DNA of 64,000 bases, taken from Paraspadella gotoi (lineage: Eukaryota > Animalia > Chaetognatha). Every line of letters begins with the position of its first letter. Within the stretch, counting starts at the first letter, position 1. The stretch is from the NCBI GenBank assembly GCA_051294375.1, contig JBJCIZ010000239.1, positions 2,865,476-2,929,475 of the forward strand. Direction: 5' to 3'. Of the stretch, positions 1 through 64,000 are shown piece by piece. Under the pieces are notes generated by a model. The model saw only the letters and a program-made list of their open reading frames with translations. It made no database searches and was not told the DNA's origin. Position numbers and translations under genes: made by a program.

Positions 1-2407
1 GCTTTTTTAAAGGAGGTCATGTCGGTGAAAGTGACGAAGGATCGCTCGCACGAATGTTCGGGAAGAAGCTTTTTTCTGTTCTGCTTTTTGACTTCCTTGT
101 TGTTGGAATCGGATTTGTCGGTGGATGAGGAGGAGGAGGATTCGCTGACGAGATCCGACGGCGGAGGGACTGAGTTTTCTAGAGAATCCTTTTCGAAAAA
201 AATAAATCAAAATATATAAGAGAAAAAATAAGCAACTAATAAAACAAAAACACATAAGCTGAAAAATCACAATGCAGCGGTGAGAGCGACTTTACCTCTA
301 ACTCGACGATCGGCATCGTGGTGCTGTGGAATAGAATTTGAGGTCCGGTTCTAATGAGTTTGCTGAACCTCGCCGCCTTCTTCTTTTCCATCTCCAACTT
401 TTGAAACTCGTGAAGGGAGAGGAGGTTCTAGAGAAAGAGTTGTTAGAGACAATGTATTCCGAGGAGAAGAAGAGAAAGGTGCAAAGTCGCTCAAGGAAAG
501 GCAAGACTCGAACCTGTTTCTCCGTTTCCTTGGCCTCCTCGAGCAACTCTTCCTGCGTGAGTCTCCGCACGGCGGCGACGTTCTTCCGCGACGCCATCTC
601 CGCCATCATCTTCTTCCGAATTTCATCCTCTTTCTTCCGCCGATCGGATTCCGCGGATTTCAGAGACGTCGTCGCTCTGTCATATATATATTAAGAGAGT
701 GGTCTTTTCATACAATTGAAACATTCTTTGAAACATTATACCACTTCATTGATAGGGAAGCCAGGTACTCTGGGAGTGAATAAACGAGACTGAGAAAGAG
801 TCTTTATTGAAAGCTTGAAGGGACCTGCTATGTCATTATGTAAGAGTGATGGAGGCCTTAAACAACCAAAGCCTGTCTAAAGTCAGGGGCAAGATAGCTT
901 ATTTATCAAATGAATGGATATTTTTTATATTGGTTTTACAATTTTCATATCAAAAAAACACAAAACAAAAAAATTAAATTAGGTTAAATGAAAGTTAATC
1001 GAAAAATATCGGGATTAAGGAAATCTTGGTACTCCAACCCGGCCGTCGCTTCCTTCAGCAACTCGGAATACCAGTAAACGTCTTCTTTGCTTACAACTCA
1101 ACTCTTGAATTTACCACGACATAAATGATAGTTGATAAATCAAAGTCAATCAACCAATGAATAAATCGTTGAATGAGTAAAGGACTTCAAAATCAAAAAA
1201 CAAATTACTATTTAGACTTCGAAGTTGGAGACAGAGAGAGTCAGATTCCCCCGACTCAACGATGACAAGGTTCGGAAAAGAAAAATTTAAAGCCGCGGAA
1301 CATCGGGTCTTATAACCTGACTTTGGTCCTCGGGGGTGCGTCGGCGTCGTTCTTTGCTCCTTCCACGCCCACTTCCGCTTTCCTCTTTCGCCGCGCCGGC
1401 GCTCTTTTCGGCTCCGCTTTCGTCCCCTTCGGCTCCGGCGCCGATCGCCCGCCCTTCTTCGGCGTCTCCTTTCTTTTCTTTTTGTCCTTAATCTCTTTCC
1501 TTTTCGGCTCTTTGTAGGCCTGGAGCCGGATAGAAGTGTAAATATGTATAAGAGAGGAACTTTTGATTTATAGGAAAATGAAATTGAGCTCCTCAATCTA
1601 ATTTGCATACAGTCGTTTTGGAAGTCAACTCAAATTCACAACTGATGTTAATTTGTGGTGATATATTGCAGACATTGTTTTAATTTTTTTTCGTTGCATT
1701 AAATGAGAAAATTGTGTTTTGTTTTCAGACAACGAAAATTTATTATTATTATTAATTTATACATTTATATAAATTATACTACAAAACGGACATGTTTCGG
1801 CTATAATGTTAGCCTTCATTTTGCGCTGATGAAGGCTAACATTATAGACGAAATATGTCCGTTTTTTATTATTAATAATAATAATTAATTTTCGTTGTCT
1901 GAAAATAAGACACAATTTTCTAATTTAAAGGCGATAAATTGCGAATTTACGCCGGTCAAAGTGCTAATAAACAAAATCATAATATAGAGATTCATGTTTA
2001 TTCATGATCATAAATCGGCCTCTCGACAAAGACGGCGACGCAGCGCTGCGCGAGGAAATACCTTGGTGTAGACTCCGCCGGTGGGCGCTCTCCTTTTCTC
2101 TTCGTCCTCGCCCTCATCGATCTCGGCCTCACCTTCCGCGTTCTCGTCGATGTCGAAGTCGGAATCGACTCGATCCGAATCGGAGTCTTCCGATTGATAA
2201 TCCTGCGCGAAAAGAGAGAATCTCCGAGTTAACAAAACTGATCATCTTACTCCCCGCGATTCCAACTCGGGTTCGGCCCACCCCGTCGTCCTCCACTTCT
2301 TCGAATCCACCGTAGGTCGTTTTGTAAAACTCGTCCTCTTCCTCCTCGTTGAGAAGACGCGCCATTTTGGAGCCGGCGTTCTCGCGACGCTCACGCACCG
2401 CCGCCAT
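1..2407 (-). CDS. VPS72: VPS72/YL1 (H2A.Z chaperone, SRCAP/TIP60 subunit); multi-exon, 3' end runs off the window
   Basis: Spliced translation MAAVRERRENAGSKMARLLNEEEEDEFYKTTYGGFEE..DYQSEDSDSDRVDSDFDIDE..TK|AYKEP..LTQEELLEEAKETEKQ|NLLSL..GPQILFHSTTMP..CERSFVTFTD matches YL1 family motifs. Exons approx 2407-2282, 2202-2062, 1519-1317, 676-514, 428-297, 188-<1. Confidence 0.93.
692..950. repeat. Dispersed ~250-bp intronic repeat, family A, copy 1
   Basis: Shares CACTTCATTGATAGGGAAG..GAATAAACGAGACTGAGA..GATGGAGGCCTTAA..AAAGCCTGTC.AAAGTC.GGG.CAAGATAGCTTATTTAT.AAATGAATGGAT with 26146-26353, 38429-38678 and 60013-60195. Confidence 0.9.
1576..1609. repeat. Short hairpin repeat, family B, copy 1 (degenerate)
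   Basis: AAATGAAATTGAGCTCCTCAATCTAATTTGCATA; related to AAATGAGATTGAGTTC(C/T)TCAATCTCATTT at 52868 and 61590. Confidence 0.75.
1699..1928. mobile_element. Long imperfect palindrome carrying a Penelope-type minimal hammerhead motif (inverted pseudo-LTR relic)
   Basis: Arms AGAAAATTGTG..TTTTCAGACAACGAAAAT..AAAACGGACATGTTTCGGCTATAATGTTAGCCTTCA and TGAAGGCTAACATTATAGACGAAATATGTCCGTTTT..ATTTTCGTTGTCTGAAAA..CACAATTTTCT. The right arm has CTGATGA(1826-1832)..GAAA(1850-1853)..GTC(1857-1859). Confidence 0.7.
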
Positions 2408-5400
2408 TTTGATTTTTTTTTCTTCAAGTTTTAAAATAAAAAGGTTGTTGATGGCCTTTTCACGGACAAAAATAACTGTTTCCTATTGAATCGTTCTGGA
2501 AGGTCAAAAGCATTTTATATTAATAGATCGGTCTCGACAACTGTTGTATTTAGTATATAAAAAACAAAAATAAAAGCTATTTACAATCTGTCAATACGAA
2601 AGCAAAAAAAAAAAAACACAAAAAAAAACACAAATTAGTTTAATCATAAGCCAATTTTATTTAAAAAGAAAATCACGATACAAAGGCATTGTAATTGTAT
2701 TACTAAAAACAAATAAATTAAAAAATATATTTTTAACAACCAAGAGCAACCGAGAAACAAGTAACCTCAATACGAGCCGCGATAACACATCAAAATTATC
2801 ATTTTTTAAAATATTTTGAATTGTTTTCCATAATTATATAGGTAAATCTCCAAACAATAAAAATCCTCACAATCATAATTTTAATATTAAACTATTTGTT
2901 AACACGTATAATATAGGAATAATATCAGTGTGGTCCTCTTTACATTTTAATATGCATAATTTTAACTATAATCGTCAAACGCTCCTCTATTTGAATATTA
3001 TTATTAGAATCAGTTTTTTGCCTAAAATTGAATTGAAAGACCATATCCTTTAAAGTGGATCAATCATTTATTTCATATGAATTTTTGTGACGAACTAATC
3101 TTTGTTAAAAACTGAACTAGATTTTTGAAATCGAGGCTTGTATAAAAATCACACGTCACTTTAGCATTCAGTAATTTCTTTACTAAACTCGACAGCGGGC
3201 ATCGGACGATAAATTCAGATTGGTTATAATAATATTTTTTGTCAAATACCAAAAACACAAAAAATATTCCCACGATCCCATTAGCAAAAGAAAGATTTGG
3301 TGGGTGGATTTGTATACACTGAGGAGAAAAGGCGCGCTCCGCATGCACACAATGAGCGGGCGTAAACTAAGCTGTACACTAAGGCGCAGTGAAAATAGCC
3401 AAATTTTATGTAATCGACATTTGAAAATCACAAAAAATTTTTACCTTTAAATATAATTTCATTGTAGGTAAAACGTGTATTTGACTAGTGACTACAATAT
3501 TTTCACGCGAATGGCAATTTCATTTCAAATTCAAATCTAGCGGTTTAATTTTAAAGTTTTTAAACTATTTTACTATATATAAAATGGCAAACTATTATAA
3601 AAGCCATAAAGTTCACGTGGTAGAATATTTTTTATGATAAATTTCAAACCTTGATATGAATTTCACGAGGCGCTATGGTGCACAAAGCCCAAAAAATCTT
3701 TAGTACATTACCTGTACAAAAGGTTCTGATAACAAGCATGAAGCGAGACAAACGTTCAGCCGAATTAGAACAAGGCATAGAGAAGCTGTTGAAACCGCCT
3801 TAATAGACCCATATTTTTAAAATTTTATTATCATATTGAGAACTGCGAAAACAAACTAATAGATGTCCCTAAAAAATATTCGAACACAAAAAAACTGCAA
3901 TCTAGTATAACTATATATATGTATAGAAGATAGATTTATTAAGTTCGCCACTCTCGATTGCGCAAGGGGATCAAAGCGGCGAGATAGCTCACACAGTGTA
4001 TTAAGTACCGTTTTCGAGCCTTTGTAAGATTAATTTATGAAAAACATGATTTGTATTTTTTTTAAATGAAACTTAACTAAATATTTCATACGAAGTTGAA
4101 AAAAAGTAAAAATTTCAAGAAAAAATATTAAGAATAAGGCAGGAAATGATATACTGGCGTGGAAAATGATCATAAACCAAAAAATATATTAAAGGACATA
4201 TCTATTGTTTTGTTTAAAAATTAATGCCGACATTTTAAAATATTTGTGGCGAAGGGCGAAAAACCAAGGACCAAATTTATCCAGTTCTCAGAAATAGAGG
4301 GTTAACGCATTATACTATATTAATATATTATATTATATAATGTTCCGACAACCGGTTCTTTGCCGCACGACCCAGGCATCAACAAGCGAACCCGCCATTG
4401 ACGAATGTATTAACCGGAACTGAACAGAAATAAAAGATGGTACATGCTGATAATGTTGCCTAGCAAGTTCAATTTTTATCTCACAGCTAGAATTAAAGGC
4501 GTCATTGAATGAACGGAAAGCAAAATAAAGCTTTTTACCCAAAAGTTCCCTCACAGTAAACGGTTTAGAATTGGTATTGAAATAAACTTCAATTAGGAAT
4601 TGTGAAATACGGTGAAATATGGAATATAATGATTAGTGAATAACGGTAGCAAATTATGATTCATGAAAGGTAGCTAGTGGACGATTAATGATAGCTAAAT
4701 ACCGATCAACATATTATCAGGAGCTTCCCTTTAACATAGTAATCTCTGTACCCTCAATCATTTTCATGCCATATTTCATTTATTACCGAAATGGCATTCC
4801 CTGTAAAATAATAATTTTTTTCGCGTTTTACTTTTCACAGGTGAAGATTAAATTTATACCATACAGTAAATTTAGTTACCCTAAAAAACAATATGCAAAT
4901 GAGACGCATAACGGTAAACCAAAAAATAATTCAACCTTCCTTAGTTTCAATTGCTGTATTAAACAAACAAATATTTGAATTACAGCAAAAAGCTCAATTA
5001 TATCTTGGGAGCACTGACTCGAAAAATTCACAAATACTTAATTTCATATCACAAAATTATTAAAAAACTTTCAAAAGTTTAGCAAACTTAGTTGCACGCC
5101 TTCCGGGAAAAAAGCTTAGTGTGAAATTTCTCTTCATGTGATAGCGATTGATTTGATGATGATTGACTTGGTGAGAGAAGGCGCTGCTGATTTTCGAGAG
5201 CCTCATTTATGTAAAAAAATTCTTTCTTTGATGACAAATTACTTACGTGTAAACTCGACGCATCACTGATATGGTTATATTGCTGCGAACAAAAAAAGTT
5301 ATGACTATGGACGAAAAATGCTTACGATATATAGCATAAATACGACGTAAGGTGGTAGCTGTAAAGCACCTCCCCATTATCGCGAGTTAAGGAATGGACG

Positions 5401-5428
5401 TTATTTGTTGCGAATTAAAAAAAAAAAA

Positions 5429-11398
<5,970 letters not shown>

Positions 11399-12135
11399 GG
11401 CCGGGGTCCGACGACGACGGTCGAATTAGACGAAGGGATTAAAAAATGACGATTTAAGAATCGAGGCGTTTTATCTCTGCGTCACAACGCCAAAGACGGC
11501 AGGAGCGGCATAACGAAAATGACTAGTTGGACATTCCCGGTCGTCTCTATTGGCAGTGGGTTTGTGGGATCGGACCGAGGTCGTTCCTTTTTAATCTTTT
11601 GACAGTCAAATTCACTTCCATCACATTAAGTGTTTTATAACTATCTAAATTTTTTTTAAAAAGGAAACTGCACGGGTTTGATGAAGTAAGAACAACCGCG
11701 AGTTTTAAACTTAATCGGTCTAAATAAAATATATACAACTTGTTCGGCAAGGAGATAAACATTGGGAGCTGCCATCGAGTAGTTCGTCAAGAGCGACGAT
11801 TAGCGACCTCTTCCTTCAAAATACGAAACAAAAGCGAGACGAAATTTTCGAAAGAGTATTTTCATCGTATTATTTTTTGACGCACAACTTATTAAACAAG
11901 TTTTTGAAGATAAAGACTGGAATAAATTTGTAAAAGTTAGTTTTTAACACATGATAAAAATAACAAAATATAAAAATGAAATTAAAACTAAAATTAAAAC
12001 AAATCGACTCGTATTTGGAAAAAAAAAAACTTCCGTTCGATCCAGACCCCCAAAAAAATACAAGGACAAGAACGAAGGAAGCCTTCCGTTGTATAAAAAT
12101 CTTTGCGGTTTGCGATTCGTAATCAACGGCCGAAT

Positions 12136-13411
12136 TTACAACTCGCCCAGGTCCCTCGACCCGATTCTCTCTTCGAGATGAGATTCCAGTTTTTGGATCT
12201 TCTGTTCGAGTTCCTTTTGCCGCCGCCGCATGTTTCCGTGTTGAACGTGATCGACGCTCTTTCCATCCTTGTGGTCGTTCTCGATGGAATCCGCCTGATC
12301 GCGCACCCACTCGTGCTTCTCGAGCTTCTTCTGAAAGTGGGCCAGTTCCTCCTTGAGCGAGTGGAGCTCTTCCGCGGTGAAGTTGGCCTTTTCCGCGCGG
12401 AGCCAGAACTCGAGGACTCGTGGTTCCTTGAATTGGGATCCGCTGCCGCCGATTTTCTCATTGATTCGATCCCAGTTTTCTTTCAACTCTTCCTTTTTAT
12501 CTCTCACTTCTCTCTTCTTCAACATTTGGGTGTGTTCCGAGTTTTCTTGGTACTTGTGAGGAGGGGCGTCCCCTGATAGAAAAATAAAGAACGTTAACTT
12601 TTCATACAAATTGGAAGCGTCTTACCTTCCAGTCAAATGATAAATACAATACGCGTTTAAATATAAATAAATAAACAGACCGACCCAAAAGTAACTACGT
12701 GGGGTAGCTCCGCGAATGGCCGATTCTCAAAGTAAGTGACAAAATGAATAAAAATATTTGGTTTCCGAACCCTTCACCTTGAGGAATCTCATTGGAGACA
12801 GAAAAGTCGTCGTCGTCTTTCAACAAGAGATTAAGTTGATCTTGTTTCTCCTGATGATGACGCAGCTCAACTTTAAGCGCCTCCAACTCATTTTCGTCGA
12901 AGCCGCTCTTCGCCGCCAACTTCCAGAGTTTGTCCACTTTTGGGTCGGCGAAGGAAGCCGAGGTTTTTTCTCCCGGGGAGACTTCGTTGAATTCCTTGGC
13001 GCTGAACTTCTTAGATCCCGGGGTTAGCGCCTCGACCAGCTTTTCCTTCAGGTCAAACTCCAAGACGATCCGATTGAAACTTTGGCGAAGGGCGGCGGCG
13101 ATTTCGCCGTCTTGGTCGTAGCCCGGTCGCATCTTGCCGTGCTTGTGGTCGAGCTCTTTCTGGTCGTGACTTTTTAGGGCGAGGAAGAGAGCGTCCAGAC
13201 GAAGGGGGTCCAACAACTCTTTCTTCTTCGCCTTTTGCCAGACGATGTTGATTCGGTTCATGCGAAAGGGAGCCTCGTTTTCGGGGCGGGACGGAAGAGG
13301 CGAGCCGTCGCCGGGAGAATTTTTATTCGAAGAGTATTTATTGCCTCCACTCGGCTCGATCATCGCGAGACCGAACAGGATAAAGAATCCAATTAATGAG
13401 AGTCGAAACAT
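12136..13411 (-). CDS. LRPAP1: LDL-receptor-related protein associated protein (RAP), 2 exons
   Basis: Signal peptide, then NKYS..PFRMNRINIVWQKAKK, FADPKVDKLWKLAAKSGFDENELEALKVELRHHQEK, FKEPRVLEFWLRAEKANFTAEELHSLKEELAHFQKKLEKH. C-terminal ..LGEL* resembles an ER-retrieval signal. Exons approx 13411-12778 and 12572-12136. Confidence 0.92.
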
Positions 13412-14250
13412 GTTTACAATTCCGTTTAAAAATACTGTGAAAAAAAAAATCGGAAGGTTGACTACTTTGACGAAATAAAATGCGTGTCAAAAAAGAAAAA
13501 AAATTAAACGATTCATTTTCGAAAATAGGACCAACGAATACTAATCTACCTAGTACCTTCTACTAATAATCTATATAAATGGTGTATATATGTATAATCA
13601 GTACAGAAAAAAATTATCGCTACATAAAACACTCGTAACCTTTGAACGATAAACGGAATGTAAAGTGAAAAAAAATCGACTAAAATCGAAAACAAATAAT
13701 CAGAAAAAAATATTAGACTAGATCGTATTTTCAAATAACTGGGAATATTTCATTCTTCATTACTAATGAGAATACTATGCGAAAATGATAAACTTACTCT
13801 TCGTTTGAACGTCTGAATGTTAAATGTTTATCTACACAGGTATAATTAAAATGGACACAGAATCCAGCAATTTTAAATCAAAATCTTAACCACCAAGTGA
13901 CGGGGCACAATAAACTACTATCTCCAAAACAAGACAAGCCAGAGCCGAACAAAGGTCATTTAAATTGTAATTTGAGCATTAAAAGCTGCAAATTCTTATC
14001 CATTATTTCGAAACAAATAAAAATTTCAAAAGCTTTCATTTTTATAATTTCGAGGATAAAAAACGTTTTTTTATCACTTGCTGAAAACTCCATTAAACAC
14101 AAACCATGGACATTGTATCGGCAAAGCAATGCAATTTAAAGTCAAAAAATATCTAGAAGCGATTTCAAAATATTAAAAAATAAAGTAAATTAAAATGTGC
14201 GGCTATGTAAATTTCGTTCTTTTTTAATCAATGCAGTGCAATGCCATATA

Positions 14251-17200
14251 TCAGGCCATTATGTAAGTAGATTTGCCATCCATAACAGGGCCGCCACAAA
14301 TATCGCTCGCAACTTTGTAAACTTGCATACCTTGTTCATCGATAGACATGGGATAAATTTCAAAACCTTCTGCCCCAGAGACCGTTTCTATCAAACTCGT
14401 AATATGCTGTGAAGCGAGCGGCTCCTTCGTGAGAACCATCAAGAAACCGCCACCTCCTGCACCGGTAAGGAGCTGCCCTTTGACATGAGGAGTCAAAACT
14501 TGCATGACTTGACGGAGGATCAGCGGATCGCTTGAAGGTGACATCACTTTTTTCTGTTCCCAATACTTGTTCATGCAGACGCCAAGAGCATCCAAGTCAC
14601 CAGCGGTAATGGCGCGCGCTGCGTCTTGAGCGTTCTCTACCAACCCGCGCACAGTATTAACGATCGACGGTTCTCGCGATAACCACCTGCGCAAAGCCTC
14701 GAGCAAAATATTCTTCGCCAATCTTGTCTTTCCCGTGTAAATCAGAAGAAGGTGGTCACAAAAACGACTTTTGAAACTCTGATCCGGCTCCAGAACCTCG
14801 ACCTCGATTTTAACAGGAAGTTGTGGCTTGGAAGAGCACATTTTGAAACCAGGTAAAAGTCCCCCGACCTGATCTTGCCACCCACCGCCAGTTGTCAGCA
14901 TTTGCTCGAGGATGAGAACGGCGTGAAAAATACTATCGTTTGTATACTCAAAACCTCTCAATTCATAGAGGGTGGCAAGAAGGGCGCCAGCCAAAATGCT
15001 ACTCGTGCCGAGACCACTGCCACGAGGAAGATTAGACCAACAACGAATTTCCAATCCGGGAGATTGAATGCTTTGCATCAGCTGATCGGCAAGTAGCATT
15101 TCGTGCGCACCACTGGGAGACTGATCGCCAGATTCTCTGCTTTGAGCCAATTGAACTAAATCGGGCAACTTGACGATGCCTGTAAAAATCAATGCGGTTT
15201 TTACCAAGGCCCCCGGGGACATGGGTTGATTGAAATCTTTAAAGTCGTCGACCGAAGACAACTCGATGTAATCGCCGCCGCTTCCGTCGGCAGAAAAGCA
15301 AATCCTTACCATTGGTTCGTGAAGCCTCATGACTTTGGCACCGATTGGTCTTTTTTGGTCAATCAAAATCGCAACGTTAGTCACACACCCCCCTCCATCC
15401 TTATTTTCGTAGGTCATCGGTGGGGTGTCTGACCAACCTCCCGACAAATCCAAACGCGCCGGACATTCGGCAACAATCCAATGGTTTCTCCCCTCAATAT
15501 CCTCCGCATCTCCGCGATCTTGTTTCGGAGAGACGGCGACCAAGTTCTTCGACAATAAAATGGATTGACGAATCAAAATCTGCGCAGCGCCCTCGTAATG
15601 ACGGGAAGCACGCACCAAGCGTTGCGGGCGATCCATCCAATGGCGACGTTCTGCCGCTAGACGTCGGATGCCCTCAGTCAGGTCACCGATAGCAATTTGA
15701 GCAAACGCGTTCTGCCACGATTTATTTCCCGCCGGACCCGAACGCAACCCTCCCTTACCCTTGGCCAAGCATCCGAGAACATCGGCAATTGCGGCCAACG
15801 TTCGCGTTAACGGAGTCAGACCCGAAACCCCGTGATATGAACATTTTTCCGCGGTGTCATCCAAAGAATCTAACAGGATTCCCTCCTTTCCTTCCAAAAT
15901 GGCTTGCGTGAAGTAAGGCAGAAGATTTACTCGATCACCTTCCAAAATTACTTTATTGATTTTGGCGCAGAGAGAGGACCAAAACAAGCGGTGGCGAGTG
16001 TCCAGCTCCAGGTCGGTATTGACGAAAAAGTATGCCTCCATCGGCGACAAGGTCAGACCGCCAGTGCGACACTGCGTCAGCAAAGCACCAGTGTCTCCTT
16101 CGCTAATTAGATGGAGATAATGCTGGATGATGAGAGTCGGATCGGAAGAGAGCAAAACGGGAAAGGTTTTCCAAGACCATAGAGTCGTGTTTTCCCCAGC
16201 GTTGAGAACCGAGTCGATTCCCGAGCCCAGGGAATCCAAGTAAGGGGCCAACGGACGGCCCAAGAAGGTCGAGTTCGGATACTTAATGGGCATGTTGATG
16301 TCATCGTGGACGTTAAAAAAGACGAGAAAGCTCCCAAGCGTCGGTGTGGGAGTACTTTGCGGAACGGCGTCCAAACCCTGAGATGAAAATGTGTGATCGG
16401 AAGACGGAGCGGGAACCCGAATCCGGATGAAGAGAAAGACCGTCCCGTCGGGAATGACGATCGGGGTCGCGTTCGACGATAGGTGCAATTTTAATCCGCT
16501 AATGATGCAATCTTGACCAATGGATATTGCACCCTTGAGATCGCAATGCTGGACGACGGCCCCGGAAGAAATACTGACTCCTGGCACGAGAGAAACGCGA
16601 GTAATTTTTCGCGGTAAAGAAAAAAAAGTTCTGTAATAAAAGAAATGTACAGACCTTTTCCGACGAAAGAGTTGGAAATTATTGCCTCGGTAGAAACGTG
16701 TTCCTCGTCCACGAAAGAGTGCTTAATGGCCAATCCTCCAGGCGGCGACCCTTTCAAAAGCTCCTTCATTTGCGCGGCGAAACCCCGGGGTTTCGCGCTG
16801 AGATACTCGAGCCTCCCACCCGGGACCACCACGACTCGAGCTTCGTGTCCGTGAAGTTGGTCCCAGATGACGCGACGCGCCCGATAGAGAACGTCTCGTT
16901 CGTTGACCCGCACCGGCTGCTTGACGAATCGTCCGTAGAGGTGGCGATTTTGGAATTCCTCCAGAGTCACGTTCGATGACAAAGGAAGGAGAAAGTCGAA
17001 AAAGAGCGAGAGGCCGACAGGGACGAGGCCTGTAAATCAAATTTATATTTATAAATATGTATATCAATAAACAAGTTTGAGCAAACGATGTCGAATCTGC
17101 CCACGATCATTATCGGTAATTAAATAATTAATAAATTAATAATTAATTCACGTTAATTAATTTTTTAGTCAATTAATTAATGTTTATTTTGATTGATTAA

Positions 17201-19131
17201 TTGACTGATTAATTAATAATTGATTAATTAATTGACTAATTGATTAATTAACCGATTAATTATTTGATTAATTTATACATCTTGTATTTACATTTAATAT
17301 AAAAAGAAAAAGAAGCATAATCAATTAGTGAAACAGGTTGTTTGTTTATAAGCAGATCCGACTAAAAATTTTTTTTTACAGTAACTGGTCGACAAACCTA
17401 AATTTGCCCCAAGTAAGTGGTAGCATTGAGCGGTGCGATCTGGTGAAGCCGTTATTTTTCAGCGAGAGAAGGATTGAAAAAGTTATGCCCGCCACCAAAG
17501 GCAAAGCATCGGAGCCGTCTGATAATATAATACATTTAAAAAAAAAAAATAATTAACATAGGTGAGGTTGACGCATTATCCTTGTTAATCAAGTCTCACT
17601 CGAAGCCCTGTCTTCTTCCAGAAACTTTTGCAGCTGACTCTCTGTTCCTTGGTAAATGATGTCTCTCAAAGAGCCGTCATCGTGATTGACTCGGAAACTC
17701 CGTGATCCAAACAAGCTTCCACGGTTGCGGGAACGGCCAACAAAACTGCTCCAGGAACTGCCAGAAGAAAAAAAAGATCATTACATTACATTACATTAAC
17801 TCATTACAGTTTTTATCTCATAGAAGGTTTTTTTTAAAATATCAAATTCATTTGCATATATTAATAAATCATTTAAAAAGTCATAAGTTAATATCCTCCG
17901 TGATTATTAAGTTGCCTTTCATAAATTTTGCTTTAGCACTTTCTTCGGTACTAACAAAGTTCAACCTTCAAAAAAAATTTACAATATGTAAATCAATAAT
18001 CAGTAAATCAAGAAGCTCTATCAATAAAGATGAAGCAATATATATAAAGAAGAAGTAGCACAAAATCAAAACAATATCAGCAAAAACCTTAAAAGTAAGC
18101 CACATCCAATAATCTATAAATCAGAAACTCAGCCCCCCCCTCCCTCGAGTGGTGCACCTTTTTTTGATGGCGATTGATTTTTTGAATTATTGATCGACTC
18201 AGTCGACGCGAAACATTTCGAGGTGGAGAAAGCCTCCGTTAAATTCAAGTCATGAATGACAAAGTCAGAGCTGGCGACCCAAACCCCTGGGTAAAAAAGT
18301 TATTCAATTTTGTACAAATTAAGATTTTTTTTTTCTCTTTTTAAACATTAAAATATTTACCAGGTGGTTGAGCAAGACACGGATTCAAACAGAGAATGAG
18401 CCTGTCGATGTTGCAAGGCAACCAGATTGGAAGATAGGAAGAATCCTGAGCTGAAGTCGGCGACATGACTGTGAAGCCTCGACCACACGGATCGAACATG
18501 AATTCACGGCCCATGTGAATGATCAAAATGCGGATACCCTTAGATTTAATTGTTCAATTTTAATTTGTCTTCCAAACGTCGTCCTTACAAAATGAGTTAA
18601 GCGCAAACCTGAAATACGTCATTGGTGAGAACAGTGAAGCCCTTATTAGCGCTAAAATGTTCGGCGACCGAAAGAAGGGCGTTCAGCGTAGCTGCTCCGC
18701 TCCCTATACTTTCAGCAGGGTCTTCCACGCAGAGCAAGAGCGCGTTCTATTTAAAAATAATGTTTCATGTGTCACAACGACTTCAAACAAAAAATACAAA
18801 ACCAATGGATTTTTATAACTTACAAGTTACTTCCTTCCAAACGACATTTTTTAATTACTTTTAGTGTAGCAGATAGACAGAGATATCCCTCCGTTAGATA
18901 GTATTATTTAAATTACGTAAAAGCAGGACGACTGAATTTTTCATCCTGGGCTAAATTGCAACGTACCTTCAACGATGCCGGCCAACCGCTGGCCTGTCGC
19001 CTCTGTAGCTCTTTCATAAAAGCCTCTGCGGATGGCGAGTCTCTCGAAGTAAAAACAACGGCGTCCCAAGAGGCTGACGCCGATGAGGTATCCTCGGGAG
19101 CTGAAGGCATTGTTGATGATTGATGGCTCAT
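14251..19131 (-). CDS. FCSK: L-fucose kinase (GHMP kinase); multi-exon, one apparent 1-nt frameshift near 17696
   Basis: N-terminal [46 protein letters not shown]; [62 protein letters not shown]. The last exon, ~16582-14251, is intronless. Confidence 0.93.
17120..17275. repeat. AT-rich low-complexity (AATT/GATT) tract in an FCSK intron
   Basis: Degenerate repeats of TTAATTAATTGA. Confidence 0.7.
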
Positions 19132-19550
19132 CGTTTTTTGCTAAATTAATCCTTCCAGAAAAGAAATCAGTTAAAACCGATTTCGATTCATAGATAAATT
19201 TGTATTTACGTAGCAAGTATCGACTAGGTTTTGAAGCGTAGTCGCAAGTTGCTGCTCTTAAGCGTTGTTAAATACTATAAAAACCGTTGTATGTTTCAGT
19301 ATTTCTGTTGCCAGTATTTCAACAATTGTACAGAGTATTTTTAATAAGAAGACTCGCTCAAGATTCCATCTTCAAAATTAGTTTTTCTGTAAATCATTTA
19401 ATTTGGGATCAAAATCAAAATACTCGGATGTAAATTCCTGAAGCGAAATAAAATTTTAATATATGCATCTATTAAAAAAATCATACGTAATTTTGCAAAA
19501 AGCTGTTAAATCTAATTCTTGGCACAGCGATTGAGTCGTTGCTTTCTCGT

Positions 19551-20156
19551 TCAAGTCTTTCGATTCAGATGAACTTTCTCGATCCATTCGTCGTAGCCTC
19601 CCTTCATTCTCACGGCGCCCTTGTACCCGAGCTTGGCGGCGATCTCGAGGGCGGCGTTGGATTTGACGCCGCCTTGTCCGTAAAACACGATGTTCCTCTC
19701 CGTTTTTTCCGGTTTTTCGACGCCGAACTTTCGACGAAAATCCTTCTCGTCCATCAAGAGCGCGGATTTCAAATCGGAAAGAGGAATGGAGACGGCGCCG
19801 CGAATGGTCCCCGTAATTTCGACGTCCTTGTCGTTTCGAACGTCGATCAGGAAGAACTTTGCGCCGGAATCGACCAACTTGACGACTTCCTCGCATTCGA
19901 TGGAGCGACCCGGGAATTTGACGGGACCCTTTGTCGAAGAGTCATCGTTCTTGGCGTCTTGAGGACTTAGTTTGGACGAGAATCTCGGGGCGAGGGGAAG
20001 GAGTCGGGCGGGCCGCGTTGCGAGCCACGATGACGAGCTGAGCGGTGAACGGAAAAATAAGGAAAAATTTCGCTGGAAAATCAGAGATACTGAGCTGGGA
20101 TTTGCCGAAAAAGTTTTGATCAGAGAAGGAATCAAAGTTTTGTAGATCGTTTTCAT
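19551..20156 (-). CDS. Single-domain rhodanese-like protein with probable mitochondrial presequence; active-site Cys absent
   Basis: FFLIDVRN..EITGTIRGAVSIPL..FRRKFGVEKPEK..NIVFYGQGGVKS..AAKLGY..MKGGYDEW. Ser/Arg/Leu-rich, acid-free N-terminus from ATG 20156; intronless. Confidence 0.85.
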   Translation of the reverse strand: MKTIYKTLIPSLIKTFSANPSSVSLIFQRNFSLFFRSPLSSSSWLATRPARLLPLAPRFSSKLSPQDAKNDDSSTKGPVKFPGRSIECEEVVKLVDSGAKFFLIDVRNDKDVEITGTIRGAVSIPLSDLKSALLMDEKDFRRKFGVEKPEKTERNIVFYGQGGVKSNAALEIAAKLGYKGAVRMKGGYDEWIEKVHLNRKT

Positions 20157-20387
20157 TTTTGATCGGTGATGGAGATCTCTAAATCTAGTGAAAAATTTGT
20201 AACAACTTATAATTCTTCTATAAACGTAATCGCAGTGTTCATTCTTGGTAAAGAAAACTACATCTCGGATCAAGCTCGAACCGCAAGACGATAGACACAT
20301 CAAAGAATTTAAACAGTCTAAATACTAACTAAAACGAAGTGCGAAACAAATAAAAACGGATTTCAATTTGAGCAATCACTTTTGAAA

Positions 20388-22468
20388 TCAAAGCGAGGGA
20401 ATGTTGGACCCATACTCAACGTACATGGCTTCAAGGATTTTCAAATTATTCATAATCGTGTGCTGAAAACAACATCCGTGTTGATCGGGAATGTATTCCC
20501 TTTGCAGAGCCAAAAAGCTTCGAAAACGACCATCAAGAAATCCGTCTTCTCGAGAGTGTTCTCCGTGAAGGTGATTCAAGGTTTTTTCCACATCCAACGA
20601 ATTACGCGCGTCACGCTCCGCCACGCCCACAATCGAGCCAGGCAATTCGATCTCGACCGCAGTGACGCTCGAGCCTTGGGATTCCATTAAGTTGACCGGG
20701 GAGCGAAAAGCGAGAACCGATTTATCGAGAAGTTGATCTCGTAAAAAGGAGGGACCTCGATTTTGCTTCTGAGATCCTGAAAAAAAAAAAAAAATTGAGA
20801 AAATGGATTATCCAGTCTCATCGACGCTGATGCTTAAATCGAGCACAACCTTTCAGAGAAAAGGGCAAAGCCAAAGGCGGATAAGTTTTTACGTTATCCG
20901 GAAGTCGGCGCAAATCCCGCGAGGGGGCGACGACGACGAGACCGACGTCGATTAAAAATACACGAGCGATATTTTTTGGGCACTTGGAATCCATGAGCCA
21001 ACCGCGATGCCATCGCTCGTTAACGAAAACAAGACAAGTAGAATCTGATAGAAAATGTGGTAAATGTCAATCTCATTCGCCGTATTTTGATTTAGTTTTG
21101 ACACATTTTTTTATTCTGTGGGCAAACAAAAGTTATTTTATGAATAACTCATACGCTCATAATAACTTCAGTTATTATATATTATTCAAATGTATTGGGT
21201 ATCCTTTTCTCCTCTCTTAACCTTACCACAAGTCGAGTCGACTTCGTCCCGAAATAACTCGAGTCGCGCGTCCAGAGACCAGAACCAATTCTCTTCCGGT
21301 TCAACTCTTCCCCAAAACCGAAATCCGTCTTCCTCGACGTGAGTCGCGCGTAAACGAAATCGTGAAGGAAGGTTTTCAGCTCGCGCTGCGTAGCTTTAAC
21401 GAGAAAACAATTGCGACCATTTTCTTTCGGATTTGATTTAAGATAAATATCTAAAAAATCGATGCAGTTTGGTGTACCTCAAATCTGAAAATCCGAATCC
21501 GCGTAAAATGCTGTTTAGAAATGTAGTCGTCATCGATTCTGGTACGTATTCCGCAAGACGAATGAGCACCGGAGCCTTGATTCGATCTTGCAATCGAACA
21601 AAAGAGGAAAAGATTAACGAAAGGTAAGGTACTTTTGAGTTTCGGTCGGTCGGTATGTCTGTCCGTCGGACTGTCCCACTTAAGTTAATAATGCACATAA
21701 TTTGCCTCTAGTTAATTGCTCATTTATTAAGACAGAAAAAAACCTCAAATCTAAGGGACTGCTAGCGCCGCCTTCAGGAAATCCAAAAACTATAAATAAT
21801 AATAATAAATAATAAATAATAATGAATTCCGATGCAGTGCATACATAGGTTAAGAAAGTTATTGTATGTCACGTGATGTCACGAGAAATACGTAAAAATA
21901 AAGTCACTGCGGTGCAACCCAATGGAAGTTTTTAACAATGGAACCCTTACATTTTCGTCTTATATCGTCGACTGCACCGACAGATTCGACACTCATACAA
22001 CAACATTAGTCATGTATTTTGTAATTGAATAACTGAAGTCAGCTCTTCTTAAGAATTACCTCTGGCGGTATCCTCAGCGGAAATTTCCTTCAACATCGAA
22101 ATTGGTCGCAATAACTGGGATGGATTCTCTACCAAGGCGACGGGAACCTCCTCCTCGACGCATTCGATCTTCGATTTCATCTTCGCTCCGCGTCCGCCGC
22201 TTTTCTCACGAACCTTGACGACGAAAAGGTCCTCAACGGCGTCGCCGTCGTCGCCGCCGACGACTCGCTTCTCGAATCCACATCCCAAACGCTCGAGAGC
22301 CTCGATCAACGTCCACTCGACCACCCCTTGCTCCGCGGCCAACGAAGTCAAAGGAAATTCCTCGCCAGTTCGGGACTTGTACTCGGTAAGAAAATCTCCG
22401 AGCCGAAAACCTTTCGTTCGATGGAGCAGAGCGCGAACGTGAGTCTCCGTTTGATTTCGTAGATTCAT
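20388..22468 (-). CDS. LOTUS (OST-HTH) + extended Tudor protein, TDRD5/Tejas-like; 4 exons
   Basis: Exon 1 VRALLHRTKGFRLGDFLTEYKSRTGEEFPL..TLIEALERL (LOTUS). Exon 2 (~21386-21226) LRATHVEEDGFRFWGRV. Exon 3 (~21044-20850) CLVFVNERWHRGWL..ARVFLIDVG..DLRRLPDNVKTYPPLALPFSLKG (Tudor). Exon 4 ~20776-20388. Splice phases are consistent. Confidence 0.8.
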
Positions 22469-22524
22469 ATTAAAGAATGGGACGGTATCTGTACAAAGAT
22501 CAAAGGAAAAAATTGACGAGAAAA

Positions 22525-23820
22525 TCACTCCAGTCTAGGTCTTTTGACGGGCGGTTCCGAAGACGGAGATTTTTCTGCATCGAGATCGCTTTTTTCCTTC
22601 AGCTGCAGAACGAGATTTCGTTCGTCGTAACTTTCGCAGTCACGGATTCCTTGTGCCGTCACGCGATAGGAGACCGTCACTTCGGGTTTCGTGGACGACT
22701 TAAAGAGAGTCGCGAATCGGCAATCCCTGGCTGACGCAGCGGACGAGCTCGCGCGATCCCAGTGAAGAAGCAAACGTTGATTCGGAGCGTGGCCCCATGA
22801 GTCGCCGAGTGCGGGGATCAAGTGAGATTGTTTCCGAGGATCCGAGTAAATCTTGGTCGTCATTTGATTGGTCAACAAGACGGCGGGGCCTTGAGAAAAG
22901 TTCAGTTGAGCCCTGGCGACCAGCCGCGACAAATCCTGCAGCAATCCGTTCAACATCCTCGTCCGCCGAGCGAGATCGTCGACGTCCTGGCGAAAATGCA
23001 TGGAGATGCTGTCGATGATGACGAGCACCACTCGATCTCGTTCGAACAAAGACTCGAGATGCTTGAAGGCGGCGAAGAGGTTTTGCAAGGAAACGCAGCG
23101 ACATACCAAGATATTATCGCAAATTGACGTAGGGTCAAATGCGTCAATAATCCCTTGAGAATTTTCGACTTTGCTTTTGAAACGTTCGGCGGTCGCGGCG
23201 GCTATCTCGAAGACACGCTGGGGGACGAAACTGCCTTCCGTATCGAGAACGACGACGCGAGAGAGTCGTGTCGGATCGTTAGACGTTTTTGAGTCTCGGT
23301 CGAAATCCAGCGAATCGGCAGAGTCGACGACACGTTCCCCGTCGTTCTCTCCACCTCTTCGACAAATCTCCTCCGACTCCTCCAAACATTTTAGGAATAA
23401 GGGCGTTTACGGCGAGTTGGATGCAGAGTTGAGTTTTTCCGATTCCCGGAGCCCCGCAACTTCGGTTATGCAGCCGAGAGGGATTCCCGGCCGCCGAACA
23501 GCTCGTCCAGGGAGTTGAGAAGGTGGTGATGTGAGATGGGGAAGAAATCTCGAAGAAACCGTCCAAGCCGACTGGAGAGCCTGAAAAGTGCGGAATTCTG
23601 AGAGAGAGAGAGAAAGGTAAGGGAATCGTAAAGAAAACTCACCCATTTTTTGGATGTGATCGACGACGAGGACGGCTTCGTCCACCGCGATTCCCGTCAC
23701 ATCCCGCACCAAGTCTTTCGCTCTGAGTCCCGTGAAGTCGGAGGAAAATCGAAATCCGCTAGACTTTAATTTATCCTTTAGTTTCGCGCAAAGGGGAAAC
23801 CCGTCCACGTGTTGCGTCAT
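22525..23820 (-). CDS. RAD51C: RAD51C recombinase paralogue; 2 exons, several apparent 1-nt deletions at ~23335-23510
   Basis: HITTFS..LDELFGG.GIPLGCITEV.GAPGIGKTQLCIQLAVNALIPKMFGGVGG (Walker A), LDTEGSF, LVIIDSISMHFR (Walker B), AVLLTNQMTTKI, LIPALGDSWGHA. Confidence 0.92.
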
Positions 23821-24039
23821 CTTTTATAAGTTTTAAAAACGACTAAACAAAAAATTAATAACTTAATCTTAGGTATAAAAAGTCGCGTTCTTATCAAATA
23901 CAAAAATCGGCGAGAGGGGATTAGTTTCTCCAAAAAGTAAACAGCTTTCACCAAAAGACTGAACATTGTTAAAAATTACATATTTCTTTGCCATAAAATA
24001 TCCTTTTCAGATACCAAAAAATATATAAATGTGCGATCG

Positions 24040-24972
24040 AACAAGTTCCAGAGGAAGAATGTGATGATTATTAACAATTACCAAGTACGTGCGATTGGAT
24101 GACAGTAAGTCAAAACTAGGTCTGTTAAAGCACTTAATGCAGGGTCAAACAAAAAAAACCTTTTCATAGTCGGAAGGAAATAAAATTGTAAGAAAAATAA
24201 TTCCGACCTACGACTAAGTCGTTTATACAGATTGATTCAACACATCCGTTTCGATGAAACTTTCACTACCGAAAATCAAAGATAAAATTAAGCTAACGGC
24301 TGGAAGGTCAATCAATGGAACAATATTAATATTAAGACCAATCTAATATTACGACTCCTCCCAACAAAAATCTTAAGCAAAGCTTGCGTGATGTCGAGGT
24401 CACGCTGCATATTTTGGGAACGGGTTAAAAACATCACAGACGGTCTTTAAAAAGGATAAACGAAGAATGCACATTACACGGAGTAGAGGGCGAGTGATGC
24501 GGTAATAAATTTTTAGTATTCGTATCCAGCTTAGGAAAGGACATCTTCATTCGACATTCAATGTAATGAACCATGCTAAACTGCTTGAAAGCTTGACATG
24601 CCAACCACGAGGTAATACTTTCTATTAAATACATCAAATGACNNNNNNNNNNAACAAGTTCCAGAGGGAAGAAATGTGATGATTATTAACAATTACCAAG
24701 TACGTGCGATTGGATGACAGTAAGTCAAAACTAGGTCTGTTAAAGCACTTAATGCAGGGTCAAACAAAAAAAACCTTTTCATAGTCGGAAGGAAATAGAA
24801 TTGTAAGAAAAATAATTCCGACCTACGACTAAGTCGTTTATACAGATTGATTCAACACATCCGTTTCGATGAAACTTTCACTACCGAAAATCAAAGATAA
24901 AATTAAGCTAACGGCTGGAAGGTCAATCAATGGAACAATATTAATATTAAGAACCAATCTAANNNNNNNNNN
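24040..24972. other. Assembly overlap: 24040-24346 is repeated at 24653-24962, between N-gaps (24643-24652, 24963-24972)
   Basis: Near-identical copies differing mainly in homopolymer length (GAGGAAGAATG vs GAGGGAAGAAATG; AAGACC vs AAGAACC). Confidence 0.85.
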
Positions 24973-25267
24973 AATGCCAAAAATAACCTATACGCTAAAA
25001 TACTGATGGGATCATGATTTACCCAGATAGAGGTATCCAATTTGCGATACCGAATGGAAGAAATGAATGAACAATTTAGATTCTCTCAATATTCTTTTGA
25101 GTCATTGGTTGTCAGTTACAATTTTGTAGCAAAAGGAAAAAAAAAACGCCCAAACTAAGGTATCAATGGTATCGTTGTTAAACTTATCCACTTGTTTAGG
25201 TATAGGAGTGGTACTTTAAATACAATATTTCTACACGGTGCGACGAGTTTACGATAGCATGAAACAA

Positions 25268-26936
25268 CTATTTCCCGGGAACGTTTAGACGCAGATCCGT
25301 GAAGCCAACAGTGAGCCTCAAGGCTTTATTCTCAATTATGCTTCGGAGATATGTGATGGACGATTTTTGCTTTTCGTCCGTAATAGAGAGATCTTCGTAA
25401 AGTTGTTTTAAACCGACTCGTTGAGCCGCGTCAACCTGCGGTTTTATCCAAAATGAAAAAAAAAAGTAATAAAAATTAACCAACTAAAAAATTTAAAGCT
25501 CTTTTTCCCCCCTTTATTCTTTATTTAACTGACATTGAATTTGGCGTCTGCTTCCGCCTTGGCGGAGATGTAAGCCGCTTCGGCCGTGGCGTTCTTCCGG
25601 ATTTCGCTGGCTTCGTTCTGAATGTTTCGGACGTGCATCTCCGTCATTTTACGGACGACGGCCGTCTCCTGAACGAACTTCTCCTTTTCGCTGTCCAGTT
25701 GCCGCGTTAACGTGAGGAGGTATCTTTTCTGTACGTCTTGTGGGATTTTTACGTCGCCGAGTTGGAAGTACCTGGACGAGAGAATTAACTAAAACTATTA
25801 CGTAATCGCTAACAAGATAAACAAAAAAAAAAAAGAAGCGAATCAACGCCCGAGGTTTTCGAACCTGACGGTGGAGAAGAGGCCCTTATCGGCCTTCGTA
25901 CAATTCACTCGGGGCGAGATGCAATCCTCGAGACATTGGAAGATCTTCTCGTCGCAGAGAGGCTCGCAGCAATAGCCGCTGAACCTTTTTCGCAAAGCGG
26001 TGAAGATCTTTTGTTCGATTTCGGGACGTCGATCGATGAACTCCCGAGTGGAATACATGGTCACCGCCCCCTGTGGGAAAAGAAAAAATCTCACGAAGCG
26101 GAAAATTTGAAAAAAAAAAAAAAAAAAAAAAAATAATAATAATAACTTTGAAATATTATACCACTTCATTGATAGGGAATGAATAAACGAGACTGTGAGA
26201 GAGTCTTGATTGAAAGCTTGCAGGGACCTGCTATGTCATTATCTTGTAAAAGTGATGGAGGCCTTAAACCACCAAAGCCTGTCCAAAGTCAGGGGCAAGA
26301 TAGCTTATTTATCAAATGAATGGATTATTTTTATATTGTACCAATTTCATAAAAGACGCCGCCGTTTTTTGGTCACCTTGACAACGTCTTTGGCCGTTTG
26401 TTTAAAAACGTCCTCGTAAAATATATCGTATTCGGAATGCAACTCGGCCAAATCGTCTTTGTTGAGGAAGTATTGGATATTGACGGTTATTGTCACTTCC
26501 AGCTTGTCCCTGCGAATGTATTGAAAGTTATTGTACACGTTTCGAAAAATAATAAGAACCAAAGTAAAAAAAGTGATCACCATCAACAAACCTGGTAAAT
26601 ATTTCTATGTCGCGAAGTGAAACTATATGAGCAGTCGCCATGAACGTTTTGAAATACTTATCCGGACCCACCATATGTCGCCCGCTCTCGTAAACGACTG
26701 AAGTGTCCACCGACCCCGTCGATCGGGACTTGACGAAGCCATACTATGAGAAAAGTCAGAAGAGTCATTAATAGATTTAATATCGAAAAATAACAACGTA
26801 AAGTATATATAGGTATTTAATTTACTTCGTAGTAATTAACGTCGGCGAAACTGGACGCTAAAAGGATGATAGTGCCAATGAGTAAGACAACAACAACCGC
26901 GATTCCGCACTTGGTCTGCGCAGAAGTTTCACCCAT
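25268..26936 (-). CDS. SPFH/band-7 domain membrane protein; multi-exon, possible N-terminal extension from exon 27454-27168
   Basis: TM helix GIAVVVVLLIGTIILLASSF, then VYESGRHMVGPDKYFKTF, TRDKLEVTITVNIQYFL, YSTREFIDRRPEIEQKI, RYFQLGDVKIP and an Ala-rich coiled coil NATAEAAYISAKAEADAK. Confidence 0.8.
26146..26353. repeat. Dispersed repeat family A, copy 2
   Basis: Aligns with 692-950 with an internal deletion; fills most of an SPFH-gene intron. Confidence 0.9.
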
Positions 26937-28091
26937 AGCCGAAGATTCGCATGCACCTGGAGAGAAAAGGAATATTGTGTGGAACAACAACAACAACACG
27001 CAATATACGTCCACGATATAAATATACTTCAAAGAAGCGAAAGTAGACAATTTCTCCCAGCAGCAGCTGCGAGACTTTTTCAGAATAAATGGGGAAAATA
27101 TGTACCATGTTGGCATATATCTTGACTATGCGCAATGTGCGAAATGGTTCATACCCGCCCAACTCACCGCCACTGCAGCCGCAGAGATCTGCAAAATCGA
27201 TATCCGCTTCGTCCCGTCTGCGATCCCGCCCGCCGCCGCCGTCCTGACCGTCGGAGTCTCGATCGATTCGATCGTTGCTGCTGCTGCTACTCTGCTGCTG
27301 CTGTTCAGCGGCTGCGGCTGCTGCGCGGCGGCGCGAGCTCGTAGGTTCGGTTATGGCGAAACCGTCGGGGTCTTGCTGAGCCGCGAGTTCGTAGCACTCG
27401 CGATGGGACCAAGGCGAGGAAGGGACAGAAGCCAGGGTGGAGAAGGATGCGAGCCTGGTGACAAGTGCTCTCTCTTTTTTTTAAATCAATTAAGAAACGG
27501 AAGGGGAAAATTACTAAACCGGTTTAATAGGATATTAATTAGCTAGTCCTGTTAACTTGATATGGTTTCATTAAAGAAGCTTGTATTCATAGTTTTTGTT
27601 AATTTTATTTTCAAGGTTACTTCAAGTTGTCCGTTCCCGTTATCTGAGGAGGCTGGGAAGTTCTATTCAAGCCAAATTGGGGGGGGGGGAGATAGGTGGG
27701 GAAGGCTTATTGATTCTTAAAATCACCACCCGCGCCTTTGACTAACCTGTTTTAAGATGCTCAATTCAATAACTTCGTAGATTATGAATTATTTATATTG
27801 GTTGCGAGATTAAAATAAAGGGGAAGTAAAGTCTAAAGGTGCTTTGCTTTCCTCCGCAGAATCACCAAATACGCAATACCGAGCATTATAATGTGGCTTC
27901 ATACAACTACAAATGTGTGAAGGTGAGGTCTAAAATGAATTTAGCAAACAACGATTTCTAATTCAGGGCTGACAAAATAGATACACATAAGCGGATATCG
28001 ACGACACCAAACACGGATCTCGCGAATCACAAGCGAAGAAAAAAAAAAGAGTTTTTTAATTCTTAGCCTTGGACACTAAAAAGAAGAAATG

Positions 28092-28877
28092 TCAGGAGAG
28101 GGCGGCGAACTTGGGCATCTTGTCGCCGGAAAGGACGCGCCTCTCGACGCCTCCCGCCTTGATGGAGGCGAGGCGGATGAGGCCGCCCGAGGATCCATCC
28201 CGCGACATGGCCAGGCTGAGGGTGTTGGCGCAGAAGTCGAGGCACTGCTGCTCCGTCATGCCTTCCTTGAAGGTGGCGTCCACGTAGCCGTAAACGTAAG
28301 TGGAACCTGATCCTCCGATGGCGAAAGGCTGACGAACGCACATCCCGCCAATGGGAACGGAATAGACTTGACCTGTGAACAATTTGAACAATTTGAACAA
28401 TTTGAACAATTTGAAGCCCCGGCGTTTATTTTTTTTTTGTCTATCTTTTTTGCTCTCTCACTCTCTCGCTTTCTCGCTCTCACCCCCATGCTTGCGATCC
28501 CAGCCGGCGACGATGATGCCCGCAGTGAGGGAATCCCGATAGTTGTAACACATTTCCCTGAAGATAGAGGCGGCCGTCTTGACCAGCGCAGGCTCGCCGG
28601 TCTGCACCTCGTAAAAGCTAAGATGGTACTTGACCACGTCGGCGATAGCTTGGGTGTCCGCCGCCGAGCCGGACCGACAACAATAGATGTTGTCGGTGAT
28701 GGGAGTGAGTTTGTCGGTGACTCGATTGGCGATGTAGGCACCCGTCGTTGTGCGGCTGTCGGCCCCGATGACGACGCCATCGGCGTACTCGACCGCCATG
28801 ATGGAAGTGCCGGTGGAATGCTCTTTGGTCATCCACTCGGGGCCGGAAGGAGCCATCATCGTCGCGGAAAAAGACAT
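28092..28877 (-). CDS. PSMB6: Proteasome subunit beta type-6 (beta1), 2 exons
   Basis: Propeptide ..HSTG|[74 protein letters not shown]. Intron approx 28373-28483. Confidence 0.96.
28376..28414. repeat. 9-bp tandem repeat (TGAACAATT)x4 at the 3' end of the PSMB6 intron
   Basis: Directly visible. Confidence 0.9.
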
Positions 28878-30087
28878 GGTAATGTGGACGAGTTTTTAGA
28901 TGGAAATTGTAAGAATATATGGTTTCTGCAATAGATCATTTGTTTTAAAATAAGCCAGGATAAACGAACAAAAAATGTCTGGCAATCAGTGAATTAGGAA
29001 ATATTCTGTCGATTGTGAATTTTGCTTTTTCTCTTTCTTTATATTTATGATGTAAAGAATAACAAGATATGATATAAAGGACTAGATTCTATGTAAGCAC
29101 ATGGGTGAGGTCTCATTTTTATCGCTAATAAAAAGGATAACAAATTGTATCGAAGCTTCTCCTGATAAAATTGAGGTTTTTTGATTATATTAATTTCGTC
29201 AGACCCAATTTTACAGAATATTGTTACCCTGGTGCTAATTTGAAATAAAGGTTAGACATAATAAAGTTATTGTTTAATGAAAATTGTTAATTTAAAAAAA
29301 AAAAAACAGTCGGGCATTAAAACAAATAAAAAATTAAACGATTATAATATTTTTAAAAGAAACCCAGGACTAATAGAGATATTCCCCTTAACTTGTAGGG
29401 TTGCTGGGGTAGGTCGGACTTTCACAGATTTGGGGCGACTACTTTGCGAACGAAACTTGACGCAACGATTTGAATCTACGAGATAAAGAAATATACTATT
29501 GCCATAGTACAATCAGCTAAATCTTAATTTCAAAGGCAACTATCATCTAACTAAGTACTATGTATATCAAATACGCTTCCAAAAAAAATTTAAAGAATAC
29601 TAAATAGAAAACTTTGCTCAGAAAATACGTACGTCGATTGTCGACATTTTTATTAAGCATACCCTTTTCAAGAGCATTCCAGCAATCCTCGCTAGAACCA
29701 AAATTAAAAAAAATGGCACATAAAAAACAAAATTACAACAAAAAAAAGCGAGACAAATTGAATGACGATTGAATGACAAATTGAATGACGATTGACGAAT
29801 GACTATCTGACGAGAACAAAAAAAATGTGTTCTCAACAAGAAACGAATGAAAACGAACCACGGGGACAATCACATAGAAATTGGTGAGTTTTTTTTTTCT
29901 CGATGAGAACGATTGTCGAATGGAGACGAAACATAAAAAAAATGAGTTTCAATGGATTCGGTGAAGAAGAGCCCGGTGTTAAAAACGATTAAGTATCAAG
30001 TTAAAAGAGTTAATTCCGATCATATTACTAAACTTCAAAAAAAAAAAGTTATATTAATTATATAAAACTTTTAATCGTTTAAATATT

Positions 30088-33000
30088 TTACTCGAATGTA
30101 TTCAGCAAAGAGGGTTCTAGAGAAATGTTGAAATCGAGAAGCGAGCAAAGAATCTGGATGATGAATGTGACGCGTTGGGGATCGCGAAGCAAGGCCGTCG
30201 ACTCGTACATGGTCGCCGTCACCGAGGAATTGGCCACGAGTGGAATCCATTGATGCAGTAAGTGATCTCTAAATGATAAAACAAACAAACGAACCAAAAA
30301 AATAATTAAGGAACGAATCCGAACAAAACAAACCAAATAAAAAAATCGTCAACTTACCTCGCCCCGATGCACATGAGTTGCTGGAATTTTCCGTCTTTCC
30401 CAATGGAGGCCATGCCGGCGATTCTGCCGACGGCGCGACAGAGGCACTGTTGAGCGATTTGGAGTTCGGCAGGGCCGGCGCGCTGACCGTGAACGTGCGG
30501 AGCCACCGACGCCGCCAGCGTCTCCAGTTGCATCTTGACTTTTTCGAAAACGTCCCAGACGTAGACCTTTCTCATCGGAATACGGGACGATCTGAGGCCA
30601 GATTGAAAAAGCATTTCTAGACACGGGATGAGCCCATCCTCGCTGCACAGAAGGTGAGTCAGGGAGGTGGACGAGGTGGCGGTGCCAAGGCCGTTTCCGC
30701 GTATGATGCTGCCGCCGCCGGGACCAACTCCGCGACCGCCGCCTTGGAGTTCCATCTTGTGAAAGTACTGCAATGTGATAATAAGGACAACCAGTTTCAA
30801 TTTCGTTCTTTCGTTAAAAGTGAACAACATTGCTCAACATTGCTTAACAACCTTGATAATATTGTTGCACGCATCGCCGAGCCATTCTTCTATCTCTTGG
30901 TTGGTGAGCGGGACGCCTCCACCGAACCCACTGGCGTTTCTTAAAGACGCCACTACTGACGCCGCACTGACGTTTGTGACAACCTCTCCGAAGCTTCCGG
31001 TGGGTACATATTCGACGCCTGGTATATTTAATAAATCATGTTTTAAGTTGGGGTAATAATATATAATATAATAGGAAATTTTGCATAACTCAACAAGACC
31101 GACCTGGAGATCTTCCACCCGATCTTCCGACCGAGGGGCTTCTGGCTCTGGGCGAGGCTTTGCAAGTGGAGAATAGCTCTTCTTCCTTGACGGAGTGAGG
31201 GACGAGGTCTCCGACCAAAAGGCGTTCGGTGCTGCCATCGTCGACGCCTTTGCCCAACCAGCGACCGCAGGGAAACTTAAATACGTGTCCTGAATGAATT
31301 ACGGAAACAAACACGAGTCAGTGACAGTTTAAACTTTAATGTCGATATTAAAATTAACACATCTACCCGTGATTTCATTCCTGACGAGCACATGTTCCAG
31401 CTGGCACCGCGGCGCCATACCGGAATTGTCGTGGCCGATTCTCAGCGACGTGAGGATCCCGAGATTTTTGTGGCGAAACTGAAGTTCGAGCGAACCGCGA
31501 GGAACGGGAAGGATACCCGTGTCTCCCAGCGTTCCTGAGAATGGGAATTAGAGACCCCGAGGTCATAAGATTTTTTTTTTATTTGTCTATAATTTTATTT
31601 TAACACTGCGGCATTTTATATTTTATATTTTTTTATTTTCATTTGATTACCCTTCTTAAAATTGAAATAGTTATCACTTTAACTAACCCGAAACGCAAAC
31701 GTAAATATTTGCGGAAGTTGAAGAAGCGTGGAATTTTCGCGAAGGAAAAATGACGAGGCGGTAAGTGACAAAGGTGGACGTGAAAGTATTCGTGAAGCAA
31801 AAGAAGTCGACGGCGTTGAGTGAAAGGAGATGGAATAATAGTTGCTCCCTTTCGTCCTAAAAACAAAAAAAAAAAATAACAAATGCAAAAAAAAAAAAAA
31901 AGTTGCTAAGACGACGATCCTATTCACGAATTATCGACCTCGCTGCGTAGAAAGGCGTATCTTTTGTAGAGCCTTTGCAGTAGAGTTTCGTGATCAGCCT
32001 GCGGCGGGGCTTGCCCGAATACCGCGGCGCTTCCTTTCGATGCCGGTTTCGGTTCGAACGAGAGGCGTTCCCGAATGCCGAGCCCCCTGACATCAGTGCT
32101 TTGAGATGGGACGAAAGTAGTTTTTTTTCCAGCGCTAGACGAACCCATGCGCGGGCAAAACCTTTCGGGGAACGAAGGGAAATAATTTTGAGATAAAATG
32201 TCCAAAATTTAATTGGAATAAAAATGAATCCGTACCGATTTCAGTCCTAATTTCGCTCATGCCCTGAACGTTGAGCATATCGGCTTCCAAAGTGTTGGGC
32301 AAGGGCCGCCATCCGAAGACTTCGGTTGAGGCACTGCGGCTGCTGGCGCGAGCACGTCGACTATTACGAGGCGTCGTCGATGTTCCGCTTACAATAGATG
32401 GAGAGGCGCCGCGGTGATATCCAGACGAAGATCCTCGCTGAGTGTCCGGCTGTAAAAATGTATACTTTAATGTCATTTGCATATTGCAGTAATCTAAAGA
32501 AACTTCAACCCTTTAGGTATACGGCTTTATTTCGAAACATCAATTTAAATTTGGTCAATGTAAACGATATAAGAATACATAGATTATGTATAATTTTCAT
32601 CATAATGATAAATTTTTTATCTGACGAATGATCGATAAAGTACTTTGTCATTAAATTTAAACGATTCTTTCACGAGCTTCTTAAACGAAAGAAACAAAAA
32701 GAGTTTTACAAGGTTATTAACTAAGAGGGACCAGCTCTCATGTGATTTCGCTGTTAGGTTGCTTTCCCAATCCAACCTACTCAACGCAACCAAATCCTCT
32801 TAGAGGGCTCTCCATGAAGGCAACTGTGGTGTTAAAGTAGTCGTTCCTCTAATTTTTATCTAAAAGAATAATTAATGTGTGTCTTAATTGAAAGCTTGCG
32901 GTGTCTCGCTATCTTGGAAAACTGATGGAGGCCTTAACACAAGATAGATTGTGTTTAAACTGTGTTCTATCAATTTAATATCATGTACAACCTGTCCAGT

Positions 33001-36000
33001 AGGCGTTCCATCTCTCGACGGTCCGCCATAAAAGACCGGAGAGTACGGGGGCTTGTCGGATGCTGGCGACGAATGGGCGGAAGTCGGAGCCGAGGCGCAA
33101 GTTCGATGGGGAGGCGGTGCGTACCCGGCTGGGGACATTAGCGGCGGCACCTTGGGACGCGGACTGCGGCGGCGTCGAGCGGAGCGATGGCTTCCGCTGC
33201 CAACCGAACTCCCATCCGCACTGGGTGGGTCCATATCAGTCGAGTGAAACTCGGGATCTTCCACGGTGGATCGACGCATCTCTTGAAAGGCTAATAGATG
33301 TGACCACAGCGCAGATTTGCCGTGCTTCGTCTAAGTTTGAGAAAAAAAAAAGAAGCTCACCCTTAACCAAAATTTCATTGATTTATACGTAGTAGAAAAG
33401 AAGGTAACATAGTTTTGACGTCACATTAAAAAAGAAACTAACCTGAAGCCCATGACTCCAAATCCGCTCGAGCAAATCGCAAAGGGCAACGATGAGCGTG
33501 TTTTCTTCAACTCCGGTGAGGCTTACGTCACCGTGACCCAACTCCACTGCCTCGTGTCCCATTTTGGCCACAAGCATTCTCTTCGTTTTAGCCTAAGTCC
33601 AAAAATGATGGGAAGCTCCAGAATAAATAAATAAAAAGAAAATAAAGAGGAATCGAAAGGAAGCCCACCTTGGCTTCTTTTAAAAGAGTTTCTACGAATT
33701 TCCAGTTGGTCTGCGCGATGACGGCCGGTGAAAGATCGGACAGCTTGGGGTTCTGTGAGGCATACTTGATGGGATCCCTAGCTCCGGGGGCCGCCTTCAC
33801 GCGGGCCTCGCTCACGTACTTTTCACGTTGGTCCAAAGTCAACTGCAGGTGCTCGCTGTGTTGCATCTGTCGATCCTTACGACGCCATTTCGCGCTGTCC
33901 CTCCTTCGATGAAAGAGATACGAATTCGTTCAAGTTCGGACGATCGAATCGACTAATAATTAAGTCTTTACCAAGTCCTTACCTCTTTGGTTTGTGATGA
34001 GGCAGCGCGAGATGATAAGAGGGATCGTGACCACGCGGGTCGACGAGCGATGAGTTGACGGAGGAAAAATCTCGTACGACGAACGTGTCCGGATTCAAGT
34101 TAGGGAAAAAACTGTTCAAAAAAAATTAAAAAATAAAAAAATAAACCGCTCAAGCTCATGAAGCGGGATCCTAATTTTTATTTCTAGTTTTCTGTATGTA
34201 TACGTATACTTTTAAAATTATATCTTATACCTATTTTTGCAAAATCTCACAATTACCCTTTTTCGTGCTGCGTCGAAATCAAAGGCAACTCAGTCAGTTC
34301 GTCGCCTACGATGATTTGCTCCCTTCTTTCCAACCAGGGAAGGATGCGGGGTTTGGGCGCCACGTGATTAATGACGTCGGCGCGCTTTTCGACCGGAAGT
34401 TCCGTTTCCAGGATGCAGGTGCACGGCTCGTATCGAGAAGCGCGAATCTGTTCTTCGCCCAGTTGATCGCGAATCACCTTGATTCTGCGTCGAGGGATTT
34501 GGCGGGGGAGGGGGTGGGGGATTGGTCGACGCGGAGATAAATTTATTCGTTCATTCTCCGTCAACCACGTTAAAATAATAAATCATTCCCAGATTGTACC
34601 TCGCGTCAAAAATAACTAAGAAAGGATCGGGCGTCAGCTGCGACTGTTGTATCTCCGACTGAATCCACTGCATCATTATTTTGTTGTCGATCAAAGTGGT
34701 GAACATTTGAGTCTCGATGAAGCGAGATAAGAACGGAAGAACCTTCATNNNNNNNNNNNNNNNNNNNNNNNNTCAATATGAACAACGGATCAAGGTTTCG
34801 CCAAAACGTAAATTATCTTCGCAAAAAACTGATTCGAAAAAGTAATTTAGAATTTCTCTTTAATTGCCTTTCAAGTCCTTTAACCACTCATGAGCAATTG
34901 CTAATTAGTACCTGCTGCGGTTGATCCGACAAAAAGGCGGTCTTGTCAAAATTTTGCATCTGATCTCTGTTGCTCAACCAAGTTTCGAAATCGTTGACGG
35001 CTTCTTCGTTTCCCGGATGAATGACGAAGTTCTCGTAGGTTCTGTAATATAATTTGATGGTTGTACCAATTTCATAATAATATAATATATATATATACAA
35101 TATAATAATAATAATATAGCGATAAACGGTTACCTAAAGAGATGCACGAAACGATTGAAGAAAATCTGCCTGACGGCGTTGTTGACTCGAAGCTCCCGCA
35201 ATTGCGACAAGGGCCAATCGCTGCTGATGATCGCCTTCCGTCGAAGAGGTGGCGCCTCTGCGGGACATTCCTCGACGTCTTGGAGGCCTGGGGAAGATGT
35301 GGCGGGAAAATACGAAGTGGAAAATTTCAAAATGACGATGAAGATAATTATCCTGAGAGTGAAAACTACGAGATAAAATTCTCACCTTCGGGATAACTGA
35401 GATCTTTGACGAGTTTATTTTTGTCCAGATCGAAATCGGACAAAACTCCGGCTCGTTTGACGATCGCCGTGATCCGCGCCATTGCTTCGCTCTTTTCCAA
35501 GACTTCGACGCGTTGCTACGAAAAACCAAAAACCATTTTTTTGGGTTTTTTTTTTAATTACTAATTATTGTTGACATAAGATATTTTTGCAACCATTCCC
35601 GCAATTATTTGTTTGCTCCGTTTTCTTTTCAGAAAAAAAAGAATAATTACAATAAATCATAACGAATTCAATTCTTGCGAAGTACGAATAGACTTTCCGG
35701 TCTATCACCTGCTGCTGCGGCGTGAGATTTTGTCTCGACAGTCTGCCTGAGATCATTCTGGGAGAAGGAGTGTTGCCTCGCGAGTCTTGCCACGCCCCTT
35801 CCGGGTGATTCTCGTCGGAAAGGGAGGCCGTCCACACCTGATTCTTCAAGTCGTTGGTGGACTTGGAACCAAGTCTATAGGCTTCGGTGAGCTGAGACGG
35901 ATGATTGCGTTGCTGGCGGTGACTGTTGCTTGAGTATTGATCGGGGTCATGGACGTGTCCGGAGCCGTCATCGGAAGGGCGCGGAGAGAAGACGTTCCCC

Positions 36001-38959
36001 TCGGAATCTCGCGGACCCGAAGTTTGAGGAAGATGGGAATTGTTGTTTTCGTTTTCGGGCTCCGCCCACTGAGGCAGGAATTAGAAAGAGAAGTAAACTT
36101 GATTGATTAATTACTTATTTAATAATAATAATAATCTTTATGAAAACTTAATCATTACAACACTCAACAATAAGAAACCTCGAGAGTGACGTCGAACTGT
36201 CGAAAGGCTTCTTGAATCTCACGGAGGAAGTGATATTGATCGGGAAAAACGGGGAGGTCCTCTGGAATGTTGACGGATCTTTGATCGATGTCCACGAAGC
36301 ACATGGAAGCTTCTTGAGGCAAATCTTGCAAGGGTCCTCGGTCGTCATCGTGCAATCCGTCCCCCTATCGACGAAATGCGGGGTTTTTTTGCGACATTAT
36401 TTCGGAAGAGTTTCGTGACTAAGAATCCTCGCATCTCACAACCCCACTTACTGAGGGCAAGTATGTTTAAATCAAACCTTTTTATGTCCCCTCAATCCCA
36501 TGATGAAAGGAACGGGAGCGTCGAGAAAATGATGAAGCGATGCGGGAAGTATAGGGACGTAGACGTGTTGCCATGTGAACGGGAACAACAATGCGCAGAT
36601 TCCTGAAGAATTACTCATTAGTAATCCGATGCACTTTCAGAGAAACCAGAAATCATCAGAATTGACTTACCTTCGGCTACCAGCATGAGTCGTTGGTAAT
36701 CAGTTGAATGAAGAAGAATTTGTGTCTCTAAGCAGGCGCACGTAAATAGCTGATGCAAGAGTTATATTTTGGTGCTTGTTTAATATGAAATTGGTACAAC
36801 CAATATATTTTTTTTCTAAACTTGACCCTACTACGTACATTTAAAACTATTTATAAAGTGGTTAAACGAAGGTATATATTTCATGATCCATTGAAACCAT
36901 TGAAAATATAATTCGATGACAATGACTTACTTGGACTAGATTCTCCATGCCGAGCATAAGGAACAACTGTGTAAATGATAAGTCAAAAAGCGGCAACTCG
37001 GCCGAGCTGGGCCTTTGGCAAAAAATGGGTTTGGTAACGGAAAAGAATTTCATGGATCTCCCTGGAGGCGGTAGCGGAACCTGGTAGGGGGGGATATATT
37101 GGGCTATAGAATTAAGACAAAATATTCCCGTTTTACTTTATCAAAATTTTGATAGACTTGCCTCAAATAAAGCGTTATAAACGTAAGACTCGATGGGGAG
37201 TTTAGGGGGAGCGTCGTTGAGGATGGACGAGTGAATTTGTTCTAGGATGGAGCGACAGGCGTTGAAAAAAGGGAGTTGAGTGATAAGGCAAATGGTTTTA
37301 GTAACGAAGAGTTTGTCAGATTTTGCGTCGTATTCGATCAAACTGTCCTCGAGATGGCCTGTGGAAATAAAAAGGTTAACTTTGTTAATCCTAATAAAGT
37401 TGGTTTTTACCGACTGTGGTTTTTACAAGAGCGCTATTAATAGTGCCCACCCAGCAATTTTCCCACGTCGTAGAGATCGGAGTCGACATCTCGCGCGGGT
37501 TCACTTTCCGCGCCACTGGGCCGCCGACTTCGCCGACACAGCGTCGGCGGCGGAGTCCGTTCGTTGAAAGGATCGATGTTGTAGTAAAGCGTTTTGCTTT
37601 GACTGTTCGCCAATTCCGCCAGGTGCATAGCGTGCAACGTTTGCATTGCAGCGCAGATGGACCGATCGCGCACCTCCTGAGCAATGAAAAAAACGACAAT
37701 CAATGACATCACGTATATCAATCGGTGGGTGGTACTGGTAGGTTACGAGTTTTTAAATGGATTTGAACTTTTTACATAATACATTTATATATATATTATA
37801 TAACCTCTAACGCTAGGTAATTGAAAATTAGTAGTAGCATAAAAAAAAGTAATCCAATGTCCGCCTTACCTCGTAAAAAGTGATGGTGCTGCCATAAATC
37901 CTGGATCCATCCTCTTTGGTGATGAGAAACGTGTGAAAGAATGTAAAGTCTTTGTCTCGAGGCTTCGGCGACACTGAGGGCGAGTAAATTCGATCCGTGG
38001 TGAAGGACAAACCTCTGGGACAGCAGAGGAGGGCGACGCTTTTCGCGTCGAATGGGTTGTTGGGGACGCTGAAAAAAAAATTAATACGTGGCTGAAAAAG
38101 CTTCTGTTATGGTGGACTAAAATCCACCAACCGTTCATCAGCGGCCATTGGTGCCGGAGGCAAGTCATTCGCCTCCCAACCCAAAGGTCCGGGGTTCTAG
38201 CCCGGTGGTCGTCTGGCAGTTAAGAGGGACGGGGCGCTTAACCCGCCTGTAACATGGTGTTACAGCCTGATCCGAAGCTCAGGGACTGCTTATATTGAAC
38301 GGTTCTGTCATTAACACTTATAGCTTATTTATTAAGTGAAAGTTTTATATTGGACCAATTTCATAAAATTCAGCTCCTTGTGTTTTGATGCTGGGTGGAG
38401 CACAATATTGTATTGCCTATCTAATACTTAAGGGAGTGGTCTTTTCTTTTGAAACTTTCACTTCATTGATAGGGAAGCTAGGCAGTCTGAGAGTGAATAA
38501 ACGAGACTGAGAGAGTCGTGATTAAAAGCTTTTTTGTTCCTTACATTGCTATTTCATTATCTTGTAAGACTAACAGTGAAGGAGGCCTTAATCCACTAAA
38601 GCCTGTCCAAAGTCGGGGACAAGATAGCTTATTTATTAAATGAATGGATAAGTTTTATATTGGTTGTACCAATTTCATTTTATATAATAATAATAATATA
38701 ATGGGCTCTCTAAAGCCGTCCACTAAAACAGTCACCGCAACGATCTCTCTCCAGATTTTAAGTACCTCTCGGGAAAGTGATTGAGGACGGCACATTTGTA
38801 AGGTCTGGAGAGCGGCGCCACGTGGAGGTTGTCCCCGCTGAGCGTGTCGGGTTCGAGGCCGGAGGAGAGGTCGAGGCCGACAACGGCGAAATAGTCGGCG
38901 AAGCGGGCCGACGCGCCCGACGTCGTCGCTCCGCCACCGTCTCCGCAAGTCGCCGTCAT
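30088..38959 (-). CDS. DENND5: DENND5/Rab6IP1 (DENN, RUN, PLAT, RUN); about 20 exons, one apparent frameshift near 32085, N-gap 34749-34772
   Basis: [152 protein letters not shown]. Confidence 0.95.
37081..37161 (-). other. GC-AG intron in DENND5
   Basis: GAG|GCAAGT...TACCAG|GTT joins YNALFE to [12 protein letters not shown]. Confidence 0.8.
38141..38212 (+). mobile_element. tRNA-derived (SINE-like) head with Pol III A/B boxes
   Basis: Acceptor-like stem GCGGCCAT/GTGGTCGT, A-box-like TGGTGCCGGAGG, loop CT-CCC-AA (Gly-like) on a degenerate anticodon stem, T-arm CCGGG-GTTCTAG-CCCGG with B-box-like GGTTCTAGCCC. Confidence 0.7.
38216..38289 (+). ncRNA. Twister ribozyme-like fold, P5 permutation
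   Basis: P5 GCAGT/ACTGC; GA-CGG; U^AA at 38239-38241; short P2; GC; P3 CTGTAAC/GTTACAG; P4 CCTGA/TCAGG closing loop TCCGAAGC. Pseudoknots CCG:CGG and GC:GC are both complementary. Confidence 0.75.
38429..38678. repeat. Dispersed repeat family A, copy 3
   Basis: Aligns with 692-950 from TAAG.GAGTGGTCTTTTC to TATATTGGTTGTACCAATTTCAT. Confidence 0.9.
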
Positions 38960-39911
38960 CGCCTCCGAGTCCCGTGGATGACGAGGGGTCGGCACCGATC
39001 CGCGTCCGGGAGGAGAGTCATTGTTCGGAGTCGCGAACAGTTTGAATGGTTCATCCCCATCATCGAATCATTTTCTTAGAAATGAATTATGAAATAAAAT
39101 TCAAAGGTGGTAAAAAGTAGTCGAGAGTCGTAATTCGAACAAAAATGTAAAGAAGCTCGTTACAATAAAAAAAAAAAAAAATCAAAGAATATATATATAT
39201 AAAAAAAAATATTTTGGTATCAACGGCTAAAATTATAGAATAAATAAGATTCAAAATCAACAACCCTACTCTCAAATCAATGTTTCAAACAAAAAATCTT
39301 AAATATAGGATTTTTGCTTAATCTTCTCTTAATGAAAATATTATTATGAGGGGAAAAAAACCAACTTATATTTAACTATTTTATTCATACTTCATTCACA
39401 TCGTTTAAGGGTAAATAATTAATGATTCACTACTTAACTTCAAGCTAATATATTTTTGAATAGGAAACAAACTTTAATTTCGAAGGGAATCTTAACAAAT
39501 TTCAAAACTTCGAAAATTCTGAGATCATTAATCGAGCACCACATAATTATTCACCAATTCGGGTGAATCAAAAATGAGACCGACGCAAATTCTATATCCC
39601 AATATTCTTCTTTTTTTTCGATGAGCATACTATGGCACATTAACACTCTTTGTTAACGCTAACAAAGTGAAAAAAAAAGCAACCTCATAACAAATGTAAT
39701 AATGTCTGTAAAAATAATTACGGTTTTGACAGATCTACGTCTCGTGTAAGTCAATCGGCATGATTTAAGTTCAATTGTGTTTTTAAACAAACGTCCATGC
39801 ACTGGTGCAAGTATTATAATTGTATTAGAAGAATTAATGAGAGCGGCGCAATGCAATAACGACGAGAAAAGACTTCTTTTCTTCGCCCCCCGAAAAAAAA
39901 AATTTGAGAGT

Positions 39912-42900
39912 TCAGAAGATTCCAGACCCTCCGATATTTTGATTATTAATCCCGTGGTTCGGCTGAGGCTGATAGTTTTGGGAAAATTCGGTCGATGGAA
40001 CAGCAGGAGGAACGCTGGCGGCAGGATTATACGACGTTGCTCTGAGAAGTATTAGAAACAATAAATATAAATGCAAAACTCCTAAAAGGAATAGGTACCC
40101 TCGCAATATAGTATTTAAAAATTGGGTAAAAACTGTTCCAAAAACCTCACCCCATGTAATCGGACTTGCAATTTGTTGCGTCGAAGGACGGAGGGTAAAA
40201 GGAATTCGGCATCGGACCTCGTGGATAATTCTGGGAAAAAAGTAATAAACATATTTAGCTTAATCATTAATAGCAGCTATTTTGCTTTAAAAATCAGAAC
40301 CTCTCCTCTTACTTCAGGAGCAAAGGGAAGGTTGTAATTCGTCTGATAAGCGGAATTGCCATGCGGCATTCCGGGATTAGAGGCGAATCCCGAATATCCT
40401 TGATTCATGCCGTAAGGCGACATTCCGTTTAGCATCGGCGGTCGAATCATCCCGCCGTACATGGGACTGGCGCTGCGCTGATAATTAAGGTGAGACGGCG
40501 GAAACTGCTGCTGCATCGAAGCGGCGGCAGCTGCGGCGGAGAACATGGACGCCGGCGCCATACTCGGCGCGGGAGGTATGCCGTTGAGCGGCGGGGTAGG
40601 AACTGCTGCCGCGCTTTTCTTAGAGCTTTTTTTCTTGGGTTTCTTTCCGGCGGGAGGAAGGGCGATGGAGGGATTTTTCAACCTGTTGTTACTCGCACAG
40701 TTGTTGTTCGCTGCCAGCTCGCTTAATTTGTCCGCGGCGCTCATCGAGGTGGCGCTCATCGAGGTGGCACCCATAATTGAAGTGTTCCCTAAAATTAAAC
40801 GAAGTTAAACCTTATCATCAACACCAAAGCTTCTATAAAATAAACTATAATCAGTTCTTAAAAATGAGTAAGAAGGTTAACAATCAGAATCACCGAATCA
40901 TACTAACCAGCGGCGTTCGAGCGATTGTTTACGGGCGACGGCGGTTGGGCGATGACCATCTGCATGGCGGAAGGGGCTAATTCTGCGCCACCTTGCGTTG
41001 CCGGAGTTTTTCTGGCCAACTCCTCCAACGGACTCGATTGTGTACCGGTGAAGCTCTCGAAGGCTTTTTGGAAAGAGTTGTTCTGCGAAGATCGAGGAGA
41101 TACTGCGCCAGGATTCCCTGAGGGCTGAGGAGCGACGGACGGTCCTTGCGGCGTTGGAGCGAGGGGGTGAGCTGGACGGGGCGATGTAGAAAGATGAGGG
41201 GATCGAACTGGTTGCGGAGGGTGAGCGAGATGGGCTTGGTGGGTTTGGTACCCAATCTGCGCCTGATGGACGGGAAAGGAGGAACTTTGACCGAAATAAG
41301 TCGGATGTTTCGTTGTCTCCGCAGCAAAGTCCGAGGACGCCGAATCGGGTCGCGTGGAGGCTTCGATGTCGACGGGCGTCGGTCGCGGAGATGAGAGGCG
41401 ATTCGTCGGCTGCGTGGATTTGCTGCGAGGCGGAGGGAACGGTCGTTGGTTGGACGAGGGAAGAGAAGAGACGAGGGCGGCCGAAGACGGTCGACCGGGG
41501 ATTTCGTTCGAGTTCGACGAACGAAAATGGGATGACGACATCGAAGGATGCGTCGGAAGGGGCGATGGCGTGCAGCGAGGCGAAGGCGCTAATTGCGGGG
41601 AATTAGCCAAATTAGGCGAAGGGACCAATCTTGGCGATGGCGCGAGGTGCGGCGACGGCGACGGCGCCAAATGAGGAGATGTCAATTTGGGTGAGGGCGA
41701 GGGTGAGGTAATGAGATTTTGCGTCGCGTGAAAATTGGTCCGAGGTGAAAAGGGACAATTAGGAGACGCCGTCTGGTTCACAGAGGATAACGCGGTATTT
41801 CTAGGAGAATCGGCTCTTGGTTGAGATTGAATAGGATGGTTCCTCATCTTTGAATGGGGTCCGATCATGTTAGGATTAAGCGATTGGCTTGGATAGGAAT
41901 CACTTTTGTGCGAATCGGAAACTGCGGTAGAAATATTTGGTTGAGGATTTTGTTGCGGAATAAGTTGAGTTGGATACTGCTTTTGATGAAGCTTATTTGG
42001 AGGGTTAATTAAGGATAAGTTCTGGTGGGGCATTTGTGCGGTATTTTGATTGGGCATGGGAGCTTTTCGATGGGGCATTGGCGCACCCCCTGGGTGGGGT
42101 AATTGCGAAAAGTTTTGACTGGGCATTGCCGCAGCATTTTGATGGGCCATTTCTAAAGGATTTTGGGAATGCTTTTGAGAAGTATTTTGAAGGTTTAGCG
42201 ACGAATTCGTCCAATGGGGCATTTGCGAAATATTTTGTTGGTGTACTTGAGAGGTATTTTGATGGTCCATTTGCGAGGTTTGATGATAGGACATTGTTGA
42301 AGCATTATGATGGGACAATTGGGAAGGATTCTGATGGGGAATTTGTGAAGTATACTGATAGGGCATTTGTGAAGTACCTTGGTGGGGTATCTGGGAAATA
42401 TTTGAATGAGGAAATCCTCTCATCGGTGTCCTGGCAGGATTATCTGAAGGGCCTCGCGCAGAATTAGTGAGCATCGCAGAAGGGGAATCTCTTCCTTCCA
42501 CAGGAGAGCCAATGGAATCTGTTTTAAGATAGTCCGGAGAAGAACCAAACGGTACACCTACAGACGAAACCCCACTTTTATTAATGTACTTTCGTTTTTC
42601 CTTCGCTGCCGGCGGTTTAAGTCCATCCAAAATTGGATCACCCTTTTTCTTCTTCTTTATTCTCGAATCCAAGTTATCCGTCAGTTTAGTCTTCTCACGT
42701 TCCTCCGCGAGCAAGCTGCTTGAATCGAAGGCTTGACTCGGCGGCGGCCTCATCGCAGGTATTGGCGGCTTTGCCTGGGTAATCGGCGCCGGAGAATTTT
42801 GTATGGCCGACCAACCATCGGCGGCTCCCAAGTTGTTGGCCGAGGGATTTTTAGGATCCGGCATTTCAGCGGGAATAACTCGGGAAGGAGGAAGAGGACC

Positions 42901-44415
42901 GAGCCTCTTCTCCGTAGAGTTATAGGGATTCTGCGTGGGAACTTTCTGCAATTCGAGATTAACCGGTACGTTGTTTGGGTAAGCGACGCTGGGAGGAATC
43001 GTCTGCGTCTTGTCCATGGATAATCTAGTCTTTGGCGCGGGAATTTCGAGCGTCAAAGAGGACGATTTGTTCCTGATCAGAGTCCGTCCGTCCATCATGA
43101 GCGAGGTCGGACGAGAGGGGTTGGGTTGAGGCGGTGGGGGAGCGAGTATAACGTCCAATTCGTCGTGAATGTCTTTGAGAGCGTCGACGGTTTGACTCTG
43201 ATCATTTAGTTGATGATAACCCTCATTGGGTTTGAGCACTTCTCTCAAAACGTCATAATCGGATGGAATCGTCGGCGTCGTCGATTCTCGTTTCACCGAG
43301 ACGGAAGAGGCGGAACCAGAGGCGGAGGGAGGCGTTTCGGATTTTGAGACATCGACGAAGAAAGACGCAAAGGAGTCGGGAAAACAAGTTGGTTTGACGT
43401 CCAATTGCGCTTGGCCAGAGTCGATGGCCTGAGTCGGAGTCACTTCGTCCGTCGTCGAAGAAGTCGGACGAGTTGGGGAAGTGAAAAACGGATTACGAAT
43501 CGGATCTTCTTTCGCGGCGACGGGAGATTCGGGAGTCGAAGAAGATACAGTGGGGACTCCGCCGGAGAAGCCGACGGTGGTCGTAGAACATGGAACCGAG
43601 GACGACTGTTCAGGGGCGCAAGTTCGGTTCGGGGTGGGCGCGAATTCGGTGGAATGGATGGGGCTTGATTGCTGCGCAGGATTACTGGTGTAATTAGAGA
43701 AGGCGGCGTTGGGATTGCTGCAAGTCGACAAAGGTCGGGAGGGGCTTTGATGTCCGGCTGATGACGCGGAACCTATGCTGGATGGGCGAGCTTGTTGACC
43801 TCCGGCCATGAGTTGGGAAGTTTTAGAGTTCGTCTCGGAAACGGGCAAAACACCTCCAGAAGGACACTGCAGACAGCAAGATTGCTGAGATGATTGATGC
43901 ATAGCGTGGTGCATAGAAGATGGCTCCGACGTTTGCGGAGATTGGGCCAGAGCATACTGATTCATTTGCGGCAGTTGCTGCATAGGCGTATGCATTGATC
44001 CCATTTGGTTGAGCATGGGTTGAGTATGTTGCAAATTATTTTGCACAGGAGAATGCATAGGGGCGCTCATACTCTGCATCCCAGAGTGATAACTGTTGTT
44101 ATATCTAATGGGAACTTGCGGTCTTTGCGCCGAATTCTGATAGGGCATATTGTACCCTGGGTAATGTGGCGTGGAAGCACTGCCGGCCATTGGATACCCA
44201 CCGGACGGCGTCCCCATTTGAGGATAGTTTTGCATCATGTTCGGGTTATACGGAGCATTATTCTGCATCCGCGGATTTCCTGAAGCATAATTCAAGTTGC
44301 TCGGCGAATGATTCATTCCAGGATGAAACGAGTTCGACATGTCCACTGATTGATTAAGGTTGTTATGAGGATACATTGACGGACCAAATGGGGCCGGTTG
44401 GCCGTCAGGTCCCAT
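39912..44415 (-). CDS. ~1400-aa Pro/Ser/Gln/Asn-rich disordered protein, no recognised domain; 4 exons
   Basis: A 3.5-kb open exon (44415-40908) splices in phase to 40788-40313, ~40230-40151 and ~40041-39912. An in-frame stop lies just upstream of ATG 44415. Confidence 0.8.
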
Positions 44416-44573
44416 TCCGTTGGAAATATCCAGCAGGATCACCGAAACAAAAGATCATTGACAATACTTATACCTGTAAAAAAGAACATTTTGTAACAAG
44501 AACTGTAAAGGTCAAATTTTATAATGGTTGTACCAATTTGATAAATAAATAACAATTCAAACTAAAGAACCGG

Positions 44574-46520
44574 TTAACTACTCTTCACAACGAAACCTTT
44601 CCTGACGGGAACATTTTCCATCAAGGCAGTTTTCCAATCTCCCGTATCAAATACGCGTAACAAAATGTCGAATACTTGATTTATGGTTAAAACGCTGCTG
44701 AAACTCGTTCCCGCTCGAGATTCTGCCGAACTTTTATCCATGAATTCCCGAATTGGTAGACGAGCCGATTCGATATTCCAAGCACGAGATTTGGTGAGCA
44801 TTAAGTTTTTGGTGACCGACTCGTCGACCAAACCGCCAAGGATGTAAACTTTAGACGATGACACTTCCGTCAAAACGTTCGCACTAGTGGTTTCGCAAAG
44901 AGTATGAATTCCTCGTTTTTATAAGTTAAAATCTCTATCTCTCTGTATTCTTGTATACGTATATATTTACCTGTCCGGAGTCAAAACAACCAAGTTGAAG
45001 GCCAATCCCAGAGATGAGTACAATTCGATTGGATTTAGATCGGATTTTCCCAAGAGACATTCGTGGAATCCTTTAAACTTAGATTCCAGCTGCTCCAACA
45101 TCAAAGAGCCTCGACCCAATCCACAAAGATCCACTCTCGCGGGCGTGTCTCTTTTTTTGTTCGATCCGTAGACCCTCATGACCTGAACGGCCAAGCGACC
45201 CATTTCCTTGTGGGTCATGTGCTCGCGTCCGAAGCTAAGATCCAACGCGACTTTCAAAACCTTTCTGGCTTCGTCATTCTCCATGGATTTTTTCAAGTTG
45301 CTCCTCACTCGAATTCGCGCGGAATTTTGCTCTTCGACTCGTCGCGATTTCGCGGGAGGAAAATCGGGGGGAAAAGACGAGTTTCTCTTTCGCGAAGATT
45401 CAGTCGTTTCTTCTTCGCTATTCGAACGTTCGGACTGACGCGTTTCGTTATCCTTTTCCCTCATTATTCTCTTCAACCTTCGAATCTCTTTCTTACGCCG
45501 ACGATTCTCCTTCAACTTGGTCCTCTTTAGCCGAAATCGTTCCTCCTTCGACCCAGATTTCGACGCGAATCGTGAAGAGTCGTCCCGCCCGAATAACTCT
45601 TCCTCTGCTCGACAAATGAGCGAGGGATCCCTTTTATCGAGTTTTCTCAGTCCGTCCATCGATTCGGACAAGACGGTAAGTATTTCTTCTTCGGTGGAGG
45701 AAGCGGAGAGCTTCGCGATCGAATCGGAAAAGAAAGGCGGAGAATTTCTCAGAAAACTGGAAATCAAAGTCAGGGTTTCTACGAGAATGTCCGGACAATT
45801 TCGGAGACGGGGGATGATCTCGGCGACGTTCTCGAGCAGCTCGTCCAGGACGACCACAGACTTTGAATCGGAAAACACCCCCGGATTCTTTTCTGCGACG
45901 CGAGATTCAATTACCACCCCATTGGCCAAAGTCTGGCGACCGCAGTTCCACACTTCTTTGTTCGTCAAAACGTTTGCGGTGACGAAAAGGGGAATGTTTT
46001 TTGGGGCAAGGTTGAGCGAAAGGGCGCGGAGCAAATCGAATTCTTGATACAGGTCACGACGATGTAATGAACTGGCGAGATCCCCGCAAAAAGATAAAGA
46101 GACGAAACCGATCGGAGACGCTAAGGCTCGAAATTTAGTTTCGTTTTTGACAATAAACCGAGAGTCCTGGAAATCGTAATCGTCCGCTTCGATCGTCAAA
46201 TCTAAGCCGAGATTTGGGAAATCTGAAGAAACCGATCTCTCGGTAATTGCTAACTCGACCTTCTCGTTGAGCGCGGGCGAAATTCGGTGGAGGGAGTCGC
46301 GGATCGTCACTAATTCTTTATTATCCAAAGTTACAAAAATCTTTTGAAAATCTCCCAACAAATCGATCCAGTTCGAATCGTTCAAAAAATTATTTAAGTC
46401 TCTTTTTATCCAAATTCCATTGGCGCCGAAGCGGAAGGCAATGAGAGCCAACGCAAAAGTTTTCGCCGAATGATCCGCCGCGAGAAATATTCTCAAAGGG
46501 CAACGACCTTCGCCGGCCAT
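44574..46520 (-). CDS. TRMT10B: tRNA m1A9 methyltransferase TRMT10B-like (SPOUT) with long N-terminal extension; 2 exons
   Basis: VALDLSF..HMTHKEMGRLAVQVMRVYGSNKK..LVVLTPDS|ANVLTEV..KVYILGGLVDES..SARLPIREFM..VLTINQVFDILL..GDWKTAL..VPVRKGF. Confidence 0.88.
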
Positions 46521-46530
46521 GATGCCTCTA

Positions 46531-46565
<35 letters not shown>

Positions 46566-47323
46566 GAAGGGAAATTTACAAAAAACTTTTAATGCGGAGA
46601 GAAAAAGCATGAAATATTACAAATTTAAAACTATTTTAATAGTGTCATAGTCAAAAACCAAACAAATATTCATTTGACTTTGCAGTCTTACAAAAAAACA
46701 ACGAAAAAAATTAAATCTGTAACGTGCAGAAGTGAAATGATTAAAAAATGAAAAAACTACGAAGTTGTTATATTTTAGCTTAGTAATTTATAGCTTTTCC
46801 AGTCCTCGTTCCCTTTATTAAAATCTCAATGATCTTCATAATGTTCTTCCTAAAAGTTTTCAAACATCCTTAAAAGTACATATATATGAGTTTAATAAGT
46901 TTAATAAGCTTACTATGTATTCAATATTCAATCTGGGTTTTATTCTTGAATTCTAGACTAAATTTTTCGTTTTATCTCGTTATTTCATTCATCTTTCCGA
47001 AATATCCTAAAGTTAAATACATTTTTTTTCGTAAGACTGTATTACCAATGAATAAAAAAAACAAAGGAAAGTAAATGAGCAAAATCGTGCTTTTCTATCG
47101 CGGTTTCCATAGATCGACTAAAAATAGAAACATAAGCATGAAAATTAACTCCTTTTTTAATTCTCACGGATATCTGTGAAACTTTTCTCGTAATAAATAA
47201 ACCAAACGAGGTTTCACATAAAAAAAAAAAAAAAAATGAAAAGCCTATGTAAGGTGGTGACTTTGTAAAAAATCGAGCTATAAAAACCGAGGGGCAAATA
47301 AAAATTCACTCTCGATACCATCA

Positions 47324-50300
47324 CTAACGCTGCAACGAGTTGATGCCATCGATCATTTGCGCCTTAGAGACTTGCGTCAACTTGACGGCATGTCCGTTGA
47401 GTTTGCTCCTGGTAGCGACGGCGGCGTTGCAGTCTTTGAAATGGTTGAACTCGACGTGAACGGTGGCGAGGCCGCCGCCGGTGTTGTGGATGTGAATCCC
47501 GTTGCTGCTGACCGAGAGGCCGTCGAAGAAGTCCAGCAAGTCCGCGTGGGAGACGTCCTCTGGCGCCGAGTCTATTCGCACGCAGGTCGGCCAAGCGGGA
47601 GGAGAGGCCGTCGGCAGCGGCGGGCCGGAAGGAGCGGAAATCATGGGCGGCGCCGGAAACGATCCGGCCCTGTCGGGATTCAACGGCGGCGCCGCGCGGG
47701 CCGGGGAATTATTGCTCAGCATGGAGCCGGGAATCGGAGGACCAGAGGGAGCCATTTGCATGGGAGGACGAGGAATTCCCGACCCCATGACCCCGAAACC
47801 GGAACCGGAGGGATTTAGAGGCGGAGGCTTTAGAGGGAAGTCGAGAGATTGCTGTTGCGATTGGAGAGGCTCCATGATTCGATTTTCTGGACTCACAACG
47901 GCGACTGGCTTGCTGTTATCATGCGACCAATCAAAGCCTGGGTGTTCGGATTGATGAGGCTGCCGAAATAAAACGGTAAGTGTTATAAAGAAAAACTAGC
48001 GTAAAAAAAGTTGGGACAACTTTAGACAAACTTGTTGCAAAGCGATGCCTAAAGGTCTGAATGGCTGCGATGGAAGAGGGCGTGGGGACGAAGGTTTGGA
48101 TAAATTAGCGTCGTAAGAACGGCCCGTCCGAACTTCCTCGAGTTTGGTGGCGATGTCGCGAACGGGAATATCCTCTATCGAGACGCGATACTTGTCCATC
48201 AACATTCGACCTTCGTAAGCGAACGTTTGACAATAACTGGGGGAATTATAGAAATTGTAAAATTAGTATTAATTTCTTCAAAACTAAGCTTAAATTTCTA
48301 GCGAATCAAGCGACTCACGTGGCGTAATCGTTGATTTCGACAAATGCCTTCCCGTTGGTCGTAGTCCCCTGCTTCCAGACAACCCTGATCTGCCCAGGCT
48401 TGATCCCCAATTCTCCGAAGAAGTCGGCGATGCGATGCTGAGCCACAAGCCCGTCGATCCCGCTCATCATGATGGCGTACTTGTTCGACTGGTTCATGGG
48501 AGCGCATTTGGGCGATCGGTTGACGCCGATGGGAGGCGGTTCCTTCGACATGACGTCGGGCGGAGGCGTGGCGGTGGGCCGAGCGGGCGACGGCAAAAGA
48601 ACGTGCGGGAGTCGAGGATCGCCGGCGTCGTTGGCGGCTTCGTCGGTGAATTCGTTGGCCGACGGATCGACCGACGGATTGACGGGCGCGTTAGACTCCC
48701 TCTTCTCTTTACTATCGCCTCGACGAGGTCGGTCGTCTTTTCTTCCATCGTAGCGTCGCCTTTCGTCGTCTCTCTTGTCCTTTCGATCTCGATCCCCGCC
48801 GCGACCGCGAGGACTCCTGTCCTTTCGCGGACTTCTCTCTCGGGAACGCGATCGCGGCCGCGGGGAACGCGAGGATTTTCGATCGCGAGAACGAGATCGT
48901 CTCCGACGAGGACTTCGCTCGTCTCTGGAAGAACCCCATTTGACATCCGCGCTTCGATCTCCGCCTCTTCCTCCTCTTCCTCGTCTCTTGTCCTTACGCC
49001 TCTCCGCGGATCTTTCGCGACTTCGACGCCGCTGCTGCGACTGCTGCGACGGCAGAGGCGGCGGCGGCGCCTTTGGAACGACAAAGGTTCGAATTTCCGG
49101 AGCGAATCCTTCCAGGTATTCTTTGTACCTACGTTATGATGAAATAATAATAAAAAATACAAATTTAAGATCTTCCGAGAACATAATCCTCCGCGAAGCA
49201 AACTGTACCAAATGTCATCGGCGTTGAGTTCGGATTTGAGGGGATGCTTGATTCGGAAAAACTGTTCGGATTTGATGCTCTTGAGCGCATCTTCGAACTG
49301 ATAGCGAACGATGCGGTAAATGTCTATTGTTTTGCGCCAGAAAGGTTGCCTGTCTTTAGCGAGGGCCTCGTCTAATGACGGTTTGCCTGGGAAAATATTT
49401 CACGAATGACTACGGGGTGGCGCGAGGGGGGGGGAGAAACTGTTTGGGACGATAACTACCACCTGTTTTGAAGTAAATAATATCATACAAACGTTATTCG
49501 TTATTTACGCGCAGCTCACCCTGTAACTCGGCAATAAACTGATAAGTGGAGTCATTTCCAGGCGGTGAGGGAAGTTTGTGAACGTTAAGCGGTTCAGCCT
49601 TGGCCAAAAATTCCGAAACGTCTTTATCGGTGGCGTCCGACGGGGCATTGCGAATGTGAACGAAGAAATGCTGGGGCAAGGGACCTGCGGTTACAAAAAA
49701 AAAATTATGACTAAATATACTGAAGTCGAAACTAAAATATCATTTAAGCATCGCTAAAATCCACAGCTAACTTTCTCGACGTCCTTATCTCTCTTTGTTA
49801 GAATAGATTCAGGGTCGTCGTCATGAGATGCAGCACCCAGGCAAATTTTGTCATATTGAAAACTAACCCTCTTTCCTCTCCACTTCGTAAGCGGCGCCGT
49901 TCTCGTTGGCCTCTAAAAACTCCTCGAACTGCTGCTCCGTGATCCTGAAAACCTCGGACGTTCTCTGCACAAGTCTGGATCCGAGGACGGCCTCCATCCC
50001 TTCGTTGACTTTAGCTTCGGATATGAATTCGAGGAGGACGACGTCGTGGGCAAAGTCTCGCCTCTTGTGCAGCAGACGAACTCCGTCCTCGATGAGATTG
50101 GAGTCGCCAACGACTCGACGAATGTCTTTGCGGCTCACGTCGTGATGAGGCCGCACCACGACGGCCAACCAACGCAGCTGCGACGGTGACGCCGCCGACG
50201 GCGGAGAAAAGAACCGCCCGTTGATGGCGCCCGGGGGTGGACCGATGGGCGGGGGACCGGAAGGAGGGGGTCCCGACGGAGGTGGAGGACCGGAGGGAGG

Positions 50301-53300
50301 TACGGGAAAACGATTTCCCATAGGAGGACCACCGAGATTGGGGTTAGACGGTAAAAGCCCGGGAACGCCGGGTCTCATGCCTCGAGGGGGAGCGCTGAGA
50401 AGGGGCTGTTTCTGACCGGGTCGGGGAAGGCCCGAAGGAGGCATGTTGTGGGGCACGGGTCCTCGGAGATTCATGGGGCTGAAATTCGGTTTATTATGAG
50501 GTCCACCCTCGGGACCCATTGGCGGGAACCTTTCCGGTCTTGGGCCCACAGGGGGCGCGAAACTTCTATTTTGTCCCACCATTGACGCCGAGGGGCCTCT
50601 GGAATCTGGACCCATCATGGATTTGGTTTGGGGACTCTCGGCCCGCTCCGCGTTTTCTTCGGTCGGGCGCGTCCCATGCATCGAGTGTAGCCTGGCTTCT
50701 TCCTCCTTCAGCACATGAATGGGCGGTCGTTCGATCCGAAGGTAAGGATGTTTATTTTGAAATGCCTCCTGCACTTCGGTGAATTGGCGTTCCAATATTT
50801 GGAAGCAATTGACCCGACGGCCTTGCCAGACATCGCCACTCCGAGAACACAACGCCGACACGTCGCTTTCGTTCAGAAGCTCCATGACGAAACTTCCATT
50901 CGTTTTTCCGACCATGCCGAAGCAAGGATAGACTCCGCGAGGCCCTTGGGGAATGCCATCCAGAAACTGAAAAGATTTAATCAATATTTTTACTTTTGAA
51001 TTAACCAATTTGGGATAATTATTAATTAATGAATAGTTGTACTTAAATACACAAATACCTCAAGAACGCCTTGATACTCCGTATGCCAATCCATATTGAC
51101 GATGGCGCAAAAGTATCCACCCTGTCGATTTATTTGACCAGAATCCCCGGATTTTCTGTCGGAGGACACGGTCGAACTGTCGTGGGCCGCCGAATTAGAC
51201 GACGCCACGATTGGTTTGGATTTCGGCCCGGGACCGGAGGAAGACGCCGAGTAATTGAAGGGTTTTTCGAAGAGTACATCGAAAGGGTTAGCCTTTGGCG
51301 GCGCGATGGAAGTTTTGGGAAAGGCGGACATTGCCGACGACCCCTGAGAAGGACGGTCGAGATCGTGATTAACGTCGAAACTTTGTGGGAAATTATCCTT
51401 GGGCGGAATCTTGGCTCGATTCTTCTCGTAGTCGAAGAACTTTGGATCCGGAGGCTGATCGACCTCGTCAAAGTCGGGTTGCGTCGGTGCTGACGCCGGA
51501 GCGGGCGTGTCCGAGTCGTGATTAGGCCGAGAACGAGGGTCCGCCAGGGCGCGTTCGCCGGGCGGCGGGAAGAAGCGTCGATGCGCGAGTCGAGGATCAG
51601 CATTGAGGCGACGACCGTTGGCCTCGGGCGGAGTGCCCCGAGAGGCGGGGGGTACTTCGCCCTTAAATTTAGGATTCATCAAGGCGGAATTTCTCTGATC
51701 GGAGTCGCGAGAATCTTCGTTCGACGCCGGCGGGCGATTCCACGGGTTCGTCGGTGGATTCTCGAGCACCTTGTCGACGGGCCGCGGACCCGAAGACGGC
51801 GGCGCCTGTTCGTTTCCGCGATCGTGTCGATAAGAATCGGGCGAGGTGGAATCGAAGGTGGGCGCGGTGCCGAATCCGATCGAGCTGTTTCGATCGCCGA
51901 CTCGATGAGGTTGGCTTTGGAACGGATTCGTCTCGGAGGCGGCGCCCTGGCGATTATCCCAGGCGGAAGGCGTCGTCGGAGCTTGATACCGAGATCGATG
52001 TCGGGGATCGTTTTCGCTCGAATGCGGGGGGAAGTTTAACACTTTATGTTGCGGCGTTGGTGGTTGGTGTTGTTGGTGTTGTTGCGGCAGCACTTGCGGC
52101 GGAAGCTGCGTCGGCACCGGCGTAGGAACGGGCGTTGGAATTGAAATCGGCCCCGCCTTCTTGGCTTCCATTTCGGGACCGGAAAAAGTCGGAATAACGC
52201 CCATCGTCTGCAGAGCCTTAAGCGCCTCTTCCGCTTTGGCCATGATGGTTGCGTCGGAAGATTTGCCCGGCGTTGAGGCCGGATTGCCGACGCGGTTTCC
52301 CATATCGTCGGAATATTGATCTGAACCGGGATAGTTGGCGACGGACCGATTACCGTAGGCCCCTTGGTTCTGCTGTTTGTGGTGCTTTTCGGACGCCGTC
52401 CATGACTGCGAGTCTTTGGAATCTCTTTGAGTCCCGAATCCGTCTTCCCGCGAGGGACTCCTCTTCCTCTTTCCCTCCTCTTCCCGTTTACGCTCCGTCG
52501 GTCCCGACGTCAACGTCGGGGTTCCCAATTTCTCGCGGGCGGTTTGGATCACGAGTCGCATCTCGTTTTTGCTGCTCAGCATTAACCTGGTAATTGCGAG
52601 GTGTGAAGAAGAATCGTGAAAGGATAATTCACAATGTCTTAGTATGAACACCTGGAACAACTTTTACCTCACGGGTTTTCCATGAAGCTCCTGATCGGTC
52701 ATCTGCATGGCGCGTCTGGCGTCTTCGTCGGTGGAGAAGGCGATGAAGGCGTCGCCATTTTCTCCGCCAACAATGTGAACGCCTCCGTCGGGAATAAGAA
52801 GACCCTGGGTGGTTATGTCGGGCAAATTTTGGTTTAATGTTTAGCAGAATAATTTGTGGTTCATTTCAAATGAGATTGAGTTCTTCAATCTCATTTACAT
52901 ATTGTAGTAGTTTAGACCATTTCTCATATCTTTTGATACAGTTTTCATAATAGTCTTATTTTACGGTTTTAGCAATAGTTTTAATGATTTAGTTTTCCAA
53001 TTATTATTCAAATATTTCATAGTAGTATTGTCGCGTTATAAATGGAAGTATTTTTCTTGTTCTGGGAGACTGGCTCATGTTTGATAGAAGATTGTTATTG
53101 TCAAAGGCCTAGCTATTAATCAGCTAGGATTTCAGGGTCGGTCTGAACCACTTAGCTTACCACTTATAATATAATAACTATTATGTATCTTGTGTAATAT
53201 TAATAATGTTAAGTTAATACAATAAATAATGTAATTAACCACTATTGCTTCTCTTTATATTAATTCTTAAACATTATCAAGTAGAACAGCAAGAAGAACA

Positions 53301-53734
53301 ATGCGAGCATTCTACCACTAACCATAAGGTCAACAATAAATAATAATATAAGATGCCCTCCGTTAGAGTGGTGCATCGCGGATGTGGAAATTCAAAATTT
53401 CCAACCAAGAATCTTGGCTGCCCATTGTATTCAAGATAAACCTAAATCCTATTTTTAATATTTTATACCTTCATACATCTATCCATTCACATTTATCAAT
53501 TTTCTATGCTCTCATCCATTAAATGATCCCACATTTTCATGCTGTTCTCCCAGCTTCTGACTGCACCAACTTTGGAGAAGTCCTAAACTACACTTCACTT
53601 CGCTTAATTCGTCGATTCGCAGTTTTTGTTTTGTTTTGGTAGAAGTTTTACCAGAAACTGACCTTGAAAAATGCCCTTATGTCGCGGGAGGCAGCCGACC
53701 AGGCGAGGTTTTGTAGGCGAATGATCACCGACAT
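47324..53734 (-). CDS. RBM12: RBM12-like multi-RRM RNA-binding protein; multi-exon
   Basis: MSVIIRLQNLAWSAASRDIRAFFK|GLLIPDGGVHIVGGENGDAFIAFSTDEDARRAM..LMLSSKNEM is the RBM12 N-terminal RRM. Further divergent RRMs and an RS/RD tract follow, ending in CVRIDSAPEDVSHADLLDFFDG..VHVEF. Confidence 0.87.
52843..52910. repeat. Hairpin repeat family B, copy 2
   Basis: AGCAGAATAATTTGTG..AAATGAGATTGAGTTCTTCAATCTCATTTACATATTGTAGTA. Confidence 0.8.
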
Positions 53735-54090
53735 GATTCGATTTGAAGATCTAAATATTCTTAGTGTCGAACTAGTAAACCATGACCTATTCTAGAACAA
53801 ATTCCTAACAGCAGCTGCACCGAAAAGAAAAACCGTTAAATTACTAATAAATTTAAAACACGATGACGGAAAGAAATCACGAATGAAACACAATGCGCTC
53901 ATAAATAAGTAGCATGTATCAATAAAATTTAACCTAATTTAATGAGTAAAAAAAATAGTGAAAATCATGATGAAGAAAATTTTGGTCCAACATGATAGGG
54001 GCTGTGTCGGTATAACGAGAATAAAAATGGTAATAATCGTTTTGTTTTTGTTTTTTCCATTTTTAAAAGAAAATAAAGATGGCTATTAAT

Positions 54091-57000
54091 TCAGGAGACG
54101 TCCGAAGTATCTGACTTGGCGGCGCCGACTTGCGCGACGAGAGCGATCTTGCTCAAGTGGCGGAGATTCGAGTCGATCCTGGCGATCATTTCGCTCTCAT
54201 CCTCGGGCGCGGTCTTGGAATCGCTGCGACGTCCCGCTATCAGGTTGACAAAATCGCGCGCGTTTTGGGTCAAGAGTTGTTCGGGGTCGGAGACTTTGAC
54301 GTCGACCGATAAGGCCCACTTGAGGGCGTCCTCGCCCAGGTGGTCCTCGAGCGATCGGCGGTTGTCTTCGCGTCGTTTCTGCTCCTCGACGCGACTTTGG
54401 CGTTTGGCGTCGAGAAATTGTTTTGCCTTGAGATGATCCGTTTGAAATTGGATGGTCAGTACCTGAAGAAGATTGTCCACCTGAAAACGCAAAGGATATT
54501 AGCTTAATCGCAAAATACAGCTTGCAAAAGAAACCCACAATAAGTATAACTCCCACCGAAGATTTTATGGAAGCCCCGCCGGTTCCCGGACAGCCGGCGA
54601 CGAAATTCTGCAAGCTCATAGCGTATTGCTTTCCCACTTCGTCCCCGTAAGTCGCGGTCATCATCTCTTGCTCCTCGGTGGACATGTTTTCGAAGAGGGC
54701 CGAGTATTCGGGCCCGAGCGATAAGTGGGCGTGGCTCTGATAGAGTTCGATCATTTTCGAGAGCTGCTCCTTGTCGACGGCGATTTCTTTAGACTTCAGG
54801 TTGGCGGGAATCTCCTTCGTGAATCTTTTGTTGTCGAAGAGATCGAAGTCTTCCTTGATTGAGATTTCCGTGAGGCCGGCGGAAGAGGCAGCGCCCAAGA
54901 TGGAAGAGGAAGCTTCCAACTTGACCCTATTCGTTTCGGTGAGGGCGAAGGAGATTTCCCCCTTTTCTTTTTTCCTCAAAAATCCAACGTTGACTTTGTT
55001 GTTTTTCTCATCGAGCGAGCGACGCGCCTTTGCCGCCGCGGATTTCGCTCGAGCCAAGATCTCTTCCGGGGTCATTTCGTCGGGGATGGCCTGAAAGAAT
55101 GGAATTCCCTTTAGTGAATGACCTTTAATTAGAGTACTGTGGACGCAACAAGTTTCAGAGTAAGAATGATTTATTTTTCAACAACGTTATAAACAATAAC
55201 AGTCAAAATGCTCAGATGCTAAGTCTATTACAATGGTATTTACAAAGGTCAACGTTTGACCATAAAGGTCAACGTTTTGACCATAAATAAGTTGGGGGAA
55301 TTGAGCGAGGTAAGTTCGGTAAGGTCAAGTGGTTTGACCGAGGTTGCGTGTTCTAGAATGTTCGTCCACCGTACTTCTTTTAGTAACGAACTTACCTGGA
55401 ATCTCCCCTGACCGGTGAAGTAGTGGGAATCGAATTTCCGCAGCCGCATTCGCTGCAGCGCCGCCCGCTCCACCTCCTTCCGAATCTCCTCGTCGCCCCC
55501 GAACTGATCCACCTCCATCCAAATGTTGCCCTCTTGATCTTGCCATGGGATCGAAACTTCGGATTTGGGGTTGGAGGACAAACTCGAACCAATGGACAAA
55601 ACGTCCTGATTAAATAGATATTATTATATATTACATAACAATGAATCTACTAGCTCCAATGTAAATTCTAATGTAACGCATCTTATCATACTTTGGCCGT
55701 GAGACCCATCTCTCGCATCGTGATGCCTCGCATGAACTCAAAGTTGCCTCTCATCATGAGCAGTTTCTCCTTGCTCAGCAGCTTGAGTCCATAGCTGAGG
55801 AGGCGTCGCGCCTCGGTGAAGTAAATCGTGTCGGGAGCGTTGTATCTCATTGCGTTTTGGCACATAAGATTGAAGTCGGACTTGAACCTGGTCATTAATC
55901 AATAATCTCATGATTAAGGATATATATATATAACAAAAGGGAAAACGATCAACATTGAGCGAAAAAGAACTTACTTGTCTACCGATTCGTAGGCCTCTTC
56001 CTCGATATTATCGTTCATGGTGCTGAAATCCATGGGTTTTTCAATGATGGCGAAGTAATTGGGGGCGATGGTCTCGTCGATGGGGTAAGCGAAGAACTCT
56101 TGCTCGTCCCGTTTTCTCAAGACCTTGGTCACGTACTCGAGGCAGTTGCGCAGGGCGTCGACGGGCTGCGGCGGCTCAGCCACGCGGACGCACATTTGAA
56201 TCCGAGGCACGGAAGAGGAGGAAGAGGAGGAGGGAGAATCACGTATCGTCTTGCCGAATTTGAGAGGGAGGGACTTCGGGGAGGAGGAAGGGGACGGACG
56301 GAATAGGTCAGCGTGATGCTTGAAGAGATTCGCCGAGGAGGTGGACGAGGAAGTCGGCTCGACGACGAACGGCGAATCTCTAGCAAAAGTCTCTTCAGTG
56401 CTCTTTGAATCTGGAGAAGAGGATCCAGGAGGATGTTGAGAAGTAGGCCGAGATATAATGGGATGAGGAAGAGTTTGAGAAACATTCGGTCGTGTGGGAG
56501 TTGTAACGGGTTCCGAAAGCGCCTCCGTGGTTGCTTGCGCGCTACGAGAACCGGCGTTGGCGCCAAACGACACCTCGAAACTGACGGATTCCTCGGACAA
56601 GAGACCATCGGACGTTCGGGCGTCGCTGAGGTCGGAGTCGGCGACGGAGGAAGGAGCCGACGGATCGAAAACGGATCCTTTTTCAAGAATCTCGCAGTTG
56701 CTCTCCTCGCTCTCCGCTTCGCTTATGTTTTCCGTGACAGGTTTGTAAGTCGACACGAGGTCTTGTCGTTGAGGAGAAATCGGCGACAAGATAACTTCCG
56801 AGGGAGGTTCGTCTTTATTCGAGGCCGGAGGCGGCACCGACGGAACAGATGGCACCGGTGGCGGAACTGGAAAGACCGGGGAGACCGGGGTAGCCGCGGG
56901 CGTAGACGCTTGTGGCGTCGGGGAAACTATGGAAACTGTCGAAGCATCGCTGGAGGAGCTGATCGTCGGCTTCTGTTTCGATTGTGCTTTAGACTGGATG

Positions 57001-58103
57001 AAGCTAAAAATGTTTTGATTGAACGAAAGATTGGAATCTCCGGAGAGCGACGATGACTGATCTTCCGGCAGCGCCGCTGTAGCTGCTACGGTTGGCGGAG
57101 AGCCGGATGAAGGAGCGGTGACGGGCGAGGCGGCGGTGGGCGGCGTTTTCGACTCTTCCTTCGTCTCCGTCTTCATCGCCTCAAACAAATTCGTCGGCGA
57201 TGAAAAATCCGTTTCTTCTTTGAGCCTCTTAATCGGAGGTTCGCCTTCGCGATCCTGGGTTTCCGTCTTAAAGGAGGAAGACGCGTGGAAGGAATCGGGT
57301 TCGGTCTTCTTTTTCTTCATCTTTTCTTTCCTCTTTTTTTCCTTTCTCTCCTCCTTCCTCCTTTTTCTTTCCTCCTTTGACTCCTCCGAGCACCGCGCCT
57401 CCTCTTCCTCCTTGTGCCGTTTTTTCTTCTTCTCCTTTTTCTCCTTCTTGTGAGCTTCGGGGAGATTCTCCACGTCCGGCTTGATGTCGGAGAGCTTCAA
57501 CACGATCTTCACGGGAGGGGGCATGGGGTTTAGGACGGGTAGCGGGGAGCTCGGACCCGCGAGTTTCGTAGGCGAAGGAGAGGAAAAAGGTTTGATGTCC
57601 TCCTCCGAAGAATCGGGGGAGAAATTGGCGGAGAGAGGAAGGACGTCGTCGCGAAGGGCGGGCGCAGAGACGGTTGGGTCGAAGCGCGCGGGAGCAGAGA
57701 TAGAATCGGGGAAATCAGAGGCCGCGGATCGCGCGACATTTTTCGGCAGTTTGATCTTGATCTTGGATTTCTCCTTTTTCTCCGTCATCATCGAATCGAG
57801 GAATTGTTTTCTTTTGCTCGACTTCGGAGTCTTCTCCGTCGCGTCCTTTGACTTTTTCTTCCGCTTTTCCGGCGACTCGAGCGACAAAAGGGGGCGTTTC
57901 GGTGGGCGTGGCTCTCGGTCCTCCAGGGACGAGATTTTATTCAATTTCAAAACGGGGGTGATCAAGGGGGAGGGGAGGGCGAGGTTATGGGGCCTGACTT
58001 CCTGCCAAGGGAAGTCGGAGTCGTCGGGTCGAGTCTCTAAGGGAACGTCGGAGCTTGAATTGGGATCCTCGCCCACCGAAGGAATTTTCTTCTTTCGTGG
58101 CAT
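54091..58103 (-). CDS. BRD7/BRD9-family bromodomain protein (SWI/SNF subunit); 5 exons
   Basis: Bromodomain DEQEFFAYPIDETIAPNYFAIIEKPMDFSTM..FKSDFNLMCQNAMRYNAPDTIYF; DUF3512-like LGPEYSALFENMSTEEQEMMTATYGDEVGKQYAMSLQNFV..VDNLLQVLT. BRD7 vs BRD9 not resolvable. Confidence 0.9.
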
Positions 58104-59566
58104 GGCGTGGGCGTGGGCGTCGCCTGGAAACTACTGCGATATAAATAGAAAGTCAAATTTAGGAAAAAAATAAAGGGACAACGAGAATGGAATCGAGCGA
58201 AAGCGCTTGAAGAACTGTACACGGAAAAGTAAAAAATACTATTTAAATTCTTTAAATGGCTGAGCTCGCGCGTCGCGCGGCGAAAGCGAAAAAAAAAGGT
58301 CGCTGGGCCATTCGAGGGACTAGACAAAATCCTCAATGTTTTGTTAGTTAAATGTATATTAATATATCAAGCCTTTTATCAAAGATACATCAATTTTCAT
58401 TTTCGGAGATAAACATGGAATAAAATCATTACGAATAGACTGAGGACTGAGGAGTGAAGAACATTGGCTCGTGTCTGAAAAACGCACGACAGATCCAAAA
58501 TGTACAATGAATTTCCCTGGATGTTTTACGTTTTTAGGAAAACGGGTATTCAATATTCATATGTATTTGTTTAGTTTTTACAACTTGGATTATATAACAT
58601 AAAGTCAAATTTTTATCATGTCGTTTAAACACATTTTATTTTTTTGTAAATACATTCACATTATAACATAAGGAAAATAAACGAAAAAACATCATTAAAA
58701 TTAATGAATCCATAAATGATATTTATAAAATAGTTACAATTTTTTTACCGATAAGCACAGAAGAAAAAAAAAGCAGTGATTAACGGAACAACAAAACCCT
58801 AAGTACTAATGTATAAGCGTTATATAAAAGCCTTTTGTCTTAGAATTAGGAAAAAAATTTAGTATCATAACTAATTAAAAGCTACTATTGAAAAATCTTC
58901 TTTTGATTTGAATGCATTCAAAAGTGTGCAAATGCTGCAAAAACATATGTTATTCCCAAGAACTGATGTGATAAGAAAAGCAGTGACGAAAGCGACTCAA
59001 AAACTGGATCAACTCGTCGGAATTGTTGAAATTTGTTTGTATTAACGGAAAAGTAGGACTATTTAGCCATCATTAAAAAAAAATCAATCACTAATTCTTT
59101 TTTAAATCGAGAAAATTTGTAAAAATTGTCAATAACCACACATATCCTACGCTATGATTCAAGATAAACTACTTATTATACCTAAATCTACAATCGAAAA
59201 AAATATTGCATCGCAAAACTATTTTTCAAAATTCGGACTAACGAAATCAGAACAATTCCCATCAACGATAAAATAATTAGGTCAAAGTTCGGTATTACAG
59301 CGAAAATTGGCATGACAAGCAAGAAACAGCTAATTGATAACCCAAAACTAAGCATGCTGGTATTTTGCTATCTACATGCCTCGAAACTCGTGAGATCGTT
59401 CGTAATTATTTTGTTAAAGATTGTTAAAATTTCTTTAACGAGTGAACATGATTTTTAACAACTAAAAAAAAAGTAAACCTCTTAAATAAAAAATTTCGTT
59501 GTTACAAAAACCTTGTGAAAAAGTCATAGTATTGAAAAAAAAAGTGGATAAAAATAGCATGTTATC

Positions 59567-62500
59567 CTACAGCACGGGCGCGGAAGGATAGATGCTGTCG
59601 TGGTGGCTGCCGTGGCTGGACATGTGCCCATATGGTGGCGGCGGGGTCCGACTTCCGCTGAAGGAATGAAGAGGCGGAGTGCCGCTCGACCCCGGCGGTC
59701 CCATCGGATGTTCACTGAAAAATACCATTTTTTTAAAGACTACTACAAAATTAATATTATATGAAATTGGCACAACCAATATATATTTTATATTTTATTA
59801 TATAATATAAATAAAAATAAACAAAAATGGAAAAAAAAAAACGCGAAAATGTTTTCAGCTCAAGTCAAGCAAAAGTCAAGCTCTAAATTCGAATAGAGCT
59901 GTTCATTTGTTCCAAGTCGCAACGACCGGCAATGACATCGGCAAGAGCGCAAATGGACAGAAAGCAAGAACTCGAGTCGTATTCAAATTGAACTGTCTCA
60001 CTCGTTGGTTAATTTTCATACAATTGAGACATTCTTTGAAATATTACATCACTTCATTGTTAGGGAAGTCAGGTACTCCGGGAGTGAATAAGCGAGTCTG
60101 TGAGAGAGTCTTACGCCATGTCATGTCCTATGTCATTATCTTGTAAGTGCGATGGAGGACTTATCTCACAAATGCCTGTCCAAAGTCATCCATTCATTTA
60201 TTAAATTTTCTTATAATTGTTACATTGGATGTACCAATTGCGTAAGAAAATTCTTATGAAATTGGGTACAACCAATATAAAAATTATTATTATTATATTA
60301 TTCTAATTAAAAGCCACTAGCGATTGATAAACGTTACCGATGATATCAGCCGGTAAAAGCCGTTTACCTGTAAGTTGGATTAGAAGCGGCGGCGGCGGCC
60401 GCTCCCCTGCTACTCGCGCCGGCGCTTTCGTTGAGGCTGACGTCGGCGACGGTCGTGTGAGACTTGTGTCCGCGAGCCCGATTGTGCGGCGGCGGCGGCG
60501 GCTCCGGCGAGTCGTTCCGAGTCTCGTAACGTCGGGACATGTAATGAGGTCCTGAGAAATCCAGGCATTTTTATACAAAAAAAAAAAAAAAACCCTTTGC
60601 CCTTCGCCCCCCCCCACACCCCCTCAAAACCGGGCCGACCTGTGGTGTAATTGTTGACGGCGAGAAAAGGGTCGTTCTCGTGATCTTCGAGGCCCTCGAG
60701 ATTTCCCGAGTCGCCGAAAGTCTTCCAAGCGCAAGAGGCGATGAGCGCTAGGAACGTGAGGCTCAGGCCCAACGCGGACGCTCCTGAAAACGGAATCGGG
60801 GGGAAAATCGAAATTTAAAATCTTTCTGGTCGAAATTAATATCAATTAATGATTCGAATAAAATGGAAAACTCTGTATTGCGGGCGCGGAGAAAATCAGC
60901 CGTTACATTAGTAAAATGTGTCAACCGAAATGAGATAAAAAATTATTGCGAAAGAGTTATATTATATGAGAAGGAGAATTATAGTAAAAAAAACATTTAA
61001 AAATGATAAAAAGGTAATGATTACCCTTACCGAGCAAAACGAGAGAGACTCCATTGAGTCCAGTGTAACATAAACCGTGGAGAGCGTCGAGAAGGAGATG
61101 CTTATTGCTCTGACATTCGAGAAGAGAGTTAAGCCCGAGGGCGGCCGCCGACGAGGACTCCAGCTCCATTCTTTGAGAGATGGCGTTGACGAGAGGCGGA
61201 ATTTTGCGTCGATCCGAACCCGAGGTCATGTACTGCGCGACCTGAACCCAGAAAGAAGGCGCAAAGCACGGCTCAAGATTCTCTTCTCCCATTTTTTTTT
61301 TCAGCGGGAAACGCCTAATATGACCCCTACCCTTTGGCGCAGATCCTCCATCGCCAGTCGGGCGTCGTGCAGTGACGACGTGACGGTTTGAATCGCGCGC
61401 GCGTAGCGATCCGACGCCGGGACTTCGTCGCCCGACGTTTTCGTCGATGAGCAGTTGAGAAGATAGTGGAATCGATTGTAGTGGGATTCGTGGTAGAATC
61501 CTCCGTAGTCGCGGATGAAAGCTGAAAACAAAATAAAAATAAAAATAAAAATAAAAAGAGATGTAGCAGATTAATTTGTGAATTGTCTGAAATGAGATTG
61601 AGTTCCTCAATCTCATTTGCATATTGTCGTATTCTGAAATAAGATCCTCTTTTTCGAGAAAAAAAATTTCCGATCGTCGAAAGGAAAAAAACCAACTTTT
61701 GGGATCGAAACATAAGTCGGCCACGCCCACTCCGACGCCGAGATATCCGCTGACGATCGTCCAGGCCAGGACGAGGGTGATGGTGGCCAGCGCCGCAAAA
61801 AGGAAGAGGCAGCACTTGGAGCGCCTCGCCAAGCCAATCACGAGCAGGAGAACCACGAAAGTGGTCCAGGAAAAGAAGGCGGCGGTGGAGAGCCACCGAA
61901 AGTCCTCGCCGGATCGTGTGTAAGCCATGTAAACGTTCACTGATTCGCGCTCTCTGAAGAAAAAAAAATGATAAAAAATAAAAAATAACAAAAATTATTA
62001 TTTAAGTATAATCTTAAGGCATCTCTTTTCATGCCTTATTTCCAGTGACAGGTGCTGATCGAGTTTGCCCAACTCTTTCTGTCCCGTCCTTAGATCCTTC
62101 TTCATTCTGGCAAGGAGATCTTTCATTCGCTTACGTTCTTCGCGCGGAGCTCGAGTACTGGGATTAAAACAAAAATATTTCATTTATAATTATTTTAATC
62201 AAAACCCACAAAAACGTCAGAAAAGAGTACCCGTCTATCTGATCAAAGAGGTCCTGAATGGCTTTATTGGCTTCTCCTTTGTTGATATTGTTGTTCAGTT
62301 CCCTGACGCTGCCTTTGGCTTTGTAGGCGCGGAATCCCAAATCGCGCACGGAGACAAGAAATTGACGAGTTCCGTCGTTGGCTACCTCGTTACCATAGAG
62401 ACCGGTTCCGATAAACAAAACGCAGACGAATATAAAAGCTGAAAAATAAAAAAAAGTTGCCCTTGGATTTTGTCGTTTTATTCTACACGAATTAAACATT

Positions 62501-63099
62501 AATTTATAAACATACTAATGAGCCAGAAGTTACGGCAACATTTCCCATTTCCTTTAGGGCCTTCGTCCTCCGTCTTTTTTCCATTTCTGTAAAGAAAAAA
62601 TATTTCTTTTATTTTTAATTTTATCTATTCAACAATCATGATTATCTCCAAACCTGGCTCTGCAGCAAGCTTGGCAGCATCGGATGCAAAAGTAGACGAG
62701 TAAAATAAAGAGGGTCAAAAGAAGCCATAAGAAAGGAACGGCAATGAGAAAGAGAACAGATTCGCGATACTCGTTGCTCTCTGTGACAAAAATAAATAAA
62801 AACGAGATTTAGTCACAAGTTAGGGCGAAATTTCAGTCAAAAGGAAAACATACCAGGTTTGAATGTATCGTTGGCGGCAGAAAAATCCCGCTTGAAATGC
62901 GGAAAGGCGTGCAAAAACCTGACAAGCCAGTTGGGTGAAGGAATAGAAGTCGGGGGTCCTTCGGTTTGATACGAAAACCTTCAAAAAAAAGTTTACAGTA
63001 ATATAAAGGAATATCCTTCATAATCTGATATAAGCTATTAATTTATCATTACCCGACAGAGTAGTCGTATCTATCCCAGGAGCGAAAGTCGATACTCAT
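59567..63099 (-). CDS. TTYH: Protein tweety homologue (TTYH); multi-exon, 3' end less certain
   Basis: PNWLVRFLHAFPHF..NDTFKPE..YRESVLFL, IGTGLYGNEVANDG, EDFRWLST, IGLARRSKCCL, GVGVADLCFDP, LLECQSNKHLLLDALHGLCYTGLNG, DHENDPF. Confidence 0.9.
60013..60195. repeat. Dispersed repeat family A, copy 4 (more diverged)
   Basis: TTTTCATACAATTGAGACATTCTTTGAAA..CACTTCATTG.TAGGGAAG.CAGGTACTC.GGGAGTGAATAA..GCCTGTCCAAAGTC. Confidence 0.85.
61565..61631. repeat. Hairpin repeat family B, copy 3 (perfect 13-bp stem)
   Basis: AAATGAGATTGAG-TTC-CTCAATCTCATTT-GCATATTGTCGTA. Confidence 0.8.
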
Positions 63100-63386
63100 C
63101 TTAATTGTTAACGTGTGAGATCAAGCAGTGAAAACTTCTTTTTTTTTCAATTTGGATGAGACGATCAGAGAAATGTGGGTTTTTTTTTGCAAAAAAAAAT
63201 AGGAGGTAGATGAAATAAGAACATGTCACATGATCCCTCCTTGAGTAAAGTTGGTGATATGCCTCGGTTTTAACACGATCCAGATCATGTAGAAAGTTCG
63301 TAAGAATTAAACGTTAACATATCAAAGCTAAAATAAAAATGGGTCGACAGAAAAATGAACAATAAGCAAAACGGGAGATGCCAATC

Positions 63387-64000
63387 TTAATCTGGCAAAA
63401 TGGCTAAGTTTACGAGGTGTCTCATGGTGGGGCGGCCGTGAGGGCAATTCCAAGGATGATCGAGCGTCGCCATGTGATCGACGATTTGACGCATTTCCGA
63501 TCGATTGAGCGCCGTGCCGATCATAACGGATTTGCGGCACGCACGGGACGCGAACATCTTTCGCACTCGCGACGGTCGACATAGCGTTCCTGTGAATTTA
63601 ATGAATAATAAATAAATAAATATTTGAAACAAACATTTTCATCTTCATTTACCCGGCGTGAGTTCGGATAGCATGAACAACATCTCCTCCACGTCGCTGT
63701 GACCAAAGTTCCAGTCTTTGCTTATGGGTACGGAGCTAAGTTTAACCCTCTCTCCTCCAGGAGCCTTCGGATCAAAATCAAACTTAAACCCGTTTTTGGC
63801 AAAGACCTCCAGATTCTCCTCCAGCACGATCTCGTTTGCTGGACTGAGATCCAGTCGTTGAGGGATGATGAGTTTCTGACTACGGATGATTGTGTCTCGT
63901 TGCAGAGTCTCGAAGTTGTACTTTTCGTCGGTGGCGTGTTGGTCTATGATGAAGAGATCCTCGTCGAGTTTGACGACGATGAATCCCAAATTGAACTGAC
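63387..64000 (-). CDS. PMS2: PMS2 mismatch-repair endonuclease, C-terminal two exons (5' part outside the window)
   Basis: [19 protein letters not shown] metal-binding motif, [28 protein letters not shown]. Intron 63590-63652. Confidence 0.96.

Follow-up and report, generated by a model that had tools for sequence, protein, structure and literature searches.

Are sixteen unrelated genes that follow one another on a single strand transcribed independently, or do they share precursors that are resolved afterwards by the addition of a spliced leader (SL)? The second answer was put forward in a preliminary description of the window, that is, of the whole stretch of 64,000 nucleotides analysed here. 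It is the one favoured by the present analysis, in which transcription of the genes as several multi-gene precursors, cut to single mRNAs by SL addition, receives a probability of roughly 0.7.

Sixteen genes on one strand

All 16 gene models lie head-to-tail on the minus strand and are unrelated to one another. In the direction of transcription the run begins with the 3' end of a PMS2-like gene (63387..64000; MutL_C), whose 5' end lies outside the window. It is followed, 287 nt past the PMS2 stop, by the Tweety gene TTYH (59567..63099; Pfam Tweety), a BRD7/9-like bromodomain gene (54091..58103; Bromodomain and DUF3512), a gene which we take to be RBM12-like (47324..53734), the TRM10-family gene TRMT10B (44574..46520; tRNA_m1G_MT) and an orphan (39912..44415) coding for a low-complexity, P/S/Q-rich protein of about 1,400 aa, for which the Atlas matches, all at 0.80 or below, were uninformative and provided no name. 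Then come a DENND5-like gene (30071..39063; uDENN, DENN, dDENN and RUN domains; an incomplete model with a gap of Ns inside), PSMB6 or proteasome beta 1 (28092..28877; identified by Pfam and by the tree described below), a presumably SPFH/band-7-like gene (25268..26936; a spliced model of 336 aa) and a RAD51-family, RAD51C-like gene (22525..23820; Rad51). The run continues with a LOTUS-Tudor gene (20388..22468; Tudor and a weak OST-HTH match, E=0.005), a single-exon rhodanese gene (19551..20156; Pfam), FCSK (14251..19131; fucose kinase/pyrophosphorylase, Pfam), LRPAP1 (12136..13411; Alpha-2-MRAP), AGAP (5429..11398; Ras-like, PH, ArfGAP and ankyrin domains) and the 5' part of VPS72 (1..2407; YL1), which extends past the window edge.

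The expected Pfam family was recovered from minus-strand pieces for 13 of the 16 genes; the RBM12-like gene, the SPFH-like gene and the orphan rest on ORF models spliced at GT-AG introns, the single exons of which have no matching Pfam family. The models comprise 62-64 GT-AG introns with a median of 92 nt, unlike the near-intronless kinetoplastid clusters. None of the 99 plus-strand stop-to-stop ORFs of at least 85 aa passed the Pfam cut-off (two gave weak matches below it), 19 spacers and long introns scanned for coding potential revealed no plus-strand exon, and the only strong block in them (27154-27474) scored higher on the minus than on the plus strand. Hidden plus-strand genes were rejected on these grounds, and the proposed 16/16 orientation holds. 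The window yielded no tRNA gene and no Rfam family at gathering score, and it contains no ribosomal protein or ubiquitin gene.

The chance of 2^-15 originally attached to this orientation is correct for a single window, but not as a genome-wide significance. Under independence, 0.34 runs of at least 16 genes are expected per genome of 22,072 genes, a figure that rises to 1.2-1.9 once the published operon fraction is taken into account. Such a run is thus expected 0.3-2 times per genome of this kind, even without long units. This bears on an unlikely reading, according to which the whole run of at least 16 genes is one unit of at least 64 kb, a kinetoplastid-like directional cluster resolved by SL addition and 3' cleavage. 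It would account for a strand that never switches in 64 kb and for a run that has no terminus in the window, both ends being open. It would also fit a BAC of the chaetognath Spadella cephaloptera, on which 14/14 oriented host genes share one strand over about 120 kb and all four minus rows are transposons. Window and BAC were, however, both selected for co-orientation.

The six shortest stop-to-ATG gaps (56, 158, 231, 287, 356 and 419 nt) were reproduced exactly on recomputation. The remaining nine of the 15 measure 737-3021 nt, including TTYH>BRD (1463 nt), DENND5>PSMB6 (1193 nt) and orphan>DENND5 (848 nt). These nine could house promoters, which speaks against a model of shared precursors; the three named lie outside the stretch aligned to RNA, which equally weakens the single-unit reading. 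AATAAA occurs in 6/15 spacers and is not diagnostic. A transcript-to-transcript gap of less than 250 bp, as in the published operon rule, is found directly at 6/15 junctions (three from stop-to-ATG distances and four from RNA contigs, one junction being in both sets), and the length of one contig would add AGAP>VPS72 as a seventh.

It is improbable, more so than a single unit, that each gene has its own promoter within the upstream 3'UTR or spacer, the SL merely replacing the outron, and that co-orientation is a tail event or the outcome of selection that disfavours collisions where genes are dense. A 16-gene run is indeed not improbable genome-wide, and most trans-splicing in Paraspadella gotoi is non-operonic, with 10,197 trans-spliced genes against 3,565 that sit in validated operons. 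Between RAD51C and LOTUS-Tudor, however, stop and ATG are only 56 nt apart, with an acceptor 36 nt past the stop, which leaves no room for a donor and almost no free DNA for a promoter, and an operon with a 3-nt gap is documented in the phylum.

Leader use in the lineage and acceptor-like sites

The closest PSMB6 proteins are transcript-derived and share 81.6-88.5% full-length identity with that of the window, whereas named animals reach at most 72.3%. A tree of 70 rows was built from the window protein, that of one transcript locus (L001) and 68 of 136 stored proteins, leaving out short proteins, P0004 (identical to the L001 protein) and most further insects. The window and L001 fall into an 18-row clade with a support of 100/100 and a stem of 0.71. 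The L001 transcript begins with 19 nt identical to the 3'-terminal 19 nt of the S. cephaloptera leader SL2.0, a match with a chance probability of about 4e-11. L001 alone represents a close relative among the 19 PSMB6 loci, the remaining 18 of which yielded no synteny and lack the 19-mer. In the window, the 19-mer is absent at up to three mismatches and neither Rfam nor the 19-mer revealed an SL RNA gene, which in S. cephaloptera sits in the 5S cluster. The 74-nt UTR of L001 did not align to the window DNA upstream of PSMB6. LRPAP1 exon 1 (no homologue at 1e-15 among 396 candidates) and the rhodanese protein (no exact match in the protein collection) provided no second lineage marker. Judged from the tree and the L001 leader, and hence from a single gene, the window very likely belongs to an SL-using chaetognath lineage, one not recognised in the preliminary description. 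Tree and leader also led us to reject an origin from a nematode, a tunicate, a flatworm or Xenoturbella.

Acceptor-like sites were scored with a matrix built from 64 cis acceptors of the window itself. In the preliminary description an AG had been picked before the ATG of 12 genes. All 12 lie at the distances given, yet only five score like typical acceptors, namely those of TRMT10B (7 nt before the ATG, preceded by a T32 run), BRD, LOTUS-Tudor (20 nt), LRPAP1 and the orphan (58 nt). Six are in the bottom 10% (TTYH, RAD51C, FCSK, VPS72, RBM12 and rhodanese), and that of PSMB6 is at the 19th percentile of the cis acceptors. Half of the AGs picked are probably not the acceptors really used. Better-scoring AGs are located before the ATGs of RBM12 (80 nt), FCSK (20 nt), VPS72 (88 nt), BRD (30 nt) and RAD51C (22 nt). 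For the 15 genes whose ATG lies in the window, the best AG scores exceed those of spacer interiors (p=0.0007 within 60 nt and 0.0002 within 100 nt; the null windows overlap and the p values are approximate). No good acceptor occurs within 100 nt of the ATG of TTYH, AGAP or PSMB6, which speaks against the model of several precursors and, for TTYH and AGAP, against a single unit.

It is scarcely credible that these AGs serve 5'UTR introns as ordinary cis acceptors, or occur by chance, and that trans-splicing is missing from the window altogether. Such an explanation probably applies to the SPFH-like gene, the ATG-proximal AG of which has upstream donors scoring 7.3 and 4.6 and is, judged from these scores, probably cis-spliced to upstream exons, the donors of which lie at 27746 and 27167, in keeping with the coding-like block at 27154-27474; that six of the 12 picked AGs score like non-sites also agrees with it. 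On the other side, a strong donor is absent from most of the spacers that have a good acceptor (RBM12, TRMT10B, orphan, LOTUS-Tudor, FCSK and BRD), and the PSMB6 orthologue of the relative is SL-capped. BRD has acceptor-like AGs 20, 30 and 336 nt before its ATG and a top donor score of 2.0 in the spacer, while the one fair donor of LRPAP1 is located within colinear RNA.

RNA across the spacers

Assembled RNA contigs from one run (X1) were aligned over 10900-20700, which covers 4/15 junctions and four gene starts; two further runs, X2 and X3, gave only three and one short pieces, respectively, and no added information. None of the runs listed is registered as RNA; X1 represents spliced RNA because its contigs contain GT-AG joints, with seven such introns spliced out. 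The listed pieces reproduce 28/30 depth bins to within 3.3 units. Most introns are thus empty while spacers are covered, which argues against a DNA background, and DNA contamination was rejected as the source of the spacer cover. Three of the four spacers are bridged by spliced RNA contigs. One contig of 2,433 nt runs colinearly through LOTUS-Tudor, rhodanese (with both flanking spacers) and FCSK exon 1, and the AGAP contig shares 50 nt with the contig at the LRPAP1 3' end. Contigs that cross two genes do not establish a single transcript, and overlapping UTRs and outrons can yield continuous contigs when each gene has its own promoter.

The fourth spacer, FCSK>LRPAP1, contains a candidate intercistronic region with a trans-splice acceptor (13435..13559, minus strand). 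FCSK RNA extends to 13560, followed by a T-rich hole of 125 nt in the contigs that ends exactly at the top-scoring AG (13436-13435), predicted for LRPAP1. The LRPAP1 contig starts at 13434, the first base past the AG that had been picked beforehand in the preliminary description, 23 nt before the ATG, and thus matches it to the base. This position is one of 148, at one of the four gene starts covered. A predecessor ending in G would have shifted the break; all published chaetognath SLs end in A. No cis joint onto 13434 is among the joints listed, which again disfavours a purely cis-spliced window, and with FCSK RNA stopping 125 nt short of the LRPAP1 acceptor a separate promoter would have almost no free DNA. 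The contigs do not break at the other three gene starts covered (rhodanese, FCSK and AGAP), and no leader on any window gene is among the contig loose ends listed, beside which 95 further loose ends exist. The hole and the blunt LRPAP1 start offer a weak hint of trans-splicing, as filters can create holes.

The AGAP contig measures 6,607 nt, 2,822 nt of which lie past the stop and bring its end near 2607; the distance from the AGAP stop to the candidate VPS72 acceptor is 2,840 nt. Provided that the exon model is right and the UTR unspliced, the AGAP 3'UTR would fill the 3-kb gap to VPS72. A candidate AGAP 3' end would then lie beside the candidate VPS72 acceptor (2588..2661, minus strand), where an AATAAA at 2661 and a T-rich tract precede an AG at 2589-2588. 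Over 19400-29000, X1 contains 71% of the words, coding exons account for 44% and short spacers for 6.5%, so that much of the two long spacers (27%) is likely present in RNA as well. Long stop-to-ATG gaps are likely to be mostly long 3'UTRs rather than promoter space. Each junction examined by RNA closes to 125 nt or less, a point in favour of the otherwise unlikely single unit.

A chaetognath operon model and known polycistronic systems

According to the model of several shared precursors, RNA polymerase II would transcribe through several genes, presumably from shared promoters. Each upstream mRNA would end by 3' cleavage near the unpaired T-rich AG of the next gene, and the 36-nt chaetognath leader, with an A at its end, would be spliced onto this AG and cap the downstream mRNA. 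We infer such SL addition for window genes from the leader use of the lineage, the contigs and the LRPAP1 AG, which make the mechanism proposed at the outset very likely, half of its AGs excepted. A likely seven-gene operon of about 24 kb comprises RAD51C as candidate first gene of a tight cluster, LOTUS-Tudor, rhodanese, FCSK, LRPAP1, AGAP and VPS72; PSMB6 and the SPFH-like gene may form an upstream extension of it.

The window is a further example of an operon type already known in chaetognaths, and a good one of a system that is little studied. It offers one candidate trans-splice site defined to the base, and a candidate operon of 7-9 genes near the published record. SL-resolved operons have been known in the phylum since 2008 from the RPS14-PCNA operon and BAC 35A21 of S. 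cephaloptera (PMC2481426). In P. gotoi, surveyed genome-wide in 2025, 18% of genes are in operons under a rule of less than 250 bp between gene models, with a maximum of nine genes per operon, and trans-splicing affects only about half of chaetognath genes (PMC12460157). Some units of the window may already stand in Supplementary Table 1 of that study. The nine-gene maximum and the partial trans-splicing weigh against a single unit, although the 250-bp rule would split units at under-annotated UTRs.

The wider claim that chaetognath housekeeping genes form directional clusters of at least 16 genes and 64-120 kb, with one or few promoters, resolved by SLs and hidden so far by the 250-bp rule and under-annotated 3'UTRs, is likewise unlikely. 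If it were true, these would be the longest animal polycistrons, and the whole run as one unit would be about twice any published maximum found (7-9 genes). An intron-rich animal would have converged on the kinetoplastid-like directional transcription of housekeeping genes, and control over genes for DNA repair, the germline and signalling would move to post-transcriptional steps.

Among known systems, chaetognath operons are closest to the window, by phylum (tree and leader), by unrelated housekeeping genes arranged head-to-tail, by upstream 3' ends near downstream acceptors, candidates in the window (PMC2481426, PMC12460157), and, on BAC 35A21, by a long co-oriented host-gene array (14/14; PMC2481426). 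The window differs in a run of 16 genes against the published maximum of nine (ribosomal protein, ubiquitin and proteasome genes) and in AGAP, DENND5 and TTYH, which belong to signalling and membrane classes reported as depleted from chaetognath operons. Ciona, Oikopleura and Macrostomum likewise use one leader pool for operonic and monocistronic genes (PMC7986045, PMC8629364, PMC11067885). Tunicate and flatworm operons share short or absent intercistronic DNA and loosely related housekeeping genes, reach seven (Ciona, SLOPPR) and nine genes (Macrostomum), and differ in a leader sequence of presumably independent origin. The operons of Caenorhabditis elegans, with 2-8 genes (cited in PMC8629364), have intercistronic distances of about 100 bp, similar to the T-rich 125-nt FCSK>LRPAP1 gap, but employ the operon leader SL2, whereas no operon-specific leader has been reported in chaetognaths. 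Kinetoplastid clusters share the long unbroken one-strand run of unrelated genes with SL processing, as predicted for the window; in kinetoplastids, tens to hundreds of genes are transcribed solely from strand-switch regions. The window genes, in contrast, are intron-rich (64 introns scored), and the SL is found on all genes in kinetoplastids and on about half in chaetognaths.

Gene content, strand and lineage

The window has about 43% GC, a CpG observed/expected ratio above 1.1 in all 2-kb bins and three N gaps, and is animal-like. Thirteen genes were named by Pfam matches among 106 minus-strand pieces (MutL_C; Tweety; bromodomain plus DUF3512; TRM10; DENN/RUN; proteasome; Rad51; Tudor; rhodanese; fucose pyrophosphorylase plus GHMP; A2M-RAP; Ras/PH/ArfGAP; YL1). 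A further three minus-strand genes, an orphan and two that we take to be RBM12-like and SPFH-like, were modelled as spliced ORFs, for which Pfam gave no corresponding family. On the plus strand of the whole window none of 99 ORFs (at least 85 aa) reached the Pfam cut-off, a coding-potential scan of 19 stretches of spacer or long intron revealed no exon, and neither tRNA nor Rfam genes were found in the window. The proposed run of 16 consecutive genes on one strand is thus real. The six stop-to-ATG gaps quoted in the preliminary description were exact on recomputation, and the remaining nine measure 737-3021 nt. The TRM10-family protein (44970-46520) carries about 400 aa without Pfam match ahead of its methyltransferase domain. 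Several repeats lie in introns: a SINE- or MITE-like element of 180-240 nt in four identically oriented, always intronic copies (705-949, 26146-26354, 38448-38678, 60013-60239; 67-84% identical; no Rfam match), a 230-nt imperfect palindrome in VPS72 (1699-1928) and a 68-nt repeat common to RBM12 (52842-52909) and TTYH (61564-61631).

Judged from one gene, PSMB6, the window is very likely chaetognath. The closest PSMB6 homologues are JGI/Logan proteins from contigs of about 1 kb, and a scan with their alignment yielded 19 loci, one of which (L001) is a transcript-derived locus of a close relative. In a 70-row tree the window and L001 fall inside one 18-row clade (100/100, stem 0.71), to which the window protein is 81.6-88.5% identical, compared to at most 72.3% for named animals. 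The first 19 nt of L001, which are followed by a 74-nt UTR, equal the last 19 nt of SL2.0, a spliced leader (SL) form of Spadella cephaloptera (Table 3, PMC2481426); a search of the whole window did not find this 19-mer.

The odds of 2^-15 put forward for the run are valid for a single window but do not amount to genome-wide significance: for 22,072 genes, 0.34 runs of at least 16 are expected per genome if orientations are independent, and 1.2-1.9 given the published operon share. Since such runs are expected by chance, the run by itself proves no long unit. A single transcription unit of at least 16 genes, which an unbroken array would suit, is unlikely. In the published S. cephaloptera clone BAC 35A21 (Table S5 of PMC2481426, 24 rows, some prediction numbers skipped), 14/14 oriented host-gene rows, spread across about 120 kb, are plus, a further host row is unoriented and all four minus rows are transposons. 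This clone was likewise chosen for operon content, so that it hints at strong strand persistence rather than measuring it.

Acceptor sites before the start codons

All 12 AGs described as acceptor-like exist. Against a matrix built from cis acceptors of the window itself, five of them have typical scores, the one before PSMB6 scores weakly, and the other six rank in the lowest tenth of cis-acceptor scores. The best AGs of 15 gene starts outscore spacer-interior windows (approximate p=0.0007 for 60 nt and 0.0002 for 100 nt). A good acceptor without a strong donor upstream precedes BRD, RBM12, TRMT10B, the orphan, LOTUS-Tudor and FCSK, and the sole fair donor upstream of LRPAP1 (13639) sits inside colinear RNA. 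The site of the SPFH-like gene, with two strong donors upstream, is probably cis. Cis-splicing only is very improbable for the array. No good acceptor lies within 100 nt of the ATG of TTYH, PSMB6 or AGAP, the last as already remarked. A GC-rich, coding-like block without ATG (27154-27480) ends on a strong donor and is open and in frame with the SPFH-like gene; it may be an exon of the 5'UTR, or else extend the protein at its N terminus from an unseen start.

RNA contigs and the probable RAD51C to VPS72 operon

Assembled contigs of one RNA run (X1) were aligned to 10900-20700, and their seven GT-AG joints identify the run as spliced RNA. Between 20700 and 18967, one contig (2,433 nt) follows the genome without a break through the LOTUS-Tudor stop, rhodanese and FCSK exon 1, and it goes on with the FCSK introns spliced out. 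Another follows the FCSK 3'UTR as far as 13560, and the next starts at 13434, exactly the first base past the AG quoted for LRPAP1 (by chance 1 in 148 positions, with one start out of four hit). The contig of the LRPAP1 3' end (to 11918) overlaps that of AGAP (from 11967). A depth table rebuilt from these pieces agrees in 28/30 bins, the two misfits lying in a repeat-laden intron, so that most introns and the 125 nt at 13435-13559 are empty and three spacers are covered; one intron carries a depth-4 contig. The X1 contigs show no break at the rhodanese, FCSK or AGAP starts. A separate promoter for each gene with outron trans-splicing is improbable.

In the simplified k=31 graph, Logan contigs correspond to non-branching paths (PMC12424806), and the published chaetognath leaders all end in A (PMC2481426). 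The blunt LRPAP1 start may thus mark a fork with two predecessors, one genomic and ending in G and one not ending in G, neither of them seen; filters can also leave holes. The LRPAP1 3' contig ends at 11918 on the A of a CA, the same A as in an acceptor-like AG; this may be a poly(A) site atop the acceptor of AGAP, an arrangement seen in gapless operons, and nearby polymorphisms could also cause the break. Within FCSK (17031-17757) the contig differs from the genome by four insertions of 1-2 nt and by additional letters where one joint lies; just one frame is open in the genomic exon 17518-17400; assembly errors or allelic differences are likely, not a pseudogene. Hundreds of X1 contigs of high depth that belong elsewhere are drawn to a degenerate tandem array of TAAT within an intron of FCSK (17113-17330).

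The AGAP CDS was modelled at 3,216 nt with 15 canonical introns. Judged by its length of 6,607 nt, the AGAP contig would stop near 2607, within the T tract before the AG at 2589-2588 and just past AATAAA (2661); on this projection the 3-kb gap before VPS72 is likely 3'UTR. X1 contains 71% of the words sampled from 19400-29000, where coding exons make up 44%, short spacers 6.5%, introns 22% and two long spacers 27%. Such cover, despite polymorphism, cannot be reached without a good part of the long spacers, a hint that RNA continues up to PSMB6. The duplicate of 310 nt (24040-24346 and 24653-24962, 98.7% identity), whose second copy is flanked by 10-N gaps, is probably a scaffolding artefact enlarging the SPFH-like to RAD51C gap.

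We favour several SL-resolved operons within one co-oriented array (probability about 0.7), the firmest comprising the seven genes from RAD51C to VPS72 and perhaps extended to nine by PSMB6 and the SPFH-like gene. The array first proposed to be trans-spliced is a real feature with a mechanism that is very likely right, in a system already known in the phylum.

Comparison with known operon systems

S. cephaloptera possesses several SL forms, along with an operon in which a gap of 3 nt separates RPS14 from PCNA, and more clustered co-oriented genes (PMC2481426), and SL genes lie within the 5S cluster (PMC2566580). About half of P. gotoi genes are trans-spliced and 18% lie in operons under a <250-bp rule, with no operon-specific leader reported (PMC12460157); the operon table of that study may already list units from this window. 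The word 'strand' occurs neither in its main text nor in its readable supplements, and 'orientation' is absent from the main text. Among the papers listed by a literature search, mostly of open journals, none was seen to report an animal operon of more than nine genes or statistics on chaetognath strand runs, and the available text of PMC11067885 gives no maximum for Oikopleura. The longest operons recorded contain seven genes in Ciona (PMC7986045), eight in C. elegans and nine in Macrostomum (PMC8629364), and nine in P. gotoi itself (PMC12460157).

Follow-up and report, generated by a model that had tools for sequence, protein, structure and literature searches.

A dispersed repeat family with an internal tRNA-like module and a P5-type twister fold, and a sister family of similar design, in Paraspadella gotoi

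The window, i.e., the whole stretch of 64,000 nucleotides analyzed here, contains a copy of a dispersed element (family A) and several copies of a second one (family B). The family A copy and its neighboring family B copy lie antisense inside an intron of a DENN-domain gene. This intron follows the GT-AG rule, and a Pfam DENN match was obtained in a downstream exon, together with a RUN match that is weak and below cutoff. The assignment to intron 1 of DENND5, proposed in a first-pass annotation of this DNA, is therefore a fair reading. An alpha-2-macroglobulin RAP gene was also identified, as expected of animal DNA. The features of the family A locus are listed below.

38069..38765, minus strand: intron (GT-AG) of the DENND5-like host gene, with elements A and B antisense inside
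38108..38317, plus strand: family A element, delimited by contig depth and loose ends; the last ~24 nt of the family are missing
38110..38129, plus strand: 5' hairpin of 7 bp with a 6-nt loop (pair probabilities 0.86-1.0), upstream of the tRNA-like module
38129-37/38296-304, plus strand: 9-bp internal inverted repeat, arms Watson-Crick
38141..38212, plus strand: degenerate tRNA-like module, from a landmark pattern and general knowledge of the box consensus
38149-60, plus strand: A-box-like tRNA landmark
38173-79, plus strand: Gly(CCC)-like loop, tRNA landmark
38193-203, plus strand: B-box-like tRNA landmark
38216..38289, plus strand: P5-type twister fold, from descriptor, pairing and comparison of A with B
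38216-20/38285-89, plus strand: twister P5
38226-27/38242-43 plus A.C, plus strand: twister P2
38228-29, plus strand: conserved GA before T1, spanning 38228-32 together with CGG
38230-32/38272-74, plus strand: pseudoknot T1, 3 bp
38233-38238, plus strand: P1, GGCGCU, 6 self-complementary nt, predicted intermolecular helix
38239-41, plus strand: U^AA at the predicted cut, with the putative scissile U^A bond at 38239/38240
38242-44, plus strand: CCC
38245-46 (GC)/38277-78, plus strand: pseudoknot T2, 2 bp
38247-65, plus strand: P3, 7 bp
38266-70/38279-83, plus strand: P4
38271-78, plus strand: L4, of the loop form U-NNN-A-A-NN

The extent and abundance of family A were deduced from public contigs mapped on 38041-38400. 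These came from 4 of the 12 listed runs, and the sets X1, X5, and X9 represent three studies, X1 possibly deriving from the same source as the window and X5 and X9 from other studies. In X1, the summed depth rose from 98.6 in the unique flank to 1.3-2.9 million over 38113-38316, and the same high-depth block was seen in X5 and X9. Depth itself being no copy number, the copy estimate has rough bounds of 600 to 29,000, with 2,200-8,800 from the first bin. Loose ends of contigs accumulated before 38107 and 38108 (113 and 120 contigs in X1, 48 and 50 in X5, 22 and 25 in X9), and a further cluster was found behind 38317/38321 in all three sets. The flanks beyond these limits are mixed and AT-rich. 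At the 3' side, the loose ends have in common ~24 additional nt that terminate in CTCTTCA and are absent from the window copy; this 3' end is fixed and non-poly(A), its consensus is devoid of TT and no T run follows it. At the 5' end, TT occurs in about half of the contigs listed. The unit of family A is thus a multicopy sequence of ~235 bp without coding capacity, in which a 5' hairpin, an inverted-repeat arm, the tRNA-like module, the twister, the second arm, and a tail follow one another, and of which the window holds one copy. A mobile multicopy element of retrozyme or SINE-like kind had been proposed for this locus, and a high-copy dispersed family with sharp ends in X1, X5, and X9 is indeed what was found.

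Few variants reached at least 3% in family A. They comprise CpG transitions, two acceptor-stem changes from G-U to G-C (T38209C and T38212C), C38155A in the A box, one linker base, and two P3-loop bases; none affects P1, P2, UAA, or the 5' side of T2. The only core variant at this level is G38274A, which breaks T1 and accounts for 11% of the depth in X1, 2% in X5, and 4% in X9. Among the joints listed, a head-to-tail junction from 38315 to 38108 was carried by 1 contig in X1 and 2 contigs in X9, with a gap of unread letters between the two units; contigs of this kind cannot count tandem arrays. On a single listed joint of this kind, tandem masters of family A are no more than a possibility. 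In X9, whose nature as RNA is only guessed, the element is covered and 38077-38100 is not, an observation that was not used as evidence. One low-depth contig in another organism (X10) was not retained as evidence of a spread of family A, and BLAST searches of the tRNA-like module against phages and of the family A copy against plasmids returned chance matches only.

The A and B boxes of the tRNA-like module are 44 nt apart, which is the spacing of a tRNA; both are degenerate, and the acceptor-like stem is closed. A tRNA-landmark descriptor, tuned after the sequence had been seen, gave one match in the window and none in 1546 shuffles. Neither ARAGORN nor Rfam found a tRNA at 38141-38212, hence the module reads as a degenerate tRNA derivative, and it is likely to act as an internal Pol III promoter. 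The box spacing is shared with tRNA-derived SINEs. However, the tRNA-like part is not the 5' end of the element, as it is in these SINEs: the sharp 5' end of family A lies 33 bp upstream of the module, i.e., 41 bp before the A box, and a tail follows on the 3' side, so that the module is internal and the description of the element as tRNA-headed had to be abandoned. Simple SINE copying would hardly produce a 5' end at this distance from the A box. Likewise, the TTTT at 38343, previously taken as the terminator of the element, belongs to a 3' piece of family B and lies outside family A.

Three nucleotides behind the module begins the P5-type twister fold. The coordinates given at first pass for the twister elements, the inverted repeat, and TTTT all match the sequence, and every element of the fold stands where it had been placed. 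All the named helices and both pseudoknots consist of Watson-Crick pairs, and the GA before T1 and the UAA at the predicted cut site are kept. Strand order, L4, both pseudoknots, and UAA are those of the P5-type twister (RF02684), and the cut at 38239/38240 is predicted from the twister-consensus position; it would yield the putative 5' product of ~99 nt proposed at first pass. A strict twister descriptor matched once in the window and in none of 578 first-order Markov shuffles, and a loose version gave 0.125 matches per shuffled window. Besides, the whole family A copy (38108-38317) folds at a z of -3.69. Some features depart from the norm. The closing pair of P4 is A-U in family A and G-C in family B, whereas an essentially invariant G-C is the rule in twisters. 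An intramolecular P1 stem is absent, the 6 nt being able to pair only between two copies. Rfam searches of 4.5 kb (E 1) and 231 nt (E 10) returned no twister, tRNA, or hammerhead match for family A. With a half-model derived from 38 viral twisters, family A obtained a weak score (E 4.5, rank 6 of 6), although the training of this model on pattern-selected sequences limits the weight of that score. Hammerhead, HDV-like, hairpin, and hatchet cores, whose motifs are general background, were not seen by eye in the leader and tail of family A. A resemblance to twister arising by chance would be in keeping with the missing Rfam match for the window copy, but it is largely refuted by the shuffles and by a sister family that has an Rfam match and compensatory changes, and it is barely credible. 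The twister structure of family A is real.

This sister family, family B, is represented in the window by the following features.

691..949, plus strand: family B copy with a decayed twister; T1 and P2 are each damaged and the P1 palindrome is intact
26146..26354, plus strand: family B copy with an intact P5-type twister at 26251-26293
26259-64, plus strand: family B P1 palindrome AGGCCU, with a predicted cut at 26265/26266
38320..38678, plus strand: partial head-to-tail tandem of family B with a period of 304 bp, adjoining element A and holding TTTT at 38343-46
~38575-38617, plus strand: decayed family B twister, P1 palindrome 38583-88 intact
691-949, 26146-26354, 38428-38678, and about 60010-60240: all family B copies, including those above, to which several short 3' fragments are added

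Family B measures 304 bp, contains neither a tRNA module nor a B-box motif, and resembles A in having a hairpin at its 5' side and a long inverted repeat that flanks the twister domain. Its copies combine a variable 5' truncation with a common 3' end in AT-rich DNA, and the P1 palindrome is intact in 3 of the 4. The spacer behind element A is multicopy, contigs running through it. The copy at 26146..26354 matched the Rfam Twister-P5 model with 25.8 bits (E 0.0015), below the gathering cutoff of 37.6, so that the covariance-model match sought for this locus exists below cutoff for family B and is absent for the family A copy. The half-model of viral twisters also touches 26265-26294, inside family B.

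The design common to the two families is illustrated by a general descriptor in which both pseudoknots are free to vary. It found two sites in the window, namely A and the family B twister at 26251-26293, both with a self-complementary P1 of 6 nt (GGCGCU and AGGCCU); 1050 shuffles gave 6 sites, none with a self-complementary 6-nt P1. In 4 of 11 pairs, both partners differ between A and B; P2, T1, P1 (at its centre), and T2 hold one such pair each, in a comparison of A with three B copies that amounts to two families, draws the structure from the same four sequences, and leaves out the most decayed B copy and P4 (shifted by the alignment). This level was reached by 3 of 500 shuffles, and slid controls gave 0-1. 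As far as such a comparison goes, A and B share the same twister wiring with compensatory changes. The idea that the 6-nt P1 palindrome serves dimer formation gains from family B, where a different palindrome and a compensated P1 centre would preserve the same predicted pairing.

The geometry of the ends also bears on a different view of family A, i.e., a non-autonomous DNA element of the Helentron/HINE kind, with subterminal inverted repeats, a terminal hairpin, and a tRNA-twister cassette as cargo. Both ends are fixed, there is an internal inverted repeat and a hairpin at one end, the sites are AT-rich, and the distance separating the 3' arm from the 3' end, ~37 nt, approaches the 38-60 bp reported for mite HINEs in the source used here (PMC4067079). 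However, the same source describes repeats of 12-15 bp located 2-4 nt from the end, whereas that of family A has 9 bp and is set back 21 nt from the 5' end; HINEs normally carry two or more T at either end, and family A is without TT at its 3' end and without a T run after it. The variable 5' truncation and fixed 3' end of family B are likewise at odds with this view, and a DNA element would have no need of a conserved dimer ribozyme. Such an origin is thus very unlikely, and by 5' end position and repeat geometry family A is neither a classical SINE nor a HINE.

P2 comprises 2 bp plus A.C in both families, against 4 bp in the published consensus; a review describes four pairs in P2 and states that changes in its length may disturb the active site (PMC5408937). 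This short P2 had been noted as unusual. Viral contigs were scanned with exact core patterns, which see only motifs with the canonical letters. For the P1 order, the structure filter was passed by 123 of the 128 listed loci with a 4-nt P2 (~190 in all), and the 3-nt-P2 pattern gave 18 loci. For the P5 order, it was passed by 81 of 95 distinct matches with a 3-nt P2 and by 29 of 46 with a 4-nt P2. The 3-nt-P2 set of P5 type includes many compensated P2 sequences, and 4 of its 81 members have 2 pairs. With 81 against 29, a 3-nt P2 is common among these P5-type examples and seems normal for this type, so that a short P2 need not be a defect. The length of P1, instead, separates family A (6 nt) from natural P5-type twisters: the P1 regions of the 3-nt-P2 set measure 14-32 nt in 81 out of 81, and the sole 6-nt P1 of the 4-nt-P2 set proved to be the seam between two tandem P1-type motifs. 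Short-P1 patterns, likewise restricted to the canonical letters, gave 77 matches in prokaryotic genomes, none of them convincing, 6 distinct ones having a P4 of at least 3 bp and none a full P2, and patterns specific to A and B found 0 loci in the viral contigs. Another pattern scan yielded 120 loci, 3 of which passed a structure filter. The single metagenome match was discarded as chance, lying in a protein-coding stretch, and a link of short P2 with long P4 was dropped because it was confounded by permutation type and absence of P3.

The self-duplex of P1 was calculated at -8.3 kcal/mol for family A and -9.1 kcal/mol for family B. Self-complementarity is found in 5.3% of 6-mers, and 0.5% are as stable as the P1 of family A. 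A 6-bp P1 duplex in exact register would connect T1 of one strand with the scissile U of the other. Without constraints, two strands of family B are predicted to be most stable as the swapped twister dimer, with P5, P2, P1, and P4 formed, at -42.3 kcal/mol vs. -32.0 kcal/mol for two monomers. For family A, in an energy model without pseudoknots and Mg2+, the swapped dimer (-48.7 kcal/mol) is more stable than two twister-shaped monomers (-37.0 kcal/mol) and less stable than both two misfolded monomers (-59.0 kcal/mol) and a P3-paired two-strand fold (-70.2 kcal/mol). In the family A monomer, a competing hairpin between 38230-33 and 38242-45 is predicted with a probability of ~0.99 and would hide T1 and T2.

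This predicted misfold, the missing Rfam match, and the weak half-model score are what would be expected if the family A twister were a dead or nearly dead relic held in the competing hairpin, family A then spreading like a SINE, independently of the ribozyme, as a passenger of some reverse transcriptase, Penelope-like or other. In the experiments reported in PMC11167929, a Penelope-like protein achieved insertion in vitro without any need for hammerhead cleavage. Yet family A retains every catalytic and pseudoknot position, its changes are compensated relative to B, and the energy model omits both pseudoknots and Mg2+; a relic is accordingly an unlikely explanation. A twister working as a P1-less monomer, its palindrome inherited and not needed, would cut the transcript 27 nt behind the tRNA-like module. 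P1-less twisters can cleave at a near wild-type rate according to the review cited above (PMC5408937), whereas a second paper describes cleavage without P1 as inefficient, and S. mansoni T-variants have a variable P1 or none (PMC8501958). Since P1 can be dispensed with in vitro, cleavage may not require a dimer. However, two families keep exactly six self-complementary nucleotides with a double change at the centre. Furthermore, an efficient cutter would split its own template, yet the ends cluster at 38107/38108 and 38240 is absent from the loose ends listed for family A. A P1-less monomer thus appears quite unlikely.

The reading we favor, to which a probability of about 0.6 can be given, is that family A is a non-autonomous retroelement of the retrozyme/Sm-alpha type whose twister cuts only as a P1-paired dimer. 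It starts from what was established above, i.e., the family with its ends and fold, and the identical wiring of a sister family. Against it stand the lack of an Rfam match for A, the predicted misfold, the A-U closing pair of P4, the T1-breaking variant G38274A, and the dispensability of P1 in vitro. At head-to-tail loci, Pol III would start at the internal tRNA-like boxes and read through, because the window copy lacks any TTTT. One unit would then contribute its 5' half, and the next its 3' half, to an assembly around the shared 6-bp P1 helix, and cleavage at U^A sites one unit apart would free a monomer bearing 5'-OH and cyclic-phosphate termini, which a ligase of the RtcB type could circularize. 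Starting from the tail, a reverse transcriptase recruited from elsewhere, probably a Penelope-like one, would copy roughly one round. Such one-round copying of a circle or multimer would account for the presence, in dispersed copies, of 33 bp that precede any Pol III start. Copies standing alone, like that of the window, would for the most part be dead ends that stay uncut.

A Penelope-like enzyme is the likeliest partner on comparative grounds, since such enzymes start inside their template, prefer AT-rich DNA, and leave partial tandems, as described in two reports (PMC11167929; PMC8557442). Indeed, the partial tandem of family B and its common 3' end in AT-rich DNA are like those of Penelope-like elements. 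A motif search in one supplement file of PMC8557442 gave no informative match for the shared 3' region.

Among the closest known systems are the schistosome Sm-alpha/Sj-alpha elements, which are SINE-like and in which a Pol III-type promoter is followed by a hammerhead (Weinberg et al., 2019, PMC6765202). As presented there, the promoter comes to lie 3'-terminally in the unit once multimers are cleaved, tandems are needed, and single copies are dead ends. Family A shares the order of promoter and ribozyme and, as proposed here, the tandem requirement. It differs by a twister in place of the hammerhead, a minimal palindromic P1, and a sister family without tRNA module. A tRNA-type promoter joined to a ribozyme is thus known from schistosomes, with a hammerhead. 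Metazoan non-LTR retrozymes are units of 170-400 nt without protein, dispersed as monomers; in amphibians, their ribozymes have a weak stem that is palindromic and show better cleavage as dimers, the RNA is circularized by RtcB, and a Penelope-like origin was proposed, according to two sources (Cervera and de la Pena, 2020, PMC7229834; Li et al., 2026, preprint 10.64898/2026.07.22.740005). The unit sizes of A (~235 bp) and B (304 bp), the lack of protein, and the dispersal agree with this group, whereas its defining type I hammerhead is replaced by a twister fold, so that family A falls outside it by that definition. Minimal dimeric hammerheads of Penelope-like elements possess a palindromic, too-short stem near the cut that is completed by a second copy (PMC6765202). 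The short palindromic stem is common to both, the swapped helix being here the twister P1, in another ribozyme class.

The T-variants of Perere-3 also possess a twister, located 5'-terminally in a LINE, and the target site supplies part of its P1 (Liu et al., 2021, PMC8501958). Family A, likewise a probable animal retroelement with a twister, differs in the internal position of the latter and in having a fixed palindrome as P1. Theta ribozymes are HDV-like, occur in phages, and cut next to real tRNAs (Kienbeck et al., 2024, PMC10879173). They likewise place a small ribozyme beside a tRNA, but the tRNA module of family A is decayed and the predicted cut lies 27 nt downstream. A search of openly accessible literature, mostly judged by titles and abstract openings, found no description of a tRNA-twister SINE or of a palindromic dimeric twister, and within it the short-palindrome dimer design, based on a palindromic stem III, appeared to be described for hammerhead ribozymes only. 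What seems new is therefore a twister in place of a hammerhead in an element of the retrozyme/Sm-alpha kind, with comparative support for the dimer design.

A broader proposal, on which the balance is about even, is that twister-based animal retrozymes exist that are active only as domain-swapped dimers, with at least two families in one genome, one of them with a captured tRNA-type promoter, and that, being missed by standard models, they may be widespread. If so, cleavage would count copies, firing in tandem transcripts, yielding unit circles, and sparing single copies. The pairing of a palindromic short stem with dimer cleavage would have arisen a second time, in another ribozyme class, and a biological role would be added for eukaryotic twisters, few of whose functions are known. 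This also suggests that retrozyme surveys limited to hammerheads, as well as Rfam cutoffs, under-count such elements. Finally, family A would provide a natural obligate-dimer twister, addressable with a 70-nt construct.

Family B, the sister repeat of the window, carries a P5-type twister with a palindromic P1, and in its window copies the tRNA module is absent. These copies are flanked by AT-microsatellite sequence and share a fixed 3' end, located just past a small hairpin, while their 5' truncation varies. For bench work, family B is the better candidate. Its copies and the twister-less 3' fragments are as follows.

691-949, family B copy
26146-26354, family B copy
38320-38678, family B copy
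~60010-60240, family B copy
36804, 59791 and 60287 (-), twister-less 3' fragments
35058 and 44514 (+), twister-less 3' fragments

Across 60010-60290, the + strand holds a B copy that has decayed, and ~16 bp away, on the - strand and facing it tail to tail, is a short 3' fragment of the family.

At 38317-38320, a 3' piece of family B replaces, almost gaplessly, the tail of element A, the twister repeat with an internal tRNA-like module, both families terminating in the letters TTCA. Either B was inserted in the AT-rich tail of A, or a shared enzyme switched template at this junction.

All five twister-bearing copies (691, 26146, 38108, 38428 and 60010) are on the + strand, unlike the twister-less 3' fragments, which occur on both strands, and the ORFs near the twister-bearing copies are on the - strand. 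Selection may disfavour ribozymes in the sense orientation within pre-mRNA, or the AATAAA of B may account for this bias. Besides, CpG transitions are the main class of family A variants over 38133-38274, despite a window CpG observed/expected ratio of 1.35, suggesting that methylation is aimed at repeats.

A 3-bp P2 is common among the P5-type twisters of viral contigs (81 distinct, loci L268-L349), often with several per contig (L291, L307, L330, L332, L341), whereas P2 is 4 bp in the Rfam P5 model. Two phage-like contigs each contain two twister-P1-like motifs arranged head-to-tail (L071:129-228 and L107:110-209; 37-42 bits each).

Elsewhere in the window, 24040-24346 and 24653-24962 form a direct duplication of 310 bp (98.7% identity), and a proteasome beta-type gene has a short coding-like tandem repeat (28092-28457) in what looks like one of its introns.
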